DNA from: an uncultured Candidatus Saccharibacteria bacterium
Lineage (GTDB): Bacteria; Patescibacteriota; Minisyncoccia; 2-02-FULL-40-12; GWA2-44-9
Direction of reading: 5' to 3'
DNA: 57,723 bases
Assembly: GCA_964444955.1 (NCBI GenBank)
Contig: CAYUJB010000003.1
Location: forward strand, 1 to 57,723
Shown here: positions 1 through 57,723 of the stretch, one piece after another
Position numbering within the stretch: the first letter of the stretch is position 1
How the letters are laid out: each line of letters starts with the position of its first letter
Notes under the pieces: generated by a model
The model's input: only the letters and a program-made list of their open reading frames with translations
The model's database searches: none
What the model was told of the DNA's origin: nothing
Program-made: the position numbers and the translations under genes

Positions 1-241
1 GGATGTAGGCGGTGACTTCCATACCATTGGAAAGGCGGACGCGGGCGATTTTGCGCAGTGCTGAGTTTGGCTTCTTCGGGGTCGTGGTGGTCACTTTGAC
101 GCACACGCCGCGCTTGTAAGGGCTCGGGTTGGCGACGGGACGGTTCTTGAGATGATTGAAACCGAACGCCAACGCAGGCGATTTGGTCTTCGCCCGTGCA
201 ATCCTGCGCGGTGAACTCATAATTTGATTGAATGTCGGCAT
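1..241 (-). CDS. rpsL: 30S ribosomal protein S12 (partial, runs off window start)
   Basis: Manual translation from ATG at 241: [13 protein letters not shown]...[38 protein letters not shown], the S12 signature. Confidence 0.97.
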
Positions 242-263
242 ACGTAGAGCAGGACGTAGTGTA

Positions 264-914
264 TCAGAACAAGCGTTGACCTGTCAATAACGTGAACAAA
301 CCCGCCATCACCGGAGAGAGCGCGGGAAATATGAAGAAGATGGTGATGGCCAACAACATCCACTGATAACGATAGAGGGCGACCTTGAGCGCGGTGAAGC
401 GCGCCGGCAGAAAGGTCATGAGTAGCCAGTGACCATCGAGCGGCGGAATGGGGATGAGATTGAAAAACGCCAGGACGATATTGATCCAGACCACGTAGCC
501 CAAGAGCGCAATGAGCATTCCCGTCACACCACTACTAATGGCAATGCGAATAACAATGCCGGCGAGCACCGCAAGCACAAGATTGACCGCTGGACCGGCG
601 AGTGCGACCTTGGCGGGACCGTAATGACGATCATCGAGTGCGTTGGGGTCGTAGGGCACCGGCTTGGCATAGCCAAACATGAATCCCCCAGCAAGCTGCG
701 TGATAATAGGAAGGATGACCGAGCCAAACATATCCAGGTGCGAGAGTGGGTTGAGGGTCAAGCGTCCCATGCGCTCTGCGGTCTGATCCCCCATCGAACG
801 CGCCATGTAGCCGTGCGAAAGCTCGTGGAGCACCACGGAATAGATGAGGACGACGATCTGGAATATACTCAAGAGAAGTGATGAATCCATAGGATTTGTA
901 GTGGGTCTTGCCAA
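264..914 (-). CDS. Site-2 protease family (M50) membrane metalloprotease
   Basis: HELSH zinc motif, [10 protein letters not shown] motif and several TM segments. The start may be the second Met (MDSS). Confidence 0.9.
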
Positions 915-947
915 ATTATCAGTTTTCCGCTACTATGTCCAAACGAT

Positions 948-1166
948 ATGGCCGTCAAATGCCCACAATGTCATAAAGGTTCCCGCATGGTCACCAGCCG
1001 TGTGCTGTTGCGCGGTCACTACAACCCCACCGGCAAGACCCGCAAGAAGCCCAATCTCCAATGGGCAAAGCTCGATGGCAAGCGCGTGCGCATCTGCACC
1101 GACTGCATCAAGACCCTCTCCAAGAAACCCCGCGCTGCAGCAGCAAAGATCGCAGCCACCGCATAA
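948..1166 (+). CDS. rpmB: 50S ribosomal protein L28
   Basis: CPQC...NPTGKTRKKPNLQ...RICTDCIK matches the zinc-binding L28 type. Confidence 0.93.
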   Translation: MAVKCPQCHKGSRMVTSRVLLRGHYNPTGKTRKKPNLQWAKLDGKRVRICTDCIKTLSKKPRAAAAKIAATA

Positions 1167-1170
1167 AAAC

Positions 1171-1196
1171 AGCCCCCGCCGATGGCGGGGGGCTTT
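1171..1196. terminator. Intrinsic terminator between convergent genes
   Basis: Stem agcccccgcc/ggcggggggct flanked by A and T runs. Confidence 0.75.
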
Positions 1197-1205
1197 GCGT
1201 AGCGC

Positions 1206-1514
1206 TCAGTGGAGATGCAAGAGCATCTCGCGAAGAATGAACCGCTGGCACGAAAGGAGCGTGAACCCGAGCGGCGTGGAGATATCCCGACGGTGGCACG
1301 CCGCGAACAACGCTTGCCGCTTCTTCTCGAAGTCATTGGCGTGAATCATGTCCTGCTGTGGCGACGGCCGATGAAACGTTGCGGTGATGCGGTCGACGAC
1401 GGTGATGCTTGCCGCCTGCATCACGTCTCGATACAGCGGCCCCAACTCGGTGTCCGTGGTCACGCGACCGATGAACTTCTCCAGCGGCGCGGTTTTCAAC
1501 TTCTTCGCTGACAT
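1206..1514 (-). CDS. Hypothetical protein (102 aa)
   Basis: ATG directly follows the TAA of the upstream ORF and the ORF ends at a terminator. No recognised motif. Confidence 0.55.
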   Translation of the reverse strand: MSAKKLKTAPLEKFIGRVTTDTELGPLYRDVMQAASITVVDRITATFHRPSPQQDMIHANDFEKKRQALFAACHRRDISTPLGFTLLSCQRFILREMLLHLH

Positions 1515-1832
1515 TTATTTCATTGCTCCTGGGGTAGTGGTACGGGAACGTCGAAGCGCGTACTGCACGAGCTTCGACAGGGTGAGATTAGGAACGGCAA
1601 CCCGCCGGGCTTTGCAGGCCGTCCGCAGGTTGTATTCGGCAAGCTCAACTGCGCTTCGCCAATGCCCGAGACTTTGCTCGGTTGGCATACGCATCTCGCC
1701 GAAGAAAACGCGAAGCTCGGCATCAATAAGCGAGCGAGCGGCTTGCTGAAATGACACGAGATGCGTCTTGAGCTCATCATCTTGGAGACATCGCTCCACA
1801 AATGCTGGAACTAACACAACGGTCCTGGCCAT
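1515..1832 (-). CDS. Hypothetical protein (about 105 aa, start revised from 2030)
   Basis: SD-like GAGGTGG 8 nt before ATG at 1832 (MARTVV). The upstream extension in the ORF track runs through hairpins and tRNA fragments. Confidence 0.55.
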   Translation of the reverse strand: MARTVVLVPAFVERCLQDDELKTHLVSFQQAARSLIDAELRVFFGEMRMPTEQSLGHWRSAVELAEYNLRTACKARRVAVPNLTLSKLVQYALRRSRTTTPGAMK

Positions 1833-2035
1833 GTAGTCTTCCACCTCGATTCTAAAAGAGATGCATACAATAGCACCTCTTTTAGAATCCGTCAATGGTT
1901 CGTTGTCGGGCTGTCGGGAATCGCCCTCGGTCAATGATTCGCCGTCGCGAGTCATTGCCTCGGGGCCGCGCCTCCGGGCGGCGACTTCTGTCGCCACATC
2001 CGTCCGGCGGTCCGATTCCGACTGCACCATCCGTG

Positions 2036-2075
2036 TATCTAAAAATAACTCCCACGTGGGAGTTATTTTTAGATA
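2036..2075. repeat. Perfect 40-bp palindrome directly 3' of tRNA-Pro
   Basis: tatctaaaaataactcccac followed by its exact reverse complement gtgggagttatttttagata, with no loop. Confidence 0.95.
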
Positions 2076-2076
2076 G

Positions 2077-2150
2077 TGGTCGGGCTGTCGGGAATCGGAC
2101 CCGAGTTACATGACCCCCAGCCATGCGTAATGCCATTATACCACAGCCCG
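2077..2150 (-). tRNA. tRNA-Pro(GGG)
   Basis: Acceptor stem CGGGCTG/CAGCCCG plus ACCA, anticodon arm CATGG-CTGGGGG-TCATG, T arm TCGGG-TCCGATT-CCCGA. Confidence 0.93.
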
Positions 2151-2307
2151 TACTGAGGAGTCGTACCGAGGTGGCTCTTGGTACGATCCGAACGCCCGGG
2201 CTGAAAGCTTTGCTTACAGCCCGAATAGTCGATGGATTCTATCGTAAAAATTACACTTCGTCTACATTCTTATAAAAAACACCCCCGCCGGTGGGCGGGG
2301 GTGGGAG

Positions 2308-2952
2308 CTATGCGGACTCATCAACGAAGATGAACTTGGCAACGGGGTCGTGCGTTGCCAGCTCTCGCCACGGATAACCGCTGAGCCAGAGACGGCCATC
2401 GACTCCAGCACTGACCAGAACCAGTATCGTGTGGGTATCGCGCGGATTCTTGAGCGGATTCATGGCAAGACGACAAATATCGCCGCGAGGCTGGTCTCGA
2501 TACGCGAGGCGCGCAGCAAAACCGATTTCCGCCGGACAAATCGACCAACCTCTCTGACTGGCTCGCTCGAAAATCTCCTGCTCACTTGCTGGCCGAGTAA
2601 ATCCCAGCTCAGCCACCGACGTGATGACGGCGGCGATGTCCCGGACTGGTGCTGGTGAAAGCGAGATATCTTTTGCGACATCCGAACACGTCGCACCGAC
2701 GATCATCCCCTCTCCATTGAGAGCGCGGAAATAGTCGAGTTCCGTGGTGTACACTCCTAGAGTGCAAGCGAAAACCTTCATGCGGTCCCTTTCTATTGGT
2801 AATGTGCGGTGAAATAGTATATCACGAAATATTTTTAGGTCAACAAAACCGCCGAGATGGCGGTTCTGGTGTAGCCCGGTCGGTTCCAGAGAAGCACTTA
2901 GCACTTTACGTAGAGTCATCCGTGAAGACGAAACTATAGTGGGTGACCGCAC
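2308..2952 (-). CDS. Uncharacterised CPR-type protein
   Basis: SVAELGF...EIFERA...ICPAEIG..ARLAYRDQP...LWL...F.F pattern, which I recall as frequent in Parcubacteria. Followed by a terminator hairpin near 2281-2302. Confidence 0.7.
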   Translation of the reverse strand: MRSPTIVSSSRMTLRKVLSASLEPTGLHQNRHLGGFVDLKIFRDILFHRTLPIERDRMKVFACTLGVYTTELDYFRALNGEGMIVGATCSDVAKDISLSPAPVRDIAAVITSVAELGFTRPASEQEIFERASQRGWSICPAEIGFAARLAYRDQPRGDICRLAMNPLKNPRDTHTILVLVSAGVDGRLWLSGYPWRELATHDPVAKFIFVDESA

Positions 2953-3073
2953 TCCCGACAGAACAAGCCGCCGGGACTGATATAGGTCTCCCGAAATGCA
3001 AAGAGTTGTCCTAAGGCTTCTGCAGATCTGACCGAGCTGTCTTCATCATAATAGGCCGCCAATCTGCCGCAAG

Positions 3074-3101
3074 TTGACATACTAAATATATGTGCTAGAA
3101 T
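3074..3101 (+). promoter_or_regulatory. Near-consensus sigma70 promoter
   Basis: TTGACA, 16-nt spacer, TG-C-TAGAAT. Followed by the inverted repeat atcgag-tatagt-ctcgat (3109-3126) and SD AGGAG. Confidence 0.7.
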
Positions 3102-3146
3102 CTATCCTATCGAGTATAGTCTCGATTTTCAGGAGAACTTTCACAA

Positions 3147-3695
3147 ATGAACATGCATACGGCGGTTGCTACGGTCGATCTCCAGAACGCTGAAATCGTT
3201 CCCACCAACCCGCGAATACTTGCGGCTGCCGAAGTTCTCGGTGCCGAGCCCGGAGCGCTGGTCACGAGCATCCACAATCAGCTTATGTCGCCTGTCTGTC
3301 GAGGGCTGTACGTCGGCCTCGACATCGGACAAGCCAAACTCACGCCGAAACAGTTTCGCGAAGTGATGGTGGCTTTCTTGGGGAGAGAACCCCTGGCGCA
3401 GGATATCTCGAGTGTCGTTGACCCCAATCATCGCAATGTCTCCACGTCTGGTGCAACGCGTCTTCTGGATGGGTACCTCGAGGATGTCCTCTTTGTGCTC
3501 CGGACAGGACGCGAACAGGTACCCGCGCTCGACCACCTGATGACTGCCTGGCTGGTGATCACCTTCGACGGCGAAGAGGGTGCTCTCGCCAAGCTCGAAC
3601 AGTGGAGTCGCGAGCATGGCACCGGCGAGCGGCTGACCCGATTCCTTCGCAATAAGATGGCGAAGTCGGCAGCGTTCGAGGAGCTCATGGACTAA
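3147..3695 (+). CDS. Hypothetical protein (182 aa)
   Basis: Promoter and SD upstream; TAATG coupling to the next gene. Confidence 0.7.
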   Translation: MNMHTAVATVDLQNAEIVPTNPRILAAAEVLGAEPGALVTSIHNQLMSPVCRGLYVGLDIGQAKLTPKQFREVMVAFLGREPLAQDISSVVDPNHRNVSTSGATRLLDGYLEDVLFVLRTGREQVPALDHLMTAWLVITFDGEEGALAKLEQWSREHGTGERLTRFLRNKMAKSAAFEELMD

Positions 3696-4894
3696 TGTCT
3701 ATCTTGAGTTCAGCGGCCGAAATAGTCACCGATGGCAAGCGGTGGGATCAGAACCCCTTTCTTGCCATCGGAATTACTCCCAAAATTCTTCAAGCAGGAT
3801 TAACCGATGAAGACTTATTCGCCATCTGCCAAAAGATAGCTCGATCTCGTCTCGCGGAGGCACATCCGGATCGCTCCAATGAGGAAAATGAAGAGCAGCG
3901 CGTCTTCTCTACCGCATTTGGATTTCTCAAGAATCCCACTACGTTTGATATCGCGCTCAAAGAACTGCGCGATATCGCTTCAGGAGAACTGCACGAGCTG
4001 TCTCGACTGAAGCGTGATCTTGCTCGCCTCAAGCAGGAACAAGAGAACGCTTACGAGCACGCTGCGAGCATCTCCGCGGAGAGCGCCAAAATCCGAGCTC
4101 GCACTGAACCGGTCGAGGCGTTCCTCATGGCCTATCTGCGCGCCAGCGCGCTCCGCATCGAGAAACGCAAGCCCATCGATTGGGCAATTCCGGGGGCTGA
4201 AGTTCATGGAACCAGCCAGAAGATCCGGTATGCGATGCTCTGGGCGCATCCGAATACCTCGGCACATCCGTCCGCACGTCACCTCGAAAATTTCATCGGA
4301 AATCTTCTCGACCGTGCTAAGAAAGAAGGAGGGTTCCCGTGGGATGTCGTGGGGACAACGAAGCCGCGAACCGTGCACGAGCACGACTTCAAGAGCAACG
4401 TGAGCACCATCATCACACTCGAGCAGCACCGCAAGCTCGAAGCTCAATACCCGCACGCCCTTCTGGACTTGCGCTACATGAGCGAAGCGATGCGTGTAAA
4501 AACAACGACCGCCAATCGCGCAGTGCATGCCGCCGACATCATCTGCGGTATGCGCGCATCGAGCATCACGCCAGATCGGGTCATGCTGGTGAGTACAACG
4601 GGGGGTTCGTTCACTCGGTATTTGATCCTCGGATCACTACAACCCCCGAACAATCCCCACGACATGCCGGTTACAAGGTTCGGCAGTGCGGGATTTCCTG
4701 AACTGCCGTGGGAGTCGGCAATTCTCGGCAACAAGCTTGTACCAGTTCTTTATCCTGGATGGCTGTTGGTCGGGATGAAGGTCAAGGAGATCACTACACG
4801 CGCTCCCCTTGAGCACAAGCCGACCGTGGGTCTCTTCCGAAGCATGCAACCCGACCCCCTGGTGGTGTTGGGAAGCATCCTGTCTATCGAGTAG
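3695..4894 (+). CDS. Protein with a degenerate N-terminal J-domain, a coiled coil and an unknown C-terminal domain
   Basis: NPFLAIG...ARSRLAEAHPDR...FSTAFGFLKNP follows the DnaJ J-domain pattern (PYxxLG...HPD...AY..L.DP). Confidence 0.6.
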   Translation: MSILSSAAEIVTDGKRWDQNPFLAIGITPKILQAGLTDEDLFAICQKIARSRLAEAHPDRSNEENEEQRVFSTAFGFLKNPTTFDIALKELRDIASGELHELSRLKRDLARLKQEQENAYEHAASISAESAKIRARTEPVEAFLMAYLRASALRIEKRKPIDWAIPGAEVHGTSQKIRYAMLWAHPNTSAHPSARHLENFIGNLLDRAKKEGGFPWDVVGTTKPRTVHEHDFKSNVSTIITLEQHRKLEAQYPHALLDLRYMSEAMRVKTTTANRAVHAADIICGMRASSITPDRVMLVSTTGGSFTRYLILGSLQPPNNPHDMPVTRFGSAGFPELPWESAILGNKLVPVLYPGWLLVGMKVKEITTRAPLEHKPTVGLFRSMQPDPLVVLGSILSIE

Positions 4895-4936
4895 TTGTCG
4901 TACACCTCTGGTGCCCCGTGGCGCCAGAGGTTTTTC

Positions 4937-5440
4937 TTACTCTTGTTCGCGAAGCGTAAGCTTGGTGTAGCCAGGTTTGTGTGCTACGAGTTCTTCGGGC
5001 TTAAACCACACTGCAATTTCGGTAGCGGCGTTTTCTGGCGAGTCACTTGCGTGCACGAGATTGAATACGCCAATTTTATTTTCATCCGAATAGCGATAGC
5101 TTACGTGCGCGAAGTCACCTCGAATTGTCCCCGGAGCTGCTGCTTTCGGCTCAGTGGCACCGATCAGTTTGCGAACCACTTCGACGATATCGACTCCCTC
5201 CCACACCATAGCCACGATGGGCCCCATAGTCAGCATCTCAATCATGAGCGCACGCACGTGCTCTCCACGGCGCTTCGCTAAATCTTCGGTGTAGTGGAGC
5301 TTGGCGGTATCTTCGGACGACGCCAATAATTTCATGCCGACAAGCTTGGCGCCAATGCGCTCAAAACGGGAGAGGATTTCGCCGAGGATTCCCCTGTCGA
5401 CTGCGTCCGGCTTCAGAAGTACGAGTGTTCGTTCGAGCAT
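4937..5440 (-). CDS. ndk: Nucleoside diphosphate kinase
   Basis: ERTLVLLKPDAV, PGTIRGDF and VHASDS motifs. Confidence 0.97.
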   Translation of the reverse strand: MLERTLVLLKPDAVDRGILGEILSRFERIGAKLVGMKLLASSEDTAKLHYTEDLAKRRGEHVRALMIEMLTMGPIVAMVWEGVDIVEVVRKLIGATEPKAAAPGTIRGDFAHVSYRYSDENKIGVFNLVHASDSPENAATEIAVWFKPEELVAHKPGYTKLTLREQE

Positions 5441-6932
5441 CGTGATGTAATATTAGATTTGCTTGTCCACGATACAGGGAAATGAGCCATGTCGCAAGAG
5501 CGACGTAGAGCGCGATCATGAGGGGAATTGAGAGTGAAATACTGAGCGCCGCATGTGGAAGTTGAGAGAAATACTGCACGATAGAAAGCTGAATAGCGGC
5601 AACGAGCCACGCCAATTGACCGATGAGTAGCCCCGCCCACGGCCACAGCACGCCCGCAACTGCGGTAGCAAATCCCAATGCCATTGCGATGGGCACGAGT
5701 GGCAGCACCAGGATATTTACGGGGAGCGTATAGACCGCCAAAATGCCAAACACGCGCAGCAACAAGGGCAACACGAGCACTTGCGCGGCAAGCGTGGTCG
5801 AAATGAGTGACGCCAACATTGGCCATCGCACCACGCGGGCGACAAGTGGCTCCAGAAGCGGCTGTACGTAGACGATGCCAGCGAACGCAAGAAACGAAAG
5901 TTGAAATCCTACATCCCACCGCAAGAGGAGCGGATTGTAGAGCACCATCGCCGCACCAGTGACCGCAATGGCTATGGTGGCATCGCCCAGTCGTCCTAAC
6001 CGCTGCGCCGTCATAGCAAGTACCCCCATGACAGCGGCGCGCACCACTGAAGACCCGCCGCCCACAAACACCACAAAGAGCCCGATCGCGCCCAGCGCAA
6101 TCCAGTACGCACGACGCGTACCCAGCGGTGCCAGAAGCGCCATGAGTACCGTAACCAGAATAGTGATGTTGTAGCCGGAGAGCGCCACAATGTGACTCGT
6201 TCCCGTACGCGCAAATGCATCTTTGAGTCCTGCGCTAATGTTGCCCTTGGCGCCTACGAGAATACCGGTCAGAAATCCTGCTTCCGGCTCCGGTACGGCT
6301 CGCGCGATGGCATCTTTGAGCGCCAGCCGCAGCGTGGCAAGCTGGCGCACACCCCTCACCCGCGCACGCAGCGCGCGCGACGCTTCGCTGGTGGGTGGGA
6401 CATCGTAAACGGGAAAATACATGGTGGCGTGAATACCCTCTTTGGCGAGGTAGCCGACGTAATCAAAATCGGCGAAGTTTTTGGGTTGCTGAATCTTGCC
6501 TTTGAGTAGCAGCCATTGCCCTTGGCGTGGACGGATCCAATCAGGGCCGGATACCAACACTCGATCATCGACACGAACACGCGCATCGTCAGTAATTATT
6601 TCCAGTACGTGAAAGGTATATCGCCCGCCTGTGGCCGTTTTTTCAAAGTCACCGTCCACGTACCCACTGAGGGTGACCGCGGGCTTTGATGCGGAAACAT
6701 CCCAAAGCACGGATTGCTGACTGATGACACTGCTTGCCCGCCAAATACCAAAGGCGGCGGCGATGCAAATCGAGCCCGCGAGGGTCGCCCACGGGCGGCG
6801 CATCAGTAGTGTGCCGCCACCCAATGCCACCAGCGCCCACAAAAGCACGTCACCTACCACGAGCCACGATGCCAAAGCAACACCCGCAATGAGAGCGCAA
6901 CATACCCACAAAAATATCCGGGAAGGATGCAT
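5361..6932 (-). CDS. comEC: ComEC/Rec2 DNA-uptake channel (no metallo-beta-lactamase domain)
   Basis: GTSHIVALSGYNI, SVVRAAVMG and DVGFQLSF competence-domain motifs. The 3' end overlaps the ndk start. Confidence 0.92.
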   Translation of the reverse strand: MHPSRIFLWVCCALIAGVALASWLVVGDVLLWALVALGGGTLLMRRPWATLAGSICIAAAFGIWRASSVISQQSVLWDVSASKPAVTLSGYVDGDFEKTATGGRYTFHVLEIITDDARVRVDDRVLVSGPDWIRPRQGQWLLLKGKIQQPKNFADFDYVGYLAKEGIHATMYFPVYDVPPTSEASRALRARVRGVRQLATLRLALKDAIARAVPEPEAGFLTGILVGAKGNISAGLKDAFARTGTSHIVALSGYNITILVTVLMALLAPLGTRRAYWIALGAIGLFVVFVGGGSSVVRAAVMGVLAMTAQRLGRLGDATIAIAVTGAAMVLYNPLLLRWDVGFQLSFLAFAGIVYVQPLLEPLVARVVRWPMLASLISTTLAAQVLVLPLLLRVFGILAVYTLPVNILVLPLVPIAMALGFATAVAGVLWPWAGLLIGQLAWLVAAIQLSIVQYFSQLPHAALSISLSIPLMIALYVALATWLISLYRGQANLILHHDARTNTRTSEAGRSRQGNPRRNPLPF

Positions 6933-7112
6933 GCGGGCAACGCTAGCATATGTTAGATGAATTTACATCCCGGCCGCTCCGGCACCCGCATCGGTCTCGC
7001 ACACGGATGATGCCTTCGCCGATATCGGGTGCCTGCGCTGACAGCGTCTCGTTCTGTGCGTATCGATCCGTCCGACAACGGCTAAAATGGCCGTTTTAGC
7101 CGTTCAAAGAAA

Positions 7113-7134
7113 CAACCCCTCCTAGGAGGGGTTG
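7113..7134. repeat. Perfect 22-bp palindrome, with a second inverted repeat at 7077-7104
   Basis: caacccctcctaggaggggttg; aacggctaaaa-tggccg-ttttagccgtt. Confidence 0.9.
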
Positions 7135-7517
7135 GAAGTTTCGGATGCTGGATCTGGGAGTACGGGACGACAGAAGACAGTAAACTCCCAGTAGCTGTAC
7201 ACGAGTATGATCACGCCTAAGGATATGCCGTAGACATCGTTGCTCGTCATCCCGGAAACTCCGAAACAGAGGTGGGTCGCAGATGCTATCGCAAAGAAGA
7301 GTGGGTGTACTACCTTCGGAAGAATTACCACGTAACACCAGGCAGCCACGAGCGTGAAAAATGCAAAAATAGGGAATCCGAGAACTTGCATCAAACTTGC
7401 CTGAGGATCAAATGTGGCCAGCAAGCTGAGAATTCCCCAAACGACCAGGATGGGCCCGCAAAATAATCCATACAGCAAGAAGACTATTGATACTGCTTGC
7501 ACAAATCTTGAATGCAT
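7122..7517 (-). CDS. Hypothetical 4-TM membrane protein (start revised)
   Basis: SD AGGAGG before ATG at 7517 (MHSRF); four hydrophobic segments. Confidence 0.65.
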   Translation of the reverse strand: MHSRFVQAVSIVFLLYGLFCGPILVVWGILSLLATFDPQASLMQVLGFPIFAFFTLVAAWCYVVILPKVVHPLFFAIASATHLCFGVSGMTSNDVYGISLGVIILVYSYWEFTVFCRPVLPDPASETSNPS

Positions 7518-7533
7518 ACCAACCTCCTGCCAT

Positions 7534-7572
7534 AAAAAGAGCGATGGATGATTATATCCCATCGCTCTTTTT
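7534..7572. terminator. Terminator downstream of nrdJ
   Basis: aaaaagagcgatgg...ccatcgctcttttt inverted repeat. Confidence 0.75.
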
Positions 7573-7595
7573 TGTACAGTATTGGGTACGATCCC

Positions 7596-10517
7596 CTAAT
7601 TGCACACGCCTGTGGTGGCAAAGCAGTTGGGACACGAGTAGCACGAGCCAGCCTTGAACATCAAGGTGCCACAACTGTTGCACACCGGAGCATCAGCGTT
7701 GGTTGCCGTGAGCGCGTGAGGCGCAACTGCTGCGCCTACGGGTGCGTGGCTGTGCGCGACCACCGCTGGTTGCGGTGCGACTGCAGCAGCGTCGACAACC
7801 TGCTGGGCGCGCGAGCTCGAGACCGACACGAGCTCCACGTGGGTGGCCATACTGGGTCCACTATCGGGTCCGAAGAGCTCTTCGCGATCTTCGGTGCTCA
7901 AGAAGCGAGTGCCCAGATAGCGAAAGATGTAGTCCATGATACTTTTGGCCATCGGGATATCAGCCGTATTGGTAAATCCTGCAGGCGCGAAGCTCATGTC
8001 TTTGAATTTGCGGACCAGTGTCTTGAGTGGCACACCAGCCTGGAGCGCAACACTCACCAGCGTGGCGATGGTATCAAGCAATCCCGACACTGTGCTCCCC
8101 TCTTTGGCGGCCACGATGAAGAGTTCGCCGGGTTGTCGCGTGTCGGGATAGAGCCCAACGGTCATGTAGCCCTCATAGCCGCCCACCGAAAACTTGTGAG
8201 TGAGTGCGGGACGCTCGTCGGGCAGATGCACGCGCGTATAGCCGTTGGATTTTTCAACCTTTGCGCCTGCTGCGGTGACCGTCGTCTCTTCGGTTGTTTT
8301 TTCCTTTGCCTTGGACGTGCTCATCGGCTGGACACCCTTGGAGCCGTCGCGATAGATTGCGATGGCCTTGAGTCCCATCTTCCATCCCTGCATGAACGCA
8401 TCATAGACGTCTTCCACCGTGGCAGCATTGGGCATGTTGATGGTCTTCGAGATTGCCCCGGAAATAAACGGTTGCGCTGCGGCCATCATGCGTAGGTGTC
8501 CCATATAGCTGATCGAGCGCTCGCCATTGGCGGCCTTAAATGAGCAATCGAAAACGGGCAAGTGTTCTGGCTTGAGGTGCGGCGCTCCTTCGATCGTCTC
8601 GCGGTCGAGCAGGTAGTCGTTGATTTCTTGCACTTCATCTTCGGTATAGCCAAGATTGCGCAGCGCCGATGGTACCTGAGTGTTGACCAATTTGAGCACA
8701 CCGCCCCCGACGAGCTTCTTGTATTTGATGAGCGCCAACTCCGGCTCAATGCCCGTGGTCGCGCAATCCATCATGAAGGCGATGGTGCCCGTGGGCGCCA
8801 ACACAGTGACTTGCGAATTGCGCACGCCATACTCGCGCGCCAGCTCAAGCGCTTCGTGCCATGCCACGCGTGATGCGGCCTGCAGACTGGTATCGCCGAT
8901 GCCCGCTGTGGTCGCCTTCTCATAGAGCGCATCGGCTTCTGTGCGGTGCATATCGATCACATCGAGCTGAGGGTCGCGATTAACTCCATATCCTGCGTAC
9001 GGGCCCTTCACGTCCGCCACAAGGGCACTCATGCGGTATGCCTGCCCTGCCATCAGAGATGTGATCTGTCCGGCCATCAAAAGCCCCTCGTTGCCATCGT
9101 AAGGCAAACCCATGGCCATCAAGAGGGCGCCCAGGTTCGCATAGCCAAGACCAAGCTCGCGGAAATCGTTGGCGTTTTTAGCGATTTTATCAGTTGGGTA
9201 GCTGGAGTAGCCGACGATAATCTCTTGCGCGAGAATGACGGTGTCCACGGCATGACGGAATCCCGGAGTGTCGAAGCTGCCATCAGCACGGAGGAATTTG
9301 AGCAGGTTGAGGGATGCGAGGTTGCAGGCGCTATTGTCGATGTGCATGTACTCACTGCACGGGTTGGATGCATTGATGCGCCCCGTGTTCGCTGCGGTGT
9401 TCCACTTGTTAATCGTGGTGTCGTACTGCATGCCCGGATCAGCCGAGTGCCAGGTGGCATCAGCAATCCACTGCATCACTTCACGTGCGCGCACGGTCTC
9501 GAGCACCTGCCCCGTCGTGACGGCTTTGAAATCCCATGAGCCGTCCTGTTCGACGGCGCGCATGAATTCATCGGTGACGCGCACGGAATTATTGGCATTC
9601 TGATACGGCAGCAAGGTGTAGGGTGAGAAGAGATCACCATCGAGTGAATTGGCGATGCCCGAGGCCTCGAGAGCTTTGGAGTAATCTTCGATGACGCGCT
9701 TGCAGTTGATGAAATCTTTGAGATCGGGGTGATCAACATTCATGACCACCATTTTTGCGGCGCGCCGCGTAGTACCGCCAGAGCGAATCGTATTTGCCAC
9801 ACCATCGGCGCCCTTCATAAATGATACGGGGCCTGATGAGTATCCCCCCTTGGACAACGGCTCGCGTGATGAGCGGAGCTTGGACACATTAAGCCCTGAA
9901 CCGGAACCACCCTTGAAGATGATGCCCTCGTCACGATACCAGTCGAGAATCGAGCTCATCGAGTCATCCACGGATAAAATAAAACATGCCGAGCACTGTG
10001 GTTTGTCGTAGACTCCTACATTGAACCAGACGGGAGAATTAAATGAGAAGTACTGGTTGATCAACAGCCAGGTGAGATCTTCGGTGAAGCGCTCCGCATC
10101 GTCGGGTGATGCAAAATAATTTCCTTTGACGCCCCACAGCCCAATCGTCTTGGCGACGCGATCGATCATCTGCTTGGCGCTCCCTTCGCGTTCCGGTGTG
10201 CCCAGCTGTCCACGGAAATATTTGCTCGCCACAATATCAGTCGCCGTCTGTGACCAAAACGATGGTACCTCGACACCGAGTTGCTCGAACACCACTGCGC
10301 CACCCATTTTGGTGATGCGCGCATCGCGACGCTCCCACGTAATCTCCTCGTAGGGATGTACATCACCAACACCGAAGAGTCGCTCCCACGTAAATCCAGT
10401 ATTCTTTTTGCCCAGTGGAATCACGCGTTCTGAACTGACACGAACTGGCTGCGGCTGACTGCTCCGAGACTGCGGCGGTGTGATATCCATGGGCGGTAGA
10501 TAGTTGATACACTTCAT
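7596..10517 (-). CDS. nrdJ: Class II (adenosylcobalamin-dependent) ribonucleotide reductase with C-terminal TSCPD-like region and Zn ribbon
   Basis: FNSPVWFN, PQCSACFI, ASNPCSEY, TVLAPTGTI, AISKTINMP and terminal CxxC...CxxC. The start may be at MDITPPQ. Confidence 0.95.
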   Translation of the reverse strand: MKCINYLPPMDITPPQSRSSQPQPVRVSSERVIPLGKKNTGFTWERLFGVGDVHPYEEITWERRDARITKMGGAVVFEQLGVEVPSFWSQTATDIVASKYFRGQLGTPEREGSAKQMIDRVAKTIGLWGVKGNYFASPDDAERFTEDLTWLLINQYFSFNSPVWFNVGVYDKPQCSACFILSVDDSMSSILDWYRDEGIIFKGGSGSGLNVSKLRSSREPLSKGGYSSGPVSFMKGADGVANTIRSGGTTRRAAKMVVMNVDHPDLKDFINCKRVIEDYSKALEASGIANSLDGDLFSPYTLLPYQNANNSVRVTDEFMRAVEQDGSWDFKAVTTGQVLETVRAREVMQWIADATWHSADPGMQYDTTINKWNTAANTGRINASNPCSEYMHIDNSACNLASLNLLKFLRADGSFDTPGFRHAVDTVILAQEIIVGYSSYPTDKIAKNANDFRELGLGYANLGALLMAMGLPYDGNEGLLMAGQITSLMAGQAYRMSALVADVKGPYAGYGVNRDPQLDVIDMHRTEADALYEKATTAGIGDTSLQAASRVAWHEALELAREYGVRNSQVTVLAPTGTIAFMMDCATTGIEPELALIKYKKLVGGGVLKLVNTQVPSALRNLGYTEDEVQEINDYLLDRETIEGAPHLKPEHLPVFDCSFKAANGERSISYMGHLRMMAAAQPFISGAISKTINMPNAATVEDVYDAFMQGWKMGLKAIAIYRDGSKGVQPMSTSKAKEKTTEETTVTAAGAKVEKSNGYTRVHLPDERPALTHKFSVGGYEGYMTVGLYPDTRQPGELFIVAAKEGSTVSGLLDTIATLVSVALQAGVPLKTLVRKFKDMSFAPAGFTNTADIPMAKSIMDYIFRYLGTRFLSTEDREELFGPDSGPSMATHVELVSVSSSRAQQVVDAAAVAPQPAVVAHSHAPVGAAVAPHALTATNADAPVCNSCGTLMFKAGSCYSCPNCFATTGVCN

Positions 10518-10568
10518 CCTCTACGGAGGATTGGACTCCCATTGTAAGCTCTTCACCCAGCCCTGCAA

Positions 10569-10577
10569 TGTGGATAA
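10569..10577 (-). promoter_or_regulatory. Consensus DnaA box upstream of nrdJ
   Basis: TGTGGATAA on plus equals TTATCCACA. Confidence 0.55.
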
Positions 10578-10639
10578 TTTTAACCCCGTTTTCCGGTCAA
10601 AAAGAGGTAGTTTGACTTAATATTACGACGTGGTATTAT

Positions 10640-10837
10640 ATGCTCACGAAGGGAGAACGCACCTTGAAAAACAATCCACTAGCAACTCTGATGGACTTTG
10701 GAATCCTGTACGTAGCACTCTGGGTGTTTGGCTCAGCGCCAACGGCACTGCAATGCGTCTGGATATTCATCGCCTGCGCAGTATTAGAAGAACTCGTCGA
10801 TATCTCATCCGCACTTCAGAAGCTTGTAAGAAAGTAA
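10640..10837 (+). CDS. Small hypothetical membrane protein
   Basis: Two hydrophobic segments; TTGACT-17-TATTAT promoter upstream; 1-nt gap to the next ORF. Confidence 0.55.
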   Translation: MLTKGERTLKNNPLATLMDFGILYVALWVFGSAPTALQCVWIFIACAVLEELVDISSALQKLVRK

Positions 10838-10838
10838 G

Positions 10839-11027
10839 ATGCGCAGAATTCTCTCTAACTATCACGTACGAAGTTTGCTTCTGGCATCAGCAGTGACCGC
10901 AGTGTTGATGTATATCATGCTCGCGGGAGGCATGGATCCGATCGGCAAGGAACCTATCGCTGTGTTCGTGTTCCTGTGGGTACTGGGATGGCGCTACCTC
11001 GATCGATACCTCTTTGACCCCGACTGA
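10839..11027 (+). CDS. Small hypothetical 2-TM membrane protein
   Basis: Two hydrophobic segments; followed by terminator ccccgac-tgat-gtcggggtttt. Confidence 0.6.
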   Translation: MRRILSNYHVRSLLLASAVTAVLMYIMLAGGMDPIGKEPIAVFVFLWVLGWRYLDRYLFDPD

Positions 11028-11083
11028 TGTCGGGGTTTTTCTTTATATATTTTCGCTTGTCCTCTTGGTCCCATGCCGCTCCT

Positions 11084-11113
11084 CCCTCCCTGCCTGCCGG
11101 CAGGCAGGGAGGG
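11084..11113. repeat. CCTGCCTGCCGGCAGGCAGG palindromic element, copy 1 (30-bp perfect palindrome)
   Basis: ccctccctgcctgcc followed by ggcaggcagggaggg; intergenic. Confidence 0.95.
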
Positions 11114-11302
11114 CTTCGCTGACATGAACCCGGTTGCAGTGTTTTTTCGTAGAGACTCTTACCCTATCATCTCTCATGGGACTTTCGCACTTGGATGAAA
11201 TTCAAGGCGTGGGGATGCGACGAAGAAGCCGTATGTATCATACGGCGCCGAGTCGCAGGGGCCCCAGAACGAAGAAGTTCGCCAAGTGCGAAAGTCCTCC
11301 TA

Positions 11303-12514
11303 CTATTTCATTTTGCGGCGGATGAAGGCGGGAATATCGAGATCAAAATCGTCGGAGATGGAAGGGTCAGTGATGGTCTCGCGGACTGACTGCTGCGGTG
11401 CTGCGGGCGTGGGAAGCGGTTGCGGTGGTGTGTAGGTCTGCTGATCAGGCGAGCGCTGTGGTTGCGATTGGCGCACCTCGCCACCAAAGAATCCGATGTC
11501 GGCAGCCGATGGACGCGCTTGGTTGGTGAGTGTTGGACGGCTGGGCTGAAATCCACCCGAGAAACCTGTGGCAATGACCGTGACTTTGAGCTCGCCCTTT
11601 TTGAGTTCGCCCACTTCATCGTAGCCCATGCCGAAGATGATATTGGCATCGCGATCCACGTGTTGCGTGATAATGCTGGCAGCTTCGGCAACTTCGGCCA
11701 TGGAAAGATCTTCGCCACCGCGAAGGTTGAGCAGCACCCCCTTGGCACCTTCGATGGATACATCAAGCAGCGGCGAGTTGATGGCGAGCTTGGCTGCTTC
11801 GACAGCGCGGTCATCACCTGACGCGACACCAATACCCATGAGTGCGGAGCCAGAATTGGCCATAACCTTTTTTACATCATTGAAATCTGCATTGATGATG
11901 TCGTGTCGTGTGATGAGGTCTGACACGCCTTGCACACCCTGACGAAGCACGTCGTCGACGATCTGGAATGCTTCACGTGCGGGTGTCTTGCGATCGATGA
12001 TGCTCAGGATGCGATCGTTGGGAATGACAATAATAGAATCGACTTTCTCGCGCAGGATCGTGAGACCCTCTTCGGCGATGCGCATGCGAGCATTGCCCTC
12101 GAACATAAATGGCTTGGTCACCACCGCCACCGTGAGCGCGCCCATCTCGCGCGCGATGTCAGCAATCACCGGCGCTGCACCTGTGCCCGTGCCGCCGCCC
12201 AAACCGCAGGCAACGAACACCATATCGGCACCACGCAGCGCAGCTTGGATTTCTTCTTTGGTGTCCACGGCGGCCTGACGACCGATTTCCGGATTCATGC
12301 CAGCACCCAGTCCACGCGTGAGGGATTTACCGATGTGCACCTTCACCGATGCAGGGCTGTTGTGCAGTGCCTGCGCATCGGTGTTGACCGCGATAAACTC
12401 CACGCCATGAATGCGCGACTCGATCATGCGCGTGAGTGCGTTGCATCCGGAACCGCCAACGCCAACTACCTTGAGACGGGCGAATGTTTCAAATTGTGGC
12501 TTTACTTGGGGCAT
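11303..12514 (-). CDS. ftsZ: Cell division GTPase FtsZ
   Basis: [17 protein letters not shown] tubulin signature, INADFND and C-terminal DIPAFIRRK. Confidence 0.99.
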
Positions 12515-12604
12515 CGATAATATGAGATTTACGACTAGAACCTTACAAGACTCTACTGGGGTCTACCATAATCGAAAAGGGGGCGCAAACTGCGCTCCCT
12601 CCCC

Positions 12605-12625
12605 TGTGTATAACCTTGTGGATAA
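12605..12625 (-). promoter_or_regulatory. Two tandem DnaA boxes in the ftsA-ftsZ spacer
   Basis: TGTGTATAA (12605-12613) and TGTGGATAA (12617-12625) both fit TTATNCACA. Confidence 0.65.
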
Positions 12626-12632
12626 TGCCGGC

Positions 12633-13874
12633 CTACGGCATGAAATTCTTGAGCCAACTGCCGAGCTGTTTGAGCCATCCACTCATGGCTGTAGACTCAG
12701 ACAACCGATTGCCTTCGCTAATCTCACGAACGTATCCCCACGCCACCAGACCAACGCCAACGGAAAATGCGGGGTCCATTGCTGCATCGAACGCCTGTAC
12801 GCCCACCACCTTGCCTGCTTTGACCGGCAGTGCAAGCGTATCACGCACGAGCGTGAGAAATCCGTTCAGCTTGGAGCCACCCCCAGACACGACAATACCG
12901 GCAGGCAGTAGTCCCTCTTTGCCAGCTTTGCGCAGCTCTTCTTGCACCATATCGAGTAGCTCACGCGCACGAGCATCAACTGCTTCCATGAGCTCGCGAC
13001 GTTGTACCTGATACGGCTCGTCCATGTAGGAGGTGAGATCCACCAGCTCAGGCTTCTTGCGACGATCCCAGCGTTCGTTGACCACACCCAAGTCGATCTT
13101 GATACGCTCAGCAACATCGAGCGATGTCTTGAGGAGTATCGCCAGGTCATTGGTGATATGTCGTGAACCCACGCGCATGATAGCGCTGTGTACCATGTCG
13201 GCCTGATCCCAGACCGTCAGCGACGCGGTGCCGCCGCCGAAATCCAGATGCGCCACACCAAATTCTTTTTGGTGCTTATCGAGTACCGCCATCGAAGCGG
13301 CCAGTGGCGCAAATACAAATCCCGCGACCTCAACACCACACTCGTTGACGCACTTGGCCATGTTTTTGAGGTGGCGCGCCTGGCCGTGAACAATGAGGAC
13401 ATCGGCTTCCAGACGTACCCCCTTCATCCCCAATGGATCACGAACGCGCTCACTGCCGTCAATGACAAAATCGCGCGGGATGACATGAATGATTTCCCGA
13501 TTCGGAGGAAGCGAGACCACCTGGGCAGTGGTAATGACGCGATCGATATCGCTGGCGGTGATTTCACCATCGGCACGGGCTATTGCGATGGTGCCCTTGG
13601 ATACCTGCGTGGCGATGTGCAAACCACTCACCGAGAGATACGCGCGACGCACGGGAACGCCTGCCATCGCAGCTGCCTGCTGGAGTGCCAAGCGCAAGCT
13701 ATCCGTCGCTTCTTTCATGTCGACGATCTCGCCAGCGCGAAGTGCGGACGTGGATGGAACTGAACCAACGCCAATGATATCTGCCTGCTGTGAGCCCGGC
13801 TCTACTTTTGCGACGACAACCTTAATACTGGTATTACCGGTGTCGATGCCGCAAATGATATAGGGATTGCTCAC
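12633..13874 (-). CDS. ftsA: Cell division protein FtsA
   Basis: GIDTGNTSIK, LDFGGGT, GSRHITND and GIVVSGGGS actin-fold motifs; directly upstream of ftsZ. Confidence 0.97.
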   Translation of the reverse strand: MSNPYIICGIDTGNTSIKVVVAKVEPGSQQADIIGVGSVPSTSALRAGEIVDMKEATDSLRLALQQAAAMAGVPVRRAYLSVSGLHIATQVSKGTIAIARADGEITASDIDRVITTAQVVSLPPNREIIHVIPRDFVIDGSERVRDPLGMKGVRLEADVLIVHGQARHLKNMAKCVNECGVEVAGFVFAPLAASMAVLDKHQKEFGVAHLDFGGGTASLTVWDQADMVHSAIMRVGSRHITNDLAILLKTSLDVAERIKIDLGVVNERWDRRKKPELVDLTSYMDEPYQVQRRELMEAVDARARELLDMVQEELRKAGKEGLLPAGIVVSGGGSKLNGFLTLVRDTLALPVKAGKVVGVQAFDAAMDPAFSVGVGLVAWGYVREISEGNRLSESTAMSGWLKQLGSWLKNFMP

Positions 13875-14320
13875 GTGACAAGTCGTTTGAGAATTTTTTG
13901 TTCGGTTGCCTGCATCTTCTTTTCATCAGCCGCGCCCGTCTCATGATCATAGCCCGCCAAGTGCAACAGGCCATGCACCACCGTCCACTGCATTTGATTG
14001 CGCAGTGAAAGGCCGGATTCTTTGGCGTGTACGCGGACGATATCGGCGCAGATAAAAAGGTCACCAAGCAATACCGCAGTATAGCCCGTTATTGGCTGCA
14101 TGTGGAGTGGAAAAGAAAGCACGTCGGTGGGTCTGTCGATCTTCCGTCGCGTGCGATTGAGGGTGCGCATTGCGGCGCGACCAATCAGGGTGACGCCAAC
14201 TTCTGCGGTATGCCCTCGCGGCACCTTCAGAAACGGTGCCGCAGCTTCGCAGACACGCTCAAGGAACGCCCGTCCAAACGTACGTTCTTTGGTGCGATTG
14301 TGAAGCACCACATCAATCAT
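13871..14320 (-). CDS. ybeY: rRNA maturation endoribonuclease YbeY
   Basis: PTDVLSFP and HGLLHLAGYDH motifs. Confidence 0.96.
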   Translation of the reverse strand: MIDVVLHNRTKERTFGRAFLERVCEAAAPFLKVPRGHTAEVGVTLIGRAAMRTLNRTRRKIDRPTDVLSFPLHMQPITGYTAVLLGDLFICADIVRVHAKESGLSLRNQMQWTVVHGLLHLAGYDHETGAADEKKMQATEQKILKRLVT

Positions 14321-14322
14321 AG

Positions 14323-14841
14323 CTATGCGCCTGCCTGACCGGTAGGCAGGCTTAGAGCTTCTTTTACGAGTTCGCTCACACGACCACCATCAAACTTGCC
14401 TTTTGTTTTTGGCGCGACTGCACCCATCACGCGGCCCATGTCTTTGGCGCCAGCGGCACCCGTAGAAGCAATCGCCTCGGCGATGAGCGCTTTGACGACG
14501 TCTTCCGTGAGCTGCTCGGGCATGTACTTCATGAGGATTTCGGCTTCAGCTTTTTCACTCGTCGCCAGCTCAGGTCGAGCAGCGGCTTCGTACTGCTGCG
14601 CGGCATCGCGGCGCTTCTTGATTTCACTAGAGATTGCTTCGATGGTTTCTTCATCGCTCAAGAGTGATTGCGTCGCTACTTCAGCTTCCGCGGTCGCTCC
14701 TGCCTTCATGAGCTTGGCACGCTTTTCGAGCTCGCGGTTCTGAATGACCGAAAGCAGCATCGTGAGCGTACCACGCGTGACCGTATCCCCCGCCTTGAAG
14801 GCGGTTTTCATATCTTCTTTGATAGTATCTTTGAGTGACAT
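14323..14841 (-). CDS. GatB/YqeY domain protein
   Basis: MKTAFKAGD, EIKKRRDA, KYMPEQL, KDMGRVMG. The C-terminal LPTGQAG is encoded by a palindromic element. Confidence 0.93.
   Translation of the reverse strand: MSLKDTIKEDMKTAFKAGDTVTRGTLTMLLSVIQNRELEKRAKLMKAGATAEAEVATQSLLSDEETIEAISSEIKKRRDAAQQYEAAARPELATSEKAEAEILMKYMPEQLTEDVVKALIAEAIASTGAAGAKDMGRVMGAVAPKTKGKFDGGRVSELVKEALSLPTGQAGA
14330..14350. repeat. Palindromic element, copy 2 (21-bp variant, in frame in the yqeY 3' end)
   Basis: cctgcctgaccggtaggcagg. Confidence 0.88.
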
Positions 14842-14853
14842 CGGGAAAAGTTA

Positions 14854-15120
14854 TTACAGATCTATTTCCTGCTTGAGACGACGCTTTGCTTCGTCGAAGT
14901 TCTCTTCGGAATACTTACCCAGCTTTTCGAGGTTGAGACGGAGCTTGCGCAGGTGCATGCCCATGATTGCGCGATTCTTTTCCATGCGCTCAGTTACTTT
15001 CTTAGGACGATGCTTGAGGCTCTTGCGGCGAATGAGTACACCAGACTGTTGTACAAAACGCGAAAAGCGGCGCAGCATACTGCCCGTTGATTCGTTCGGT
15101 TTTCGTTTGACTTCTACCAT
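14854..15120 (-). CDS. rpsU: 30S ribosomal protein S21-like
   Basis: VEVKRKPNESTGSMLRRFSRFVQQSG; adjacent to yqeY as in the rpsU-yqeY arrangement. Confidence 0.8.
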   Translation of the reverse strand: MVEVKRKPNESTGSMLRRFSRFVQQSGVLIRRKSLKHRPKKVTERMEKNRAIMGMHLRKLRLNLEKLGKYSEENFDEAKRRLKQEIDL

Positions 15121-15205
15121 TGTGGTGACCTCCTTTCCATATATCTAGGCCCGTAGGGCGCTAGGGGGTCGTTCCCCGAGGGACCGACCGCTCAGCGTCG
15201 TACAC

Positions 15206-16510
15206 TTACTTTGCCTTCAATCGCTTCTTCAATTCGTCGATGATTTTCTCCAACGGAATGGTCTCTTGGATGCCCGTATCCATCTCGCGCAAGATCACGG
15301 TACCCTCGAGCGCTTCTTTCTGTCCGAAGATGAGTGCGAAGCGGACATCATAGCGCGCTGCCATGCGTAGCTGCCCCTTAATAGTATCGCGACTCAAGCT
15401 ATAACGCACCTCGATGCCCGACTTACGGATTTCCTCAAACAGCATGAGCGAGCGCTTCTTGGCGGCTTCACCCAACTGCGAGAGAAAGACCTTTGGCTTG
15501 GGACCTGCTTCGGGAACTTGCGCGTTGCGCCCCTTCAGACGCGTAACAATGCTGTCGACATCGAGATACCAGCCAGCAGATGGTGTCTTGGGACCGCCCA
15601 AGAGATCGGCGAGTTTATCCATGCGGGAGCCAGCAATGATCGTCAGGCCATCGAGCGCAACTTGTGTCTCCGATGCAGGCACCGAATCAAGCACAAACTG
15701 CCAAACGGTATGCGATGCAAAATCATGATCCGCTACCAACGTGTGATCGATGATGTATGGCACCTTGCCCTCATCGAGGAACTCCAGAAGACTCTTGAAG
15801 TGCGCGCGGGCCTCTTCGGACAAGAAGTCCACGGACTGTGGCGCCTCACGAGCAAGCTCGAGATTCTCAGTCGCAAGGAGGGTAAGACCACGGAAGGGAT
15901 GCTCCTTGGATTCATTGAACGCCGCGGCGCTCATCTTCTTTTGATTGTTTTTGAAAAAATCGCGAAGCGCGCGCAGGTAGGCCGGACGACCCGTGGCGTC
16001 TCCGATGGTGTTGATACGCACCGTGAAAGCACCCATGTTCAGCGCCTCGATGACGCGACACCCCAAAAAGAGAAGCTCGGCATCGACAGCACTGGAATCA
16101 TCACCGATGGTCTGCACGGCAAGCTGCCAGTGCATGCGGTGACCACGCTCAACGGGTTCGAGTACGGGTGCGTTAGTGAACATCTTCACCGGGTGCGGAA
16201 GTGCATGCATACCATGCTGGAGATAGGCGCGCATCAGCGATGGGGCGTTCGATGCGCGAAGCGCAAGCGCCATCCCGTGACTCTTGCCGACGACGAGACG
16301 CCGAATGAGGTCTGGGTCGCTTGCGGCGACCGGACGCGTGAAGGTCTCCACCTGCTCGATAGGCGCTAAATCGATGCGATTGAAACTGTAGTCGGCGAGG
16401 AGGCTATTGGCTTTGCGCCAGATGAAGTGCCAGTACTTCTGATCCTCTGGCGGTATGTCAAAGTAACCCGCGGGCAGTGTTGGAACCGATGATTTTGATT
16501 TTGCAGCCAT
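15206..16510 (-). CDS. Histidyl-tRNA synthetase paralogue with degenerate active site
   Basis: HisRS architecture with anticodon-binding domain (FALIFGQKE), but LRPEGT is LRASNA, motif 2 FRxE..RQF is lost, RGLDYY is ADHDFA and GGRYD is GSRMD. Confidence 0.85.
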   Translation of the reverse strand: MAAKSKSSVPTLPAGYFDIPPEDQKYWHFIWRKANSLLADYSFNRIDLAPIEQVETFTRPVAASDPDLIRRLVVGKSHGMALALRASNAPSLMRAYLQHGMHALPHPVKMFTNAPVLEPVERGHRMHWQLAVQTIGDDSSAVDAELLFLGCRVIEALNMGAFTVRINTIGDATGRPAYLRALRDFFKNNQKKMSAAAFNESKEHPFRGLTLLATENLELAREAPQSVDFLSEEARAHFKSLLEFLDEGKVPYIIDHTLVADHDFASHTVWQFVLDSVPASETQVALDGLTIIAGSRMDKLADLLGGPKTPSAGWYLDVDSIVTRLKGRNAQVPEAGPKPKVFLSQLGEAAKKRSLMLFEEIRKSGIEVRYSLSRDTIKGQLRMAARYDVRFALIFGQKEALEGTVILREMDTGIQETIPLEKIIDELKKRLKAK

Positions 16511-16536
16511 GTGATAAAAATACCCTCTCGAGCCCC

Positions 16537-17229
16537 CTACTCGATAACGGGTGGATACTCAGTGCGAGATAAGAAACCGACATCGTTGAAGGGAAAGAGT
16601 CGCAACCACGCCATGCCAGCGAAGAAGGATTTGTTGACGGGTCCAAAGAACCGACTATCGCTCGAGTGCTCGCGGTTGTCGCCCATCACGAAATACTCGT
16701 TATCACCCAGGGTGACTTTGACGCCGCAATACGATGGGCTGGTGTTGGACGCACACAGCGTGGGGTTCGTATCGGGCAGATACCCTTTCTCAAAAACCGT
16801 GAAGCCCTTGGGATAGCGGGTGTTGAAAATCTGCACCGTGTTGTTCACTCCCGCTAGCACCGTCTCGCCAGGCAACCCGAGAATACGCTTGATGAAGTAC
16901 TCTTTGGGATCGTTGGGGTAGTGGAATATGATCACATCGCCGCGCTGTGGCAACCCGATGCGATACGTCCACTTATCGACGAGAATGTACTCCTTGTCGT
17001 GATAGTTGGGAACCATCGAGCTCCCACTAACAAAGAACGGCTGAATCACGAAGTAGCGAACTGGGAGAATAATCACCAGCGATACCAGCACAACACGGAT
17101 CGTCTCCCATAGGAATGCAAAGAGCTCGCTCATAACACCTCCTGCGGGCGCATCCACGTGTGGTGGCGGCGTTACGGGCGCTGGTGATGGCTCAAGAAAT
17201 GTTGGCTGTGAATGCTTTGGTTCCTCCAT
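16537..17229 (-). CDS. lepB: Signal peptidase I (start revised to MEEPK)
   Basis: GSSMVPN catalytic Ser, FIKRILG catalytic Lys, GDNREHSSDSR. Extended -10 TGTGGTACTAT near 17259-17269. Confidence 0.95.
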   Translation of the reverse strand: MEEPKHSQPTFLEPSPAPVTPPPHVDAPAGGVMSELFAFLWETIRVVLVSLVIILPVRYFVIQPFFVSGSSMVPNYHDKEYILVDKWTYRIGLPQRGDVIIFHYPNDPKEYFIKRILGLPGETVLAGVNNTVQIFNTRYPKGFTVFEKGYLPDTNPTLCASNTSPSYCGVKVTLGDNEYFVMGDNREHSSDSRFFGPVNKSFFAGMAWLRLFPFNDVGFLSRTEYPPVIE

Positions 17230-17436
17230 AATCACTAGGAAATATGCTCGTGACGCTTGATAGTACCACAGTTTTTTGGCCGATTCAAGTGCCCTGTCTG
17301 GAGGGGCCTCGCCACTGGCTCGCGCCCTTCCAGCGTCACTCACACGCTCGAAGACTCACTATTCGCTCCTGCCTCCTCCGGCCCTCCTCATGCACCGGCC
17401 TACGGCCTCTCGCTCAAGATAAGGATCGCTCGGACC

Positions 17437-17456
17437 CCTGCCTACCGGCAGGCAGG
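17437..17456. repeat. Palindromic element, copy 3
   Basis: cctgcctaccggcaggcagg in the lepB-aminopeptidase intergenic region. Confidence 0.9.
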
Positions 17457-17578
17457 TCGTCGGGGCGGCGGGAGTTTTATTAATCTCTACAAGACTTGAC
17501 CATTTGGCAATATTCTGGTATTTTACGGCGTCGTTCTTCGACAATTCAATCAACCAATAATCCCTCAAGGAGGGTTCC

Positions 17579-20137
17579 GTGACCGAAAACCTCAGCTGTC
17601 TTCTGCCCGACACCGTCGGGTTTACGCACTATGACGTCGAGTTGGAGCCAGATTTCACTAGCTTTACTTTCAAGGGTGCAGTACGCATCACCTGCGACGT
17701 TCGTCGCCGCACTCACGCCATCATCCTCAACAGCGCTGACCTGGCTATCGAGCCCGCGGGGGTCTCCATCTGCTACGAGAATGACCACGGCAACGACGTC
17801 GTGCACTGGGCAGCCTCGGTTCGGTTCGACCTGCAACAGGAATTCGTAACGTTCGAGTTCGAACGAGAGATTCCCGTTGGCATCGCGACACTCGATATTC
17901 ATTACACCGGCATCCTCAACGATAAGATGGCCGGCTTCTACCGCAGTAAGTACACCGGCACCGATGGCACCGAAAAGCTTCTGGCGGTGACGCAGTTTGA
18001 AGCCACCGACGCTCGCCGCGCACTGCCATGTGGTGACGAGCCATCGCTGAAAGCTACCTTCACCTCGGCGCTCATTGTGCCCGAAGGTATGACGGCGCTT
18101 TCCAACACACCTCAGCATTGGGATACGCCTCTGCCCGGCGGCAAACGCCGCGTGCAGTTTGGTGTGACCCCCAAGATGTCGACGTACCTGTTGGCATTTG
18201 TGGTGGGCGATCTGGAGTTCATCGAGGCGGAGACAAAATCGGGAGTGACCGTTCGCGTCTACACGGTGCCCGGAAAGTCTGAATTCGGCCGCTTCGCGCT
18301 CGAGACGGGTTGCAGGGCTCTGGAGTTCTACGATGAGTACTTCGGAATTCCCTATCCCCTTCGCAAGCTCGACATGGTTGCCATCCCCGACTTCGCTGCC
18401 GGCGCCATGGAGAACTGGGGACTCATCACGTATCGGGAAAACGCGCTCCTCATCGATCCCGCCAATTCGTCGACGCAGGCATACGAACGCGTCGCTGATG
18501 TGGTGTGTCACGAGATTGCGCACCAGTGGTTCGGCAACCTCGTCACCATGCGGTGGTGGACCCACCTGTGGCTCAACGAGGGCTTTGCGACCTGGATGTC
18601 CGCTCGCGCTCGCGATACGCTCTTCCCCACCTGGGAAGTGTGGCCGCAGTTTCTCCTCGAGGAGTACCAAGCGGCATTGATCTTGGATTCGCTGCGATCA
18701 AGTCATCCGATCGAAGTACCGGTACAGCATCCTGACGATATCAGTCAGACATTCGATGACATCGCCTACGCAAAGGGTGCCAGCATCATCCGCATGATTC
18801 ACCAGGCACTCGGCGATGCAACATTCCGCAAAGGTCTCAAACTCTACCTCACGCGCCATGCATACGGCAACGCGGTCACCGAAGACTTATGGGCTGCCTT
18901 GTCGGAAGTGTCGGGTCAACCCGTCGAAGCACTGATGGGAAGTTGGACAAAGCAGACGGGATATCCGCTCGTTACGATTGACTACGACACTGTCGATGAA
19001 GAGAACACTGAGTTGCACTCGCAAGAGAGATTCTTGGCGAGTGGCGCAGAGCTCACGCCGGAAGAATCGCAGCAAACGTGGCACCTCCCGACGACATTCT
19101 TCAATCGAGATGGGCTGACGTACAAACACAACCGTGGCCAACAGGTGCCAGCCCGCGTCACGTATCCCATGGAGCAATGGCGACACCTGCCAATCGACAT
19201 GGAGGATGGTTTGCTCGAGCCGATCGATCGGTACGGGCTCATCAGCGATGCGCTCGCGCTCGCACAGGCGGGACCCTTGCCAACGGCAACACTCGTGGAG
19301 TTGTTGGCCAGCTGCAGGCGAGAAGACAGCTACATCGTGTGGCTCACCATCCTCGATGCGCTCAACGCTCTCGGGAGTATCCTGGAAGGCACCCCCGATC
19401 ATGCGCGGCTCAACGCATTCGCTCAAAATCTTCTCACGCCTATCGTTGAAAAGCTCGGGTGGGAGAAACGTCCGGACGACACCCACACTACGCCACTGTT
19501 GCGAGGCATTGTCCTCAACGCATCTGGCGCGTATGGGAATGCTGTAGTCCGTCAAGAATCGCTGCGATTGCTGCGAGACAATACGGCTGGCATCACCGTA
19601 ATACATCCCGATATTCGCTTGGCGGTGTACAAAAACGCCGCACGAGTGAATTTGACCCTCAGCTACAATCTCCTCCGACAGGGATTCGAATCTGCGGGAC
19701 TCCAAGAAGAGCAGGTTCGATTCTTGCACGCGATGGGACTGGTGCGTGACCCCTCACTCCTCAATCATGTTGTCGAGTATGGGTTTGATTCGGGAAAGGT
19801 GCGGAACAGTAACTTCATCTACCTCGTGTCATCCCTGGGATCTCACGCAGCTGGGCGAAAGGCCCTGTGGTCACTGATCAGCACACGATGGGATGACGTG
19901 CAGCAGCGATTCTCCGGCGGTGGTCTCAAGATGCTTTCTCGTGTCCTGGGATCCGCGCTGGATGGATTCACTGCGAACGCCGACGCGGATCTCTTTGAGC
20001 AGTTCTTCAAAGATCACCCCGCTCCCAGCGCAAGTCGAACGATCGCACAGGCGCTCGAAGCCATCCGCACCCGTGCCGCATGGTACGAACGCGACGGAGC
20101 AGCCATAAGCGGACTCCTCGCGCAGTACACAGAGTAA
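17579..20137 (+). CDS. pepN: M1 family aminopeptidase with ERAP1-like C-terminal domain
   Basis: GAMENWG, HEIAHQWFGNLVTM...WLNEGFA and YAKGA motifs. Confidence 0.95.
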   Translation: MTENLSCLLPDTVGFTHYDVELEPDFTSFTFKGAVRITCDVRRRTHAIILNSADLAIEPAGVSICYENDHGNDVVHWAASVRFDLQQEFVTFEFEREIPVGIATLDIHYTGILNDKMAGFYRSKYTGTDGTEKLLAVTQFEATDARRALPCGDEPSLKATFTSALIVPEGMTALSNTPQHWDTPLPGGKRRVQFGVTPKMSTYLLAFVVGDLEFIEAETKSGVTVRVYTVPGKSEFGRFALETGCRALEFYDEYFGIPYPLRKLDMVAIPDFAAGAMENWGLITYRENALLIDPANSSTQAYERVADVVCHEIAHQWFGNLVTMRWWTHLWLNEGFATWMSARARDTLFPTWEVWPQFLLEEYQAALILDSLRSSHPIEVPVQHPDDISQTFDDIAYAKGASIIRMIHQALGDATFRKGLKLYLTRHAYGNAVTEDLWAALSEVSGQPVEALMGSWTKQTGYPLVTIDYDTVDEENTELHSQERFLASGAELTPEESQQTWHLPTTFFNRDGLTYKHNRGQQVPARVTYPMEQWRHLPIDMEDGLLEPIDRYGLISDALALAQAGPLPTATLVELLASCRREDSYIVWLTILDALNALGSILEGTPDHARLNAFAQNLLTPIVEKLGWEKRPDDTHTTPLLRGIVLNASGAYGNAVVRQESLRLLRDNTAGITVIHPDIRLAVYKNAARVNLTLSYNLLRQGFESAGLQEEQVRFLHAMGLVRDPSLLNHVVEYGFDSGKVRNSNFIYLVSSLGSHAAGRKALWSLISTRWDDVQQRFSGGGLKMLSRVLGSALDGFTANADADLFEQFFKDHPAPSASRTIAQALEAIRTRAAWYERDGAAISGLLAQYTE

Positions 20138-20219
20138 GTCGTACCGCCGCCAGAACACTCTGGCGGCTTTTTTGTACGGCATTGCCGCTCGAGCAATTCT
20201 GAGCTACAGTAGATTTGCT

Positions 20220-20789
20220 ATGAAACTAATTGTTGGTATTGGGAATCCCGACACAGAATACGCAGAAACCCGCCACAATGTGGGCTGGATGTTTTTGGAC
20301 TGGCTGCAAAAGAAGCAGAAGGGCGAGAAATTTGAAGAAAACAAGAAGGTGCTGGGGTCTGTCTCGCGCATAGATATAGAAGGCGAGAAGTGCTGGCTCC
20401 TCAAGCCCACCACCTATGTGAACAAATCCGGTGATGCGGTGCGTAAAGCGCGCCCGTGGGCAAAAGCAAAAAACAGCGACATTATCATTGTGCACGATGA
20501 CCTAGATATCCCCTTTGGTATGTGCAAATTTTCGTTTGAAAAAAACTCTGGTGGACACCGGGGAGTCCAGAGTATCATCGATGCACTCAAGACCACCAAG
20601 TTCTACCGTATTCGCATCGGCACTGGTGTGCGTGCGCTCGACAAAGCGCGCGACGAATCCGACAAAAAGCGTGATGAGTTCGTGAAAGATTTTGTGCTCA
20701 AAAAATTCACTCCCGCGCAGCATGACGAGCTCAAGACTATTTTTAAAGACTGCGACGTGCGCCTCTTACAAGCACTTAAGCACGGATAA
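20220..20789 (+). CDS. pth: Peptidyl-tRNA hydrolase (start revised)
   Basis: MKLIVGIGNP, TRHNVG, HDDLD and GGHRG motifs. Confidence 0.97.
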   Translation: MKLIVGIGNPDTEYAETRHNVGWMFLDWLQKKQKGEKFEENKKVLGSVSRIDIEGEKCWLLKPTTYVNKSGDAVRKARPWAKAKNSDIIIVHDDLDIPFGMCKFSFEKNSGGHRGVQSIIDALKTTKFYRIRIGTGVRALDKARDESDKKRDEFVKDFVLKKFTPAQHDELKTIFKDCDVRLLQALKHG

Positions 20790-20798
20790 GATTGCTCC

Positions 20799-22130
20799 AT
20801 GCAACGACACTACCCCATCACCGGAATGCATTGTCATTCCTGCGAGATACTTATTGAGCAGCATATCGCGAAAATTCCTGGCGTCCGAAGCGTCGAAGTC
20901 CACCACACCACCGGTGTTGCTGACGTTTCCTTCGACAACGACACCGTCATCGACGATGCCCACATTGAGCGTGCGGTGCGCGCTGCCGGGTATCGGCTCG
21001 GACGACCGCAGCCGCGCACCTGGATAAGCACCCACCCCACTGATTGGATCGAGGCACTCATTGCCCTCTGCGTTGTCTTCGTACTCTATCTCTTCGCGCG
21101 CATCCTCGGTATCTCCTCAATCACCGCGAGCACGGGGTCACAAGCGGGTGCACTGGTTGCACTCATTGTCGGTCTCACGGCCGGTATCTCGACCTGCGCG
21201 GCGCTTGTCGGTGGACTCGTGTTGGGCTTCTCAGCGCGCTACTCCGAGCAGCATCCTGCTGCGACACCGCGCGAACGCATGCGGCCCCATCTGTTCTTCA
21301 ACCTCGGACGCATCGTCGGATTTGTGATTCTCGGAGCTGCCATCGGTGCGATTGGTTCGGCACTGCAACCCTCATCCTTCACGCTTGGAATACTCACACT
21401 CCTGGTGGGAGTGGTGATGGTCTCGCTCGGCATCAAGCTTACCGAGCTCTTTCCCCGCGTCGGGACTCTGCTGTCACTTCCCTCGAGCATCGCGCGTGCG
21501 CTCGGTATCACTCAAGATCACGCCTATAGCCATTGGCGGGCAATCCTCACTGGTGCGCTCACATTCTTTTTGCCGTGCGGCTTCACGCAAGCGATGCAGC
21601 TTGCAGCGGTTGCCTCCGGCAGTGGACTTCGTGGCGCTCTTATCATGGGCGCGTTTGCGCTAGGTACTGCACCGGGGTTACTGGGTATCGCCGGCATCTC
21701 ATCGCTCGTAAAAGGCGAGACTGCACGATTCTTCTTTAAAGTCGCTGGCATTATTGTTATCGGACTGGGTATCTGGAATATCAGTAACGGATTTAGTCTT
21801 ACCGGAATCGTCCTCTCGGCGCCTCAACAGCAGGTAGGCGAGCCCACGGCACAGCTGCAAAATGGCAAACAATATCTTGCGATGACACAGGGAGAAATCG
21901 GATATACACCCAACAAGTTCATCATCAAGCGTGGCATACCCTTTGTCTGGCGTATTACCTCAACCAACGCCTACACCTGCGCATCCAGTCTTGTGGTCCC
22001 CTCGTTGGGCATCCGCAGAAACCTCACCCCTGGCGAAAACGTGATTGAGTTTACGCCGACAAAAACTGGTGAAATTCGCTTTAGCTGCTCGATGGGAATG
22101 TTCCGAGGATCCATCACCGTCATCAATTAA
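20799..22130 (+). CDS. HMA + sulfite-exporter/DsbD_2-like TM domain + cupredoxin fusion
   Basis: GMHCHSC, STCAALVGG, FFLPCGFTQ and C-terminal FSCSMGM. Confidence 0.85.
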   Translation: MQRHYPITGMHCHSCEILIEQHIAKIPGVRSVEVHHTTGVADVSFDNDTVIDDAHIERAVRAAGYRLGRPQPRTWISTHPTDWIEALIALCVVFVLYLFARILGISSITASTGSQAGALVALIVGLTAGISTCAALVGGLVLGFSARYSEQHPAATPRERMRPHLFFNLGRIVGFVILGAAIGAIGSALQPSSFTLGILTLLVGVVMVSLGIKLTELFPRVGTLLSLPSSIARALGITQDHAYSHWRAILTGALTFFLPCGFTQAMQLAAVASGSGLRGALIMGAFALGTAPGLLGIAGISSLVKGETARFFFKVAGIIVIGLGIWNISNGFSLTGIVLSAPQQQVGEPTAQLQNGKQYLAMTQGEIGYTPNKFIIKRGIPFVWRITSTNAYTCASSLVVPSLGIRRNLTPGENVIEFTPTKTGEIRFSCSMGMFRGSITVIN

Positions 22131-22139
22131 TATTGCTCC

Positions 22140-24380
22140 ATGACGAAAAAAATACTCTCGATTCGCGGCATGCACTGCGCATCCTGTGTGAAGCTCATCG
22201 AGCAAACACTCAAGAGTGTGCCGGGTGTAACTGACGCCAACGCAAATCTTGCTACCAACAAAGCGACGGTCACGTACGACGCGGATAAGGTATCCGATCA
22301 TGATCTCGCAGCTGCAGTAGCTCGCACCGGGTACGAGGTCGTACCCGAGGGACACGACGGCATGACCGCCGACGAGCATGCGCAGCACCTCAAGCGCGAA
22401 AGTGCTGCTGAGCTGGCAGCACTTCGACGGAAGGTCATCATCGCGCTCGTATTTGGTGCGCTTATCGTGTGGGGAAGCTTTCCGGGGATCGTCACCACCG
22501 CACCGGCACTGCTGACCAACCCCTGGGTGCAACTATTGTTGGCCGCACCTATACAGCTTTGGATTGGTCTAGTGTTCTATCGCCCCGCACTCCGTGCGGC
22601 GCGACACGGCACCTCCAATATGGATACGCTGGTCGCATTGGGCACCACGGTCGCGTTTGTGTATTCGGTTGTTATTACCGTAGCTCCGAACATCGTTGCT
22701 CGTGCAGGCATTGAAATAATGCCGTACTTCGATGTGAGCGTGGTAGTTATTGGCTTAGTGCTGTTGGGTCGCTATCTGGAGGCGCGCGCAAAATCTGGGA
22801 CATCAGCTGCCATCGAAAAACTCCTCAACCTGCAAGCGAAAACTGCGCGTGTTGTACGCGATGGACGCGAGCAGGATATCGCCATCGAGCAGGTCATCAT
22901 TGGTGACATAGTGCGCGTTCGCCCGGGAGAAAAGGTGCCCGTGGACGGCATCATCACGGAAGGCAATTCAGCGCTTGATGAATCTATGATTACGGGCGAA
23001 AGCATCCCCGCCGACAAAGGGCCCGGCGATATGGTCGTCGGCGCTACCATGAACACCAATGGCTCATTTCTCTTTCGTGCGACCAAGATTGGCTCGGATA
23101 CGATGCTCGCGCATATCGTGAAACTGGTACAAGAGGCGCAAGGAAGCAAAGCGCCAATTCAGCGACTGGCAGATACCATCTCATCGTATTTTGTGCCGGC
23201 AGTACTAGGACTCGCGGCGCTCACGTTTGGATTGTGGTATTTCCTCGGCACCACACCATCACTGCCGCTGGCGCTCCTCAATACGGTCGCGGTACTCATC
23301 ATTGCCTGTCCGTGCGCAATGGGTCTGGCAACACCGACCGCTATCATGGTGGGCACGGGGCTAGGCGCACAGCGTGGCATCCTCATCAAAGACGCGGCTG
23401 CGCTCGAGACTGCGCATCGCGTGACGGCAGTGCTGTTTGATAAGACTGGTACCCTCACCGAAGGGAAACCACGTGTCACCGCAGTCATTGCAGCAACGAG
23501 TTTCACTGAGACTGACGTGCTCCGCATGGATGCAACGCTTGAGCAATCATCGAGTCATCCCATCTCGCGCGCAATCATCGAAGCAGCGCAGCACAGAGCG
23601 ATTCCGATAGTGGGTTCGCCGACTGCGTTTCAGGCGACGCCTGGATTTGGAATCCAAGGGATTGTAGAAGGAAAGGAAATCATCTCTGGAGCTGAACGGT
23701 TTATGCAAAAACGCGGCATCGATACTTCTGCGCTCCGCACTCAGATTGACGCGCTCATGGATGCGGGCAACACCATCACCATTGTTTCCGCTGATGGAAA
23801 AGCTATCGGAGCCATCGCCATCGCCGACACGATCAAGCCAACCGCCAAAGCTGGCGTCACTGCGCTCCAGAAGCTCGGCATCACGGTGGCCATGATTACC
23901 GGCGACCATGAGCGTGTCGCCAAAACCGTAGCGCACGAACTGGGTATCGAACGCTACTTTGCTGAGGTACTCCCCGAACAAAAAGCATCGTATGTGACCA
24001 AACTCCAACAGGAAGGAAAGAAGGTGGCGATGGTGGGCGATGGCATCAACGACGCTCCTGCGCTTGCGGCAGCCGATGTTGGCATTGCAATCGCCACCGG
24101 CACTGATGTCGCCATCGAAGCTGCTGATGTCACGCTCGTCAACAAAGACCTCGCTACCATCGCTTCAACGATTACCCTCTCGCGACGTACGATGCGCACC
24201 ATTCGCCAGAATTTGTTCTGGGCATTCGGCTACAACATCATCTTGATTCCCGTCGCCATGGGAGTCCTCTATCCATTCACAGGTATGCTCCTGAATCCCA
24301 TCTTCGCCTCTGCTGCAATGGCAGCAAGCTCAATCTCGGTAGTGCTCAATTCGCTTTTATTGAAGCGGGTCAGGGTGTAA
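22140..24380 (+). CDS. copA: Cu(I)-translocating P1B-type ATPase
   Basis: [29 protein letters not shown] and MAASS (P1B-1 signature). Confidence 0.96.
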
Positions 24381-24417
24381 AAAAATCGACCCCGGTACAT
24401 TGGGGTCGATTGACGAC

Positions 24418-25776
24418 TTACGCCGTTGGCTGCTGCTCTTCCGCTGAAACCACGATCGGCTCTTCACGCCGATCTCGCTTCACACCGCGCGCCCGATGGG
24501 TCTGTGCGAGACCATCGCGTACGCAACCGAGCACTTCGCCCATGGTTAAGTTCGTCTTGGGGACGCGTCGAGTTTTGACTGTCCCGTTAAAGATGGCGAT
24601 GATGCTGCCATACTTCTCGAACCCGAACCACTGACGGATCTGAGGCAACGTACCGCCACTCGCCAACTGCTCGTTGGAGAGACGATAGTTGCGTCCCGAC
24701 TTCCGCTCCTCCGCAACTCTCAGGCGGCCAAGGATGGGACGCAGATCCCGTCGATGGTCACTGAAGATCTGCACATGCCCCGTCGACCGGACCTGTACTA
24801 GCAGATCCAGCTTATCGCGAAGAGTTGCACGAGCTGCTCGGTTCATCTGTTCGTTGTCCGAACGAATGACCGCGACCTTCAGTGGGCAGTTGTCCAAGAA
24901 CGTTGCGTTCGAGGCGAAGTCGTCGATCGCAGCCATGAACTGCCGCTGCACAAAGACCTTCGCATTGAGGGCATACCGCATGTCCTCAATGACAACTGCA
25001 TCCGGCGCACCAGCCATCTGCATAGCGTACGCAAGGCCGGCGAGCGAGAACGGATCATGCTCGTCCATCTGTTCGTCCAGATACTTCTGGATGTGCTCAA
25101 TCTCCTTGATCATCTCGTCAGTGAGCTGATCCTTGATCTCCGGCACATCCATCACATCCTGAAACGTACAGGTGGGCTCGCTTGTAAGCTCGAGCCTGAA
25201 CCGCTCCAGAAACCAATTGATAGCGATCTGCTTGATCGTCATCATCCGGTCTCGCGGCTCGAAGTGATCGCTGAACACGGCGTACAACGAGTCGAGCCAG
25301 CGATCAACGATGCCACGCACCTTCTCCAGCGGAACGCCGGCAGAGTGCATGTCCTTTATGATCCGCGCCATGTTGAACGGCGCGTCCGTGGCCTTGTCGT
25401 CGGCCTCCACCGCGTAGGCAAGCATCGGAATGAGACCGGGGTTCTCTGTGAGACCGAGGAACTCGGCCGTCAGAGATGCGGCTGACTTGCCATCGCCCTT
25501 GCCGTGCTCGTCGAGTCGGCCGCCAAGCACACCGATGACGACGTAGCCCTGGTCGAGCCACCTGTCGCCGTTTTCGCCTGGCTTGAGCGATAGACCCGCG
25601 TCGATCGTCTCGATGGGTGCTTCCGCGAGCCCTGGATAGAGCTCTTTCGCAAAGCGGCACAACTGCCACAACGAAAACAACTCGTCGAGGTCGGGCCGAT
25701 GATGCGTCAACGCACGATACAGCCGAACAATGCCTGCGATTATTTTCTTTACCACTTCTAACTCCTTGCTCCTCAA
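24418..25776 (-). CDS. DHH/MYG1-like putative phosphoesterase
   Basis: N-terminal THHRPDLDE and GGRLDEH resemble MYG1/DHH motifs. TTGACT-17-TATAAT promoter near 25835-25863. Confidence 0.55.
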   Translation of the reverse strand: MRSKELEVVKKIIAGIVRLYRALTHHRPDLDELFSLWQLCRFAKELYPGLAEAPIETIDAGLSLKPGENGDRWLDQGYVVIGVLGGRLDEHGKGDGKSAASLTAEFLGLTENPGLIPMLAYAVEADDKATDAPFNMARIIKDMHSAGVPLEKVRGIVDRWLDSLYAVFSDHFEPRDRMMTIKQIAINWFLERFRLELTSEPTCTFQDVMDVPEIKDQLTDEMIKEIEHIQKYLDEQMDEHDPFSLAGLAYAMQMAGAPDAVVIEDMRYALNAKVFVQRQFMAAIDDFASNATFLDNCPLKVAVIRSDNEQMNRAARATLRDKLDLLVQVRSTGHVQIFSDHRRDLRPILGRLRVAEERKSGRNYRLSNEQLASGGTLPQIRQWFGFEKYGSIIAIFNGTVKTRRVPKTNLTMGEVLGCVRDGLAQTHRARGVKRDRREEPIVVSAEEQQPTA

Positions 25777-25876
25777 AAAGGGAGCTAACTATCTAGTTGG
25801 AAACGAACCTTGGGCGTGTGCCCACGTACTATCTTATTATAGCAAAAAACAGAGCTAAAGTCAATAGCTTGCAGAA

Positions 25877-25941
25877 GGGTTAAGGGGTTAGGGTAAAGGG
25901 GTAAGTATTCAGACTAAACGCTCTACGCTAAACGCTAACCC
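25877..25941. repeat. Two short heptamer tandem arrays
   Basis: gggttaa-ggggtta-gggtaaa-ggggtaa and ctaaacg-ctctacg-ctaaacg-ctaaccc. Confidence 0.8.
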
Positions 25942-25956
25942 CTTGGCCCTTTCGTT

Positions 25957-26691
25957 TTATCCTCCTTTGGCAACAAACTTGATGATGAGCGCGGAGGCGA
26001 CCATGAGCCCCGCGGCAAACATGCCGATAGAAACGTACTTCCACAAAAGCGGGCGACTCTTTTGCACCAGCAAGAATTCATTCTGTACGTCGCCAAACGC
26101 TTTGTCGACATCAGACTCCGTTTTGGTTGGATACTGTGCCAACAAATGCTCCTGCTGCCCGCTCTTACTTTGCACGACTCGCTTGAGGTAGACCTGATTG
26201 AAAAACTTGATGACATCCGAGTGTGACACGAGGCCAAGCAACTTTTTTTGATCATCGACAACGCAGAGGGTGCTCACGTGGGGGTAGTCAGCGAATATCT
26301 TGGCGGCGTCTTCGAATGGTGCGCCGCCGCGTATCGTGGGTGCGTTGATATCCATCATGCTACTGGCTTTGATATCGCGCAGACGACCAAAGTGAGAATC
26401 GAGCGCGCGTTCATCCCCTTTGCCACGTGCGATCTGATCCATGAGCTTGAGTACGGTAGGCAGGTGCATCTCCGATGATTGGAGAATCATGTCGTGCTTG
26501 GAAATGAGACCCCGAAAGGTGTGCTGCGCATCGATTACGGGTATGCCTTCGTAGTCGTACTTCTCGAAGAGTCCCGCAATCACATCAAGCGTATCGCTCA
26601 CATCAATAGCGATGACGTCTTTGGTCATCACCTCTTGCACCGACAGGGTCGTGGTGGCGGGTTGCTCATCCATATGCCTCCAGTATATCAC
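25957..26691 (-). CDS. CBS-domain protein with C-terminal TM anchor
   Basis: VQEVMTKDV...IPVID...GLISKHD and a second CBS repeat (LCVVD...GLVSHSD). Confidence 0.88.
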   Translation of the reverse strand: MIYWRHMDEQPATTTLSVQEVMTKDVIAIDVSDTLDVIAGLFEKYDYEGIPVIDAQHTFRGLISKHDMILQSSEMHLPTVLKLMDQIARGKGDERALDSHFGRLRDIKASSMMDINAPTIRGGAPFEDAAKIFADYPHVSTLCVVDDQKKLLGLVSHSDVIKFFNQVYLKRVVQSKSGQQEHLLAQYPTKTESDVDKAFGDVQNEFLLVQKSRPLLWKYVSIGMFAAGLMVASALIIKFVAKGG

Positions 26692-26774
26692 CGGTCAATA
26701 GAAAACCCCACTGACAAGATGCTAGATTGACAAAAGACTATTTCCGTAGTATTTTGCTTTTCGGAGGAAGTACC

Positions 26775-27161
26775 ATGAGCAAACTGTACTGGGCAGGGAT
26801 AGCTATTGGTCCCCCGCCTCACGCTGGTAAATGGGCTGATAAAATGAATGATCGGATCAGCGCAGCAATCAGCGGTCCGGAACGACAGCCGATTAAAATC
26901 GAAATCGTTGAAAACCAATTCGAAATCAATCGCCATATGTTCGACGGCGCGGTCATTTGCGATTTCTTTGATCGATTTGGATCTCGAGTCGGTTTCGGCG
27001 TTAGAGCTGAAGATGAAGGACGCGCACTCGAGCTCATTGATCATGCGATCGAGGTTCTCGGAAAGCGACACACCGTAGTGCATGGCTACCAAGTCGGCGC
27101 ATGGTCGTGGGACAGTGCGGCAGTCCCCGTCGCTCAACCCGAACCGATCGCGGCATGGTAG
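26775..27161 (+). CDS. Hypothetical protein (start revised to MSKLY)
   Basis: TTGACA-17-TATTTT promoter, SD GGAGG and a terminator after the stop. Confidence 0.7.
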   Translation: MSKLYWAGIAIGPPPHAGKWADKMNDRISAAISGPERQPIKIEIVENQFEINRHMFDGAVICDFFDRFGSRVGFGVRAEDEGRALELIDHAIEVLGKRHTVVHGYQVGAWSWDSAAVPVAQPEPIAAW

Positions 27162-27236
27162 TCTACCCCCACCGAGAGTCCCCACTCTCGGTTTTTTTGT
27201 ATAAAAAACCCGCCAGAAGAACTGGCGGGTGCGTGG

Positions 27237-27788
27237 CTAGCGGCGGAAGACGTAGAACTGCTGAGGACGAGGATTGTGCAGCATCCACATTGCAGAAAAC
27301 CCATCCTCCAGAGAATCGTCAGCACGAAGCCACATGACGGGCCAGTGCAGGAATAGCTCAATAACAGTGGTCTTCGTTCCGATGAATTCCAGATCGATGC
27401 CACTCCATCTCTTGGGCAAGATCGAGTGCCGTCGAGTAAGAAGCACGCGGAGATCGTCGGTTGTCGTAGTGCGCAAATCAAACAACTCTGCCCATTTCAT
27501 CGCCACACCCATACTGCGATCCATTGGCTTAGAGCCGTGCGGAGAGAGAGCTGCCAGAACATAGTCCCAACCGTCAACGGTTACCTCCATAAGCTCAGAA
27601 GCCCATGAGGGGTAAGTTAGCTTCGGTACGATCTTCACTCGCCTACCCGACTGTATTGCCAGGAGCGCCTGTTCTAGCTCACGCCGCCCGACGTTGATCT
27701 GCTGCCGCGTCAGGCCCAGGGCGATAGCGGTGCGACGGAGCCCCAGAAACTGTTGCGGGGTCGGCTCGTCTTTTTTTCTGATTGTCAC
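27237..27788 (-). CDS. Hypothetical protein (183 aa)
   Basis: ORF followed by terminator acccgccag...ctggcgggt. No motif recognised. Confidence 0.6.
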   Translation of the reverse strand: MTIRKKDEPTPQQFLGLRRTAIALGLTRQQINVGRRELEQALLAIQSGRRVKIVPKLTYPSWASELMEVTVDGWDYVLAALSPHGSKPMDRSMGVAMKWAELFDLRTTTTDDLRVLLTRRHSILPKRWSGIDLEFIGTKTTVIELFLHWPVMWLRADDSLEDGFSAMWMLHNPRPQQFYVFRR

Positions 27789-27823
27789 AGAAAACTCCTT
27801 TGGTAAATTGCGAACGGCGAGAA

Positions 27824-28828
27824 TTATTCTAGCACTGAACTTGATACTTGTCCAGATTCCCCAGCCGTCGCTGACGCGATGACTTTTTGGGTACGGTCTA
27901 CCAAGTGACCAAGCTTTTTGTCACTGCGTTCGAAAGCGGATTGCGCATCACCGAGGTGATCGCCCAGCTTGCGAAAATCGGTTGCCAGCGTAGTGGCGTC
28001 TTTGATGACCACCTCCAAGCGCTTCATGATGGCGCCCGTTTGCTTTTGGAGTTGGACATCTTTGAACCAGTGAATCACCGCCGTGAGAGTGATGTAGAGA
28101 GTGTTGGGCGAGGTAAGATACACTTTGCGCTTGCGAGCATATTCGGAGACATCGTCGTCTTTGAGATTTTGAATCACTTCGTAGTAGATGCTTTCAGCTG
28201 GCATGTACATGAGAGCCATATCCACGGTGCCCTCGGATGGCAAGACGTACTTGGTTGCGATTTCGTCGATGCGCTTTTTGATATCACTCAAAAATTGCTT
28301 GCGGTACGCCACGCGCTCTGGCTCGCCCTGCGCTTCGGACATTTTTTGAAAATTCTCCCAGCTAAATTTTGAGTCGATGGGGAGCAACAGATCATTGGGA
28401 AGCTTGAGCACCGCATCCACGATTTCGCCAGATGCAAAGGAGTGCTGTTCAGTGAATCCTCCGTGCGGGAAGTACTCGTGCAAAATAGCGCCGAGGGTCA
28501 GCTCGCCCCAGGTACCGCGATGCTTGGGTGATCGGAACATCTCCTGAAACGACGAGACGCCTTTCACCGACTCTTGCACCTGGTGCACGGTCTCGCGCAG
28601 TTCGGTCATACCGCGCGTGAACGACTGCACCTGAGAGGCCACCGATGTTGCCGAGCGCTCACTGGCTTGGCGGCTATGCTCGAGTTGTTGCGCCATCTGC
28701 GACGCCAATGCCTCAATGCGCGCACTCACCATCGCAAGCGGATCGGTGCCCTCTGGCGCTCGCCGTCGCGCAATCAAAATCGCCGCAAGGACGATAGTAA
28801 TCGCAAGAATGAGTACTTCAAAATTCAC
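27824..28828 (-). CDS. rmuC: DNA recombination protein RmuC
   Basis: N-terminal TM, RGTWGE, PIDSKF, YMPAESIY and SPNT motifs. Confidence 0.93.
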   Translation of the reverse strand: MNFEVLILAITIVLAAILIARRRAPEGTDPLAMVSARIEALASQMAQQLEHSRQASERSATSVASQVQSFTRGMTELRETVHQVQESVKGVSSFQEMFRSPKHRGTWGELTLGAILHEYFPHGGFTEQHSFASGEIVDAVLKLPNDLLLPIDSKFSWENFQKMSEAQGEPERVAYRKQFLSDIKKRIDEIATKYVLPSEGTVDMALMYMPAESIYYEVIQNLKDDDVSEYARKRKVYLTSPNTLYITLTAVIHWFKDVQLQKQTGAIMKRLEVVIKDATTLATDFRKLGDHLGDAQSAFERSDKKLGHLVDRTQKVIASATAGESGQVSSSVLE

Positions 28829-28868
28829 ACTTCCAGTGTAGCAGGCCCAACTTCAAAAACAAATACTA

Positions 28869-29735
28869 TTAGTACTCGCGATTTATTTTGCGCTTCAATA
28901 CGATGAGGCGATCATTCTTGCCCGTGGGAAATGCAGTTCTATACCTGATGGCTGACCCATTCCATTCTAAAAAAGGCATGCGCAAACCTAGATACCCATC
29001 ATTAACTTTTATCACGGAACCAGGTAAATAAAAGGATACTCCTACTTTTTTTAGAGATTCAGGAATCTTGTCTGGATTTTCCATGAGAAATTTTGCATAT
29101 TCGATACCAGGGAGTAACTGCTCTTTGTAATTCTCCATATCGAGAACGCTACCGGTAGCCGCATCGAACCCTGGTAGCGCAACCTGAATCTCGCGATGAT
29201 CTGAATTCGCTACCCCAAAGTCTCGATCCATGGTCTTTGGATTCAGCGTAAACTCCTGTTCTTCAACTTTGGTTATTCTTCGGCGCTCGTTATAGTCTAT
29301 ATCTTTCGGAGAAATGATCTTAGGTGTGAAGTCCCGATTTGGGAAAAAAAGTTCATACGAAGTCTTAAGGGCTTCTAGTTGCTCATTTCTTTTTTCAACT
29401 TTCACATACTCAGCGTCTTCTTTGAGCGCGCGATCATGGAGCATATCCGTCGCTGTTGCGCCTCCAACAGCAGCCGCCTCTCGTTGCGCATCTTCAAACT
29501 CACTTGCGCGCGCCGCATTCAGAGCATCGTGCGCATGCTCAACCACGTCGCGTTCGGATGCTTCAGCAAGGGCTCGCTCCTGCAAGACATCCATCGGATC
29601 AACGCCGACAGCTTCAGCCTGCTCTGCGGCTTTCAAGTCTTCTTCCCCGCGTAGCTTGTTGATTCTGGCTTGCTCGACAAACGACTTGGGCTTGGGTGGC
29701 TCTGGTGGTTTTTCAGCGGTTGGCATACCTTCCAT
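28869..29735 (-). CDS. Hypothetical protein: acidic helical N-terminus plus CPR-type C-terminal domain
   Basis: Long ORF with LPGIEY..FLMENPDKIPESLK...F.LPGS; function unknown. Confidence 0.7.
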   Translation of the reverse strand: MEGMPTAEKPPEPPKPKSFVEQARINKLRGEEDLKAAEQAEAVGVDPMDVLQERALAEASERDVVEHAHDALNAARASEFEDAQREAAAVGGATATDMLHDRALKEDAEYVKVEKRNEQLEALKTSYELFFPNRDFTPKIISPKDIDYNERRRITKVEEQEFTLNPKTMDRDFGVANSDHREIQVALPGFDAATGSVLDMENYKEQLLPGIEYAKFLMENPDKIPESLKKVGVSFYLPGSVIKVNDGYLGLRMPFLEWNGSAIRYRTAFPTGKNDRLIVLKRKINREY

Positions 29736-29849
29736 AGTTTCTCTACTCTACCCCCCCCTCGAGTACGTCAAGAATATCTGTGTATAGTTTACGATCTGGT
29801 AATTGACGCTCTGGCGTGAAAGAGTAGAAATAGATACTATCGCTCTACT

Positions 29850-31430
29850 ATGGCATCTCCCACGACCATCCGACTCACCGGCGCTGCACTGACCACACAG
29901 GATGTGCTGGCAGTGGTCACCAATCCCCGGCTTCGCGTGCTCGTGGCACCAACAGCTCTCGCGCGGATGCGCAAATCAAAGAAACTTCTGGATGCATCGC
30001 TGACATCACGCATTATCTATGGCGTGAACACCGGCTTTGGACCCATGGCGTCGCATATTATTGGTCGCGATGATTTGATCCAGCTTCAGCTCAATCTCGT
30101 ACGGAGCCACGCCTCGGGCATCGGCGCCCCCATCGATCCCAAGCATGTACTGGCAGCGATGATCATCCGCCTCAACACCATTGCAAAAGGATTTTCGGGA
30201 GCATCTGAAAGCGTTGCTCAGCACCTTGAACGTTTCATCAATGCTCGCATCACGCCAGTGATTCCCGAACATGGCGCCGTGGGCACGAGCGGCGACCTGG
30301 TACAGTTGGCGCACATCGCGCTCGCGCTCATCGGCGAAGGCGAAGTGCACTATCGTGGCACGCGCATGCCAACCGCAGTGGCACTCAAAAAAGAAAAGAT
30401 ATCGCCACTCGTGCTGGGCCCCAAGGAAGGGCTCGCGCTCATTAACGGCACGGCCGGCATGACGGGTATCGCGGCGCTCCTGTGCGAGCACGCCGCGCGT
30501 ATCGTGGCTCTTACGCTCCGCACCGGTGCGTGGTCGCTGGATGTGGTGGGCGGATTCGATGACAGCATCAGCGAGCGCATCCATGCAGTGCGGCCCCACA
30601 CGGGACAACGCATTGCCGCTGCCGCCCTTCGCTCGTTGGTGGCCAAAAGCAAGCGCATGAAAAGTCGTGAGGCATTTAACAAAAAACATGCAATCTCCGA
30701 CGAAGTGCATAAAATCGCCGAAGACGTGCAAGAGATGTACTCGCTGCGCTGCATCCCGCAGATTGTGGGGCCGGTACTGGATGCGTTTTGGCGTGTCCAC
30801 AGCGATGTGACCACCGAAATGAATTCGGCGACCGACAATCCCATTGTTGATTGGGAGCGCGGTGTCTTTTTGCACGGTGGCAACTTTCACGGAGAGTACG
30901 TTGCGGCGGCAGTTGACTATCTCAAAACGGGCATCATCAAGCTCACCATGCTCAGCGAACGACGCATCAATTATTTTATGAATCCTGCCATCAATCACCG
31001 ACTCCCGCCGTTCGTGAATCTCCACACGCCCGGACTCACGCTCGCGCTCCAGGGAATGCAGTTTGTGGCCACCTCCACCGCCGCGCACAGCCAATCATTG
31101 GCATTTCCCCATCACATCCATTCAATTCCGACCAACGGTGATAACCAAGACGTCGTGAGTATGGGATTTGATGCTGCGCTCATCGCCACCAAAGCTATCG
31201 AGAATGCGTATGCGGTGCTGGCGATCGAACTACTCACGCTCGCGCAAGCAACCGATGCGCTCAAATGCTCTGGTGAGTTATCGCCCGCCAACCAGCAGCT
31301 GTATCGCGCGATTCGAAAACAGACAGCGGCCGTACGGGAGGATCGCTCACTGGCACCGGATCTTGCTCGCATCGTGGAATTTATACAGACGTCGGATGCT
31401 CTGCCGTTGGAATCACTACGGAAACCATGA
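29850..31430 (+). CDS. MIO-dependent aromatic amino acid ammonia-lyase (TAL/HAL/PAL family, probably TAL-like)
   Basis: YGVNTGFG, GTSGDL (MIO tripeptide TSG), EGLALINGT, YSLRC, DNP, GGNFHG and NQDVVSMG. Confidence 0.95.
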   Translation: MASPTTIRLTGAALTTQDVLAVVTNPRLRVLVAPTALARMRKSKKLLDASLTSRIIYGVNTGFGPMASHIIGRDDLIQLQLNLVRSHASGIGAPIDPKHVLAAMIIRLNTIAKGFSGASESVAQHLERFINARITPVIPEHGAVGTSGDLVQLAHIALALIGEGEVHYRGTRMPTAVALKKEKISPLVLGPKEGLALINGTAGMTGIAALLCEHAARIVALTLRTGAWSLDVVGGFDDSISERIHAVRPHTGQRIAAAALRSLVAKSKRMKSREAFNKKHAISDEVHKIAEDVQEMYSLRCIPQIVGPVLDAFWRVHSDVTTEMNSATDNPIVDWERGVFLHGGNFHGEYVAAAVDYLKTGIIKLTMLSERRINYFMNPAINHRLPPFVNLHTPGLTLALQGMQFVATSTAAHSQSLAFPHHIHSIPTNGDNQDVVSMGFDAALIATKAIENAYAVLAIELLTLAQATDALKCSGELSPANQQLYRAIRKQTAAVREDRSLAPDLARIVEFIQTSDALPLESLRKP

Positions 31431-32911
31431 CACCCCGAGAGCTGCTTTCGTTTTTCAATTCTCACAAGCGACGCAATTGGGTCAATCACTTCTTCTCGTT
31501 TGATGTCGCAGGGTTCGAACGATTACTCATCGAGCGCGATGAGTCGTTTTGGAATCGCCTGGGCGCACAACGCGCGCTCGCGCTCTTTCACGCAGCGGCA
31601 CAGCGTGTGCCCGCCTACAAGGATTTCCTTCGAACCAACCATGTCCGTCATTCAACGGTGCGCACCGCCGACGATTTTGCGCACGTGCCTCCGACCACGA
31701 AAAAGAACTACATTGATCGCTACCCCCTCGAGGCGCGCTGTTGGGACGGGCAACTCAGCGCCAACGGTCTTGTCGCCATGAGCTCCGGCACGAGTGGGGA
31801 GCCAAAATTTTGGCCCCGGGGTGGGTTTGCAGAATTCGAGGCAGCGATCATCCACGAGCTAGCATACCGATCTCTCTTTCATATCCAAAAAAAGAAAACG
31901 CTGCTGATTATCGGATTCCCCATGGGAGTGTATGTATCGGGCATCGCTACACTTTTGCCGAGCTGGATGGTGACGCAGAGAGATTACACGCTCACGCTGG
32001 TCGCTACGGGCAACAATAAAGCCGACATGCTGCGCGTCGCGCAGCATCTGCGCGAGTCATTCGAGCAAGTCGTTTTGGTGGGGCATCCTTTTTTCATCAA
32101 AGACGTCATCGAGACCGGCGCCTCCCAAGGCATCGACTGGAGTGCAGTGGACGTGTCGATGCTCTACTGCAGCGAGGGATTCAACGAGGCGTGGCGCGCC
32201 CACGTTTCAACCGTCGCCAAAATTCCGCCAAAACGCCTCCGTGCATTTAACACCTATGGCTCATCAGAGACACTCCTCATTGGTCACGAGACGCCACTAA
32301 GCGTTGCCGTTCGCCGCACACTCTCAGAGGTGCTGACCCCCAATGTGTTTCAATACAATCCTTTCTTGCGCTACATCGACGCTACCGGTGATGCACTCAA
32401 CTTCACTATGGATAACGGCGTGCCACTCATCAAATATGATCTCGCTGATGGTGGGCACGTTCTGTCGTTTGCCGAGGCAACTCAACACCTCCCCGCTGCC
32501 GCACGACGTACCGCCTGGAAGCTCCCCTTCGTGACCCTCGATGGTCGCCGCGATAACACCATCATATTCTACGCCGCCAACATCTACCCCGAACACGTGC
32601 ACGCTGCACTCAACGACAAAAAGTTTCTACGTAAAATCACGGGGAAATTTGCTATGCGTAAAGACTATCGTCCCAATAAAGATCAATTTCTTGAGATCAA
32701 TGTAGAACTACGTCCCGACGAAAAACCGACCGCCACACTTTCTGCTGGCATTGCTAAGCACGTCGTAGCGCGCCTGCTGGATATCAACATGGAATACAAA
32801 TTTCTCTGGTCAAATCTCGACAAAGACATCCGCCCGCGTATCGTATTGCGCCCCTACCAGCATGAGGTATACTTCCGACCGGGATTAAAACCGAGGTACA
32901 TTATCAAATGA
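31427..32911 (+). CDS. Phenylacetate-CoA ligase (PaaK)-family adenylate-forming enzyme
   Basis: SSGTSGEPK, TYGSSE, KYDLAD and GRRD...NIYP. ATGA overlap with the lyase. Confidence 0.88.
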   Translation: MTPRELLSFFNSHKRRNWVNHFFSFDVAGFERLLIERDESFWNRLGAQRALALFHAAAQRVPAYKDFLRTNHVRHSTVRTADDFAHVPPTTKKNYIDRYPLEARCWDGQLSANGLVAMSSGTSGEPKFWPRGGFAEFEAAIIHELAYRSLFHIQKKKTLLIIGFPMGVYVSGIATLLPSWMVTQRDYTLTLVATGNNKADMLRVAQHLRESFEQVVLVGHPFFIKDVIETGASQGIDWSAVDVSMLYCSEGFNEAWRAHVSTVAKIPPKRLRAFNTYGSSETLLIGHETPLSVAVRRTLSEVLTPNVFQYNPFLRYIDATGDALNFTMDNGVPLIKYDLADGGHVLSFAEATQHLPAAARRTAWKLPFVTLDGRRDNTIIFYAANIYPEHVHAALNDKKFLRKITGKFAMRKDYRPNKDQFLEINVELRPDEKPTATLSAGIAKHVVARLLDINMEYKFLWSNLDKDIRPRIVLRPYQHEVYFRPGLKPRYIIK

Positions 32912-34053
32912 ACGCTATCGACCGACCCACACTCTATACCACGACGCAGATCTCGCACCGTCGAGCAGTGACAAAGCTTCGGAAGGATACGAGCATCCGC
33001 GTGATCGACACGTACGAGAGCCAACTCTCGGAGCTCTTTGTTATTGAGCACCCTGAGGTTATCCGTCTTCCCAAGCATGAACTAGCGGCAACGCTGACCG
33101 ACTCGGTGAAGAAGACAGCGCGACGAGCTCCTCTCGAGCGTCAGGGCACCTGGGCGTGGCTTCCCTGGCAGCGCGCGCTCGTGCACATCTTGCCCGAAAA
33201 AGAATTTGTACGCGTTCGCACGTCACGAAATGGCAATCTCATCACCCGCGAGGAACAAGAAAAGTTCTATCGGTGCACCGTGGGCGTTGCGGGATTGTCA
33301 GTAGGAGGCAGTATCGCGCTCACCCTCGTACTCCAGGGTGGTGCACGGAATATCCGCATCGCAGATTTCGATTCGCTCGAGCTCTCGAACACTAATCGCA
33401 TTCTTTCGGGAGTGCATGAGCTGGCCACTCCGAAAACGACTATCATCGCGCGGCGCATCTGGGAAATGAACCCATACGCGCAGATCGATATTTTCCCCGA
33501 TGGGCTCACCGAAGACAATATCCCGCGCTTCATGCGAGGACTCGATGTCGTCGTCGATGAAATGGACCAGATGGCAATCAAACAGCTCATTCGCGAGCAG
33601 GCACGCGCGCTCAAGGTTGCACTTGTCTCAACGGCGGATAACGGCGATACGAGTGTTGTAGATGTTGAGCGACACGATCTCAAGCGAACACCGTACTTCT
33701 TGGGACGACTTGGCAAAACCAGTGTCGAGCACTTCTGTGCTATGGATAAGCTACAAATCATCCGCGAGATTACCCGTCTCATGGAACCCAAGAACGTACC
33801 GCCCCGCATGCAGGCGTCGCTGCCCGAAATCGGTCACACGCTCGTATCGGTCCCACAACTGGGTGGCACAGCACTGATGGGCGCGGCGGCAACTGCGTAC
33901 TGCATCCATCGGATCGCGGCCGGGTTGCCCCTGCCGTCGGGTCGATCCATCGTTTCACTCGACGAGAAACTCGAACCAGGATTTATGAAGTCGAAAGCGG
34001 TGACGAAGCGAGACAGGAACACACGAGCATTCGCAAAACTCTTCGGCTTGTAA
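32908..34053 (+). CDS. ThiF/E1-like adenylyltransferase, Rv1355c (MoeY)-type
   Basis: W.W.PW.R.LVHILP..EF..VRT.RN..LIT.EEQ, GVAGLSVG and DFDSLELSNTNR. No CxxC zinc motifs. Confidence 0.85.
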   Translation: MNAIDRPTLYTTTQISHRRAVTKLRKDTSIRVIDTYESQLSELFVIEHPEVIRLPKHELAATLTDSVKKTARRAPLERQGTWAWLPWQRALVHILPEKEFVRVRTSRNGNLITREEQEKFYRCTVGVAGLSVGGSIALTLVLQGGARNIRIADFDSLELSNTNRILSGVHELATPKTTIIARRIWEMNPYAQIDIFPDGLTEDNIPRFMRGLDVVVDEMDQMAIKQLIREQARALKVALVSTADNGDTSVVDVERHDLKRTPYFLGRLGKTSVEHFCAMDKLQIIREITRLMEPKNVPPRMQASLPEIGHTLVSVPQLGGTALMGAAATAYCIHRIAAGLPLPSGRSIVSLDEKLEPGFMKSKAVTKRDRNTRAFAKLFGL

Positions 34054-34122
34054 GCGACGCGCCCTCGAACTCATCGAGGACGTTTTTCTTGAACTGAATA
34101 TAGAGGTATACTAGAAATACCT

Positions 34123-35154
34123 ATGCGCACTGTCGTTGAACGCATCTTAGAGGCGGGGGTGATGGCCCCATCGGGTGATAATTGCCAACCGTGGCGATTT
34201 GAAGTTACCGACGATACAATCGACGTATTTCTGATACCCACACGCGACCAATCACTTTACAGTTGGGGCAATCGTGCCTCCTACGTTGCACATGGCGCGC
34301 TCATCGAAAACATAGCAATAGCATCGGGGCCTCTGGGCATGGCGTGCGATATCCGCGAGCTTCCTGATCCGGACAATCTCCTCCACACGGCACACATCAC
34401 GCTCACCCCAAGCACACCGAAAGAGCATCCACTTACTGTTGCGATAGCGAAGAGGTGCTCGAATCGAAAACCATACAAAGCGCTCGGACTCACCGATGCA
34501 CAAAGGACGCAGCTTACCCAAGCCGGAGGAAATAAGGTGCACCTCATTGAGGATAGCGCCCGGCGCAAAGCGCTCGCCTACGCACTCGCCTCGAACGAAA
34601 AGGTGCTTTTTGAAAATCGCGCCATGCACGCATTTTTCTTTGACCACATGCTTTGGTCATCTATCACATCAGCTCCTCATGCTCTGGGATTCCCCGTGGG
34701 AGCCCTTGAGCTTCCCCCGCCGGTGCGTTTCGTTTGGCCAGCACTACGTCACTGGCCCCTGATGAAGGCGCTCACCTCGCTCGGATTTGCAAATGCGATT
34801 GTGTTTGGCAATACACCCATCTACGCATCAGGAGCAGCGCTTGCCAGCTTTACGCTGCCCGACCGCTCGGAGCGTGCCTATCTGGACAGCGGTCGTACGC
34901 TCCAGCGTCTCTGGCTCACCGCGACACGCCTCGGACTCAGCGCGCAGATTCTCACAGGTATACCTCTTCTCATGAATGCGGTACTCGAGAACAACACAGC
35001 ACTCTCATCAGATCACTGCGCGCTTATTCGCGCACGCTACCAGGCCATCGAATCCATACTGAACACTGACGAGCCCATCGCCTTCTTTTTGCGTATCGGC
35101 ACCAGCGCACCCCCAAGCGCACGCACACCGCGAACCAAACCGTTGATCGTATGA
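34123..35154 (+). CDS. Nitroreductase-fold (Acg-like) flavoprotein
   Basis: APSGDNCQPWRF, RCSNRKPY and GRTLQRLWLTATRLGLS. Confidence 0.85.
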   Translation: MRTVVERILEAGVMAPSGDNCQPWRFEVTDDTIDVFLIPTRDQSLYSWGNRASYVAHGALIENIAIASGPLGMACDIRELPDPDNLLHTAHITLTPSTPKEHPLTVAIAKRCSNRKPYKALGLTDAQRTQLTQAGGNKVHLIEDSARRKALAYALASNEKVLFENRAMHAFFFDHMLWSSITSAPHALGFPVGALELPPPVRFVWPALRHWPLMKALTSLGFANAIVFGNTPIYASGAALASFTLPDRSERAYLDSGRTLQRLWLTATRLGLSAQILTGIPLLMNAVLENNTALSSDHCALIRARYQAIESILNTDEPIAFFLRIGTSAPPSARTPRTKPLIV

Positions 35155-36812
35155 ACCCCTCCACTCCATCACTCGGTCTCATAGGCACATCACTCCTCGA
35201 CCGCCTGGGCAACCTCGATCTCGTCGCCATTCTCATTACCGTAGCGGCAGTTCTGACGCTCGGTTTTGTTGTGTATTTCAATAATCCGAAAAGCTCAACC
35301 AATCGCGCGTTCTTGATGTTTTCGCTGATGACCGTTGCGTACGGCTCAGCTAACTTTGCAAGCTACCAAATCACCGATCCGTGGCAGGTGCTGTGGCTGC
35401 TGCGCATCACCATGTTCTCTGCGGTGTGGCACGCTGTCTCGTTCTTCTATCTCTTCTTCGTATTCCCGCAACAGCGCGTATCGTTGCCCCGGTGGTTTGT
35501 GGGCGGCGCTCTTCCCATCGCAGCAGCTACCAGTATGCTCACGCTCACGCCCTACGTCTTTGAATCGATACAAACAGTTTCCGAGGTTGGTTCAGTCACT
35601 AATCCTATTCGAGGCCCGGCAATTCCTCTCTTTGGTGCCGTCGCGGGCATCTTTGTTATCGCAGGGCTCTGGGAGCTCCTCAAGAAAACGTTCTCGGGCG
35701 CGGACTTACAACGCAAACAGGCGCGCGTCATCCTCTTTGGCGCCGCAACAACATTTCTCCTGATTCTTATCTGTAACGTCCTGCTTCCTCTCGCATTCGA
35801 TATCCTCCGCTTCATCCCCCTCGTCCCCATTTTCTTCTTACCGTTCATCCTTCTCACGGCACATGCCATTCGCAAATATCGATTCTTGGAGACCAAGGTG
35901 CTGGCCACGGAAATCTTTGCCCTCGTACTTGTCATCCTGAATATGATTGAGCTGGTTATCGCACGAGACCTCGCCACACTCATTTTGCGCATCGGTGTAT
36001 TTTCCGCAGTGCTCGCGTTTAGCATCATGCTTATTCAATCCGTTATCCGCGAGGTGAAACAACGCGAGGAATTGCGTACACTCACCGATGATCTCCAGAA
36101 AGCAAACGGTAAACTCACGGAGCTTGATCAGCTCAAATCTCAGTTCTTGTCGTTTGCGTCACATCAACTCCGCTCGCCACTCACGGCTATCAAGTGGCAG
36201 GCACAGCTCTTGCTTGATGGTTCCGTGGGCACGCTACCCAATAAGGCGCTGGAGACCGCACGCGGCATCGAAGAATCATCTGACCGCATGATTGAACTGG
36301 TCAACGAATTCCTCAACCTACGCAAACTCGAAGAGGGAAAAATGGAATACACACTTGAACCCACAGACATCGCCGAGCTTGCCTCAAGCGTAGTCACCGC
36401 CCTCAAACAACTGGCCGTGCACAAGGGGCTTAACCTCACGTATGTGAACACAGCAACAAAAACGCTTTGTTCGGTGGATCGACAAAAAATGATGCAGGTG
36501 GTGCAGAATCTCGTCGACAACGCGGTAAAATACACCGATCATGGCGAAGTGCGCGTTGCGGTGGAGGATGCATCGACTGGGCGACTTCGTATTCTCGTGT
36601 CTGACACCGGTCATGGCATCGATCCCGCGCTGATCGATAAGCTTTTTGAACAGTTTGTCCGTGATAAAAAAGATGCGATGCAAATAGAGGGTACAGGTCT
36701 TGGTCTCTACATTGCCAAGCAGATGGTGGATGCACATCACGGCGCCATTCGAGTGACCTCGCCCGGCAAAGGCAAGGGCAGCACGTTTGTTGTGGAATTG
36801 CCCACGCTCTAG
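35151..36812 (+). CDS. Sensor histidine kinase with N-terminal 7TM (HisKA_7TM-like) domain
   Basis: Multi-TM N-terminus (NPKSSTNRAF); H box ASHQLRSPL, N box NLVDNAVKY, DTGHGI and GTGLGL. Confidence 0.95.
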   Translation: MNPSTPSLGLIGTSLLDRLGNLDLVAILITVAAVLTLGFVVYFNNPKSSTNRAFLMFSLMTVAYGSANFASYQITDPWQVLWLLRITMFSAVWHAVSFFYLFFVFPQQRVSLPRWFVGGALPIAAATSMLTLTPYVFESIQTVSEVGSVTNPIRGPAIPLFGAVAGIFVIAGLWELLKKTFSGADLQRKQARVILFGAATTFLLILICNVLLPLAFDILRFIPLVPIFFLPFILLTAHAIRKYRFLETKVLATEIFALVLVILNMIELVIARDLATLILRIGVFSAVLAFSIMLIQSVIREVKQREELRTLTDDLQKANGKLTELDQLKSQFLSFASHQLRSPLTAIKWQAQLLLDGSVGTLPNKALETARGIEESSDRMIELVNEFLNLRKLEEGKMEYTLEPTDIAELASSVVTALKQLAVHKGLNLTYVNTATKTLCSVDRQKMMQVVQNLVDNAVKYTDHGEVRVAVEDASTGRLRILVSDTGHGIDPALIDKLFEQFVRDKKDAMQIEGTGLGLYIAKQMVDAHHGAIRVTSPGKGKGSTFVVELPTL

Positions 36813-36850
36813 CTAGAATCTCTTGGTTTCCCTGTGGTATACTTAGGGGT

Positions 36851-37246
36851 ATGCCGGGTGAAAAACCTCTCATTCTTCTCACGGACGATGATGCGAGTAT
36901 TCGCAACATTTTGCGCATCAAATTAGAAGCGGCGCAGTTCGAGGTTGTAGAAGCTAAAAACGGCCAAGAAGCCATTGATTTTTGCAGCAAGCAACGCCCC
37001 GACCTCATTGTCATGGACGTCAGTATGCCTGTTATGACAGGCACGGAAGCGGTAACCCACATCAAAGAAGATCCGAAGCTTCGTGATATCAAGGTGGTGT
37101 TTCTGAGTAGCTTTGGTGAAGAGAGTGAACTCAACGCCTGGATCGACCAAAAATACGCCAAAGAGTTGGGCGCGGTTGACTACATGAAGAAGGGTGAGGA
37201 TATCGGCAAAATCATAGAGAAGATAACTACACTACTGCATGGGTAG
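36851..37246 (+). CDS. Single-domain response regulator (receiver only)
   Basis: TDDD acidic pocket, MDVSMP phospho-Asp, FLSS and YMKK; no output domain. Confidence 0.93.
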   Translation: MPGEKPLILLTDDDASIRNILRIKLEAAQFEVVEAKNGQEAIDFCSKQRPDLIVMDVSMPVMTGTEAVTHIKEDPKLRDIKVVFLSSFGEESELNAWIDQKYAKELGAVDYMKKGEDIGKIIEKITTLLHG

Positions 37247-38975
37247 TCAACCTGAAAAATCAGTTCTCATCATCGAGGATAATTTTTTCATGGCGCAGTT
37301 GTTGAGCGAAAAGATTGGCCACCAGGGATTTTCGGCGGTGCACGCGCAAGATGGCACTACGGGTTTAAAAAAGGCCGACGAGAAAGCTCCGTCGCTCATC
37401 CTGGTAGACATTCCGCTCTCCGGTGAACTCGACGGTATCGCAACACTCACAGCCATTCGTGGCCGCAAGAGTCTCTCTGCATCCCCCGTGCTCATCCTAC
37501 TCAACACCAGTGATGCAAAGGAGATCGAGCAGCTGACAAAATTAGGCTTCACCAACTACCTCGTCAAGGCGGACGCCAATGCCGACGCCATCGTATTGAA
37601 AATTGTTGAGATGGTAACGGGTATCGCGCAGAAAACCACCAAGATCGTCCCGCCGGCTGAAGCGGAAATCGCGGCAACCAGTCGCGTTCCAAAAAAGGCC
37701 GCGGCGCAAAAAGAATCATCTGATGACGGAGCGGCATTTGCGGCGCGTGCAGTCGCGCTCAAGACGGAAGTGGAGGCAATGCTCAAACTACCCGAAACAG
37801 AAATCTCCATCATCAAGCTCGTCGACGACATGATGATCTATGCATTTCTGGCACGGGCTTCTGACGTCCACCTGGAGCCATTCGAAGAAACGCTTGTCGC
37901 GCGCATGCGCATCGACGGCATCCTCAGCGATGAATTTACGTTTGTAAAAAATCTCCACTCGGGCATCATCTCGCGTATCAAAGTGTTAGGTGGCATGCGC
38001 ACCGATGAGCACCAAGCCGCACAAGATGGGCGATTCCAGATGAGTATCCCTGAACTCAACAAGCAGTTCGATGTCCGTGTGAGCATCATCCCTACCTACT
38101 ACGGTGAAAATGGCGTTCTCCGCTTGCTGGCCGAACAAACATCGATTAGCTCACTCGACAATCTCGCATTCACCGATTTTGATCGAGCGCGTATTCGTAA
38201 AGCGGTCAAAACACCCTATGGCATGATTCTCGCAACCGGGCCCACCGGATCTGGGAAAACCACCACGCTCTATACTATTTTGCGCGAGCTCAATACCCGC
38301 GAGGTCTCGGTCATCACCATCGAAGACCCTATCGAGTACTCCCTCGAAGGCGTCGACCAGATTCAGGTTAATGCGCGCACGGGCCTCACGTTTGCCACCG
38401 GATTGCGATCCATTTTACGCCAAGACCCCAACATCATTATGGTAGGAGAAATCCGTGACGAGGAAACCGCCTCCATCGCCATCAATGCTGCACTCACGGG
38501 GCACAAGCTCCTGAGTACCATTCACACCAACGATGCCGCCACCACACTGCCCCGCCTCCTTGATATGGGCATCGAGCCGTTCTTGGTGGCGTCCACGGTG
38601 AACGTTGCCATCGGACAACGTCTCGTGCGCATGATCTGCAATTCCTGCAAAGTACCGCGTCGCATCACGGAAGGTGAATTCAACGCGCTCAAAGAAAATA
38701 TCCCGGAAGCAATTTTGGGAGACCACCATGATTTTTTCCAGGGCAAAGGGTGCGCGATATGCGGCAACACCGGCTATCGAAGCCGCATGGGGATTTATGA
38801 GATACTGGAGATGAACGATTTCATTCGCGAGGCGCTCATGCGGCGCGCCGATGCCGGAGAAATAAAAAAGATCGCTATCAAAAACGGTATGACCACGCTC
38901 CTTGAAGATGGGTTTAAGAAGGCCGTCGAGGGTAGAACGACTATCGAGGAGCTCTTACGCGTTATTCACGAATAA
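37239..38975 (+). CDS. pilB: Type IV pilus/T2SS assembly ATPase (PilB/GspE) with N-terminal receiver domain
   Basis: Receiver (IIEDN...LVDIPL...YLVK) followed by ASDVHLEP, GPTGSGKTTT, MVGEIRD, STIHTND and CxxC...CxxC. Confidence 0.93.
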   Translation: MGSQPEKSVLIIEDNFFMAQLLSEKIGHQGFSAVHAQDGTTGLKKADEKAPSLILVDIPLSGELDGIATLTAIRGRKSLSASPVLILLNTSDAKEIEQLTKLGFTNYLVKADANADAIVLKIVEMVTGIAQKTTKIVPPAEAEIAATSRVPKKAAAQKESSDDGAAFAARAVALKTEVEAMLKLPETEISIIKLVDDMMIYAFLARASDVHLEPFEETLVARMRIDGILSDEFTFVKNLHSGIISRIKVLGGMRTDEHQAAQDGRFQMSIPELNKQFDVRVSIIPTYYGENGVLRLLAEQTSISSLDNLAFTDFDRARIRKAVKTPYGMILATGPTGSGKTTTLYTILRELNTREVSVITIEDPIEYSLEGVDQIQVNARTGLTFATGLRSILRQDPNIIMVGEIRDEETASIAINAALTGHKLLSTIHTNDAATTLPRLLDMGIEPFLVASTVNVAIGQRLVRMICNSCKVPRRITEGEFNALKENIPEAILGDHHDFFQGKGCAICGNTGYRSRMGIYEILEMNDFIREALMRRADAGEIKKIAIKNGMTTLLEDGFKKAVEGRTTIEELLRVIHE

Positions 38976-38991
38976 CTACAAACGGGGGGAT

Positions 38992-40068
38992 ATGAAATGG
39001 TTCGATAAACTTAACGCATACGCATTTCGGCTCACGCTGAAAGATAAGATGCTGTTTGCGCGCCACATGGAGATGATGACGCGCTCGGGTATGCAGGTGC
39101 TCAATGCACTGGAGATCCTTAAAAAACAGACGACGTCCAAGCCGTTCATCAACATGATTGACCAGCTCATCGATGATGTCCGCAATGGCCATTACCTTTC
39201 GGTTGGCATGGAGCGCTACCGCCACGTCTTCGGGGACTTCTTCATCAATCTGATTCGCGTTGGCGAATCATCGGGAACGCTTTCAGAAAACTTTGCATAC
39301 CTTGCCGCTGAACTTGGTAAAAAATCGGAGCTGCAAAAGAAAATCCGCGGCGCTATGGCGTATCCCTTCGTCATTCTTTTTGCGACCTTCGGCATATCAG
39401 GGATTCTTTCATTCTTTATTTTCCCCAAAATCCTCCCCGTCCTCAGAAGCCTCAATAGTGCATTACCACTTTCGACCCGCATCTTCATTGCCATCTCTGA
39501 ATTCATGATTTCGTACGGTATCTATGTATTTCTGGCGATTGTACTTGCAGTGATAGGATTCTTTCTTGCTATCCGCGTTCGCTCCATACGCAAAACGTGG
39601 CACAAGATCATTTTGGCAACGCCGGTCGTCGGTCGCCTTTCGACTGATGTGAATATCATCGGCATCTCACGCACGCTCAATCTTCTGCTTCGCGGAGGCG
39701 TCAAAATTGTTCAAGCACTTGAAATCACGTCTGATACCCTTCCCAATCTGGTCTACCAAGACGAACTGCGCATCATCTCAACCGCCGTTCAGCGTGGCGA
39801 ACCCATGAGCAAATCAATGATCGCCAACGAGCGACTCTTCCCACCTACCTTTAGCCAGATGGCAGCGGTAGGAGAGAACACCGGTAAACTCGATGAGACA
39901 CTGGTGTTCATGGCCGATTTCTATGAAGGAGAGCTCGACAACGCGACAAAAACCATGAGCAACATCCTCGAGCCCGCAATGCTCCTCACCATGGGAGCCA
40001 TTGTTATGTTTGTTGCGATCTCCATCATTACCCCCATCTATTCGGTTACTCAGAACCTTGGCCGATGA
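38992..40068 (+). CDS. pilC: Type IV pilus platform protein PilC/GspF (start revised)
   Basis: VGESSGTL, AMAYP, VGENTGKLD and LEP..L. Confidence 0.93.
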   Translation: MKWFDKLNAYAFRLTLKDKMLFARHMEMMTRSGMQVLNALEILKKQTTSKPFINMIDQLIDDVRNGHYLSVGMERYRHVFGDFFINLIRVGESSGTLSENFAYLAAELGKKSELQKKIRGAMAYPFVILFATFGISGILSFFIFPKILPVLRSLNSALPLSTRIFIAISEFMISYGIYVFLAIVLAVIGFFLAIRVRSIRKTWHKIILATPVVGRLSTDVNIIGISRTLNLLLRGGVKIVQALEITSDTLPNLVYQDELRIISTAVQRGEPMSKSMIANERLFPPTFSQMAAVGENTGKLDETLVFMADFYEGELDNATKTMSNILEPAMLLTMGAIVMFVAISIITPIYSVTQNLGR

Positions 40069-41828
40069 CGTCTTCTTTCCAGCGCGTTCGTGGATTTACA
40101 CTCTTGGAAACCCTCATCGCGATGGGCATATTTTCTATTGTGGCAACCAGTATCTTTTTCGCTTACTCCAACATTCTCGACATCATTATTGCCGTGCAAT
40201 CCAATGACGCTGCGCTGACCGTGTTACGCAATGAATTCGAAATGATTCGAAACATTCCTTACCCCGACGTCGGCATCAGCGGGGGTGCGCCACCAGGATC
40301 GCTGATTGCCACAAAAACGGTAGCGCTCGGATCAGCAGAGTACACCGTCACCACGACAGTTCGAGATGTTGATGATGTATTTGACGGAAGCATCAGCAGC
40401 ACCCCACGCGACGCCATTCCAGGAGACTACAAACTGGTCGATGTCTACGTCACTTGCGACACTTGCAAGCGCTTTGTGCCTGCTCACATGGTGACCACCA
40501 TCGCCCCCATCGGTCTGGAGCGTGCCACGCGAAATGGCTCACTCTTTCTCAATGTTATCGACGCGTCCGGCAACCCAGTAAGTGGAGCTACTCTTGCCAT
40601 TACTAATTCCCTCGTGAATCCCTCAATCTCGATTACCGACTCAACCAACGTCAGTGGCAGTCTCGATTTTGTCGATATTGCAACCAGCAGCGCTGGCTAT
40701 CATATCGTCGTAACAAAAAATGGCTACTCTTCAGACCGCACGTATGCTGTCGGCGACTCGGCAAATCCCAACCCACTCCAACCCGACGCATCAGTTCTCG
40801 AACAAAAAACAACCAAGCTGAGCTTTATCATCGACCAACTCGGCTCGTTTACCTTCAAAACACTGGATAAGTATTGCGCGGCCGTCCCCCAGATTCCCTA
40901 CCAACAGGTGGGATCCAAGCTCATCGGCTACGATCCCGACATCTATAAATACGATGCGCTCCTGACTACGAATAGCTCAGGGATATTTAGCAATACGTCT
41001 CAAGAGTGGGACACCTATGATCTGTATAACCGCTCAACAACCTACGACATCGCGGGCACCGTGCCCTTCATGCCGGTTATCGTAGATCCCGCCAGCAGCT
41101 CGACGCACACTTGGATTATGGAGCCAAAAAATGCCCCCGCGCTACTCGTCTCTATATCCGATGAGGACGAGAGCCCGCTCTCAGGGGCATCAGTACGCCT
41201 CACGGGCCCTAATGTAGACATCACTCGCGTCACCGGGAGAGCATTTATCGATCAGACCGACTGGTCGACATCTGGTGCGTATACCTCCATAACGACGTAT
41301 ATCAACACTACGACGCCCGGCATCATCACCCTGTCTCAAATCAACGGGAAATATGCATCGTCGAGCGATCAAGTACTCACCTCAAAAACGTTCGACCTAG
41401 GCACTACAACGAGCACGCTCTCGACCTTCACTTGGAATCCCACGTCGCAACCGACGAATACAACCTTGAAATTTCAAATTGCCGCCAATAACGACAATGC
41501 GACATGGAACTACGTGGGGCCTGATGGAAAAAGTACCTCATACTTTACTGCCAGTGGGACCACTACGCCCTCGAGCTTGAGCGGAAAAAGATACCTGCGA
41601 TATCAAGCAGTTCTCCGCACCTCCAACCAAACAGTAACACCGAGCCTCCACGATATCGCCATCGAGTTTACTTCAGCGTGCACCGCTCCAGGACAAACGT
41701 ACATTGGCGGACTTCCCACGGGAACCTACACAATAACCACATCAAAGTCAGGATACGAGGACAGTATCGACGCGGTCGACGTAACCCAAGACTGGCAAGA
41801 ATTTCAAGACACACTTATCGCTCAATGA
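40065..41828 (+). CDS. Large pilin-like protein with Ig/carboxypeptidase-regulatory-like repeats
   Basis: Prepilin site RG-FTLLE plus a hydrophobic helix; two repeats of the ..D..G.P.SGA.. type. Confidence 0.82.
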   Translation: MTSSFQRVRGFTLLETLIAMGIFSIVATSIFFAYSNILDIIIAVQSNDAALTVLRNEFEMIRNIPYPDVGISGGAPPGSLIATKTVALGSAEYTVTTTVRDVDDVFDGSISSTPRDAIPGDYKLVDVYVTCDTCKRFVPAHMVTTIAPIGLERATRNGSLFLNVIDASGNPVSGATLAITNSLVNPSISITDSTNVSGSLDFVDIATSSAGYHIVVTKNGYSSDRTYAVGDSANPNPLQPDASVLEQKTTKLSFIIDQLGSFTFKTLDKYCAAVPQIPYQQVGSKLIGYDPDIYKYDALLTTNSSGIFSNTSQEWDTYDLYNRSTTYDIAGTVPFMPVIVDPASSSTHTWIMEPKNAPALLVSISDEDESPLSGASVRLTGPNVDITRVTGRAFIDQTDWSTSGAYTSITTYINTTTPGIITLSQINGKYASSSDQVLTSKTFDLGTTTSTLSTFTWNPTSQPTNTTLKFQIAANNDNATWNYVGPDGKSTSYFTASGTTTPSSLSGKRYLRYQAVLRTSNQTVTPSLHDIAIEFTSACTAPGQTYIGGLPTGTYTITTSKSGYEDSIDAVDVTQDWQEFQDTLIAQ

Positions 41829-42424
41829 AAACCACTGGCTTTACCCTTGTCGAACTTCTCATCTCCATGGCTATCGCCTCCATGATACTGGGTCTTGTGA
41901 CAAAGTTTACGCTCGACATCTCTGGCGCCAGCACTACCTATGGTCAGAGCGTACTCACACACCAAACGGTGGCGCTCGCTGCTAAACGACTCACTGATCA
42001 AATTTCTTCAGCTGCCCAGTCTGCTCAGGGCAGCTATCCGATTCTGAGCGCGTCCCCCACATCTCTTACGCTGTACACCGACATCGATGCCGACAGTGTC
42101 GTTGATCAAGTCCGTTATTTTCTGAGCGGCACCACCCTTCGCATGGGCGTTATCGCTCCGAGCGGAAATCCGCTTGTCTATAACCCATCGTCCGAAAACA
42201 TTAGCGATCTCGTCGATGATATCGTATCGCAACCTGGCGTAGATCTATTCTCCTACTACGACACCACCTACACCGGTAGCCAATCGTCACTCGCGTACCC
42301 CATCGATGTCTCAAAAATCGGTCTCGTTCGCATTACTCTCACTACCGACCGCGATACTACCACCGAACCAGGCCCCCTCACCACATCGCTCGTAATTGAT
42401 ATTCGTAACCTTCGCGCCCAATGA
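41825..42424 (+). CDS. Minor pilin (PilW-like, start revised)
   Basis: MKTTG-FTLVELLISMAI; ATGA overlap with the upstream gene. Confidence 0.85.
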   Translation: MKTTGFTLVELLISMAIASMILGLVTKFTLDISGASTTYGQSVLTHQTVALAAKRLTDQISSAAQSAQGSYPILSASPTSLTLYTDIDADSVVDQVRYFLSGTTLRMGVIAPSGNPLVYNPSSENISDLVDDIVSQPGVDLFSYYDTTYTGSQSSLAYPIDVSKIGLVRITLTTDRDTTTEPGPLTTSLVIDIRNLRAQ

Positions 42425-43869
42425 ACACCCCCTATCATCAACGTGGTCAGCTAACCCTGTATGTGCTCGTGTTCAGCGCCGTCGCCATCACAACGCTTGC
42501 TGGCCTCATCCTCTGGGTCGACTCCAATCTCAAAATTGGCTACCGCTCTATTGATCAAGCTCAGGCGCAGGCAATAGCCGAGGCAGGAATCGAATACGCA
42601 CGGTGGCACTTTGCGCATAGCCCCAACGACTATCAAGACGGCACAGGACACGCGGGACCCTATGTGCATGACTACAAGAATAAAGATGGCGTATCCATCG
42701 GAACATTTTCGCTCGACATCGTCCCTCCAGCCAACGGGTCCACCATCATCACCATCACATCGACTGGCTGGGTCACAGCTGCTCCCACGCTGACCAAAAA
42801 GATTCGCGTGCAACTTGCGCCCGAATCCGTCATCAAGTACGCAGTGCTCGCCAATAGCAATATCAAATTTGAATCAGGCACCGAAATCTTTGGCCCCGTG
42901 CATTCCAACGGTGGCATTCACTTTGATGGCATAGCCCACAACCTCGTCACCAGTGCGCGCTCCACGTACAACGATCCCGATCACTCAGGAGCAAACGAAT
43001 ATGCCGTGCACACACACGCCACAACGACCGATCCTCTGCCGACAGCTCAGCTTCCCGTTCGCAACGATATCTTCATGGGAGGGCGATTATTCCCGGTTCC
43101 ACCGGTGGATTTTGCGGGCATCACCAAAGGCATGGCCCAAATAAAAAGTGCGGCGCAATCGGGAGGAAAATATTTTGGAAAGTCAGGTGCAAAAGGGTAT
43201 CACATCGTGCTCAAAACAAATGGTACATATACCGTGACGAAGGTAAAGAAAACTCTGAAAATACCCAAAGGGTGCAAAAATACGCAACACCAAAAAGGAT
43301 GGGCGACGTGGAGTATCGATTCTGGCAACAGCAGCGAGCAGACCGTTGGTACCTACAATTACCCGGCAAACGGCATTATCTTCTTTGAAGATAATGTGTG
43401 GGTCGATGGTCAGATCAAAAACAATATCCTTACCATCGCGGCCGCGAAGCTTCCTGCAAGTAAAAAGAGTTTTAAGAATATCATCATCAATCACAGCGTG
43501 GCATACACCTACTACGATGGTAGGGATGTGCTGGGGCTGGTCTCACAAGGTGACGTACATGTGGGCATGGCGAGCGATGCGACGCTACGCGTGGACGCTG
43601 CCGTGGTTGCTCAAAATGGTCGCGTGGGACGATACTACTATCGACCCGCTGTTGGATCTAAGACGTATTGCGCCCCCTATGACACGCGCACGAGTATCAC
43701 GTTTAACGGCATGATCGCTACGAACACCAGTTACGGATTTGCGTATACGGATGGGTCTGGCTACCAGAGCCGCACCATTCTCTTTGATGCGCACCTGCAA
43801 TACAACCCACCCCCTACATTCCCGCTGATCTCAACGGACTATCACCAAATCCTGTGGTCACAACTCTAG
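42421..43869 (+). CDS. PilX-like minor pilin with large C-terminal domain
   Basis: QRG-QLTLYVLVF N-terminus and QAQAIAEAGIEYA PilX motif. Confidence 0.8.
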   Translation: MNTPYHQRGQLTLYVLVFSAVAITTLAGLILWVDSNLKIGYRSIDQAQAQAIAEAGIEYARWHFAHSPNDYQDGTGHAGPYVHDYKNKDGVSIGTFSLDIVPPANGSTIITITSTGWVTAAPTLTKKIRVQLAPESVIKYAVLANSNIKFESGTEIFGPVHSNGGIHFDGIAHNLVTSARSTYNDPDHSGANEYAVHTHATTTDPLPTAQLPVRNDIFMGGRLFPVPPVDFAGITKGMAQIKSAAQSGGKYFGKSGAKGYHIVLKTNGTYTVTKVKKTLKIPKGCKNTQHQKGWATWSIDSGNSSEQTVGTYNYPANGIIFFEDNVWVDGQIKNNILTIAAAKLPASKKSFKNIIINHSVAYTYYDGRDVLGLVSQGDVHVGMASDATLRVDAAVVAQNGRVGRYYYRPAVGSKTYCAPYDTRTSITFNGMIATNTSYGFAYTDGSGYQSRTILFDAHLQYNPPPTFPLISTDYHQILWSQL

Positions 43870-44003
43870 TATGGTGCGGTGTGTGGACAATTCGTTTGGC
43901 AATCCCTGGTATACTTAATGAAATCAAGGTCGATAGCTGGGACGCTCCATGCATGGCGCCTCAGTGCACAATGTATTGAAATTTCAACAAACATAAATTA
44001 CCT

Positions 44004-44471
44004 ATGCCCGTAAAAAAAGAAAAAGGACAGAAGGGGTTCACCCTTATCGAAATCCTGGTAGTTATCGGTATCATCGCGATCTTGGCGGCAGTCGTCATCG
44101 TTGCCTTGAATCCGGCTCGTCAGTTCGCGCAAGCTCGCAACACGCAGCGCTGGAGTAACGTCAACACGATTCTCAACGCAGTCGGCCAACGCATGGCAGA
44201 CAACCGTGGAATCTGGAGCTCCACCTGTGGTGCATCTACGGTTGCGCTTCCAGGTGCAGCAGGCAACTGGATTGGTACCGGTGGAACACTCACCGACCTC
44301 GAGGCGTGCATTGTTCCGACCTATGTCTCATCGATGGTGGTTGATCCTTCCACTGATGCAGTCGCATCAGCAGGATACACTGGCTACCGCATTAGCCGAG
44401 CAACGACAGGCCGCATCACCGTCAGCGCACCGCTGGGTGAGCTCGACGAAGTCATCTCGGTTACTCGCTAG
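44004..44471 (+). CDS. Type IV pilin (probable major pilin)
   Basis: KG-FTLIEILVVIGIIAILAAVVIVALNP. Own extended -10 (TG-G-TATACT, 43907-43915) and a downstream terminator. Confidence 0.92.
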   Translation: MPVKKEKGQKGFTLIEILVVIGIIAILAAVVIVALNPARQFAQARNTQRWSNVNTILNAVGQRMADNRGIWSSTCGASTVALPGAAGNWIGTGGTLTDLEACIVPTYVSSMVVDPSTDAVASAGYTGYRISRATTGRITVSAPLGELDEVISVTR

Positions 44472-44544
44472 TTTTTCCCCAGGAGGAATACACAAAGCGC
44501 CCCGACGGGGCGCTTTGTGGTCGTGGTATACTTGGAGATATTCT

Positions 44545-46146
44545 ATGAAGTATTCATTCTTCATTATTCTCGCATCTCTGTGCGCTGCGACAACTGCGCA
44601 GGCGATACTGTTTTCAGAATTCAACCCTGACTACGCACAGGCCATACAGCTTGAAGCTGGAGATACCGTTGATGAGTTTCTTATTCCGCGCAACGACTAC
44701 TTTGGCGGCATCGATTTTTGGGTGAGCAACAACGGAACAGCAGTCACCGCAGTATTCTCACTCAACGATTTTTCTGGAACCACCATCGAGTCGCGTGCCG
44801 TCAGCATTCCCGCTCTTGCCGATTCTGATACCGGCACCCGCTACCACATCGATTTGGCAACACAGATTGCGACACCAGCTGCAACGACCTACAAGATCAC
44901 CCTCCGCCCCAACGGCTATCTGCGTGTATACGCAGCCGATGCGGTGCCACTTTTGACTCACAACGCGACGGTGCCAGCCACATCTACGAATGGAATCGCT
45001 GCTATAAATAACGAGCTACAACTTATTAGTCTCACGCACGCCTTGTACGAAGATCAAGAATCGACGCCACCTCGCATTCGGAGCCATGAAGTTCAGCAGC
45101 CCGCGCCGGCGACTGCCGTAATTGTTTTTGAGACCAATGAGCCCGTGGATCGCCGACTTACCCTTTCCAGTACTCTTGCCGCTGACTGGAGCGGTACATA
45201 TTCATTTTGTGAAACGGGCATCAATACGTGTAGCATCTCGTTAAGCGTAGTCCCCGGCACGACATATACGTACACTCTCAATGTCCGCGATGCGTGGGGA
45301 AATCTCGCCGAAACAACTGGAACCTTCACGGCGATCGGTGGTGACCAGTCCCCAACCACAACCGCCACCCCTACTACGTCCACAATGCCAACGGCATCGC
45401 CCAGCGCAACGCCCACGGCGACCCCACCTCCCGACATCACAGGTCCCACAATTATTAACGCTCGTGTCGTCTCGTTGACGCCACACTCTGCGACGTTCGC
45501 GTGGACGACCAATGAAGCGGCCAACAGCTCAGTCGTTGTTCAGCTACTACCGTACTTCATCAATGCCGGTGCAAATAACGACAGCACATTTGAGCTCGAA
45601 CACCTCGTGTATGTAGACGGACTCACGTCCGACACCCCTTTGCGCGCCACCATCACCTCCTACGACGGGTCGGGTAACTCATCAAAGACAACTATCAATT
45701 TTCTCACTCCCGTAGAGACACCGACTCCCGCAACAACTACTCCGCCCAGCTCCTCCCCAACTCCTGTAGCAACGCCGCACGTACAAGGCGATGGCGACAC
45801 CCAAACACTGCTCCTTCCGCCATCATCAGACGGGTCTGCTGCTTCCAGTTTTCGCGTTGATATCTTTGACTCCTCAAACAGACTCATTAAAACAATCCTC
45901 GTGCCCGCGGGACAAAAAGAAATTGCTCTCAAGGAGCTTGCCCGCAGCGGCAATCGTATTATCGTGTACGAACAAACCGATGGCGTATTCCAAAAAGTAG
46001 CAGCGTCATCGAATCCTCAGAAATCGGCGCCTCGTACACCGCTCATTCTAGGGACACTCTTACTCCTCCTCGGCGGAGCCGTGTATTTCCTGTGGCAACA
46101 GCGTCGCCGCCGCATGACTACCTTACACCCGGACGGATCACAATAA
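44545..46146 (+). CDS. Surface protein: signal peptide, FN3-like domains, Thr/Pro linkers, C-terminal TM plus RRRR (start revised)
   Basis: MKYSFFIILASLCAATTAQA signal peptide; FAWTTNEAANS...DGSGN FN3-like pattern. Confidence 0.75.
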   Translation: MKYSFFIILASLCAATTAQAILFSEFNPDYAQAIQLEAGDTVDEFLIPRNDYFGGIDFWVSNNGTAVTAVFSLNDFSGTTIESRAVSIPALADSDTGTRYHIDLATQIATPAATTYKITLRPNGYLRVYAADAVPLLTHNATVPATSTNGIAAINNELQLISLTHALYEDQESTPPRIRSHEVQQPAPATAVIVFETNEPVDRRLTLSSTLAADWSGTYSFCETGINTCSISLSVVPGTTYTYTLNVRDAWGNLAETTGTFTAIGGDQSPTTTATPTTSTMPTASPSATPTATPPPDITGPTIINARVVSLTPHSATFAWTTNEAANSSVVVQLLPYFINAGANNDSTFELEHLVYVDGLTSDTPLRATITSYDGSGNSSKTTINFLTPVETPTPATTTPPSSSPTPVATPHVQGDGDTQTLLLPPSSDGSAASSFRVDIFDSSNRLIKTILVPAGQKEIALKELARSGNRIIVYEQTDGVFQKVAASSNPQKSAPRTPLILGTLLLLLGGAVYFLWQQRRRRMTTLHPDGSQ

Positions 46147-46663
46147 ATCTATTTTTGAATGCGCGGAGAAATCCCGAGAGCTGCAGGGCGCGTAATCCTT
46201 CGTGTGCAGTCCGCTCTTCAGGGTCACAGAACGAAACAACACCATCGGTAATTCCCGTCACGACAACGATGTGCCCCCCACCACGCTGTGGATCAAGGCC
46301 GGCGTAGACACTGGCGAGCACAGGACCACGATCGAGCTCCGTAGCAAGGAGTGCCCACGCTTCTTCGACGGTCTTGGGTGCTGCACTTTTTGGTCCGAAA
46401 TCAGCATTATAGCCTGTGTATCCAAAATCTTGCGCTAGCCGTACGAGACCTGCATGCGTCCAACCCACACCCTCGAGATATGCACCAAGCGCTGTACCAC
46501 GCTCCAGGAGTGTATCCAGAGCGGGGAGTTGATTGTAAGCGTCATGAGCATGCTCATACGCCATTACCATGTGCAACGACGCGATGCCACACCCACGCGC
46601 GCGCCAGTCGTGGTGCCCTATATCGGTGTACTGCGAAGAGAATGGAACGTCGTAGGATGACAT
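46118..46663 (-). CDS. Peptidase C39-like protein
   Basis: VPFSSQ...GCGIASL, GHIVVV and CDP catalytic triad pattern. Confidence 0.85.
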   Translation of the reverse strand: MSSYDVPFSSQYTDIGHHDWRARGCGIASLHMVMAYEHAHDAYNQLPALDTLLERGTALGAYLEGVGWTHAGLVRLAQDFGYTGYNADFGPKSAAPKTVEEAWALLATELDRGPVLASVYAGLDPQRGGGHIVVVTGITDGVVSFCDPEERTAHEGLRALQLSGFLRAFKNRFIVIRPGVR

Positions 46664-46679
46664 ACAAAGGGAAACTAGG

Positions 46680-46752
46680 TGGACCCTAGCAGGTTCGAAC
46701 TGCTGACCTCCTCATTGCAAATGAGGCGCTCTACCAGCTGAGCTAAGGGCCC
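46680..46752 (-). tRNA. tRNA-Ala(TGC)
   Basis: GGGCCCT/AGGGTCC acceptor with the G3:U70 pair; anticodon arm CCTCA-TTTGCAA-TGAGG. Confidence 0.97.
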
Positions 46753-46818
46753 GGGGAATCAATCTACGACCTCTGTCTTATAGGCACACGCGAGGAGTGC
46801 CGCGGGCATGCGACTAAG

Positions 46819-46890
46819 TGGGCGACGTAGGAATCGAACCTACGACCTCTGTCTTATCAGGACAGCGTTCTACCACTGAACTAGTCGCCC
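46819..46890 (-). tRNA. tRNA-Ile(GAT)
   Basis: GGGCGAC/GTCGCCC acceptor; anticodon arm CTGTC-CTGATAA-GACAG; GGTTCGATTCC T loop. Confidence 0.97.
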
Positions 46891-46943
46891 ATGGAGCATA
46901 CCCGTGGCATCCGAGCAAAGTGCCTAAATTTTGAATTTGCAGA

Positions 46944-46994
46944 ACAGCGCCTGCCTACCGGCAGGCAGGTTCTACCACTGAACTAGTCGCCCAT
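46944..46994 (-). pseudogene. Copy of the tRNA-Ile 5' half interrupted by palindromic element copy 4 (46950-46969)
   Basis: acagcg[cctgcctaccggcaggcagg]ttctaccactgaactagtcgcccat equals 46862-46892 once the 20-bp insert is removed. Confidence 0.85.
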
Positions 46995-47108
46995 TGCCTG
47001 GAAACGAACGACTCATAGTACCAGCATTTTACCCACCTGGCAATAAGCAGGAAACATACGAAAAGTATTGCCAAAATTGACCTGATATGCTATGATTTAC
47101 CAACTACT

Positions 47109-47663
47109 ATGACCGACACGAAGACACTCACTTCGGTCAATAATGCCCTCAAGGAGAAGTTCAAGGGCAGAAAGCTCGTCTTTGGACAGGGCGCTGTTGG
47201 CGCGAAGGTGGTTGTCGTAAGTGAGATGCTTGGAGTACACGGAGAAAAAGATGGCGCACCCGTCGGGGGCCCTCACCTTAAGCTCCTCAACAAACTACTG
47301 CGTGACGCTGGTATTGATCGCAAGAAGGTGTATGTCACCAACGTGGTAAAGTACCGCCCGGACGAAGATAAGCCGCCAACGCCGAAAGAAATCAAGAGTC
47401 ATGCTACATTCCTGAAAGAGGAGATTCGAACCGTAAATCCAGAAATCGTCGTGACGCTTGGGAGTCTCGCCCTCAATGGCGTAGGACTTCGCATCCCCGT
47501 CGAAAATGTACATGGACGCACCTTCCCTTTGGGAGGTTATCGCCTGCTGCCCACTTTTCATCCCGAGCGAGCCCTGCGCGACCCAAGCGCGAAGACGCTC
47601 CTGGAAGCGGACTTCGCAAAACTCAAAGAGCTCTTCAAGCTCCCTAAACTGGAAGCAAACTAA
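47109..47663 (+). CDS. Uracil-DNA glycosylase family 4-like protein
   Basis: VYVTNVVKYRP, EIRTVNPEIVVTLG and TFHP. Motif A is atypical (SEMLG). Confidence 0.85.
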   Translation: MTDTKTLTSVNNALKEKFKGRKLVFGQGAVGAKVVVVSEMLGVHGEKDGAPVGGPHLKLLNKLLRDAGIDRKKVYVTNVVKYRPDEDKPPTPKEIKSHATFLKEEIRTVNPEIVVTLGSLALNGVGLRIPVENVHGRTFPLGGYRLLPTFHPERALRDPSAKTLLEADFAKLKELFKLPKLEAN

Positions 47664-47685
47664 CGCCTCTCCTCACGGAGGGGTT

Positions 47686-48687
47686 TTAGTTTGCCTTCTT
47701 TCTGCGCAACACGCGTGTCGTTGCGGCAACAATGTTCACTGCGTTGAGTCCAAATTTTTCCATAAGCTCCGCCGGTGTCCCAGATTCTCCAAAACGATCG
47801 TGCACGCCGATGAATTCCATAGGTACCGGGCATTCTTGCGCGAGCAATTCTGCGACTGCCGAACCCATACCGCCTGCCATCTGATGTTCTTCAGCCGTTA
47901 CGACCGCTCCGCATTGCTTCGCCGCTTTCAAAAGCGTTTCCGTATCCAGTGGCTTAATGGTGTGATTATTAATCACCGTTGCCTGAATCCCCTTGGCCTC
48001 CAAAAGCACCGCGGCTCGAAGCGCCTCGTATACCATGGTGCCGCAGGCAATAATGACTACATCCTTGCCATCGCGCAGCACGTTCGCTATGCCAACGGCA
48101 AACGGAGTTTCGGGTACGGTGATTACGGGGGATTTTTCTCGGCTCAGGCGCAGGTACGATGGCTGATCATTGCCAGCAAGTTCGAGTGTCGCCTTCTGCG
48201 CCTCGATGGCATCACAGGGCACCACGACCACCATGCGGGGGAGTACGCGCATCAGTGCAATATCTTCGAGCGCCTGGTGCGTTGCGCCGTCAGGCCCTAC
48301 ACTCACACCCGCATGAGCGCCTATGATCTTGACCGGCATATTGTTCAGACAGATGTTGGTCCTGATCTGCTCATTATTCCGACCAGGACTAAAGGTAGCG
48401 TAGCTTGCGATGAACGGAATCTTGCCAGCCGCCGCCATACCCGATGCAATAACAGCAAGATTTTGCTCAGCAATCCCCACCTGAAAAAAGCGATGAGGAA
48501 ACTTCTCAGCGAACCAGTGACTCCGCGTACTCTCGGTCAGATCCGCGCACAGTACGACGACGCGTTCATCCGCCACACCGGCGAGCACCACCCCATGACC
48601 GTACCCATCGCGAATGGGCACCTGCTCCAGTTTTGCTGGATGCGCAACATCCGCTAAAGGTATCAACGGCGTATGCTTTTTCTTCAT
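47686..48687 (-). CDS. Transketolase, C-terminal (pyrimidine-binding) subunit
   Basis: ADLTEST, VGIAEQN, GPDGATHQ and AEEHQ. Confidence 0.95.
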   Translation of the reverse strand: MKKKHTPLIPLADVAHPAKLEQVPIRDGYGHGVVLAGVADERVVVLCADLTESTRSHWFAEKFPHRFFQVGIAEQNLAVIASGMAAAGKIPFIASYATFSPGRNNEQIRTNICLNNMPVKIIGAHAGVSVGPDGATHQALEDIALMRVLPRMVVVVPCDAIEAQKATLELAGNDQPSYLRLSREKSPVITVPETPFAVGIANVLRDGKDVVIIACGTMVYEALRAAVLLEAKGIQATVINNHTIKPLDTETLLKAAKQCGAVVTAEEHQMAGGMGSAVAELLAQECPVPMEFIGVHDRFGESGTPAELMEKFGLNAVNIVAATTRVLRRKKAN

Positions 48688-48689
48688 GG

Positions 48690-49064
48690 TTAACGGGGAC
48701 TGCAGGCACCACAGATATTAGAAACGACTGAGGCCTCAGCGTGGGCATCCAGTAGGGCACGGCACACTGAGCGCTGTCCGGGATTTTGGCACGCATCATC
48801 ACCTAGCGGGCTTGCATATGATCCACTAAAATCGATGCGAAATAGACCCGGAGCAGTCGGTAGTCCATTGGTGATCGTCGCGTAGAGCTCTTTTTTGTCA
48901 GGTCGCGCGAGCGAGCTCTTCTCGATTGTCGTCATAATAAATGCCATACGCTTCTGGGCGGCTGATTGGATGTCGCTTGCCTGTATATACTGCAGCCCTG
49001 CGAACAGAAAAGCCGCAGCTGCCAGAGCGAACATGATATTGGGGAAGATTTGTCGTTTATCCAT
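48690..49064 (-). CDS. Small membrane-anchored Cys-rich protein A (start revised)
   Basis: N-terminal TM; IDFSGS...C...QRSVC...CGAC. Flush with both neighbours. Confidence 0.7.
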   Translation of the reverse strand: MDKRQIFPNIMFALAAAAFLFAGLQYIQASDIQSAAQKRMAFIMTTIEKSSLARPDKKELYATITNGLPTAPGLFRIDFSGSYASPLGDDACQNPGQRSVCRALLDAHAEASVVSNICGACSPR

Positions 49065-49069
49065 AGGGT

Positions 49070-49498
49070 TTATTGAAAGCACACTACACAAGACTTGATC
49101 GCATCTCCTGGAACGACAGCTCTCAACTGTGCGCATGCTTCTGGACTGGTCGTTCGTTGTGCGCAGGTCATATTGATGCGAGCAACCTCACGAGCGGTCT
49201 GAATGCACGCCGATCGCTGTGCGACCGTGCAGCTCCCCGATGATGTAGGAGCGCCGGCGCTCGAGCTTGAGAAATCCAGAACGGGAGCTGGAGCTCCGAG
49301 AGATGCTGTAGCAGCGTCGAGGAGTGTTGCCTTCGCCGATGATGTGAGCGGAGCCGCACCAACTACACCCATCATGCGGTACGCCTGTTCATAGGCAAAT
49401 TCGCGTGCATTGCCCGCTTCGACGTTTTTGTACACTCCAAAACAGAGGGACAGTATCGCCACCAGCACTGAAAATATCATGGTAATGTCTCGTTTCAT
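49070..49498 (-). CDS. Small membrane-anchored Cys-rich protein B (paralogue of A)
   Basis: N-terminal TM; LDFSSS...C...QRSAC...CVVC. Starts 1 nt after the transketolase-N stop. Confidence 0.72.
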   Translation of the reverse strand: MKRDITMIFSVLVAILSLCFGVYKNVEAGNAREFAYEQAYRMMGVVGAAPLTSSAKATLLDAATASLGAPAPVLDFSSSSAGAPTSSGSCTVAQRSACIQTAREVARINMTCAQRTTSPEACAQLRAVVPGDAIKSCVVCFQ

Positions 49499-49499
49499 A

Positions 49500-50384
49500 T
49501 TATTGATGTTCGCTTTCTATTTTACCATGAAGTGTGCGAAGTTCATGCAAGAATGTCTTTGCCTCGTCGGGTTTGGGGGGAATGCCATGCCATTTGTAAT
49601 CAAATTCTATCTCCTTAATTCCCTTTCCAGGAATCGTATGCACAATGATAACCGTCGGCTTCTCATAGATCGCCTTGGCTTCCTGCACCGCATCGACGAA
49701 TGCCTCGATATTGTGGCCATCTACTTCCAGCACATGCCAATTAAACGCCTGCCACTTTGCACGCAGTGACTCCAGCGGCATCACGTCTTCGGTCATGCCA
49801 TCAATCTGAATGTTGTTACGATCCACGATCACGGTGAGGTTGGAGAGGCGATACTTGCCCGCCAGCATTACTGACTCCCAGACGATGCCCTCATCGAGCT
49901 CTCCGTCTCCCATGGTGCAATAGGTGCGCCACGGTTGCGCCGCCTGCCTGCCGGCAGGCAGGTCCATACGCGCCACCAACGCCATACCGATAGCTTGGCC
50001 GAGTCCGGAGCCCAGAGGTCCCGAGGTCGTCTCGAGTCCCGGCAGGCGCTCGCGCTCGGGATGCCCCTGCAGACGTGTGCCCAGCTTGCGAAGAGACAGG
50101 AGCTCGGAGATGGGGAAGTACCCCGCATGCGCCATCGCTGCGTATCGTACGGGTGCGATATGCCCATTGGATTGCACAAACCTGTCGCGATCGGGCATGT
50201 CGGGATTCTTCGGGTCATGATGGAGCACGTGAAAATACATCGCTGTAAACACATCGGCCATACCCAACGGCCCTGCCGTGTGTCCCGAACCTGCGGCCAC
50301 GAGCATCTCAACGATACTCTGGCGTATCTCGTTTGCCTTGAGTTCGAGCTCGACTACTTTTGCTTCGGAAATATATTCAGACAT
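49500..50384 (-). CDS. Transketolase, N-terminal (TPP-binding) subunit
   Basis: GSGHTAG, LQGHP, GDGELDEG...DRN and WHG. Carries an LPAGRQ insert from the palindromic element. Confidence 0.95.
   Translation of the reverse strand: MSEYISEAKVVELELKANEIRQSIVEMLVAAGSGHTAGPLGMADVFTAMYFHVLHHDPKNPDMPDRDRFVQSNGHIAPVRYAAMAHAGYFPISELLSLRKLGTRLQGHPERERLPGLETTSGPLGSGLGQAIGMALVARMDLPAGRQAAQPWRTYCTMGDGELDEGIVWESVMLAGKYRLSNLTVIVDRNNIQIDGMTEDVMPLESLRAKWQAFNWHVLEVDGHNIEAFVDAVQEAKAIYEKPTVIIVHTIPGKGIKEIEFDYKWHGIPPKPDEAKTFLHELRTLHGKIESEHQ
49943..49962. repeat. Palindromic element, copy 5 (inside the transketolase CDS)
   Basis: cctgcctgccggcaggcagg, read as D-L-P-A-G-R-Q-A on the minus strand. Confidence 0.92.
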
Positions 50385-50388
50385 AGCG

Positions 50389-50649
50389 TCATCTACTCAA
50401 CTCATGGCCAAGCGGCGAGCAGCCCGCATATACGTAGGTCCATCCCTGGCCCTCGACGGGATGCCCATGAAATCCAATACACTGATCACGAGTAAGAGAA
50501 AAACCGTAAAGCAGAAAGACACCTCCATTCTGTGGGCAGACGTCTCCAAAACATACGCGGCGTATCCTAAACGGAAATATGAACAAAAAAACTAGCAAGA
50601 TTAGGAACCCAATTGCCAGTCTAGAAATAAGTTTCTTATTGAGAGGCAT
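50389..50649 (-). CDS. Small membrane-anchored protein with four Cys
   Basis: N-terminal TM then CFGDVC...DQC...AGC; stop 4 nt before the transketolase start. Confidence 0.65.
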   Translation of the reverse strand: MPLNKKLISRLAIGFLILLVFLFIFPFRIRRVCFGDVCPQNGGVFLLYGFSLTRDQCIGFHGHPVEGQGWTYVYAGCSPLGHELSR

Positions 50650-50661
50650 GGACTCAGGTTA

Positions 50662-50782
50662 GAACTTTTAGATTTGAGCGGGATGCAAGGCGCAAGCGAG
50701 GAGCGAACCGAGCCGTACAGAGACGGTACGGTGAGGGAGCACCAGAGCTTGCAACGAAGCAGGTCGCCAAATATAAAAGTTC
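50662..50782. mobile_element. MITE-like element (about 121 bp) with imperfect terminal inverted repeats
   Basis: Left end gaacttttagatttgagcg versus reverse complement of the right end gaacttttatatttggcg; internal hairpin ccgtac-agagacg-gtacgg. Confidence 0.55.
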
Positions 50783-51809
50783 ATAGTGAAGCGACACACT
50801 TTAAGACATGCAGAACAAGCGAATTAGTATACCCAAACTCATTGTCGTACCACGCATACACACAGCACAAATCACCATCCACGACTTTGGTAAGCGAGAG
50901 ATCGGCAATCGAGCCGTGAGGATCGCCAATGATATCGCTGGAGACGAGCTGGTCGTGGGTCACGGTAAAAATACCCTTCCAGCGAGGATCGGCAGCAGCT
51001 TCTTCGAGCAGTGTGTTAATCTCTTCGACCGTCGTCTTATGCTTCGCGATAAAGGTGATGGCTGACAGCGAGCCGGTGGCTGTGGGAACTCGGATAGCGA
51101 CGCCATCAAACTTGCCCGCCATCTCGGTCAACGCGCGAGCAACTGCAATCGCCGAACCCGTCGTTGAGGGGACGATGTTGGTGGCTGCAGCGCGACCGCG
51201 ACGGAAGTCTGAACCCTTCACGGGTCCGTCGGCAATATTTTGGGTTGTGGTATACGAATGCACCGTATTCAGAAATGCTTTCTTCACGCCAAGCTTCTCA
51301 GACAAGATCTGGAGTGGGGGTGCAGCGGATACGGTTGTGCATGAACCGTTCGACGACAGCACGCATGTTTTGATGTCGTCTTCGTTGACGCCCATAAGCA
51401 CGGTTTTGGCATCGTCGCCGTCTTCGTCTTTGGCGGGCGCAGTGAGCACCACGCGCTTGGCGCCGGCGGTGATATGCACCCGGGCCTTCTCGAAGCTCTC
51501 AAAGACTCCTGTAGACTCAATAACGATATCGATATCCAGATCGCCCCATGGGAGATGGGTGGGTTCTTTCTCTTGCAAGAAGAGGATGCGCCGATCACCG
51601 ATGGTGAGATACCGGCGACCATCAGATTCGTCGACGCTTACCACTTGATTGTAACGTCCGTAGGCGGAATCATAGCGGAGAAGGTAGGCGAGATTCTCGG
51701 GGTCACCCAAATCGTTAATCGCGACTACATTGAGCTCTGCATGATTGAGCGCGAGCTTGAGGAAAGCTCTGCCGATACGACCGAAGCCATTGATTGCAAT
51801 GTTTGCCAT
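50781..51809 (-). CDS. gap: Glyceraldehyde-3-phosphate dehydrogenase, type I
   Basis: INGFGRIGR, SNGSCTT catalytic Cys and WYDNEFGY. Confidence 0.98.
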   Translation of the reverse strand: MANIAINGFGRIGRAFLKLALNHAELNVVAINDLGDPENLAYLLRYDSAYGRYNQVVSVDESDGRRYLTIGDRRILFLQEKEPTHLPWGDLDIDIVIESTGVFESFEKARVHITAGAKRVVLTAPAKDEDGDDAKTVLMGVNEDDIKTCVLSSNGSCTTVSAAPPLQILSEKLGVKKAFLNTVHSYTTTQNIADGPVKGSDFRRGRAAATNIVPSTTGSAIAVARALTEMAGKFDGVAIRVPTATGSLSAITFIAKHKTTVEEINTLLEEAAADPRWKGIFTVTHDQLVSSDIIGDPHGSIADLSLTKVVDGDLCCVYAWYDNEFGYTNSLVLHVLKCVASL

Positions 51810-51870
51810 ATCTTATTTTATCACGCTTCTGGGGAAGAAAATCCCGCCTGTTCATAAGGCGGGGTGTGCG

Positions 51871-52437
51871 TCACAGCGAGGCGCGGAGTGATTTGGTGGC
51901 ATCGTGATCCCTGTCGGGTAGAGGCCTCGGCCACGCTGGCGGCGGAACGGGCACAATGTAGGGACGGGGCTTAAAAAGATCGACCCACCCACGAGCGCTG
52001 GGTTTTCCATCGGGTCCAGACCCACAGAGCATGAGGCCGTTGAGACTCCCCAGCGTGTCACAGACGCGACCATCTTTGTCACAGGCAAAATAGTACGTTT
52101 GTTCCCAGATCCGGGGAACAGCATCACGATTCTGGTACACAATCGAAACGGTAATTCCTTCGGGTACCGCCATGATAAATGCAAAGTGCGGGACGTGAAT
52201 GACGCGAGAGGGGGCACGAACTGCAGTAAACGAAAGAACCTTTGTCTGGGGGCCGATCACTCCCAAAAGTTCAATCTGGCCGTACCGACCAAAATCCATC
52301 CCAATCGATGTGATCTTATGAGACGCCATCGCAGCAGTCCAAATAAAAAATCCACACGTGATAAGGAGCAGCGCAGCAAAGGTGCAGTCTCGCATGAGAC
52401 GCCCAAAACTCTTCAAGCGGACATAGGTCGGTGCCAT
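51871..52437 (-). CDS. Hypothetical single-TM protein with Pro-rich tail (start revised)
   Basis: SD GGAGG before MAPTYV; terminator cccgcc...ggcggg after the stop. Confidence 0.6.
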   Translation of the reverse strand: MAPTYVRLKSFGRLMRDCTFAALLLITCGFFIWTAAMASHKITSIGMDFGRYGQIELLGVIGPQTKVLSFTAVRAPSRVIHVPHFAFIMAVPEGITVSIVYQNRDAVPRIWEQTYYFACDKDGRVCDTLGSLNGLMLCGSGPDGKPSARGWVDLFKPRPYIVPVPPPAWPRPLPDRDHDATKSLRASL

Positions 52438-52490
52438 GGCTACCTTCCTCCATAAAAAGTACAAGTTACCGAATGCTACTCCCGATACTC

Positions 52491-53132
52491 TTAGGAAGCA
52501 ACGCCACGAAACGAACGTCGGTGGAGTGGGGAAGGCCCGTGTATTGCCAGCTGGCGATAGTGCAGAACCGTGCCATAGCCCTTGTGGTGCTCAAAGCCGT
52601 AGCCGGGGTAACGAAGGGAGGCACGCACCATGAGCGCATCGCGATGCACCTTGGCAAGAATGGAGGCACATGCGATGAGAAACACGCGACGATCGCCACC
52701 CACGATGGATCGTTGTGGATATGCGATATCAGGAATACTGCGATTTCCATCAACGAGAACACGAGGACTCTCAGGTCGCATAATGTTTATCACCCGCTCG
52801 ATTGCCTTCTTCATGCCGCGATGCGATGCGTGGAGCACATTGTAGCGATCCACATCTCGTGGAGACACGACGGCTACTGATGATACGATGCCCGAACACA
52901 CTGCTAATCGCTCAGCGAGATTCTCGCGCTGAGCGACGGAAAGCAACTTGGAATCGCGCACTCCTGCTAGTTCCCTATGGATCGCATCAAAAAATGAAGC
53001 TTGTAGTGCCACCGCACACACGACGACGGGTCCCGCAAGACATCCCATGCCAACCTCGTCGATGCCCACGACACAATCATCGCCTGCACGAAAAGCGTTT
53101 CGCTCAAATGTTGTGCTCGGCTTTTTATACAT
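52491..53132 (-). CDS. rnhB: Ribonuclease HII (start revised to MYKKP)
   Basis: GIDEVG..CLAGPV, DSK, VDGN, AXASILAKV.RD and KGYGT..H. Confidence 0.95.
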   Translation of the reverse strand: MYKKPSTTFERNAFRAGDDCVVGIDEVGMGCLAGPVVVCAVALQASFFDAIHRELAGVRDSKLLSVAQRENLAERLAVCSGIVSSVAVVSPRDVDRYNVLHASHRGMKKAIERVINIMRPESPRVLVDGNRSIPDIAYPQRSIVGGDRRVFLIACASILAKVHRDALMVRASLRYPGYGFEHHKGYGTVLHYRQLAIHGPSPLHRRSFRGVAS

Positions 53133-53163
53133 AGAATTAAAACGTCGCAACAACGTCGAGATG

Positions 53164-53703
53164 CTACTTCCAGCGCCGCGTAAACTCGTACAACGCGATA
53201 CCAAGCGCCACTGATACATTGAGCGATTCTTTGCCACCGCGCATTGGAATACGCACTACGCTATCTACATTATGCGACGTTGCGGTGCTCACCCCTTCCA
53301 CTTCATTGCCAACCACGACAGCGAGGGGCCAACGCGGTTTGATCTTGCGATAATCGACAGACGTATCCCCCGTCTCTAAGGCGAGCACCTGCACGCCCCG
53401 CTCCCGAAGTCTCCGCGCCGCATCCCCCACGTGCTTCACGCGCCTCCACGGCACAGTTGCCTCCGCTCCCAGCGCCGTTTTGTGTATTCTCTCAGGATGC
53501 GTATCCGGCCCAGGAGTGAACCCGGTCAACACGATCTCCCCCACTCCCACTGCATCGGCAGTGCGAAAAGCGGAGCCGACATTGTGCACACTGCGTACAT
53601 TATCAAGGACGAGTGTCAGTCGTGGAGAGGGTCGCTGGGGCACGTGTATTTTCTTGTTTTTTGTGGTAGAATGCACGGAAAGAGTACCAATTAACCTCCT
53701 CAT
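53164..53703 (-). CDS. TrmH/SpoU family RNA methyltransferase
   Basis: LDNVRSVHNVGSAFRTAD, GNEVEG and ESLNVS. The true start may be GTG at 53676. Confidence 0.92.
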   Translation of the reverse strand: MRRLIGTLSVHSTTKNKKIHVPQRPSPRLTLVLDNVRSVHNVGSAFRTADAVGVGEIVLTGFTPGPDTHPERIHKTALGAEATVPWRRVKHVGDAARRLRERGVQVLALETGDTSVDYRKIKPRWPLAVVVGNEVEGVSTATSHNVDSVVRIPMRGGKESLNVSVALGIALYEFTRRWK

Positions 53704-53706
53704 ACT

Positions 53707-54459
53707 ATGCTAGAAAAATTTCAGAAGCAATTGCAGGTCGGCGGGTGGCTCCTGGTCGCTGTGCTTGGGTTGTTGGCCCTTTGGCTGATGCAGAGTGTTC
53801 GCACCATGGATAAACCAGCCAATATCGTCAACACATTCTCGGTCAACGGTACCGGCAAAGTTTCAGCATCGCCCGATATCGGTGTAGCTGACGTCGCCAT
53901 CAGTGTCGAAGCAGCAACAGCGATAGCCGCGCAAGATGAGGCCAACAAGAAATCAAAGACTGTTGTTGAATACCTCAAAAACACGGGCATCAAATCGGAA
54001 GATATCAAGACGAGCGGCTACAACATCTACCCCCAATATGACTACACGAGTGGCCGCAGTTACATCCGTGGCTACCAAGTCACCCAGTCGCTCACCATCA
54101 AGATCCGTGACCTCGATAAGACGAACACCATCATTGATGGCGTCGTTGATGCGGGTGCCAATCAAGTAAGCTCAGTACGATTTGAAATCGATGAGCCACA
54201 AGAAATCCGCGCTGAAGCTCGTGAGAAAGCCATCGCAGAAGCAAAGCAGAAAGCGGATGACCTAGCCGATCAGCTCGGTATTCGTATCGGAGATGTGGTG
54301 AGCTTTTATGAATCAAATGAAAGCTATCCGATGATGTACGCAACGGGTATGGGCGGTGGCGGCGATGCCATGAAAGCCCAGTCCATTCCTGCACCAGAAC
54401 TCCCGACTGGCCAGAATGAAGTCTCGGTCAGTGTGACCATCACGTACCAGATTCGTTAA
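53707..54459 (+). CDS. SIMPL (DUF541) domain protein
   Basis: VNGTGKVSASPD, EDIKTSGYNIYPQYDY and AREKAIAEAKQKA. Confidence 0.92.
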   Translation: MLEKFQKQLQVGGWLLVAVLGLLALWLMQSVRTMDKPANIVNTFSVNGTGKVSASPDIGVADVAISVEAATAIAAQDEANKKSKTVVEYLKNTGIKSEDIKTSGYNIYPQYDYTSGRSYIRGYQVTQSLTIKIRDLDKTNTIIDGVVDAGANQVSSVRFEIDEPQEIRAEAREKAIAEAKQKADDLADQLGIRIGDVVSFYESNESYPMMYATGMGGGGDAMKAQSIPAPELPTGQNEVSVSVTITYQIR

Positions 54460-54516
54460 GTGGCGACGAGAGTCCGCAACAAAAAAGAGCACCCATGGGG
54501 GTGCTCTTGCCGCATG

Positions 54517-54888
54517 CTACGATTCGGCAAATGCGCTCACTGACTTGAATGCCTTCTGAGCATCATTCTCGGATGCTTGTCGCGAGCCGCGAACACGCCG
54601 GAGAGCATGCTTTAAAACTCGCTCTTGCGACTCAAGCTGTTTTCTTTTCTTGAGGTACGTCCGCGCAGCTGCAATCGCTTCATCGGACACAGTCACCGTT
54701 CGTTCCAATACCGTTGCCTCGGTGCCCGAGGGCGGGAAAGCCGTACACTCCCTGACGTACTTCACCCTGCTCAGTGGCGCCCACTGAAACAGGAGCTGAG
54801 CATCCGGGACCCACAGCGCATTGAAAGTCTTTGGTCGACGGCCATTCACTTCATCGATGGAAAACGACGTGCCGTTCACGACGCGCAC
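54517..54888 (-). CDS. Hypothetical protein (123 aa)
   Basis: ORF ending at a shared terminator (gagcacc...ggtgctc). Confidence 0.5.
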   Translation of the reverse strand: MRVVNGTSFSIDEVNGRRPKTFNALWVPDAQLLFQWAPLSRVKYVRECTAFPPSGTEATVLERTVTVSDEAIAAARTYLKKRKQLESQERVLKHALRRVRGSRQASENDAQKAFKSVSAFAES

Positions 54889-54946
54889 CTATGCACATAA
54901 ATGAACATACTGCCTCCCTTTCGAAGCGAGAATACCACGTGAGTGC

Positions 54947-55456
54947 CTATCTGGCAATAGTGCCGACGCGAGCGCTGATCACATCGCGGAGTGCCTCCGG
55001 ATTGGCAATCTGATCGATGACAAACTCTTCTTGTGCACCCGCCGACTGCACCACGACGCTGCCGTATTTAAAAAGCGTCCCCACCACCCCCTGCACATGC
55101 GTGGTGATGTCCTGGACACGGTCCAGGCGAATGATGGAGATGTTGCGGTCAAAGAGTCGCTGGTAATCGATATCGATGATGCGCTTGGTGGTCACCACCC
55201 AGATGTCCATGTAGTAGGTGGTCCAAAACTGCCAGAAGATTGCCCACAACACCACTCCCCACAGCGACCAGAGCGTGAGTGTAGCGGCCCACGAGGGCGC
55301 CAGCGGCATGATAATGCCCACACGCACCAGAAGCTCAACGACAAGAATCGGAAGCAGCGCGAGAAAGAGTAGCCCAACGATACGTAGCGCAATAAAAAGC
55401 CAGTGCCGATGAACCTTGGTCACAATCTCCTCCCCTTCTTCCATGGGTAGATACAT
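54947..55456 (-). CDS. Bacterial PH-domain membrane protein
   Basis: HRHW, two TM segments, then WVVTTKRIIDI...RVQDIT...YGSVVVQSAG. Confidence 0.88.
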   Translation of the reverse strand: MYLPMEEGEEIVTKVHRHWLFIALRIVGLLFLALLPILVVELLVRVGIIMPLAPSWAATLTLWSLWGVVLWAIFWQFWTTYYMDIWVVTTKRIIDIDYQRLFDRNISIIRLDRVQDITTHVQGVVGTLFKYGSVVVQSAGAQEEFVIDQIANPEALRDVISARVGTIAR

Positions 55457-55465
55457 GGCGATGCT

Positions 55466-55753
55466 TTATGCAAACAATACTCCCAGCACGGAGAGCCCTA
55501 AAAATACGGCCAGACCAGCAACGTAGATGTACTCGGCACGATGAAAAATGTCGTGCTCGAAAGGAAATCGGCGCCAGTGATACACCAACACCACCGTGAC
55601 TGCAGCAATAAAAATCCCCACCAGAGAGGTGAGTACCACCAAGACAAGGGGCGAAATATCAATCGTGAGGGGTAGTGTCGCCCATGAACCTGCTAGATCA
55701 GAAAGACCCGCAGGAGCTATCGGTGGGATGTAGGGAGATGCGAGTGCAGCCAC
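55466..55753 (-). CDS. Small 2-TM hypothetical protein (probable leaderless GTG start)
   Basis: GTG lies exactly 6 nt after an extended -10 (TG-G-TATACT, 55760-55768). Confidence 0.6.
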   Translation of the reverse strand: MAALASPYIPPIAPAGLSDLAGSWATLPLTIDISPLVLVVLTSLVGIFIAAVTVVLVYHWRRFPFEHDIFHRAEYIYVAGLAVFLGLSVLGVLFA

Positions 55754-55773
55754 CTCCAAAGTATACCACACCC

Positions 55774-56009
55774 AAAAAAGGGCCCGGGGACGAATCCCCG
55801 GGCCGAACGACACGATCTATTGCGCACGACGCGCATGGGGGGGGCACTATGAACGGATCCCCAATCCTTCAGTGCAACGAAGCACGTTGCTGTACTGATG
55901 ATTATTCCGCCGTTGTCACCCCAACGGTAGGTCGGTGGTAATCGTACCACCCAGACGGGACAAAGCTCGATCAGAGCCAACGCACCTACGGGTCCCGCCG
56001 CCGAACAAC
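55774..56009 (-). ncRNA. Candidate structured non-coding RNA (about 235 nt)
   Basis: Extended -10 TGTGGTATACT at 56016-56026, dense hairpins, terminal stem ggcccgggga/tccccgggcc plus U6. No convincing ORF. Confidence 0.55.
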
Positions 56010-56025
56010 TCACCAAGTATACCAC

Positions 56026-56057
56026 AATAAAACCCCACCCAAAGGTGGAGTTTTATT
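56026..56057. terminator. Terminator downstream of 16S rRNA
   Basis: aataaaac(c)ccacc/ggtgg(a)gttttatt inverted repeat. Confidence 0.65.
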
Positions 56058-56266
56058 GTTTCTAATCTTACACAGTCAATTAGTTTCAGGGTATGTTTTA
56101 GTTCGATATACCATTAAGAACTCCGATTTCGCTGTCGGACCCAGCATAGCTCGTACGTCCAGAAATAATTAATTAATAATTATCAATTAAAACTTCCTGA
56201 CGTACACCCTATATCGACTTCTTTTACCTTTCCCAAACTTCTCTCTACGCGAAGTAGAAAGAATAG

Positions 56267-57723
<1,457 letters not shown>

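Follow-up and report, generated by a model that had tools for sequence, protein, structure and literature searches.

A palindromic sequence of 20 bp, CCTGCCTRCCGGYAGGCAGG (PAL), is present in many copies in the genome of an uncultured Candidatus Saccharibacteria bacterium, and a comparison of filled with empty sites showed that, as read from the junctions, it is inserted as a unit of exactly 20 bp, without a target site duplication (TSD) or a detectable target sequence. We lean towards the reading that PAL, a hairpin without spacer or tag, is a very small non-autonomous mobile DNA which is tied to GIY-YIG cassettes invading tRNA genes.

The window, which is the whole stretch of 57,723 nucleotides that was analysed, contains four exact matches to PAL and one 21-bp variant with an extra A, CCTGCCTGACCGGTAGGCAGG. 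An earlier note on this DNA had likewise counted five occurrences and had assigned the copies at 11089 and 17437 to intergenic regions; both statements were confirmed, and the palindrome is real. The variant was missed by a PAL search which allowed only substitutions (up to 3). In 100 dinucleotide-preserving shuffles of the window no exact PAL appeared, and by chance none is expected. As single-stranded DNA, PAL has a computed fold with an 8-bp stem, a 4-nt loop and -8 kcal/mol, and it contains no stop codon in any frame. The flank cttcgctgacatgaacccg of the 11089 copy is also present in a modular repeat family, and the 17437 copy is located inside a short repeat found again at C1:55700, where PAL is degenerate. 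A search of the window against Rfam returned tRNAs and 16S only.

Features of the window that are related to PAL (positions are those of the window; gene directions refer to the strand indicated)
Feature	Position	Strand	Context
Partial member of the modular hairpin-rich intergenic repeat family	11060-11300	+	Shared repeat sequence
PAL copy, perfect, GCCGGC centre	11089-11108		Intergenic; core of a 30-bp perfect palindrome (11084-11113), hairpin tip in the modular repeat
21-bp PAL variant, one base extra	14330-14350	-	Encodes LPTGQAG at the YqeY C-terminus
PAL copy, ACCGGC centre (plus strand)	17437-17456		Divergent intergenic region
Intact tRNA-Ile(GAT)	46818-46890	-	Uninterrupted reference for the 46950 insertion
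50-nt cargo of the ORF-less mini-cassette	46894-46943	-	Empty sites in relatives
Displaced ancestral tRNA-Ile 5' part (positions -2 to 29, interrupted by PAL)	46944-46994	-	Still behind the ancestral promoter-like region
PAL copy, CCTGCCTGCCGGTAGGCAGG on the tRNA-sense strand	46950-46969	-	Lies between tRNA positions 23 and 24 of the displaced tRNA-Ile 5' fragment
Compensating +1 base, transketolase	49933-49934	-	8-9 nt past PAL in the direction of the gene; restores the frame
PAL copy in the gene of the transketolase N-terminal subunit (49500-50384, minus)	49943-49962	-	Read as LPAGRQ

The genome-wide count yielded about 34 PAL copies in the 696-kb source genome (G000, 96% complete), the highest number among 41 relatives, with G018 in second place. 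Five of the 34 copies (~15%) are coding and ~85-90% are non-coding; many of the non-coding copies lie within tRNA-derived fragments or within the modular repeat, a family of ~100-380 bp with at least 10 loci in this genome, which holds nine PAL copies. Most copies were shown to persist in dispensable DNA, that is in intergenic repeats and broken tRNA fragments. At site 2 of the modular repeat PAL is present in C1:73611 and C11:16926, and the site is empty in at least five other copies of the repeat. Taken together, 11 comparisons with an uninterrupted copy or an orthologue revealed exact 20-bp inserts without target duplication, in agreement with the earlier description of a minimal palindrome which inserts cleanly into spacers, tRNA fragments and genes. 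The tRNA fragments split by exactly 20 bp are derived from tRNA-Ile, Lys, Ser(gct), Ser(gga) and Thr (n=5), and after removal of PAL their flanks align to the tRNA at 97-100% over the junction. Using a flank profile of 147 copies we found no target motif or conserved flank beyond the 20-mer; the sole bias was a depletion of T at position -1. Rfam searches with other loci of the modular repeat and with a GIY-YIG cassette gave no credible family.

The copy at 46950 interrupts a duplicate of tRNA-Ile positions 1-29. The insert has exactly 20 bp, and with PAL removed the flanks are identical to these tRNA positions (100%, gap-free). The clean insertion without duplication next to an intact tRNA-Ile, which the earlier note had described, was therefore confirmed, but the note had overlooked that this copy is part of a tRNA-targeting cassette. 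The cargo and a fresh copy of tRNA-Ile (positions -2 to 29) add up to an 81-nt insertion after tRNA position 29, and in the relatives G001, G004, G005 and G010 the promoter is directly followed by tRNA-Ile, which corresponds to the empty site. The 81-nt cassette contains no ORF, and the locus has the architecture of a GIY-YIG cassette minus the nuclease ORF.

Since 20 is not a multiple of 3, copies within genes survive only with a second indel nearby or with a one-base change inside PAL. In the transketolase gene PAL and the compensating base replace GAK by LPAGRQAAQP. With PAL taken out, this segment is one base longer (46 nt) than in five orthologues (45 nt), and the compensating base is where the only gap of the alignment falls. 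All 21 transketolase orthologues lack the insert and are 7 residues shorter, rather than of equal length. The earlier claim that the palindrome adds LPAGRQ to transketolase holds as far as the insert is concerned, but the change is not a simple addition. PAL was also absent from every examined orthologue of pseudouridine synthase (12) and enolase (8), and the compensating indels in transketolase, pseudouridine synthase and enolase, all within 10 nt of PAL, are +1, +1 and -2, respectively. Because a second indel restores the frame in these three genes, PAL entered as DNA and is translated; it is read as LPAGRQ or CLPAGR. In the source genome four protein genes have a PAL insert and a frame that was later repaired. 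In YqeY (gene 14323-14841, minus strand) the variant specifies the last residues, followed by A and the stop codon. These residues follow the YqeY Pfam domain, which extends to residue 163 of the 172, and removal of the variant in silico results in a protein ending in EALSA. The in-frame copies in conserved enzymes bear out that the palindrome is tolerated in proteins; the insertions had been recognised before, but not the repair of the frame at a second site. The coding-strand polarity of an asymmetric PAL variant, 4 G..T versus 2 A..C, was uninformative.

The exact 20-mer was detected in 48 viral stretches and in more than 120 genome stretches, which represent many phyla and include cultured Bacteroidota. 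The suspicion that it might be widespread proved correct throughout CPR and well outside CPR, and the occurrence of an identical 20-mer in many phyla and in viral contigs indicates that PAL moves horizontally. Cultured isolates with PAL include Winogradskyella echinorum, Olivibacter oleidegradans and Flagellimonas yonaguniensis. In other phyla 11 of 127 copies (9%) are coding. The 20-mer, its sub-strings and LPAGRQ were found in no paper of the literature searched. Most of the genomes are metagenome bins and some copies are located near contig ends (C7:59, C1:999), which could suggest a sequencing or assembly artefact; we give this explanation practically no weight, as PAL is present in the isolates, the frames are restored by second-site indels and the PAL site in enolase is common to two diverged copies, in one of which PAL is mutated.

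The connection to nucleases comes from cassettes with three parts: the displaced 5' fragment of a tRNA, whose D-loop contains a hairpin, then a single-domain GIY-YIG gene of 80-100 aa and finally the restored tRNA. In five loci (L061, L088, L129, L223 and L255) PAL occupies the D-loop of such a displaced fragment and precedes the mini GIY-YIG ORF by 7-80 nt, and in L154 a PAL variant is located 48 nt upstream of the GIY-YIG gene. In G017:C14 PAL lies 24 nt upstream of a GIY-YIG match, which stands for upstream adjacency only. Of the eight GIY-YIG matches in PAL loci of other phyla, five are within ~150 bp of PAL. Two clades of the nucleases are well supported, and all seven PAL-adjacent ones fall into the same clade (7 of 33 rows versus 0 of 18 in the other). 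Furthermore, all 11 tRNA-linked copies of the asymmetric variant read G..T on the tRNA-sense strand. This fixed polarity points to recognition of a single-strand hairpin, as in the Ssn/SRM systems discussed below, although strand-biased deamination at highly transcribed tRNA loci could be responsible instead of recognition. In other cassettes this D-loop position is taken by another hairpin.

The association with a nuclease concerns about 4% of the PAL copies (5/127 and 2/57), and PAL was present in 2 of 40 sampled cassettes of relatives. The source genome encodes four GIY-YIG-only proteins (78-99 aa, matching PF01541); none of the four genes has PAL upstream, and for one of them a PAL copy is found ~240 bp downstream, where it belongs to a separate element located behind the tRNA of this gene. 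In G018 no PAL adjoins a GIY-YIG gene, and a local profile search revealed no mini GIY-YIG gene on the viral contig IMGVR_UViG_3300037242_000417, which has six PAL copies. The closest solved structures of the mini nucleases are the UPF0213 proteins 1zg2 and 1ywl; NCBIfam gave only sub-threshold matches to a group I intron endonuclease model, and the papers retrieved by keywords on GIY-YIG, tRNA genes and hairpin elements were all organellar. Because PAL and the cassettes both favour tRNA neighbourhoods, their adjacency is confounded. The number of mini GIY-YIG genes correlates with the number of PAL copies within the family (rho 0.64) and weakly over all 41 genomes (rho 0.24, p 0.13), where the presence of Y1 transposases correlates about equally; these copy-number correlations are modest and confounded and do not decide between GIY-YIG and Y1.

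Ssn proteins are single-domain GIY-YIG ssDNA nucleases of the cd10448 clade, paired with SRM/NTS hairpin repeats in hundreds of copies; 71% of the ssnA homologues are flanked by the repeat, and an IS-like origin of SRM was raised by the authors themselves (Chenal et al. 2025, PMC11893778). PAL shares with this system the character of a many-copy hairpin repeat of 20-50 nt, the link to a GIY-YIG-only protein of ~90 aa and a strand-specific behavior. In contrast to SRM/NTS, which have a conserved non-palindromic 5' flank (CGTC...) and rarely occur in genes, PAL is flankless and found in genes; without the upstream sequence that provides orientation, its polarity is visible only in the G..T variant. 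PAL is also identical across phyla; only few of its copies adjoin a nuclease gene, and these lie inside a displaced tRNA fragment. The nucleases of the source genome look closest to UPF0213 by sequence.

The modulation of transformation by Ssn/NTS sites in Neisseria (PMC11893778) would also be in line with PAL being a selected functional site, such as a protein binding site, an uptake or restriction signal with an RCCGGY core or a hairpin for RNA processing or stability, instead of selfish DNA. The strict conservation across phyla, the exact PAL sequence within modular repeats whose flanks are only ~80% identical and a G.T-tolerant polarity, which suits an RNA or ssDNA hairpin, fit this idea. 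We nevertheless judge it very unlikely, because the copy number is patchy, with 0-29 copies among the species of one genus, the inserts in conserved enzymes needed frame repair, and PAL has neither a consistent position relative to genes nor a terminator-type T-run.

Insertion of a hairpin without TSD is the typical product of Y1 transposases, and PAL inserts in this manner. The earlier note had proposed an HUH/RAYT-type mobiliser; PAL would then be a REP-type element for which a RAYT or an IS200/IS605 TnpA, as Y1/HUH transposase, supplies single-strand excision and insertion in trans. Y1_Tnp was present in 16 of the 41 relatives, in 12 of 23 PAL-positive and 4 of 18 PAL-negative genomes (p 0.06; rho 0.33), and in five of the seven genomes with at least four PAL copies. 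However, the source genome, the richest in PAL and 96% complete, has no match to PF01797 (Y1_Tnp) or PF07282 (TnpB). RAYTs are typically flanked by their own REPs, whereas no PAL-like sequence (up to 4 mismatches) was detected within 1.5 kb of 12 Y1 loci in relatives. PAL also lacks a GTAG or CGTC tag and a conserved 5' target such as TTAC. The proposal was not borne out, and in view of the genome searches for RAYT/Y1 and TnpB and of the PAL-free Y1 loci we consider movement by such enzymes unlikely. Apart from the missing tag and RAYT, PAL resembles REPs and REPINs, which are short GC-rich palindromes, mostly extragenic with occasional translated intragenic copies, and patchy in copy number between relatives (PMC3116915, PMC3733652). 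The note had set REPs apart as larger or intergenic, but they comprise 20-40 bp and intragenic cases are documented (PMC3733652). Since PAL is a perfect palindrome, a REPIN-type orientation cannot be defined.

PAL might also spread without a dedicated enzyme, through host processes: 20-mers that have self-annealed into duplexes, or hairpin oligonucleotides, would be captured where DNA is broken or gapped, repeats would undergo gene conversion, and the cells, which scavenge DNA naturally, would take up foreign DNA. The GIY-YIG adjacency would then reflect no more than a shared preference for dispensable tRNA-flanking DNA. We take this as a serious, though not a probable, alternative. The missing target consensus and TSD are compatible with it, the indels close to the three coding inserts could be repair scars and not later compensation, most copies are solo, the richest genomes have no PAL-adjacent nuclease, and many copies were multiplied passively within larger repeats. 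On the other hand, host processes leave a steady source of one exact 20-mer across phyla unexplained, as well as the recurrent D-loop placement in displaced fragments of different tRNAs and phyla, and the 11:0 polarity and the clade restriction of the adjacent nucleases argue against pure coincidence.

Other small repeats share single properties with PAL. SDRs of heterocyst-forming cyanobacteria (~21-27 nt) reportedly appear inserted in other repeats and genes, like PAL; we know of no enzyme for them and of no report of cross-phylum identity or of a link to tRNA or GIY-YIG cassettes, and they are limited to one cyanobacterial group, whereas PAL crosses phyla. Rickettsia palindromic elements, which are lineage-specific, have 100-150 bp and enter in frame, are likewise palindromic selfish DNA translated within conserved proteins, but PAL has 20 bp, shifts the frame and needs second-site repair. 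The GC-rich palindromes of fungal mitochondria (yeast GC clusters, Neurospora PstI palindromes) are similar as short dispersed elements which flank tRNA genes and occasionally lie inside genes; they are organellar and lineage-specific, some with target duplications. MITEs differ by terminal inverted repeats and a TSD, which was absent from all 11 comparisons for PAL.

Within the preferred reading of PAL as mobile DNA tied to GIY-YIG cassettes, PAL would be one member of a group of small cassettes that invade tRNA genes, and one of several alternative D-loop hairpins in them. Like SRM by the Ssn nucleases, PAL is probably recognised on one strand, in the form of a single-stranded hairpin, and the solo copies may have spun off from cassettes. 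As the only PAL-type cassette of the source genome, at tRNA-Ile, has no nuclease gene, the burst of ~34 copies may pre-date the loss of the cognate nuclease; alternatively, one of the four mini GIY-YIG genes of this genome may be required for it. Beyond this it is conceivable, but in our view doubtful, that PAL and a subgroup of catalytic-domain-only GIY-YIG nucleases of 80-100 aa constitute a two-part mobile system in tRNA genes. Here the 20-nt hairpin on one strand would be the recognition site of the nuclease, which would release it or prime its copying, and the hairpin would be written into ssDNA elsewhere without target requirement; such a system would be carried between phyla by phages and could remodel essential proteins via insertion and frame repair. 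GIY-YIG enzymes are nucleases, and to our knowledge none catalyses insertion. If the two-part system exists, PAL would be the smallest mobile DNA known.

A 20-bp unit which inserts precisely without target site or an enzyme encoded nearby lies at the lower end of the size range of mobile DNA. That CPR, cultured Bacteroidota and viral contigs share an identical sequence implies that a conserved protein recognises it and that an efficient vehicle carries it horizontally. For genome annotation it is relevant that PAL splits tRNA fragments, lengthens ORFs and may break assemblies. If the GIY-YIG link holds, the partnership of Ssn and hairpin would extend from genome 'punctuation' to an active parasite of tRNA genes, and would offer a new pair of a sequence-specific ssDNA nuclease and its site as a tool. 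In the coding copies the course of events is naturally preserved, an insertion with its frameshift and a second, compensating frameshift close by; few cases are documented in which essential enzymes gained new surface loops in this way.

A pattern search of the window located the palindromic 20-mer CCTGCCTRCCGGYAGGCAGG (PAL) at 11089, 17437, 46950 and 49943, with a match in none of 100 dinucleotide-preserving shuffles. Of the five occurrences listed in the earlier note, four are these exact 20-mers; the fifth, at 14330-14350, is a variant lengthened to 21 bp by an additional A. The fold computed for single-stranded PAL DNA is a hairpin whose 8-bp stem closes a CCGG loop (-8 kcal/mol), and PAL contains no stop codon in any frame. 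A half-site scan of the whole genome G000 (696 kb, 22 contigs including the window as C3, 96% complete, 53% G+C) revealed about 34 copies, 21 of them exact degenerate 20-mers and the remainder one to three changes off. Because flanks are common to several copies (17437 with C1:55700; C1:82224 with C5:37945), the independent insertion events are estimated to be nearer 22-25.

After in silico excision of PAL from five tRNA fragments, the joined flanks matched the uninterrupted tRNA gap-free across the junction, with 100% identity except for tRNA-Thr (97%). The clean 20-bp insertion claimed earlier for 46950 was borne out, the flanks being identical to tRNA-Ile 1-29. Nine G000 copies are located inside modular repeats, 100-380 bp long and rich in hairpins, that have no Rfam match. 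At the repeat site catga^ccggagcac, two members of the family contain PAL, one has a degenerate PAL and at least five have no insert. Target duplication was absent in every filled/empty comparison, for tRNA fragments as well as for the modular repeat. Across 147 copies (21 from G000, 126 from other genomes) no flank consensus was found, the sole bias being a depletion of T at position -1 (7%). These comparisons show the PAL copies to be genuine insertions of exactly 20 bp.

The modular repeats are intergenic, share 80-100% identity and contain interchangeable inner hairpins (PAL, cccgcc..ggcggg, cggctaa..ttagccg); they often lie immediately upstream of genes, for example for LeuRS, an ABC-F protein or a methyltransferase. 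The degenerate PAL at C1:97906-97929, CTTGCCTGCCGGCCGGCAGGCCGG, has an internal CCGG duplication; two other copies of the repeat carry an exact PAL at this very site, which suggests that PAL either inserted there more than once or was lost precisely from the empty copies. Seven G000 copies are in or next to tRNA-derived fragments, and about 20 such short fragments were observed genome-wide, among them two further ones in the window.

Features in the window, in G000 (contigs labelled C) and at loci of other genomes
Feature	Location	Details
PAL-split tRNA-Ile	window 46950	tRNA positions 1-29
PAL-split tRNA-Lys	C1:999	tRNA positions 57-74
PAL-split tRNA-Ser(gct)	C1:87896	tRNA positions 71-90
PAL-split tRNA-Ser(gga)	C20:1357	tRNA positions 69-86
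PAL-split tRNA-Thr	C10:20556	tRNA positions 40-73
tRNA-derived fragment	window 46764-46781	tRNA-Ile positions 34-51, between tRNA-Ala and tRNA-Ile
tRNA-derived fragment	window 1905-1923	tRNA-Pro 3' end, ~150 bp behind tRNA-Pro
Modular repeat	window 11060-11300	
Modular repeats	C1:73392-73730; C2:61065-61372; C2:86826-87181; C4:21331-21712	
Modular repeats	C11:16724-17043; C1:97770-98055; C14:15162-15406; C17:174-431	
Complete GIY-YIG cassette	C1:82100-82800, first part	tRNA-Ser 5' fragment with double hairpin, 99-aa GIY-YIG ORF (our start call)
	middle	tRNA-Ser, unusual anticodon ACT; then terminator-like hairpin
	end	element starting GATTCGAACGCCGGA, PAL inside; then repeat of tRNA 3' end
PAL + GIY-YIG cassette	L088	WWE3, tRNA-Lys
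PAL + GIY-YIG cassette	L061	Bacteroidetes MAG
PAL + GIY-YIG cassette	L129	two PALs
PAL + GIY-YIG cassette	L255	relative G027
Y1_Tnp-bearing relatives	G002, G013, G014, G017, G018, G021, G023, G026	
Y1_Tnp-bearing relatives	G027, G029, G030, G032-G034, G036, G037	

Protein-coding genes contain five of the ~34 G000 copies, at four sites; the Pfam assignments of the hosts are Transketolase_N, YqeY, PseudoU_synth_2 and enolase. Orthologues are shorter at the PAL site in three of them: seven residues are missing from 21/21 transketolases and from nine same-genus matches (eight genomes) of the pseudouridine synthase (C5:1230), and six from eight enolases (C21:1945 and C9:2753, one shared site). With PAL removed, the G000 segments deviate from the orthologues by +1, +1 and -2 nt, respectively, the compensating gap lying at most 10 nt from the PAL junction in all three genes, for net gains of 21, 21 and 18 nt. 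For YqeY, it is PAL itself that contains the extra base, and the PAL-encoded tail extends beyond the domain end. A 20-bp DNA insertion thus put these genes out of frame, and another indel close by brought them back; this repair also shows that PAL is translated and not removed from the mRNA. The transketolase does read PAL as LPAGRQ, as described earlier, but the actual change is a replacement of GAK by LPAGRQAAQP. Among the 127 copies in other phyla 11 are clearly coding, in the frames LPAGRQ (seven), CLPAGR (two) and PACRQA (two). The two enolase genes (C9:2650-3900 and C21:817-2067) encode proteins of 92% identity and share the codon at which PAL is inserted, the C9 PAL being mutated; the pair may stem from a recent duplication or from a bin that mixes strains or species.

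PAL was present in 23 of 41 relatives (0-29 copies), where a reversed control pattern gave no match. The suspected spread across CPR holds, and it extends to many other phyla and to viruses: among representative genomes, more than 120 stretches contain PAL, with about two chance matches expected in 596 Gb, from Patescibacteria, Bacteroidota, Omnitrophota, Planctomycetota, Nitrospirota, Chloroflexota, Bdellovibrionota and Gammaproteobacteria, and in 48 IMG/VR stretches, one contig having six copies. Its presence in cultured Bacteroidota strains argues against an assembly or sequencing artefact; in AT-rich Bacteroidota isolates it stands out as a foreign-looking GC-rich block. An exact-sequence search of the searchable library for the 20-mer and LPAGRQ found no paper.

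The centre, RCCGGY, is changed on one side (GCCGGC to GCCGGT) in 36% of all PAL copies and on both (ACCGGT) in 1%. All 11 variants that could be oriented by a tRNA or cassette have G8..T13, a form allowing G.T wobble, in the sense orientation. This polarity favours either a hairpin that is recognised on a single strand, as ssDNA or RNA, or deamination with a strand bias. Speculatively, the one-sided change may have arisen when a methylated outer cytosine was deaminated.

Spread by an HUH-type (RAYT/TnpA-like) transposase, as suggested before, was rejected as the best explanation because neither Y1 nor TnpB genes were found in G000, 12 Y1 loci of relatives were free of PAL, and PAL has no tag. 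Y1_Tnp-domain ORFs of ~210-270 aa are common in the order (one to four per genome); those of the relatives exceed IS200 TnpA in length and have no PAL at their flanks.

In G001, G004, G005 and G010 a promoter-like region directly abuts tRNA-Ile. Behind the same upstream region G000 has tRNA positions 1-23, PAL, positions 24-29, 50 unrelated nt and an intact tRNA-Ile whose 5' part is a fresh copy. Two insertions thus separate G000 from these relatives: one of 81 nt after position 29, and PAL on its own. Cassettes of this design with an 80-100-aa GIY-YIG ORF as cargo were found in four places, and on the viral contig L223 the same tRNA 5' fragment with PAL is directly upstream of a GIY-YIG ORF. 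Other cassettes contain a different hairpin at this D-loop place, such as cccgcccg...cgggcggg in L271 and L090. On a viral contig (L212, IMGVR_UViG_3300033148_008720, 2239-2330), PAL lies between anticodon arm and T-arm of a 92-nt tRNA-Met call; in this position it could pass for a long variable arm instead of disrupting the tRNA.

G000 has four genes for such mini GIY-YIG nucleases. Three of the four directly abut tRNA genes, and none has PAL upstream. For the gene at C1:82482, PAL lies ~240 bp downstream in the element behind its tRNA-Ser, which is built like one in the gammaproteobacterial MAG L090 and has the motif GATTCGAACGCCGGA in common with it. Adjacency was seen for 5/127 PAL copies of other phyla, involving 5/8 GIY-YIG genes in those loci, for 2/57 on viral contigs and in 2/40 sampled cassettes of relatives (one in G017). 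All seven PAL-adjacent nucleases fall within one of two strongly supported clades; count correlations were modest and confounded. The tests confirmed that the PAL-GIY-YIG architecture exists and recurs non-randomly, and did not confirm the nuclease neighbourhood as the usual home of PAL.

REP/RAYT (PMC3116915, PMC3733652), cyanobacterial SDRs and Rickettsia RPEs have single traits in common with PAL, and the Ssn/SRM partnership (PMC11893778) is the closest known system, but PAL misses at least one defining feature of each. The HUH/RAYT mechanism is not supported; the best lead for a putative mobiliser is a hairpin-specific mini GIY-YIG nuclease. PAL itself is a real cross-phylum 20-bp insertion element, apparently undescribed so far.

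Follow-up and report, generated by a model that had tools for sequence, protein, structure and literature searches.

Metabolic enzymes and a membrane sensor in a CPR genome

What do an ammonia-lyase, an adenylating ligase, a ThiF-like protein and a flavin oxidase make in a bacterium of the candidate phyla radiation (CPR), and why do they adjoin a membrane histidine kinase? The question is raised by a contig of an uncultured “Candidatus Saccharibacteria” bacterium (CAYUJB010000003.1; the window is the whole stretch analyzed, 57,723 nucleotides), in which an initial annotation had proposed the synthesis and sensing of an aryl signal. That interpretation as a whole is partly supported by our analysis. 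We found no publication on the cassette in the literature, and we infer its product, the acceptor of its ligase and the ligand of its kinase from the genes. The host genome (696 kb, 96% complete) fits the assignment to the CPR made in the initial annotation.

Six open reading frames, all on the plus strand, lie at the coordinates that had been given for them. They encode an MIO-dependent, tyrosine ammonia-lyase-like aromatic amino acid ammonia-lyase (526 aa; positions 29850 to 31430), a divergent adenylating ligase of the PaaK fold (ANL superfamily, 494 aa; 31427 to 32911), a putative ThiF/E1-like ATP-dependent cyclodehydratase (381 aa; 32908 to 34053), a tandem nitroreductase-fold flavin-dependent oxidase of the Acg/TyzC-like type (343 aa; 34123 to 35154), a seven-helix membrane sensor histidine kinase (553 aa; 35151 to 36812), and a stand-alone CheY-like receiver (131 aa; 36851 to 37246). 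ATGA overlaps join lyase to ligase, ligase to ThiF and oxidase to kinase, as the initial annotation had it; the ThiF and oxidase genes are separated by 69 nt and are not coupled, and 38 nt lie between kinase and receiver.

The relevant gene run continues past position 37246, where the initial annotation ended. A gene for a receiver-fused type IV pilus assembly ATPase of the PilB/GspE type (578 aa; 37239 to 38975, plus strand) starts 8 nt inside the receiver gene. It is followed on the same strand by genes for a PilC/GspF platform protein (38902 to 40068; T2SSF, 181.6 bits), whose true start is probably an ATG near 38992, and for two pilin-like proteins with prepilin N-methylation motifs (40065 to 41828 and 41678 to 42424; PF07963, N_methyl), the first of which shares an ATGA overlap with the PilC gene. 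The motif GGTATACT occurs eight times in the window, versus 0.41 expected, and three plus-strand copies sit about 7 to 35 nt 5' of start codons, namely, those of ThiF (32866 to 32873), the oxidase-kinase pair (34105 to 34112) and the receiver (36836 to 36843). We regard this box as a candidate -10 promoter element, and its repetition suggests several transcription units instead of a single operon.

ThiF and oxidase as relatives of oxazolone synthetases

Judged by sequence, the ThiF-like protein and the oxidase are a split relative of the oxazolone synthetases TrzS (Rv1355c), OxzB and TyzB/TyzC. ThiF covers positions 12 to 341 of the Rv1355c family model NF005901 (324.8 bits) and the oxidase positions 375 to 712 (143.6 bits), thereby corresponding to the N- and C-terminal halves of the Rv1355c/TrzS type; the two scores sum to 468 bits, just under the family cutoff of 476. 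ThiF is 34 to 37% identical to Rv1355c-family proteins and retains the GLSVG, DxD, SNxNR, DExD and VERxD motifs. Its nearest solved structure is TcdA, which makes the oxazolone ring of ct6A (PMC12596934). The oxidase matches the Acg family (134.6 bits; PDB 2ymv at 1e-9), and APSxxNxQPW, Arg111, Arg115, Arg324 and Arg337 are kept in 59 CPR oxidase homologs, among which no counterpart of TrzS Arg540 was assigned. A fused CPR ThiF-oxidase homolog is 30 to 32% identical to Rv1355c-family proteins of Rhodococcus, Algoriphagus and Nannocystis over 96 to 98% of their length.

In experiments, Rv1355c (TrzS) turned N-acyl tryptophan into an oxazolone by cyclization and desaturation (PMC12856293), and OxzB performs both reactions on N-acyl tyrosine (bioRxiv 10.1101/2020.06.11.147165). 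Homology to these enzymes is what we observed, and the same cyclization and oxidation would follow here by analogy. The proposal that the acyl product is cyclized and oxidized agrees with the Rv1355c/TrzS activity (PMC12856293). The precedents chosen in the initial annotation fared less well. It had invoked an N-acyl-cyclolysine (ACL) system with a kinase, but ACL signals act through repressors of the LuxR family and not through a kinase (PMC13080023), and its analogy with p-coumaroyl-HSL found no support here. Oxazolone biosynthesis (OxzAB, TyzACB and TrzAS), which it did not name, is a better precedent than ACL.

Lyase and ligase

The lyase matches PF00221 (527 bits, E = 3.8e-158 in a profile search) and falls in a large CPR-only clade at 53 to 60% identity. 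Its top NCBIfam model is the FlxA tyrosine ammonia-lyase (TAL), at 572 bits and under the cutoff of 700, and the HutH models score 462 to 464 bits, far below cutoff. SgTAM (298 bits), RsTAL (280 bits) and the Pseudomonas putida HAL (274 bits) are its top solved relatives. Tyr57, His87, Asn199, Tyr297, Arg300 and Asn432-Gln433-Asp434 are kept in 41 CPR lyase homologs, and the MIO triad, Thr146-Ser147-Gly148, is Thr-Ser-Gly in 38 of them. A His at the selectivity-switch position and a Gln in the second motif (Gln433, where histidases carry Glu) give the TAL/PAL pattern under published specificity rules (PMC3992019). The family and the catalytic residues are evident from the sequence; the substrate would most likely be tyrosine.

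The ligase has no Pfam match in a profile search and scores weakly against PaaK model TIGR02155 (45 bits, 5e-12; cutoff, 646); the ANL core motifs SSGTSGEP, YGSSE, D341, R374 and K488 do not vary among 30 homologs. Closest in fold to its AlphaFold model (pLDDT 84.7) are PaaK1/2, BT_0428, 2-hydroxyisobutyryl-CoA ligase and ClxA, the last solved with 3-amino-4-hydroxybenzoate and its adenylate. Motifs and modeled fold show that the ligase is competent for adenylation. Like PaaK and ClxA, it has a compact ANL fold and the full set of adenylation motifs, but it differs from them in its low identity (only 13 to 16%), in an N-terminal extension of about 100 helical residues, and in its genome, which lacks the last enzyme of CoA biosynthesis. 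NatL2 is a PaaK-like enzyme that forms amides or esters. We propose that the ligase forms an amide independently of CoA, with a second amino acid as the probable acceptor; its sequence is no proof of an amide over a CoA thioester made with scavenged CoA. A search of the whole genome identified no GNAT N-acyl amino acid synthase (PF13444), urocanase, CoaE, or acyl-carrier domain or acyl carrier protein, and the absence of PF13444 bears out the earlier suggestion that lyase and ligase occupy the place of an acyl synthase.

Conservation of the cassette across Patescibacteria

Of 401 Patescibacteria genomes sampled, 43 carry the ligase. Among 84 loci, its neighbors include ThiF (68 loci), a membrane histidine kinase (64), the oxidase (55) and the lyase (43); the kinase, of the HisKA_7TM-type family, lies 3' of the enzymes in all 64 cases. 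The arrangement is far from chance: dozens of genera carry this gene set amid unrelated flanking genes. Named relatives all belong to Patescibacteria, save one metagenome-assembled contig labeled Bryobacteraceae. In this co-occurrence survey, the cassette is syntenic across the CPR, kinase included, as the reading of one circuit would have it.

The gene 5' of the ligase encodes the lyase, an ELFV amino-acid dehydrogenase, an aminotransferase or, in four loci, an uncharacterized Rossmann-fold protein; where the lyase is absent, a dehydrogenase or aminotransferase often takes the same position. The lyase of the first proposal is thus only one among several proteins that can fill the entry position of a wider cassette. 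Lyase, ELFV dehydrogenase and aminotransferase are all amino-acid-deaminating enzymes, and loss of the alpha-amino group is the sole feature that they share. Ligase clades track the type of upstream gene, and one clade with 100% support comprises 29 ligases, 25 of which adjoin a lyase. The ligase also occurs in fusions: ELFV dehydrogenase-ligase-ThiF (P0164), ligase-ThiF (P0167), ThiF-ligase (P0169), dehydrogenase-ligase (P0241) and lyase-ligase (L118). ThiF and oxidase are fused in L091, L106 and L109. Together, these exchanges of the first enzyme and the fusions suggest an order of events in which an amino acid is deaminated and the resulting acid is activated, joined, cyclized and oxidized. 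Some cassettes contain tailoring genes for a SAM methyltransferase or an alpha/beta hydrolase.

Kinase, receivers and pilus genes

The kinase matches HisKA_7TM (35.7 bits; cutoff, 28.6), HisKA and HATPase_c and is the sole HisKA match in a profile search of the whole genome. Within the family of the host organism, kinase and cassette are either both present or both absent, and a sister genus that lacks the cassette has no HisKA kinase. The sensor half (residues 1 to 305) is modeled as a helical bundle (pLDDT 83.8) with invariant Asn68 and Arg85; searches with this model returned no significant solved relative and no similarity to rhodopsins or any known photoreceptor. When enzyme types are mapped onto the sensor half, 10 label changes result, compared with 12 for the kinase core and about 26 for shuffles. 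The sensor half tracks enzyme type no better than the core and thus gives no signal of specific ligand-receptor coevolution.

The stand-alone receiver (PF00072, 79 bits) has an acidic pocket (D12/D13), the phospho-acceptor D56 and K113, as read off the sequence. The pilus ATPase combines Response_reg (residues 9 to 111, acceptor Asp57 present) with T2SSE (residues 189 to 574). These two receiver domains, both in the locus, are the only ones in the genome, and neither protein matches a DNA-binding output domain in profile searches, so the kinase cannot control transcription of the enzyme genes in the ordinary way. The receiver-PilB fusion lies 3' of the cassette in four loci, L001, L075 and L083 among them; the link to the pilus was observed in just a few lineages.

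A proposed pathway and its alternatives

We tentatively propose, at somewhat less than even confidence, that the cassette makes a small oxazolone-type molecule (or the corresponding dehydro-N-acyl amino acid), with amino acids as its sole starting material, and is hard-wired to the membrane kinase. The lyase would remove ammonia from an aromatic amino acid, most likely tyrosine, and so yield an aryl-acrylic acid (p-coumarate). The ligase would adenylate this acid and acylate a second amino acid directly on its amino group, with no CoA involved, thereby doing the work that known pathways assign to a GNAT N-acyl amino acid synthase. ThiF would then adenylate the resulting N-acyl amino acid on its carboxylate, leading to ring closure to an oxazolone, and the flavin oxidase would desaturate the C-alpha-C-beta bond, as in TrzS, OxzB and TyzB/TyzC. 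The product, hydrophobic and hydrolytically labile, may be perceived within the membrane by the seven-helix kinase of the same operon, as the strict gene linkage suggests. The kinase would signal only to the two neighboring receivers, the CheY-like protein and the N-terminal domain of PilB; since the genome holds no others, the output would be control of the type IV pilus at the protein level, not transcription.

It is somewhat unlikely that an oxazolone-type or related aromatic metabolite is made for another role (UV screen, pigment, antimicrobial or host-acting electrophile) and that the co-inherited kinase senses a host or envelope cue. Known oxazolones are yellow, absorb at 330 to 360 nm and have no proven function, and antibiotics prompted several proteobacteria to make them (bioRxiv 10.1101/2020.06.11.147165; PMC12856293); antimicrobial activity is known for related N-acyl tyrosine derivatives (PMC12856293). 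The lack of specific covariation between sensor and enzymes fits this reading, as do the 20 of 84 loci with no kinase near the ligase, many of which lie on contigs that end early. However, kinase linkage that persists across dozens of genera with unrelated flanks, the ATGA overlap of oxidase and kinase, the joint presence or absence of kinase and cassette in the host's family, and receiver proteins that match no DNA-binding output domain, hence no ordinary regulator of the enzyme genes, all speak against it.

We consider it improbable that the lyase is an aminomutase, or that the upstream enzymes work in reverse and form amino acids, with ligase and ThiF building a dipeptide-like compound (for example, with beta-tyrosine), such as another heterocycle or a cyclized dipeptide. 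The Thr-Ser-Gly triad of most CPR homologs is present in bacterial aminomutases too, so that the lyase could make a beta-amino acid, not an acrylate; the tyrosine aminomutase SgTAM is its best solved relative by sequence, with AdmH next, and ELFV dehydrogenases and aminotransferases are reversible. Against this, the NCBIfam aminomutase models score 398 and 385 bits versus 572 for FlxA, the three alternative first enzymes have only alpha-amino loss in common, and ThiF and oxidase match enzymes acting on N-acyl alpha-amino acids (PMC12856293).

It is very unlikely that the kinase binds the product as a chromophore or cofactor and acts as a light or redox sensor, in the manner of photoactive yellow protein, instead of perceiving a diffusible signal. 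A TAL paired with a p-coumarate ligase is a known route to the chromophore of that protein. Arylidene-oxazolones, which absorb near 360 nm, are oxygen analogs of the green fluorescent protein chromophore (bioRxiv 10.1101/2020.06.11.147165). The oxidase/kinase overlap and a seven-helix bundle with invariant Asn and Arg are compatible with such a sensor, and a coumaroyl-derived substituent on the product would lengthen its conjugation. However, the sensor does not resemble known photoreceptors, no covalent-attachment residue was identified in it, dehydrogenase or aminotransferase cassettes would yield less conjugated products, and cassette carriers are mostly groundwater organisms.

Also very unlikely is modification of a peptide or protein by ThiF, oxidase and ligase, be it RiPP-like (azoline/azole, pantocin or microcin C) or E1-like conjugation. 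E1-like proteins and nitroreductase-fold dehydrogenases do occur together in thiazole/oxazole peptide systems. Peptides are the substrates of most ThiF-like enzymes characterized in secondary metabolism (PMC12596934). Yet the cassette, with gaps of 69 and 38 nt, is too tight to hold a precursor-peptide gene, the 84 loci contain no recurrent small ORF (ORFs of at least 70 aa called) and no YcaO gene, ThiF and oxidase are homologous over their full length to TrzS and OxzB, which act on small molecules, and fusions join the ligase to amino-acid-deaminating enzymes. Plain catabolism of histidine or aromatic amino acids by a histidase with hut genes and a phenylacetate-CoA ligase, the names that automatic annotation gives to the homologs (“histidine ammonia-lyase” and “phenylacetate-CoA ligase”), has a negligible probability and is already contradicted by the absence of urocanase and CoaE, by FlxA outscoring HutH and both HutH and PaaK models falling far under their cutoffs, by Gln433 in place of the Glu of histidases (PMC3992019), and by conserved partners that are ThiF, oxidase and kinase, not hut or paa genes.

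Comparison with known systems

To return to the proposed oxazolone-type pathway, its nearest known counterparts are TrzA/TrzS (Rv1356c/Rv1355c), the N-acyl tryptazolone pathway of Mycobacterium and Rhodococcus, and their kin TyzA/TyzC/TyzB (Mycobacterium tuberculosis) and OxzA/OxzB (Pseudoalteromonas rubra). All combine a ThiF-like ATP-dependent cyclase with a tandem nitroreductase-fold flavin oxidase, with homology over the full length; the split pair parallels TyzB/TyzC, and the fused versions in some CPR relatives parallel TrzS and OxzB. Identity is only about 30 to 37%, and the known substrates are aromatic N-acyl amino acids. Unlike these systems, the CPR cassette has a PaaK-fold ligase and a deaminating enzyme instead of a GNAT synthase and an acyl-CoA or ACP supply, and a membrane histidine kinase belongs to it. 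We know of no receptor for any oxazolone. The flexirubin TAL FlxA of Chitinophaga pinensis, like the TAL of Flavobacterium johnsoniae, shares the TAL/PAL residue pattern and is the best curated model for the lyase, which differs in its score below the 700-bit cutoff, its Thr-Ser-Gly triad, its CPR-only clade, and a partner that is neither a 4-coumarate-CoA ligase nor a polyketide synthase.

As for signaling, ACL in Bacteroidota is credited to Linares-Otoya et al. (Nature 2025) in later papers (PMC13419125; PMC13080023). Two enzymes make an N-acylated, cyclized amino-acid derivative that acts as a signal, and therein lies the likeness to the CPR cassette. In LuxM/LuxN, CqsA/CqsS and agr/AgrC, as proposed here, genes for a small signal, membrane-permeant or secreted, adjoin a polytopic kinase that senses by its membrane domain alone; their enzymes and sensor domains are unrelated to those of the cassette. 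Whereas these quorum-sensing pairs act on a transcription factor, the cassette apparently acts on a pilus ATPase with a fused receiver. An operon of a tiny CPR genome that probably builds a small aromatic oxazolone-type product and lies beside the organism's sole kinase, itself next to a receiver-bearing pilus motor, may thus be a self-contained chemical sensing circuit.

Organization of the locus

A row of nine co-oriented genes extends from position 29850 to about 42400 on the plus strand. Pfam and NCBIfam scans identify the first as the gene of an MIO aromatic amino acid lyase (29850-31430). It is followed by a ligase gene (31427-32911), which has no Pfam match and only a weak match to PaaK, by a gene for a ThiF-family protein (32908-34053), and by a gene for a tandem nitroreductase-fold protein, here called the oxidase (34123-35154); the Rv1355c family model is matched by the former in its N-terminal half (324.8 bits) and by the latter in its C-terminal half (143.6 bits). 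Further downstream, the scans identify a HisKA_7TM histidine kinase (35151-36812), a single-domain receiver (36851-37246), and a PilB/GspE ATPase with an N-terminal receiver (37239-38975), with PilC and then two pilin-like genes on its 3′ side, again on the plus strand. ATGA overlaps join lyase and ligase, ligase and ThiF, oxidase and kinase, and PilC and pilin; the receiver and receiver-PilB genes overlap by 8 nt, and 38 nt separate the kinase gene from the receiver gene. The initial annotation had recognized the row of the first six genes correctly, except that the ThiF and oxidase genes are not coupled but separated by a gap of 69 nt; in addition, the gene row runs on into the pilus operon.

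The genome (696 kb in 22 contigs, 96% complete) gives no compositional sign of recent transfer of the cassette, the GC content of which is 0.54-0.56, compared with 0.51-0.58 across the window. The octamer GGTATACT is enriched about 20-fold in the window (8 copies versus 0.41 expected), with copies on the plus strand at 32866-32873, 34105-34112, 36836-36843, 43908-43915, and 44525-44532 and on the minus strand at 50826-50833, 55760-55767, and 56016-56023. Several copies precede a start codon by a distance of between a few and about 35 nt, and the octamer may be a −10 promoter box of this organism, with very short or absent leaders. Because copies stand before the ThiF, oxidase, and receiver genes, the locus may be transcribed in several units. 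Consensus scans of the window were uninformative: promoter-like sites were fewer than expected (8 against 14.6), and terminator-like sites more numerous (24 against 16.8). A short GC-rich hairpin with a T-run, found in a terminator scan that is overall within chance, lies at 34063-34079 inside the 69-nt gap between ThiF and oxidase and could be a weak terminator or attenuator splitting the cassette. Upstream of the cassette, the region 20799-24380 encodes a probable copper-handling pair, namely, a DsbD_2/HMA/cupredoxin membrane protein together with an HMA-containing heavy-metal P-type ATPase; the same ATPase likewise flanks the cassette in a close relative (locus L001).

A probable tyrosine ammonia-lyase

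The lyase matches PF00221 over the entire model (positions 1-466 of 466; 527.4 bits, cut-off 27.3). Its catalytic set, consisting of Thr146-Ser147-Gly148 (the MIO triad), Tyr57, Asn199, Tyr297, and Arg300, is conserved in 41 homologues from Patescibacteria (CPR). Among the lyase and mutase models, the top match is NF053541 for FlxA, the flexirubin tyrosine ammonia-lyase (TAL), with 572.3 bits, which is under the equivalog cut-off of 700. The HutH models TIGR01225 and NF006871 give 462 bits (cut-off 539) and 463.7 bits (cut-off 524), respectively, and the aminomutase models give 385 to 398 bits. By sequence, the closest solved structures are the tyrosine aminomutase SgTAM, AdmH, and Rhodobacter TAL, with histidase just behind. 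The selectivity rule given in PMC3992019 places His at the first switch position and, in the second motif, Gln in the TAL type and Glu in histidases. With the register taken from motif matching rather than from structure, His87 is present in 39 and Gln433 in all of the 41 homologues.

No urocanase was found in the window's genome. The FlxA score, the nearest structures, the His87/Gln433 pair, and the absence of urocanase favor a conversion of tyrosine to p-coumarate, and on these sequence grounds the enzyme is most likely a TAL rather than a histidase. Caution is advised in this assignment on account of the Thr-Ser-Gly MIO triad, which is familiar from bacterial aminomutases, and of the large CPR-only clade, devoid of characterized members, to which the lyase belongs. 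The initial annotation had placed the enzyme close to the Flavobacterium johnsoniae TAL. FlxA is indeed the top NCBIfam model, but the score is under its cut-off, and the best 120 matches, all of them unnamed or generically named CPR-type sequences, include no named relative; since these matches are uninformative by name, it is from the NCBIfam model that the closeness is read. A plain catabolic histidase accompanied by hut genes, which the initial annotation had considered as an alternative, is not what we find: the HutH models stay below their cut-offs, Gln433 replaces Glu, and the genome lacks urocanase, so that hut catabolism was rejected.

An adenylate-forming ligase in place of the acyltransferase

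The ligase belongs to the ANL superfamily of adenylate-forming enzymes and has a PaaK-like two-domain fold. The P-loop (S/T)SGT(S/T)G, the YGxxE motif, the ribose-binding Asp, the hinge Arg, and the C-terminal catalytic Lys are invariant in 30 ligase sequences. Foldseek searches with the model (pLDDT 84.7) retrieved PaaK1/2 and BT_0428 at about 1e-18 with probability 1.00; the closest folds, which also include 2-hydroxyisobutyryl-CoA ligase and ClxA, share only 13-16% identity with it. A role in paa catabolism was rejected, because the score against the PaaK model TIGR02155 (45 bits) is far below the cut-off (646.3) and the genome lacks dephospho-CoA kinase (CoaE).

An acyl-carrier domain was likewise not found in the genome, and a GNAT-type N-acyl amino acid synthase (PF13444) was found neither in the whole genome nor in the cassette neighborhoods. 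The ligase gene occupies the place that the GNAT synthase has in known oxazolone pathways. We infer that the ligase forms an amide with an amino acid, because the ThiF/oxidase pair would then most simply obtain the type of substrate used by its relatives. On whether the second half-reaction would be direct amide or ester formation or would instead yield a CoA thioester, the absence of CoaE, a carrier protein, and a GNAT synthase bears only indirectly. The ClxA structure is listed with 3-amino-4-hydroxybenzoate and its adenylate. ClxA and NatL2 function in benzoxazole assembly without CoA, and thus there is a precedent for CoA-free acyl transfer in the PaaK-like fold.

ThiF and oxidase as a split relative of oxazolone synthetases

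The ThiF gene covers positions 12-341 and the oxidase gene positions 375-712 of NF005901, the model of the Rv1355c family. Summed over the two genes, which is a rough guide only, the scores (324.8 + 143.6 = 468 bits) compare with a cut-off of 476 for the fused protein. Across the entire N-terminal half, the window's ThiF protein is 34-37% identical to Rv1355c-family proteins, and it keeps all of the invariant family motifs (nucleotide loop, DxD, SNxNR, and DExD). Its D213/E218/D220 (VVVDEMD) aligns with invariant family columns; the conserved Asp of TrzS (Rv1355c) is Asp217. The oxidase keeps APSxxNxQPW, four conserved arginines, and the general flavin motifs; the candidate position for the flavin-site residues mutated in TrzS (Arg540 and Gln651) is variable in the CPR oxidases, in an alignment that does not include the M. 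smegmatis sequence. ThiF and oxidase are fused in three CPR relatives (for example, at L091:8470-10713), and one such fusion has 30-32% identity over 96-98% of its length to Rv1355c-family proteins of Rhodococcus, Algoriphagus, and Nannocystis. From this sequence comparison, the two genes are a predicted split relative of oxazolone synthetase, with family membership taken in a broad sense.

The closest solved structure to the ThiF gene product is TcdA, an oxazolone-forming dehydratase (PMC12596934). TrzS uses ATP to cyclize N-acyl tryptophan and O2 to desaturate it, the product being an N-acyl tryptazolone, and TyzB/TyzC and OxzB perform the same chemistry on N-acyl tyrosine (PMC12856293; PMC12596934; bioRxiv 10.1101/2020.06.11.147165). 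The window's cassette differs from the known oxazolone pathways in lacking their GNAT N-acyl amino acid synthase and in adding a kinase as well as a ligase with an upstream deaminating enzyme. To our knowledge, the substrate in all known oxazolone pathways is made from acyl-CoA by a GNAT-type N-acyl amino acid synthase. A precursor peptide of the RiPP type was considered and rejected, as the cassette leaves no space for it and no recurrent small open reading frame was found (open reading frames of at least 70 aa were called).

Conservation and modularity of the cassette

The ligase family is present in 43 of 401 evenly sampled Patescibacteria genomes. We gathered 84 nonredundant loci and annotated them by means of profiles derived from the first set. 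ThiF is found no more than four genes away from the ligase in at least 68 of these loci, the kinase in at least 64, the oxidase in at least 55, the lyase in at least 43, and the receiver in at least 27. The counts are minimum values, since the cassette is truncated by a contig end at many loci. For the lyase, the proportion is biased upward by one search that started from the window's own subfamily; among the 43 evenly sampled loci, 7 have a lyase. Flanking genes vary between loci. The synteny across the CPR, kinase included, that the initial annotation had anticipated is thus borne out. Named ligase relatives are from Paceibacterota, Doudnabacteria, Kaiserbacteria, Roizmanbacteria, Gottesmanbacteria, and Parcubacteria, all Patescibacteria but one. 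The exception, locus L093 (DATDHK010000034.1), is a 17.5-kb contig binned as Bryobacteraceae (a metagenome-assembled genome of Acidobacteriota) with a CPR-type lyase and ligase (47% identity), and it could reflect mis-binning or transfer.

At loci without the lyase, the gene before the ligase often encodes an ELFV-type amino acid dehydrogenase (7 loci), a class I/II aminotransferase (3 loci), or a Rossmann-fold protein (4 loci). The ligase tree contains a fully supported clade of 29 sequences, 25 of which adjoin a lyase, and the dehydrogenase-linked ligases form a separate supported clade of their own. Fusions join the same enzymes in several proteins: ELFV dehydrogenase, ligase, and ThiF in P0164 (1242 aa), ligase and ThiF in P0167, ThiF and ligase in P0169, dehydrogenase and ligase in P0241, and lyase and ligase at L118:44-3118 (1024 aa). 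Some cassettes carry one more gene between oxidase and kinase, namely, a class I SAM methyltransferase of about 240-285 aa in lyase-type cassettes (L063, L081, L087, L107, L109, L115, and L118) or an alpha/beta hydrolase of about 290 aa in dehydrogenase-type cassettes (L047 and L059); these are likely tailoring enzymes. In the cassette logic that we propose as shared, an amino acid would be deaminated, and the resulting acid would be activated, joined, cyclized, and oxidized. Such a logic fits organisms that have amino acids and lack fatty acid or CoA metabolism.

The sole histidine kinase and its proposed link to the pilus motor

The kinase consists of a HisKA_7TM domain (PF16927; residues 29-247; 35.7 bits, cut-off 28.6), HisKA (329-396), and HATPase_c (443-551). 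Its sole sensory part is the seven-helix membrane domain, in which Asn68 and Arg85 are invariant. The model of this region, a helical bundle, is confident (pLDDT 83.8), and a fold search with the seven-helix domain gave no match better than E 0.01; the weak matches were to eukaryotic GPCR bundles (TM-scores of 0.35-0.5), a resemblance between folds that we read as generic.

A genome-wide inventory shows that this is the only HisKA kinase in the 696-kb genome. Receiver domains number only two, in the adjacent CheY-like protein and at the N terminus of PilB, both in this locus and both with the acidic pocket, the acceptor Asp, and the conserved Lys. No DNA-binding output domain was matched in either receiver protein. 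With a sole kinase and no such output domain, conventional transcriptional control of the enzyme genes by the kinase is excluded, and the output of the kinase is likely protein-level control of pilus assembly, as judged from domain content. A sister genus of the same family, which is without the cassette, has no HisKA kinase and one partial receiver. The median number of HisKA kinases per genome is 4 with the cassette and 2 without it, which makes the state of having a single kinase peculiar to the window's lineage.

The cassette is followed by the receiver-PilB fusion in three other genomes, two from close relatives and one from a more distant member of Paceibacterota, and ordinary PilB is nearby at two other loci. 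A receiver-PilB profile run across 80 genomes aligned with the ATPase core only and did not tell fused from unfused PilB; a direct check of neighboring PilB genes found the receiver fusion in 4 of 7. A second PilB paralogue, at a contig end of the window's genome (C22:421-1593, minus strand), is 64% identical to the ATPase core of receiver-PilB, and no third receiver was detected in the genome. At 40065-46146, the pilus operon goes on to encode unusually large pilin-like proteins; the first (587 aa) has CarboxypepD_reg domains as well as a prepilin motif, the next two have 248 and 482 aa, and the last (646 aa) has a weak arylsulfotransferase Ig-like match.

The kinase is genetically linked to the enzymes, both by its proximity to the ligase (at most four genes away at 64 of the 84 loci) and by the ATGA overlap with the oxidase gene in the window. 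Sensor-specific covariation with enzyme type was not detected: the sensor half shows 10 and the kinase core 12 changes, compared with about 26 in shuffles, and both halves cluster equally by ligase clade, which indicates coinheritance only. N-Acyl-cyclolysine signaling of Bacteroidota, which the initial annotation had invoked as an analogue, turns out to be a weak one, because that system uses LuxR-type regulators (PMC13080023).

Discussion

The discovery of oxazolone natural products dates from 2020-2021, and characterization of the Mycobacterium tuberculosis pathways followed in 2023-2025. Patescibacteria are thought to have almost no biosynthesis. We know of no oxazolone receptor and of no chemical signaling system defined for Patescibacteria, and our literature search found no paper describing this cassette. 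The biological role of oxazolones has been called unresolved (PMC12856293), and the authors of the oxazolone papers leave function open, mentioning signaling only as a possibility. New for the window are the genome-wide two-component inventory, the link to receiver-PilB, and the interpretation of the lyase at residue level.

We hold the proposed mechanism overall with moderate confidence. Its fullest form is a complete CPR communication circuit that operates without transcription, and this we consider rather unlikely: a CoA-free aryl-oxazolone, made from two scavenged amino acids, would serve the sole kinase as its ligand, or possibly as a bound chromophore, and the kinase would phosphorylate receiver-PilB and thereby switch type IV pilus assembly. 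A predicted oxazolone-forming pair tied to a dedicated membrane kinase provides a concrete candidate receptor. The cassette takes up about 7 kb of the 696-kb genome, includes its sole two-component kinase, and has the pilus motor as its nearest output. The exchange of the first enzyme among lyase, dehydrogenase, and aminotransferase points to a family of related products, and with the ligase, N-acyl amino acids would be reached by a new route that does not depend on CoA. If the circuit reading is true, an oxazolone receptor and a signaling system of Patescibacteria would each be identified for the first time. Type IV pili are central to host binding by Patescibacteria episymbionts (PMC11623550), and a pilus switch, if true, would act on the apparatus that episymbionts use to find and hold their hosts.

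Follow-up and report, generated by a model that had tools for sequence, protein, structure and literature searches.

A receiver domain fused to a type IV pilus extension ATPase, encoded beside the only histidine kinase of a Candidatus Saccharibacteria genome

Attachment to host cells is the way of life of CPR bacteria (Patescibacteria), and in the cultivated Saccharibacteria both motility and host binding are driven by type IV pili (10.1101/2024.11.25.624915). Assembly ATPases of the PilB, MshE and GspE type combine a T2SSE domain, a Walker A motif and a tetracysteine motif with an N-terminal regulatory slot, filled by the c-di-GMP-binding MshEN domain, and are encoded next to pilC. Receivers that act on pilus motors rather than on DNA have also been described: PilG and PilH in Pseudomonas; PixG, PixE and TaxP1 in Synechocystis, where PATAN-REC regulators bind PilB1 (10.1101/2021.06.11.447907; PMC11181946); and DrdR in Xanthomonas, which controls PilB/PilT (PMC13507683). 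The locus analyzed here shares features with both groups, including, from the ATPases, the T2SSE domain, both motifs, a regulatory domain in the N-terminal slot and a neighboring pilC and, from the receiver systems, a receiver on a pilus motor, no DNA binding and a free receiver beside pilB. However, its PilB carries a receiver in place of MshEN, so that the presumed input is His-Asp phosphotransfer and not a cyclic dinucleotide, and this receiver is covalently fused to the motor. Unlike the CheA of chemosensory arrays, the kinase is a membrane HisKA protein with a seven-transmembrane (7TM) sensor, and no Thr/Ser switch residue is present in the fused receiver. Our literature search found no description of a REC-PilB or REC-GspE fusion, the related texts dealing with MshEN and c-di-GMP. 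It also found no two-component control of pili in CPR bacteria, and no such fusion was evident among the titles listed for response-regulator censuses.

The locus lies in a window of 57,723 nucleotides, the whole stretch of DNA analyzed (Table 1), from a 696-kb CPR genome that is 96% complete. A whole-genome scan recovered a single histidine kinase; the second HATPase_c match in the genome is GyrB. The N terminus of the kinase is a 7TM sensor region (Pfam HisKA_7TM), and its H, N, G1, F and G2 boxes are readable in the translation. The same scan found two receiver domains, both within the kinase/pilB operon. These are the free and the PilB-fused receivers that a preliminary description, made from the window sequence, had reported near the kinase, and they prove to be the only ones in the genome. 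That description had also noted that neither carries a DNA-binding domain, which holds genome-wide: no DNA-binding regulator with a receiver was found in the scan, and nowhere in the genome does this signaling system have a transcriptional output. A kinase with HisKA and HATPase_c domains encoded beside receivers is the arrangement of a classical two-component system. CheA is ruled out because GHKL ATPase domains occur in this genome only in the HisKA kinase and GyrB, and the locus does not correspond to a Pil-Chp or Frz-type chemosensory system, defined by a CheA-type kinase with CheW and an MCP. The preliminary description had spoken of a phosphorelay, a term we abandon. A multistep His-Asp-His-Asp phosphorelay was considered and rejected, since the Hpt domain (PF01627) had no match at E ≤ 0.1 across the genome and there is no hybrid kinase, the kinase itself being devoid of a receiver domain in Pfam. 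The absence of both a DNA-binding regulator and an Hpt domain points instead to a branched two-component system. The genome encodes four PilB-type ATPases, among them the receiver fusion (REC::PilB), and one PilT-like ATPase. Because REC::PilB is one of four, any control exerted through it would cover one pilus system and not all pili.

Table 1. Features of the kinase/pilB locus and the flanking genes, with positions in the window
Feature	Position	Strand	Domains, matches and remarks
MIO-type aromatic amino-acid ammonia-lyase, cassette gene 1	29850..31430	+	PF00221, 527 bits
Distant PaaK-like adenylate-forming ligase, 494 aa	31427..32911	+	Weak NCBIfam PaaK (E 5e-12), FlxY
ThiF-like adenylating enzyme	32908..34053	+	PF00899; NCBIfam Rv1355c family
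Nitroreductase-fold Acg-type flavin oxidoreductase	34123..35154	+	PF00881; NCBIfam Acg; PDB 2ymv
Sensor histidine kinase	35151..36812	+	PF16927 (HisKA_7TM), PF00512 (HisKA), PF02518 (HATPase_c)
Stand-alone receiver, 131 aa	36851..37246	+	PF00072, 79 bits
REC::PilB, 578 aa	37239..38975	+	Response_reg 9-111, T2SSE 189-574 (Pfam)
PilC/GspF platform protein	38992..40068	+	Two T2SSF domains; NCBIfam GspF, PilC
Large pilin-like protein, 587 aa	40065..41828	+	PF07963, PF13620; syntenic in relatives
Minor pilin-like protein, 198 aa	41828..42424	+	PF07963; syntenic
Conserved operon protein, 482 aa	42421..43869	+	N-terminal hydrophobic segment; syntenic
Pilin, 155 aa, candidate major pilin	44004..44471	+	PF07963; syntenic 146-155-aa gene
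Exported membrane-anchored protein, ~533 aa	44545..46146	+	Ig-like region; last conserved block gene

In a CheY-anchored alignment, the free receiver is fully canonical (DD, D, S, Y, K). Its stop overlaps the pilB start, as first noticed in the window, by 8 nt (ATGGGTAG, 37239-37246), and the identical overlap occurs in five related loci. A recent duplication of the free receiver as the source of the fused one was rejected: the two are ~28-30% identical, no nearer to each other than to the free receivers of other orders.

In REC::PilB, the receiver spans residues 8-127 (about 37260-37619) and is followed by a disordered linker (~128-165) and the N2 and T2SSE regions. The Pfam receiver match (PF00072) scored 57 bits against a cut-off of 30.2 bits. 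The same type of alignment places E13-D14, D57 and K110 at the active-site positions and L88 at the position of CheY T87, so that there is no Thr/Ser switch; these are the acidic pocket, Asp, Lys and switch-position Leu that the preliminary description had read from the translation. AlphaFold2 predicted five strand-helix units over residues 8-127 (pLDDT 82-90), a (beta-alpha)5 CheY-like fold in which beta3 ends at D57 and beta4 at L88. The receiver and N2 were modeled confidently; the ATPase part was poor (mean pLDDT 54), so the model says nothing about receiver-motor contacts. The ATPase domain itself (PF00437, 390 bits) carries the Walker A motif GPTGSGKT and a conserved tetracysteine motif (C467/C470/C505/C508) typical of extension ATPases, and NCBIfam returned GspE (490 bits) and PilB (456 bits), both under the equivalog cut-offs. 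No MshEN match was found in REC::PilB, where the receiver fills residues 1-127 instead; the other PilB paralogues of the genome have MshEN in this slot. By domain order, the receiver has taken the N1 (MshEN/T2SSE_N) slot of a PilB/GspE-type ATPase. For REC::PilB and two of its relatives, gene callers chose Met18 as the start, and the protein would then lack beta1 and the acidic pair. A conserved VLIIEDNFF, which precedes Met18 in 21 of 23 homologues, supports the longer start.

This extension-type PilB heads a pilC-pilin operon, with PilC and three proteins bearing the N_methyl motif encoded downstream. PilC is syntenic in every relative. The 587-aa pilin-like protein combines its N-terminal methylation motif with CarboxypepD_reg-like domains. 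The 482-aa protein had no Pfam or NCBIfam match, and a gene for 474-493 aa stands in its place in relatives. The start of the ~533-aa protein was inferred from a signal-peptide-like MKYSFFIIL; it has a weak Ig-like match (Arylsulfotran_N), and relatives have a 536-561-aa gene there.

We assembled 33 REC::PilB sequences, 23 by protein search and 10 from the genomes of relatives. None of the 33 departs from D57 or K110, and wherever a sequence covers the first acidic position, the residue there is Glu. In the family alignment, the four Cys are invariant as well. This constancy is set in a domain of 21 to 79% pairwise identity, compared with 63 to 98% for the ATPase. The switch position is Phe or Leu in every member of the locus's own family-level group (f1) except one (G063, Ser), and Ser in three members of another group, f3 (G089, G091 and G093). 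Three f3 members have Ser or Lys in place of the second acidic residue, and the residue after Lys110 is Ala, Ser, Gly, Thr or Val, never Pro.

The fusion occurs in about 28 of the 105 species genomes of the order, where it forms a single, monophyletic clade whose deep branches all have a free receiver and mostly also a histidine kinase. By sequence comparison, the fusion is a derived state within this context of kinase and free receiver. A full-length-profile scan of the class recovered the gene order histidine kinase, free receiver, MshEN-PilB, PilC in other orders, which indicates that a receiver beside pilB is older than the fusion. The PilB-PilC pair there is orthologous (ATPase identity 52 to 55%) but keeps the MshEN-type N terminus, which in this order is replaced by a second receiver. 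A phylum-wide scan with the N-terminal profile gave mostly stand-alone receivers among the matches listed, with distant fusions possible, and a single-peptide-pattern search of genome contigs gave five true relatives. Three families share the kinase-receiver-PilB block, and the REC::PilB wiring is real and conserved.

According to the preliminary description, a fusion distributed independently of the kinase would speak against direct control. The distribution bears on this in both directions: 19 of the ~28 fusion genomes of the order have the kinase next to the fusion gene or no more than 6 kb away, but seven fusion genomes lack any GHKL-type histidine kinase, through at least four independent losses. 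Six of these seven also lack any other receiver, the free receiver having been lost along with the kinase in relatives. D57 and K110 are nevertheless intact in the fused receivers of the kinase-less genomes. Between six of these genomes and kinase-bearing relatives we saw no extra decay of the receiver; its identity was offset by -0.05 at equal ATPase identity, a crude figure from pairs that are not independent. The intact domain in kinase-less genomes means that the fused receiver must have a kinase-independent role. A search of nine genomes found no acetate kinase, so acetyl phosphate is no obvious substitute donor, which weakens that idea.

The best reading of these observations is direct phospho-control of pilus extension, and we think it rather probable that the locus encodes a branched two-component system with the pilus motor, not a promoter, as its output. 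The 7TM kinase would sense a membrane or extracellular cue, autophosphorylate and pass the phosphoryl group to two receivers, the free canonical one and the one fused to PilB. A change of state in the fused receiver could be relayed by the flexible linker (35-40 residues) to hexamer assembly, ATPase activity or PilC engagement, with the free receiver serving as a competing phosphate sink or docking partner, and the outcome would be gated extension of the dedicated pilus encoded downstream. Phosphotransfer to either receiver, an effect on ATPase activity or piliation, and the direction of control are inferences. With Leu or Phe in place of Thr or Ser at the switch, coupling cannot be of the classical Thr-Tyr type, and the phosphorylated fused receiver may be long-lived. 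The earlier proposal of post-translational pilus control without a transcription factor stands insofar as one receiver is part of PilB and the signaling system has no transcriptional output; it is strained by persistence of the fusion in kinase-less genomes.

That persistence, without extra decay in the compared pairs and with neither kinase nor acetate kinase, speaks for a different account, possible but in our judgment unlikely, in which an adaptor that works without phosphorylation, and so resembles a pseudo-receiver, has taken over the N1/MshEN slot. The free receiver would then carry the actual signal: phosphorylated by the kinase, it would dock on the fused receiver or on PilB, like PilG, PilH or PixG, and in kinase-less lineages the adaptor would remain as a structural part of the motor. 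The near-complete replacement of the Thr/Ser switch by Phe or Leu in f1 and the absence of a Lys-Pro pair are consistent with such a role, as is the fully canonical free receiver, which its position beside MshEN-PilB in other orders marks as the older PilB partner. True pseudo-receivers, however, usually lose the Asp that the fused receiver keeps, and no variation is seen at D57, K110 or the first acidic position, even in kinase-less lineages, in an otherwise divergent domain. Loss of the switch residue need not preclude phosphorylation: according to PMC3774744 (citing Zhu et al. 1997), CheY T87I is phosphorylatable yet non-signaling, with autodephosphorylation ~5-fold slower.

In chemotaxis systems that have several CheY proteins, some receivers serve as phosphate sinks, and this precedent, together with the presence of one kinase, two receivers and no Hpt or phosphatase partner, led us to consider that one receiver here does no more than drain phosphate and so set how long the signal lasts. 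In one version the free receiver would drain the kinase, leaving the fused receiver as the sole output; in the other a long-lived fused receiver would be the sink while the free receiver acts on another target, for which the PilT-like ATPase and the three other PilB-type ATPases are possible targets. We regard this as quite improbable; a sink and an output look alike at the sequence level, and a free receiver acting elsewhere fits poorly with its translational coupling to this pilB and its loss along with the kinase, which suit a role within the module. That the neighborhood is coincidental, with the kinase and free receiver regulating something else and the receiver on PilB an inert relic, is barely credible: fusions without a kinase do occur, but these are the sole receivers and the sole kinase of the genome, three families have kept the block, with its 8-nt gene overlap, the kinase, receiver, PilB, PilC order recurs in other orders, and the receiver is under clear constraint.

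Four enzyme genes lie immediately upstream of the kinase gene. The lyase is closest to the flexirubin tyrosine ammonia-lyase FlxA (NCBIfam FlxA_rubin_TAL, 572 bits, below the 700-bit cut-off), and its gene overlaps that of the ligase by 4 nt. The ligase has no Pfam match; it aligned with the phenylacetate-CoA ligase PDB 4r1l (E 0.0015) and is conserved in all seven cassette-bearing genomes. The ThiF-like protein corresponds to the N-terminal (cyclase) half of Rv1355c/TrzS (325 bits, model positions 12-341 of 722) and the flavin oxidoreductase to the C-terminal (oxidase) half (144 bits, positions 375-712), each alone falling below the full-length cut-off of 476 bits. A ThiF-like cyclase adjacent to a nitroreductase-fold flavin oxidase is the composition of an oxazolone synthetase, as in OxzAB (Pseudoalteromonas rubra), TyzACB and TrzAS (Rv1356c/Rv1355c of M. 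tuberculosis). Unlike those systems, the cassette has no GNAT-type N-acyltransferase, with the TAL-like lyase and PaaK-like ligase instead, and the synthetase halves are separate genes. The function of TrzS has been described in work that likens oxazolones to signaling molecules and reports signaling genes in the neighborhood (PMC12856293); homology to oxazolone synthetases also comes from 10.1101/2020.06.11.147165. A scan of the operon for promoters and terminators gave counts within shuffled expectation, the sole notable site being a hairpin in the gap between the ThiF and oxidase genes.

The oxidase gene overlaps the kinase gene by 4 nt (ATGA). The preliminary description had recommended checking co-occurrence of the fusion with the biosynthetic genes, and comparison of genomes supports a link: the cassette adjoins the kinase in seven genomes from three families in three gene orders, with the oxidase gene directly before the kinase in all three, and adjacency across these families and orders argues that the link is selected. 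The product of the cassette is probably an aryl-acyl oxazolone-type small molecule with a functional link to the kinase. A self-made signal, or one that reports density or the host, is pure speculation, and a transcription-free autoinducer circuit, running from a cassette-derived oxazolone through the 7TM kinase to the receiver built into the motor, strikes us as doubtful. If it existed, the cassette would make a diffusible aryl-acyl oxazolone, the kinase would sense that molecule or a host-modified form, and attachment pili would be deployed in response to cell density or the presence of a host, bypassing any transcription factor; where a lineage has lost cassette and kinase, the motor would work constitutively. 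Independently of this circuit, the linkage of cassette and kinase points to a candidate physiological role of oxazolone-type natural products (PMC12856293).

For the biology of these bacteria, it is notable that a 0.7-Mb genome devotes its whole two-component repertoire to one pilus motor. Relatives also form a natural loss series, from cassette, kinase and receivers through kinase and receivers to the fusion alone, providing comparators with and without the kinase.

The genome that holds the window spans 696 kb in 22 contigs (∼96% complete), the window being contig 3. From position 29850 to ∼46146, every gene lies on the plus strand, with overlaps of 4 to 8 nt or short gaps (see the table). 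The elements named in the preliminary description, a histidine kinase, a free receiver, and a second receiver fused to the PilB N terminus, were all present in the window. The free receiver stop and the pilB start share an 8-nt overlap (ATGGGTAG). The 288-aa protein encoded next to RmuC had no Pfam or NCBIfam match, and tblastn against the 24 loci fetched from relatives returned none. The cysteine protease gene that converges on the end of the block was placed identically in all relatives examined (loci L010, L012, L013, L015, L016, and L017), and its product may be a functional part of the pilus module. Terminator counts overall showed no departure from shuffled expectation. The lyase, ligase, and ThiF-like genes may be transcribed separately from the oxidase, kinase, and pilus genes, which would form their own unit.

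Features of the pilus block and its borders
Feature	Position	Strand	Remark
RmuC	27824-28828	-	Conserved upstream boundary gene
288-aa protein	28869-29735	-	Between RmuC and lyase genes
TAL-like MIO lyase	29850-31430	+	First gene of block
PaaK-like ligase		+	Second in block
ThiF-like enzyme		+	Third in block
Terminator-like hairpin, then T-run	34063-34079	+	Within the 69 nt separating ThiF-like and oxidase genes
Nitroreductase-fold oxidoreductase		+	Fourth in block
7TM-HisKA histidine kinase	35151-36812	+	
Free receiver, 131 aa	36851-37246	+	
Receiver::PilB fusion, 578 aa	37239-38975	+	
PilC		+	Downstream of receiver::PilB
Three proteins with prepilin methylation motifs and two conserved unknowns		+	After PilC
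Peptidase_C39_2/C70-like cysteine protease	46118-46663	-	Convergent to pilus block end

Whole-genome scans detected only two receiver (REC) domains, both in this operon, and a single histidine kinase, the other HATPase_c match being GyrB. The genome thus encodes exactly one two-component system, and the earlier claim that this system lacks a DNA-binding output holds genome-wide. No Hpt domain was found in the genome, and the system, proposed earlier to be a phosphorelay, is therefore strictly speaking not one. All key residues of the free receiver are canonical (DD, D, S, Y, and K). In the fused receiver, a CheY-anchored alignment places the acidic pair at E13-D14, the acceptor at D57, L88 at CheY Thr87, Y107 at Tyr106, and K110 at Lys109, followed by Ala rather than Pro. 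An AF2 model, of use for the receiver fold and linker since its ATPase part was poor, gave a confident (βα)5 fold for residues 8 to 127 (pLDDT 82 to 90), with D57 at the end of β3 and L88 at the end of β4, and a disordered linker at residues 132 to 163. Public gene calls start the fused protein and two relatives at Met18 (window 37239-37292; proteins P0001, P0005, and P0016), which removes β1 and the acidic pair. Because the residues upstream of Met18 are conserved as protein, the long start is right, and automated annotation can give the receiver a defective appearance.

Receiver::PilB is one of five T2SSE ATPases in the genome. The others are a 594-aa MshEN-PilB, whose gene precedes that of a second PilC; a PilB of 562 aa, encoded next to ruvB, that matches MshEN weakly; a 414-aa PilB without an N-domain; and a 353-aa PilT-like protein. 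Comparison of these N-domains indicates that the receiver occupies the slot usual for the MshEN/N1 regulatory domain. Receiver::PilB has a Walker A motif and also the tetracysteine motif, here invariant, that marks extension ATPases, and its best NCBIfam matches were GspE and PilB, both below equivalog cutoffs. Any receiver control would act on a single pilus-type system among several.

The Response_reg plus T2SSE architecture was recovered in 23 clusters at 90% identity (search with residues 1 to 190), in which no variation was seen at D57, K110, or any of the four Cys and VLIIEDN is near-invariant. An N-terminal profile scan of the order (105 genomes, each representing one species) placed the fusion in ∼28, across three families; among these are 11 of the 12 genomes that belong to the same genus as the window. 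Full-length REC plus ATPase was confirmed in 19 of the ∼28. When a full-length profile was run against 401 genomes of the class, full-length matches were confined to this order, and the best matches to PilBs outside it began only at about residue 156 to 190. Eight PilB loci from other orders were fetched, among them L043 to L047 (genomes G478, G737, G770, G524, and G558). Four of the eight encode a kinase, a free receiver (123 to 128 aa), PilB (∼565 aa), and PilC in that order. The fifth, L047 from G558, has a 140-aa free receiver directly before pilB, and the sequence fetched there contained neither a kinase match nor pilC. The PilB N termini at these loci are not REC and read as MshEN-like. 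These loci indicate that a kinase and free receiver beside pilB are a wider theme of the class; the pairing of free receiver and pilB recurs class-wide and does not depend on the fusion, which is a derived state with a second receiver in place of MshEN. In a maximum-likelihood (ML) tree, the fusions grouped apart from the paralogues as a single clade (support 100), and the deep fusion branches all had a free receiver and mostly a kinase as well.

The preliminary description had tied the fusion to the kinase. This tie stood in 19 of the ∼28 fusion genomes, where a HisKA kinase is adjacent or within 6 kb (including G091, where a contig end truncates the kinase). The kinase lies elsewhere in the genome in two (G063 and G093), and it is absent from seven (G055, G056, G060, G061, G014, G048, and G089), where the fusion occurs independently of it. 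In these seven, GyrB is the sole HATPase_c domain, so they lack a GHKL-type kinase of any sort; six also lack any other receiver, and G089 retains a free one. RmuC directly abuts the fusion in G055, G056, G060, G061, and G063, indicating that the whole upstream cassette is missing there. In G063, of the window's genus (L035; G063:C1:112607-114147), the kinase and two free receivers are on another contig, and the fused receiver, alone in family f1, has Ser as its switch residue. The ML tree shows at least four separate origins of the kinase-less state. Nevertheless, kinase-less fused receivers kept E-D, D57, and K110, drifting solely at the Tyr106 position (Leu, His, or Phe); at equal ATPase identity, REC identity was 0.05 lower in kinase-less than in kinase-bearing pairs, a crude comparison of nonindependent pairs. 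Acetate kinase (PF00871) was not found in nine genomes (G000, G055, G056, G060, G061, G014, G048, G064, and G041), leaving acetyl phosphate as no obvious alternative donor. The persistence of an intact fusion without a kinase speaks in part against the proposed tie, and the fused receiver must also do something for which no kinase is needed.

The best-supported reading is that the operon probably encodes a branched two-component system that gates one pilus system posttranslationally. The 7TM kinase would signal both to the canonical free receiver and to the receiver built into PilB. We infer phosphotransfer and the signal throughout this account. With Leu or Phe as its switch residue, the fused receiver is predicted to couple noncanonically, and its phospho-state is perhaps long-lived; by analogy, CheY T87I is phosphorylatable, nonsignaling, and slow to dephosphorylate (PMC3774744). 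In the main alternative, which we consider less likely, the fused receiver would be a phosphorylation-independent adaptor, with the free receiver as the signal carrier. An adaptor would better account for the kinase-less lineages, but it accounts less well for the invariant Asp-Lys pocket.

Upstream of the kinase, the lyase carries Thr-Ser-Gly (GAVGTSGDL) in place of Ala-Ser-Gly, the usual triad forming the MIO cofactor. Its closest family is flexirubin tyrosine ammonia-lyase (below cutoff), and the ligase bears a distant likeness to PaaK/FlxY. Of the Rv1355c family (NCBIfam), the N-terminal half is matched by the ThiF-like gene and the C-terminal half by the nitroreductase-fold gene. OxzB and TyzB/TyzC are counterparts for tyrosine-derived oxazolones (PMC12856293, PMC10404671, 10.1101/2020.06.11.147165). 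An aryl-acyl oxazolone is a reasonable prediction for the cassette product. Members of the lyase family were found in 10 of the 105 genomes of the order, and 7 of these 10 carry the four-enzyme cassette immediately before the kinase, free receiver, and fusion (f1, G000, G054, G064, and G041; f3, G072 and G087; f4, G104), with cassette proteins 29 to 56% identical. Three gene orders were observed (lyase, ligase, ThiF, oxidase; lyase, ThiF, ligase, oxidase; and ThiF, ligase, lyase, oxidase), with the oxidase gene directly before the kinase gene in all three. That these genes are shuffled yet remain together beside the kinase in three families argues for a selected functional link between cassette and kinase. 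Such a link does not make the product the ligand of the kinase; roles as a cofactor, as a surface modification, or as the substrate of a redox sensor that the oxidase would form are just as plausible. The cassette is missing from most genomes with the fusion. One close relative carries an epimerase and a methyltransferase there instead, and two loci (L012, 6468-9573; L016, 4413-7538) have a SET-domain protein gene, followed by a 7TM kinase and a second, soluble HisKA kinase of 307 to 308 aa. Of the original interpretation, the wiring is real and the cassette link is upheld by conserved linkage in seven genomes of three families; the phosphorelay is not, and the receiver survives without any kinase.

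A literature search found no paper on the REC::PilB architecture, and a protein search showed that such proteins are already present in public databases. Control of PilB by receivers is known already in trans, through PilG/PilH, the cyanobacterial PATAN-REC regulators (10.1101/2021.06.11.447907; PMC11181946), and DrdR (PMC13507683), as is control by c-di-GMP through the N-terminal MshEN domain. What is new here, as a variation on this kind of control, is the fusion of a receiver to PilB itself in the MshEN slot, in cis, together with a classical membrane kinase.

Follow-up and report, generated by a model that had tools for sequence, protein, structure and literature searches.

A candidate new family of structured small RNA genes, with its own promoter and terminator, in one genus of Patescibacteria

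In a small Patescibacteria genome (~0.70 Mb in 22 contigs, 96 % complete), about 235 nt separate the terminator of the 16S rRNA gene from the promoter of a pair of membrane protein genes, and the question raised by this locus is whether that stretch encodes an RNA in its own right and, if so, whether it is a diverged copy of a known RNA, a leader of the genes that follow it or a remnant. The window, meaning here the whole stretch of DNA analysed, is 57,723 nt long, and the RNA gene and the neighbouring genes described below lie on its minus strand. An initial annotation had proposed a stand-alone non-coding RNA, possibly of a new class, and the Rfam, coding and covariation tests described here support that proposal. 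We consider it likely, on the comparative sequence evidence, that the locus is a stand-alone gene for a structured and untranslated small RNA that belongs to a previously uncatalogued family and is accessory in one genus of the ultra-small Patescibacteria; our verdict is that this is a new, narrowly distributed orphan sRNA family. The relatives compared carry differing NCBI labels (Paceibacterota, Saccharibacteria and Yanofskybacteria).

The mature 3' end of the 16S rRNA is GGAUCACCUCCUUUCU, at ~56265 on the minus strand, and is followed by a trailer of ~200 nt. The order on the minus strand is then a terminator hairpin, TGTGGTATACT, the ~235 nt RNA, a GC-rich terminator, a second TGTGGTATACT and a membrane protein gene. 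The intrinsic terminator of the 16S unit (56027-56050, found in a terminator scan) consists of a hairpin at 56048-56035 followed by a U-rich tail, and its stem is compensatory in a second member of the genus, G009, where CUCCACC/GGUGGGG is replaced by GCCGCC/GGCGGC, as it is in all of the genus members. The RNA gene occupies 55774-56010 (~235 nt, counted from the predicted start through the last base of the U-tract) and is matched over its full length by the R1 and R3 covariance models (7 sequences). Downstream of the RNA, and outside it, are two constant neighbours on the same strand. The first is the gene for a small membrane protein, here TM (55466-55753), which includes a conserved YHWRRFPFE motif, matches no Pfam family and probably starts at a leaderless GTG at 55753. 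The second encodes a bPH_2 (YdbS/YdbT-like) membrane protein (54947-55456; PF03703, E = 1.9e-7) and was found in 35 of the 62 genomes of the family. In every locus of the genus the TM gene is directly upstream of the bPH gene (tblastn). The YHWRRFPFE and bPH_2 proteins are always paired, and the pair directly follows the 16S rRNA gene throughout the genus and in a neighbouring genus.

The initial annotation placed the RNA next to 16S, and this part stands, as the 16S rRNA gene adjoins the RNA here and in most carriers. However, the conserved neighbour is the downstream TM/bPH pair. In the metagenome contig L043, the RNA, TM and bPH genes are together but the upstream neighbour is a gene for a coiled-coil protein and there is no 16S rRNA gene, and thus the stable association of the RNA is with the TM and bPH genes.

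The 16S region has several further features. The rRNA genes are unlinked (window positions 46678-46890 and 56265-57723), with a terminator and protein genes after the 16S rRNA gene and no 23S rRNA gene in the window, and the usual spacer tRNAs, tRNA-Ile(GAU) and tRNA-Ala(UGC), are ~9.4 kb beyond 16S. The 16S rRNA gene includes a 441 nt insertion (window positions 56400-56840, minus strand) that is flanked by TTTGCACTCAC and TGCCCGTCA and falls in the decoding region, close to E. coli position 1400. The insertion contains no long ORF and matches no Rfam intron at gathering score; it is missing from G001, although the flanking 16S sequence there is almost identical. The Rfam SSU match extends only to 56794 and does not reach the true 3' end of the 16S rRNA, which is near 56265. 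Across the genus the 16S trailer (56060-56265, minus strand) shows very high conservation, as in GCUAUGCUGGGUCCGACAGCGAAAUCGGAGUUC and CUGAAACUAAUUGACUGUGUAAGAUUAGAAA, which exceeds that of the downstream RNA, and it probably forms one side of a processing stem between leader and trailer.

The RNA gene is preceded by an extended -10 promoter, TGTGGTATACT, at 56016-56026 on the minus strand, with a predicted start near 56010-56008. A second, identical TGTGGTATACT at 55760-55770, also on the minus strand, is the predicted promoter of the downstream membrane protein genes. A box of the form TGTGnTAnAnT precedes the RNA in all seven homologues, and an extended -10 box is likewise kept after the RNA terminator, before the TM gene, in 7/7. 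The intrinsic terminator of the RNA (55774-55804, minus strand) has a 10 bp GC stem (55804-55781) with a UUCG loop and a U6 tract at 55779-55774; it too is kept in all seven homologues, and it is the sole part of the RNA that survives in the genome G004. Hence, the promoter and the U6 terminator that had been assigned to the RNA (56026-56016 and 55804-55774), together with the separate promoter of the next gene (55770-55760), were all recovered. A simple two-hexamer -35/-10 scan found no promoter site at the RNA, where the -35 region is non-consensus, and the promoter is therefore called from the extended -10 element by itself. In a scan of the whole genome, the RNase P RNA match proved to have a TGTGnTAnAMT box (C15:2135) ~10 nt before it, and the same box precedes many genes, with an ATG 7-12 nt later (e.g. 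C1:40016, C2:18420, C3:36832 and C9:2629), which shows this box to be the usual predicted promoter of the organism. As the ATG is only 7-12 nt after many of the boxes, leaderless or near-leaderless mRNAs appear to be common in this genome. The 16S rRNA retains the full anti-Shine-Dalgarno tail despite the apparent frequency of leaderless mRNAs.

A 102 aa ORF overlaps the RNA and its translation would contradict a non-coding role. However, the frame is open only in this genome, and no reading frame is conserved in the homologues. Relative to G009, substitutions are spread over the three codon positions of the frame (12/14/13), the indels are of 4, 1, 2, 1, 1 and 2 nt, and G009 includes at least two stop codons in every sense frame. 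The ORF also has no Pfam match, and on frame, substitution pattern, indels and the lack of a Pfam match a small protein gene was rejected.

Known RNA families were considered in the same way. With Rfam 15 at gathering thresholds, only the 16S rRNA and three tRNAs were found in the window, and at E<=10 the matches over the region of the RNA were limited to terminator-like ones, such as anti-hemB (24.6 bits), with the same outcome for five homologues. An Infernal search against Rfam, the first check recommended for this locus, thus yielded no family that reaches threshold for this copy or for the five homologues, and no known aptamer class was matched in Rfam by six homologues. ARAGORN reported nothing at the locus, and no RNase P RNA, tmRNA or 5S rRNA model matches there. 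The RNase P RNA and the tmRNA are located elsewhere, at C15:2155-2547 and C5:27995-28343, respectively, and the earlier statement that the RNA lacks the hallmark motifs of 5S, tmRNA, RNase P and SRP RNA agrees with the lack of a model match. The possibility that the RNA is a CsrA sponge was rejected, because no CsrA-like ORF was found in a motif scan, which is cruder than a profile search, and GGA is not enriched, the five GGA triplets in this copy (hand count) being about what its length and base composition predict.

The SRP RNA needs separate treatment, as the RNA could be the missing SRP RNA of the organism, of the 4.5S or the large type, too diverged for Rfam to recognise. Searches with RF00169 and RF01854 were negative throughout the 41 and 25 genomes examined, the present one included, and a hidden SRP RNA was attractive while no SRP RNA model matched in the order. 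It was dropped once Ffh and FtsY proved to be absent from the searches. The search for an SRP54-type GTPase (Ffh, FtsY) came up empty for this genome, for 24 relatives and for 151 genomes sampled from the phylum, this one among them; PF00448 gave only P-loop noise of ~20 bits in the genome and the 24 relatives, and nothing at E<=1e-10 in the 151-genome sample. Motif scans of all ORFs of this genome revealed no DTAGR motif and no Ffh/FtsY-like P-loop protein, and the GxxGxGKTT proteins of the genome are only RuvB-, PilB-, TsaE- and ABC-like. These protein negatives come mainly from one search pipeline and from motif scans of this one genome; 14 of 14 control genomes gave a match. Since no Ffh was found, an SRP RNA is not expected. 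In addition, the RNA has no SRP match at E<=10, its sequence shows no helix 8 with a GNAR cap and the conserved symmetric loop, and it is patchily distributed within the genus. Hence, identity with the SRP RNA is close to refuted. The lineage itself appears, from these sequence searches, to have no SRP pathway, which is otherwise near-universal, unless this is an artefact of the search pipeline.

The evidence that the RNA is a folded molecule comes from its homologues. The sole relative found with BLAST is in G009 (88 % identity over the 3' 185 nt). A covariance model made from this copy and that of G009 finds G001 and, with filters off at syntenic loci, adds G007 and G005 as well as the metagenome contigs L041 and L043, the E-values of these custom models being rough. 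The seven homologous sequences represent five species of one genus and two metagenome contigs, and include two close relatives. When they were aligned with guidance from the model, standard pairs made up 92-96 % of the pair cells. Of the 59 pairs in the full-length alignment, 36 have changes on both sides, versus 15 +/- 3 in shuffled controls and 4-11 in slid controls (the structure moved by 1-3 columns), and in the 5' domain the corresponding figures are 17 of 25 versus 8 +/- 2 and 2-5; as the alignments were fitted to the model and two of the seven sequences are close relatives, these main counts overstate independence. A plain MAFFT alignment analysed with RNAalifold, which was not fitted to the model, recovers two of the helices described below, P1 and P3, with 8/14 pairs compensated. 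The minus-strand reading includes at least 14 G-U cells that become A-C mismatches on the opposite strand, and the minus strand is therefore the folded one. The fold of the single sequence is unremarkable (z = -1.67; 10 of 200 shuffles fold as well). The collection of homologues and the test for covariation, both of which had been recommended, thus show that seven homologues keep the helices, with compensatory changes in every helix, and indicate that the predicted fold is under selection.

The conserved core is formed by the 5' ~100 nt, which include UCGGCG, helix P1 with its invariant CCCGYAG, the optional P1a, P2 and P3. P1 (GGCGGGAC/GUCCCGUC; 55999-55992 with 55961-55954, span 55954-55999, minus strand) is paired in 98 % of cells, with five of eight pairs changing on both sides, and encloses the unpaired CCCGYAG (55992-55986) and P1a. 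In the CCCGYAG loop, C13, C14, G15, A17 and G18 are invariant. P1a, a variable hairpin with the stem GGCUC/GAGCU (55978-55964, minus strand), differs in sequence in each of five homologues and is missing from G007 and G005. It is followed by the P2 hairpin (GGUGGUA/UACCACC with a CGAU loop; 55934-55951, minus strand), where each of the six modelled pairs shows a change on both sides and the paired cells amount to 97.5 %, and by the P3 hairpin (CCGUUG/CAACGG; 55910-55927, minus strand), in which every cell is paired (100 %) and three of six pairs change on both sides. P3 carries a purine-rich, Shine-Dalgarno-like loop of six bases, GGGUGA, followed by CGG. The loop variants found are GGGUGA, CGGAGU, AGGAGU, GGGAGG and AGCGAU, and CGG is usually next. 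The P3 loop was rejected as a real ribosome-binding site, there being no start codon 5-10 nt downstream in any homologue.

The stretch from P4 to the terminator is variable, and the 3' half diverges fast. P4 is a long interrupted hairpin (CGGA/UCCG, AAUC/GAUU, UCAG/CUGA and GCAACG/CGUUGC; 55854-55909, minus strand) that includes helices 5-7 of the model, with 83-90 % of cells paired and, in the five sequences that can be aligned over it, two-sided changes at 11 of 18 pairs; in G001 and L041 its place is taken by a hairpin that is built differently. P5, helix 8 of the model, is a small hairpin in the variable 3' region (UGCGC/GCGCA with a GUCGU loop; 55821-55835, minus strand), and in the other homologues a different hairpin is found at about the same position. 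The helices listed in the initial annotation, namely P1 with GCUC/GAGC, GGUGGUA/UACCACC, CCGUUG/CAACGG, the long stem and UGCGC/GCGCA, are all present where it located them. Two of its tertiary features did not hold up. The proposed pseudoknot GUAGGU/ACCUAC exists only in this genome, the sequence being GAAGUU in G009, GCAGUU in G001 and GCAGUA in L043, and the C run that G-rich loops were said to face is C8 here (55844-55837), is CCCAUU in the nearest relative, G009, and is not conserved. A helix between the 5' end and the sequence before the terminator can be drawn in five of seven sequences, but is only 4-5 bp long with a shifting register and was omitted from the fold.

This fold also bears on the 6S RNA, which acts by open-promoter mimicry to bind the RNA polymerase holoenzyme, and of which the RNA might be a highly diverged form specific to the lineage. 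RF00013 is undetected in this genome, both over the region (gathering threshold and E<=10) and genome-wide, and in 30 relatives, and the size and strong promoter of the RNA would suit an abundant stable RNA. However, the RF00013 model detects a 6S RNA in only five of the 14 control genomes and its failure elsewhere says little. The fold supported by covariation consists of local hairpins (P1, with a span of 46 nt, P2, P3 and P4) rather than a rod closed at the ends with a central bubble, and the end-to-end helix is 4-5 bp at best and inconsistent across the homologues. The RNA is also lacking in around half the genus and elsewhere in the order, which would be unexpected for 6S. On fold and distribution a 6S RNA was rejected, and we give this identity hardly any credence.

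When the 5'-domain model R3, built from all seven sequences, was used to survey the order, the RNA was found in five of the 12 species of the genus (G000, G001, G005, G007 and G009) and in none of the 93 other genomes. The syntenic site is empty in G002, G003, G006, G010 and also in G033, which is from another genus, and only the terminator remnant is present in G004. At the empty sites, the 16S terminator and a single promoter box abut the TM gene directly, whereas in carriers a block composed of the RNA, its terminator and a promoter is interposed. In a tree of the neighbouring bPH protein, which is short and leaves several nodes weak, the carriers fall on three branches, including the deepest (G005), with the non-carriers interleaved. 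The simplest history is probably that the RNA was present in the ancestor of the genus and was then lost at least four times, and the losses may have occurred via recombination between the duplicated promoter boxes. Deletion in at least four lineages makes the RNA accessory rather than housekeeping. It is present in a single copy, with no paralogue in its own genome. No relative was found in phages, plasmids or IMG/VR, where pattern matches to viral contigs did not exceed 19.5 bits, and an origin from a mobile element or phage was rejected on these grounds.

A 44 aa ORF with a CxxC...CxxC pattern, MSFIRGVAHAIRCWWLMRCRKCDTPLRDWARHSSCMVCPKCDLV in G001 (L010, 1330-1464), lies between the 16S terminator and the RNA site with its own promoter, TGTGCTATGCT, and belongs to no Pfam family. 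It is found at the equivalent place in G004 (L014), a sister species of G001, where the remaining RNA terminator sits behind it. The slot between the 16S rRNA and TM genes seems to collect small cassettes.

A history of repeated loss, together with the partial deletion of the copy in G004, the fast divergence of the 3' half and the promoter duplicated on both sides like the scar of an insertion or duplication, raises the question of whether the locus is a decaying, functionless remnant of an old gene, intron or mobile cassette with hairpins that arise by chance or from a GC-rich composition. This is improbable, as the promoter and terminator are intact in 7/7 copies when the neighbouring protein is only 53-80 % identical across the lineages, the compensatory changes that preserve the structure in every helix imply selection on the fold, and unpaired bases are invariant. 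Nor is there any similarity to a mobile element, phage or plasmid among the sequences searched.

Alternatively, the RNA could be a cis-regulatory leader of the TM/bPH operon, either a riboswitch or a protein-responsive attenuator, in which the 5' domain would sense a signal and the terminator would stop or read through. The RNA is always directly upstream of the TM-bPH pair and on the same strand, even in L043, and the 5' domain is aptamer-like in its covarying stems and fixed junction bases. However, a complete promoter separates the terminator from the TM gene in all seven homologues, and in the half of the genus that is without the RNA the same genes run from a single promoter. The downstream mRNA is apparently leaderless, which would leave no UTR to regulate. 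The terminator, with its 10 bp GC stem, is very stable, and inspection, though not exhaustive, revealed no conserved antiterminator, the only candidate being the unconserved C run. We therefore regard a leader as a poor explanation of the locus.

Hence, a stand-alone gene for a small RNA remains the preferred reading, and the following course of events would account for it. The gene would date from the ancestor of one Patescibacteria genus or from an earlier time, with the promoter duplicated on both sides. Transcription would begin at its own extended -10 promoter and end at its own strong intrinsic terminator, and the product would not be translated. This RNA would comprise a conserved 5' domain of ~100 nt (the P1 loop with CCCGYAG, P2 and P3) and a fast-evolving 3' part made up of P4, the small hairpin and the terminator, and would act in trans as a binding platform with the CCCGYAG bulge and the Shine-Dalgarno-like P3 loop as its contacts. 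As the helices covary while the bases of the loop and junction stay fixed, recognition of shape, and with it a trans-acting binding platform, is the most likely mode of action. A trans-acting RNA that binds through the CCCGYAG bulge and the P3 loop is our best guess at the mechanism, made with low confidence.

If the RNA is real, the chance that it uses the CCCGYAG bulge and the P3 loop to bind a protein or the 30S subunit is in our estimate not far short of even, and the conservation pattern points to a binder of protein or ribosome more than to a classic seed-pairing sRNA. Under the same proviso, regulation of mRNAs by base-pairing is a lesser possibility, and a search for antisense targets in its own genome (blastn, word size 7) found only chance-level complementarity. 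That the RNA does something else, or has no function, is rather unlikely, and cis control of the downstream genes by terminator read-through is doubtful.

Where binding to a protein or the 30S subunit is concerned, pairing with the 3' tail of the 16S rRNA is an unlikely specific form of it. The P3 loop with its closing pair can form 7, 7, 4, 6, 6, 7 and 4 contiguous pairs with this tail in the seven homologues. Six or more contiguous pairs are found for 3.7 % of random 8-mers versus five of the seven P3 loops, which represent three loop sequences and two registers, share ancestry and hence are not independent samples; the other two are no better than chance. A stricter proposal is that the RNA is a Shine-Dalgarno mimic, in which the 16S 3' tail on the free 30S subunit would be paired by the exposed P3 loop (GGGGUGA, GAGGAGU or GGGGAGG), with the 5' domain keeping the loop in place, and to this we assign only a slight chance. 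If it were true, the RNA would shift the balance between Shine-Dalgarno-led and leaderless initiation, or escort the 16S 3' end in maturation, and the adjacency of the gene to 16S in most carriers could be explained.

Comparison with known systems identifies partial likenesses. The RNA is like the raiA motif RNA, also called ModT (RF03072; PMC11706538), in that it is stand-alone, ~200 nt long and composed of several helices, with its own promoter and terminator and fixed junction bases. Both lie beside translation-related loci, and raiA RNA was for long without an assigned function. However, the two share no sequence or model similarity, and while raiA RNA is conserved across two phyla, in >2,500 species (PMC11706538), the RNA described here is dispensable and found only in part of one genus. 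With 6S RNA (RF00013) it shares a similar size, the character of an abundant type of RNA, independent transcription (here predicted) and, presumably, action by being bound, though it has local hairpins and a patchy range where 6S is an end-closed rod with a central bubble. OLE RNA, with its partners OapA/B/C, is likewise a structured RNA whose gene directly precedes, in the same orientation, genes for small membrane proteins. However, OLE is ~600 nt, its partner genes are always with it and it is co-transcribed with its neighbours, whereas here many relatives have the membrane protein pair but no RNA, and a promoter stands between the RNA and the pair; there is no sequence similarity. Finally, purine-rich, GGA-containing hairpin loops, here including that of the terminator, recall the CsrB/RsmZ sponges, but no CsrA-like protein was found by motif scan and only one loop is consistently purine-rich.

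To our knowledge, almost no regulatory RNAs have been experimentally described from the candidate phyla radiation, and the literature searched held nothing relevant on Patescibacteria sRNAs or on loss of SRP. If expressed, the RNA would add one more uncatalogued structured RNA family from this radiation. The narrow range and dispensability limit its general impact, and it fills no missing housekeeping role. It has a defined fold, a covariance model ready for use and, in the same genus, natural "knock-outs" in species that have cleanly lost it, and it offers a tractable example of the birth and loss of an RNA gene in tiny genomes via a promoter-flanked cassette. Should the Shine-Dalgarno-like loop or the link to the TM and bPH genes prove functional, it may also provide a handle on translation or membrane biology in these organisms.
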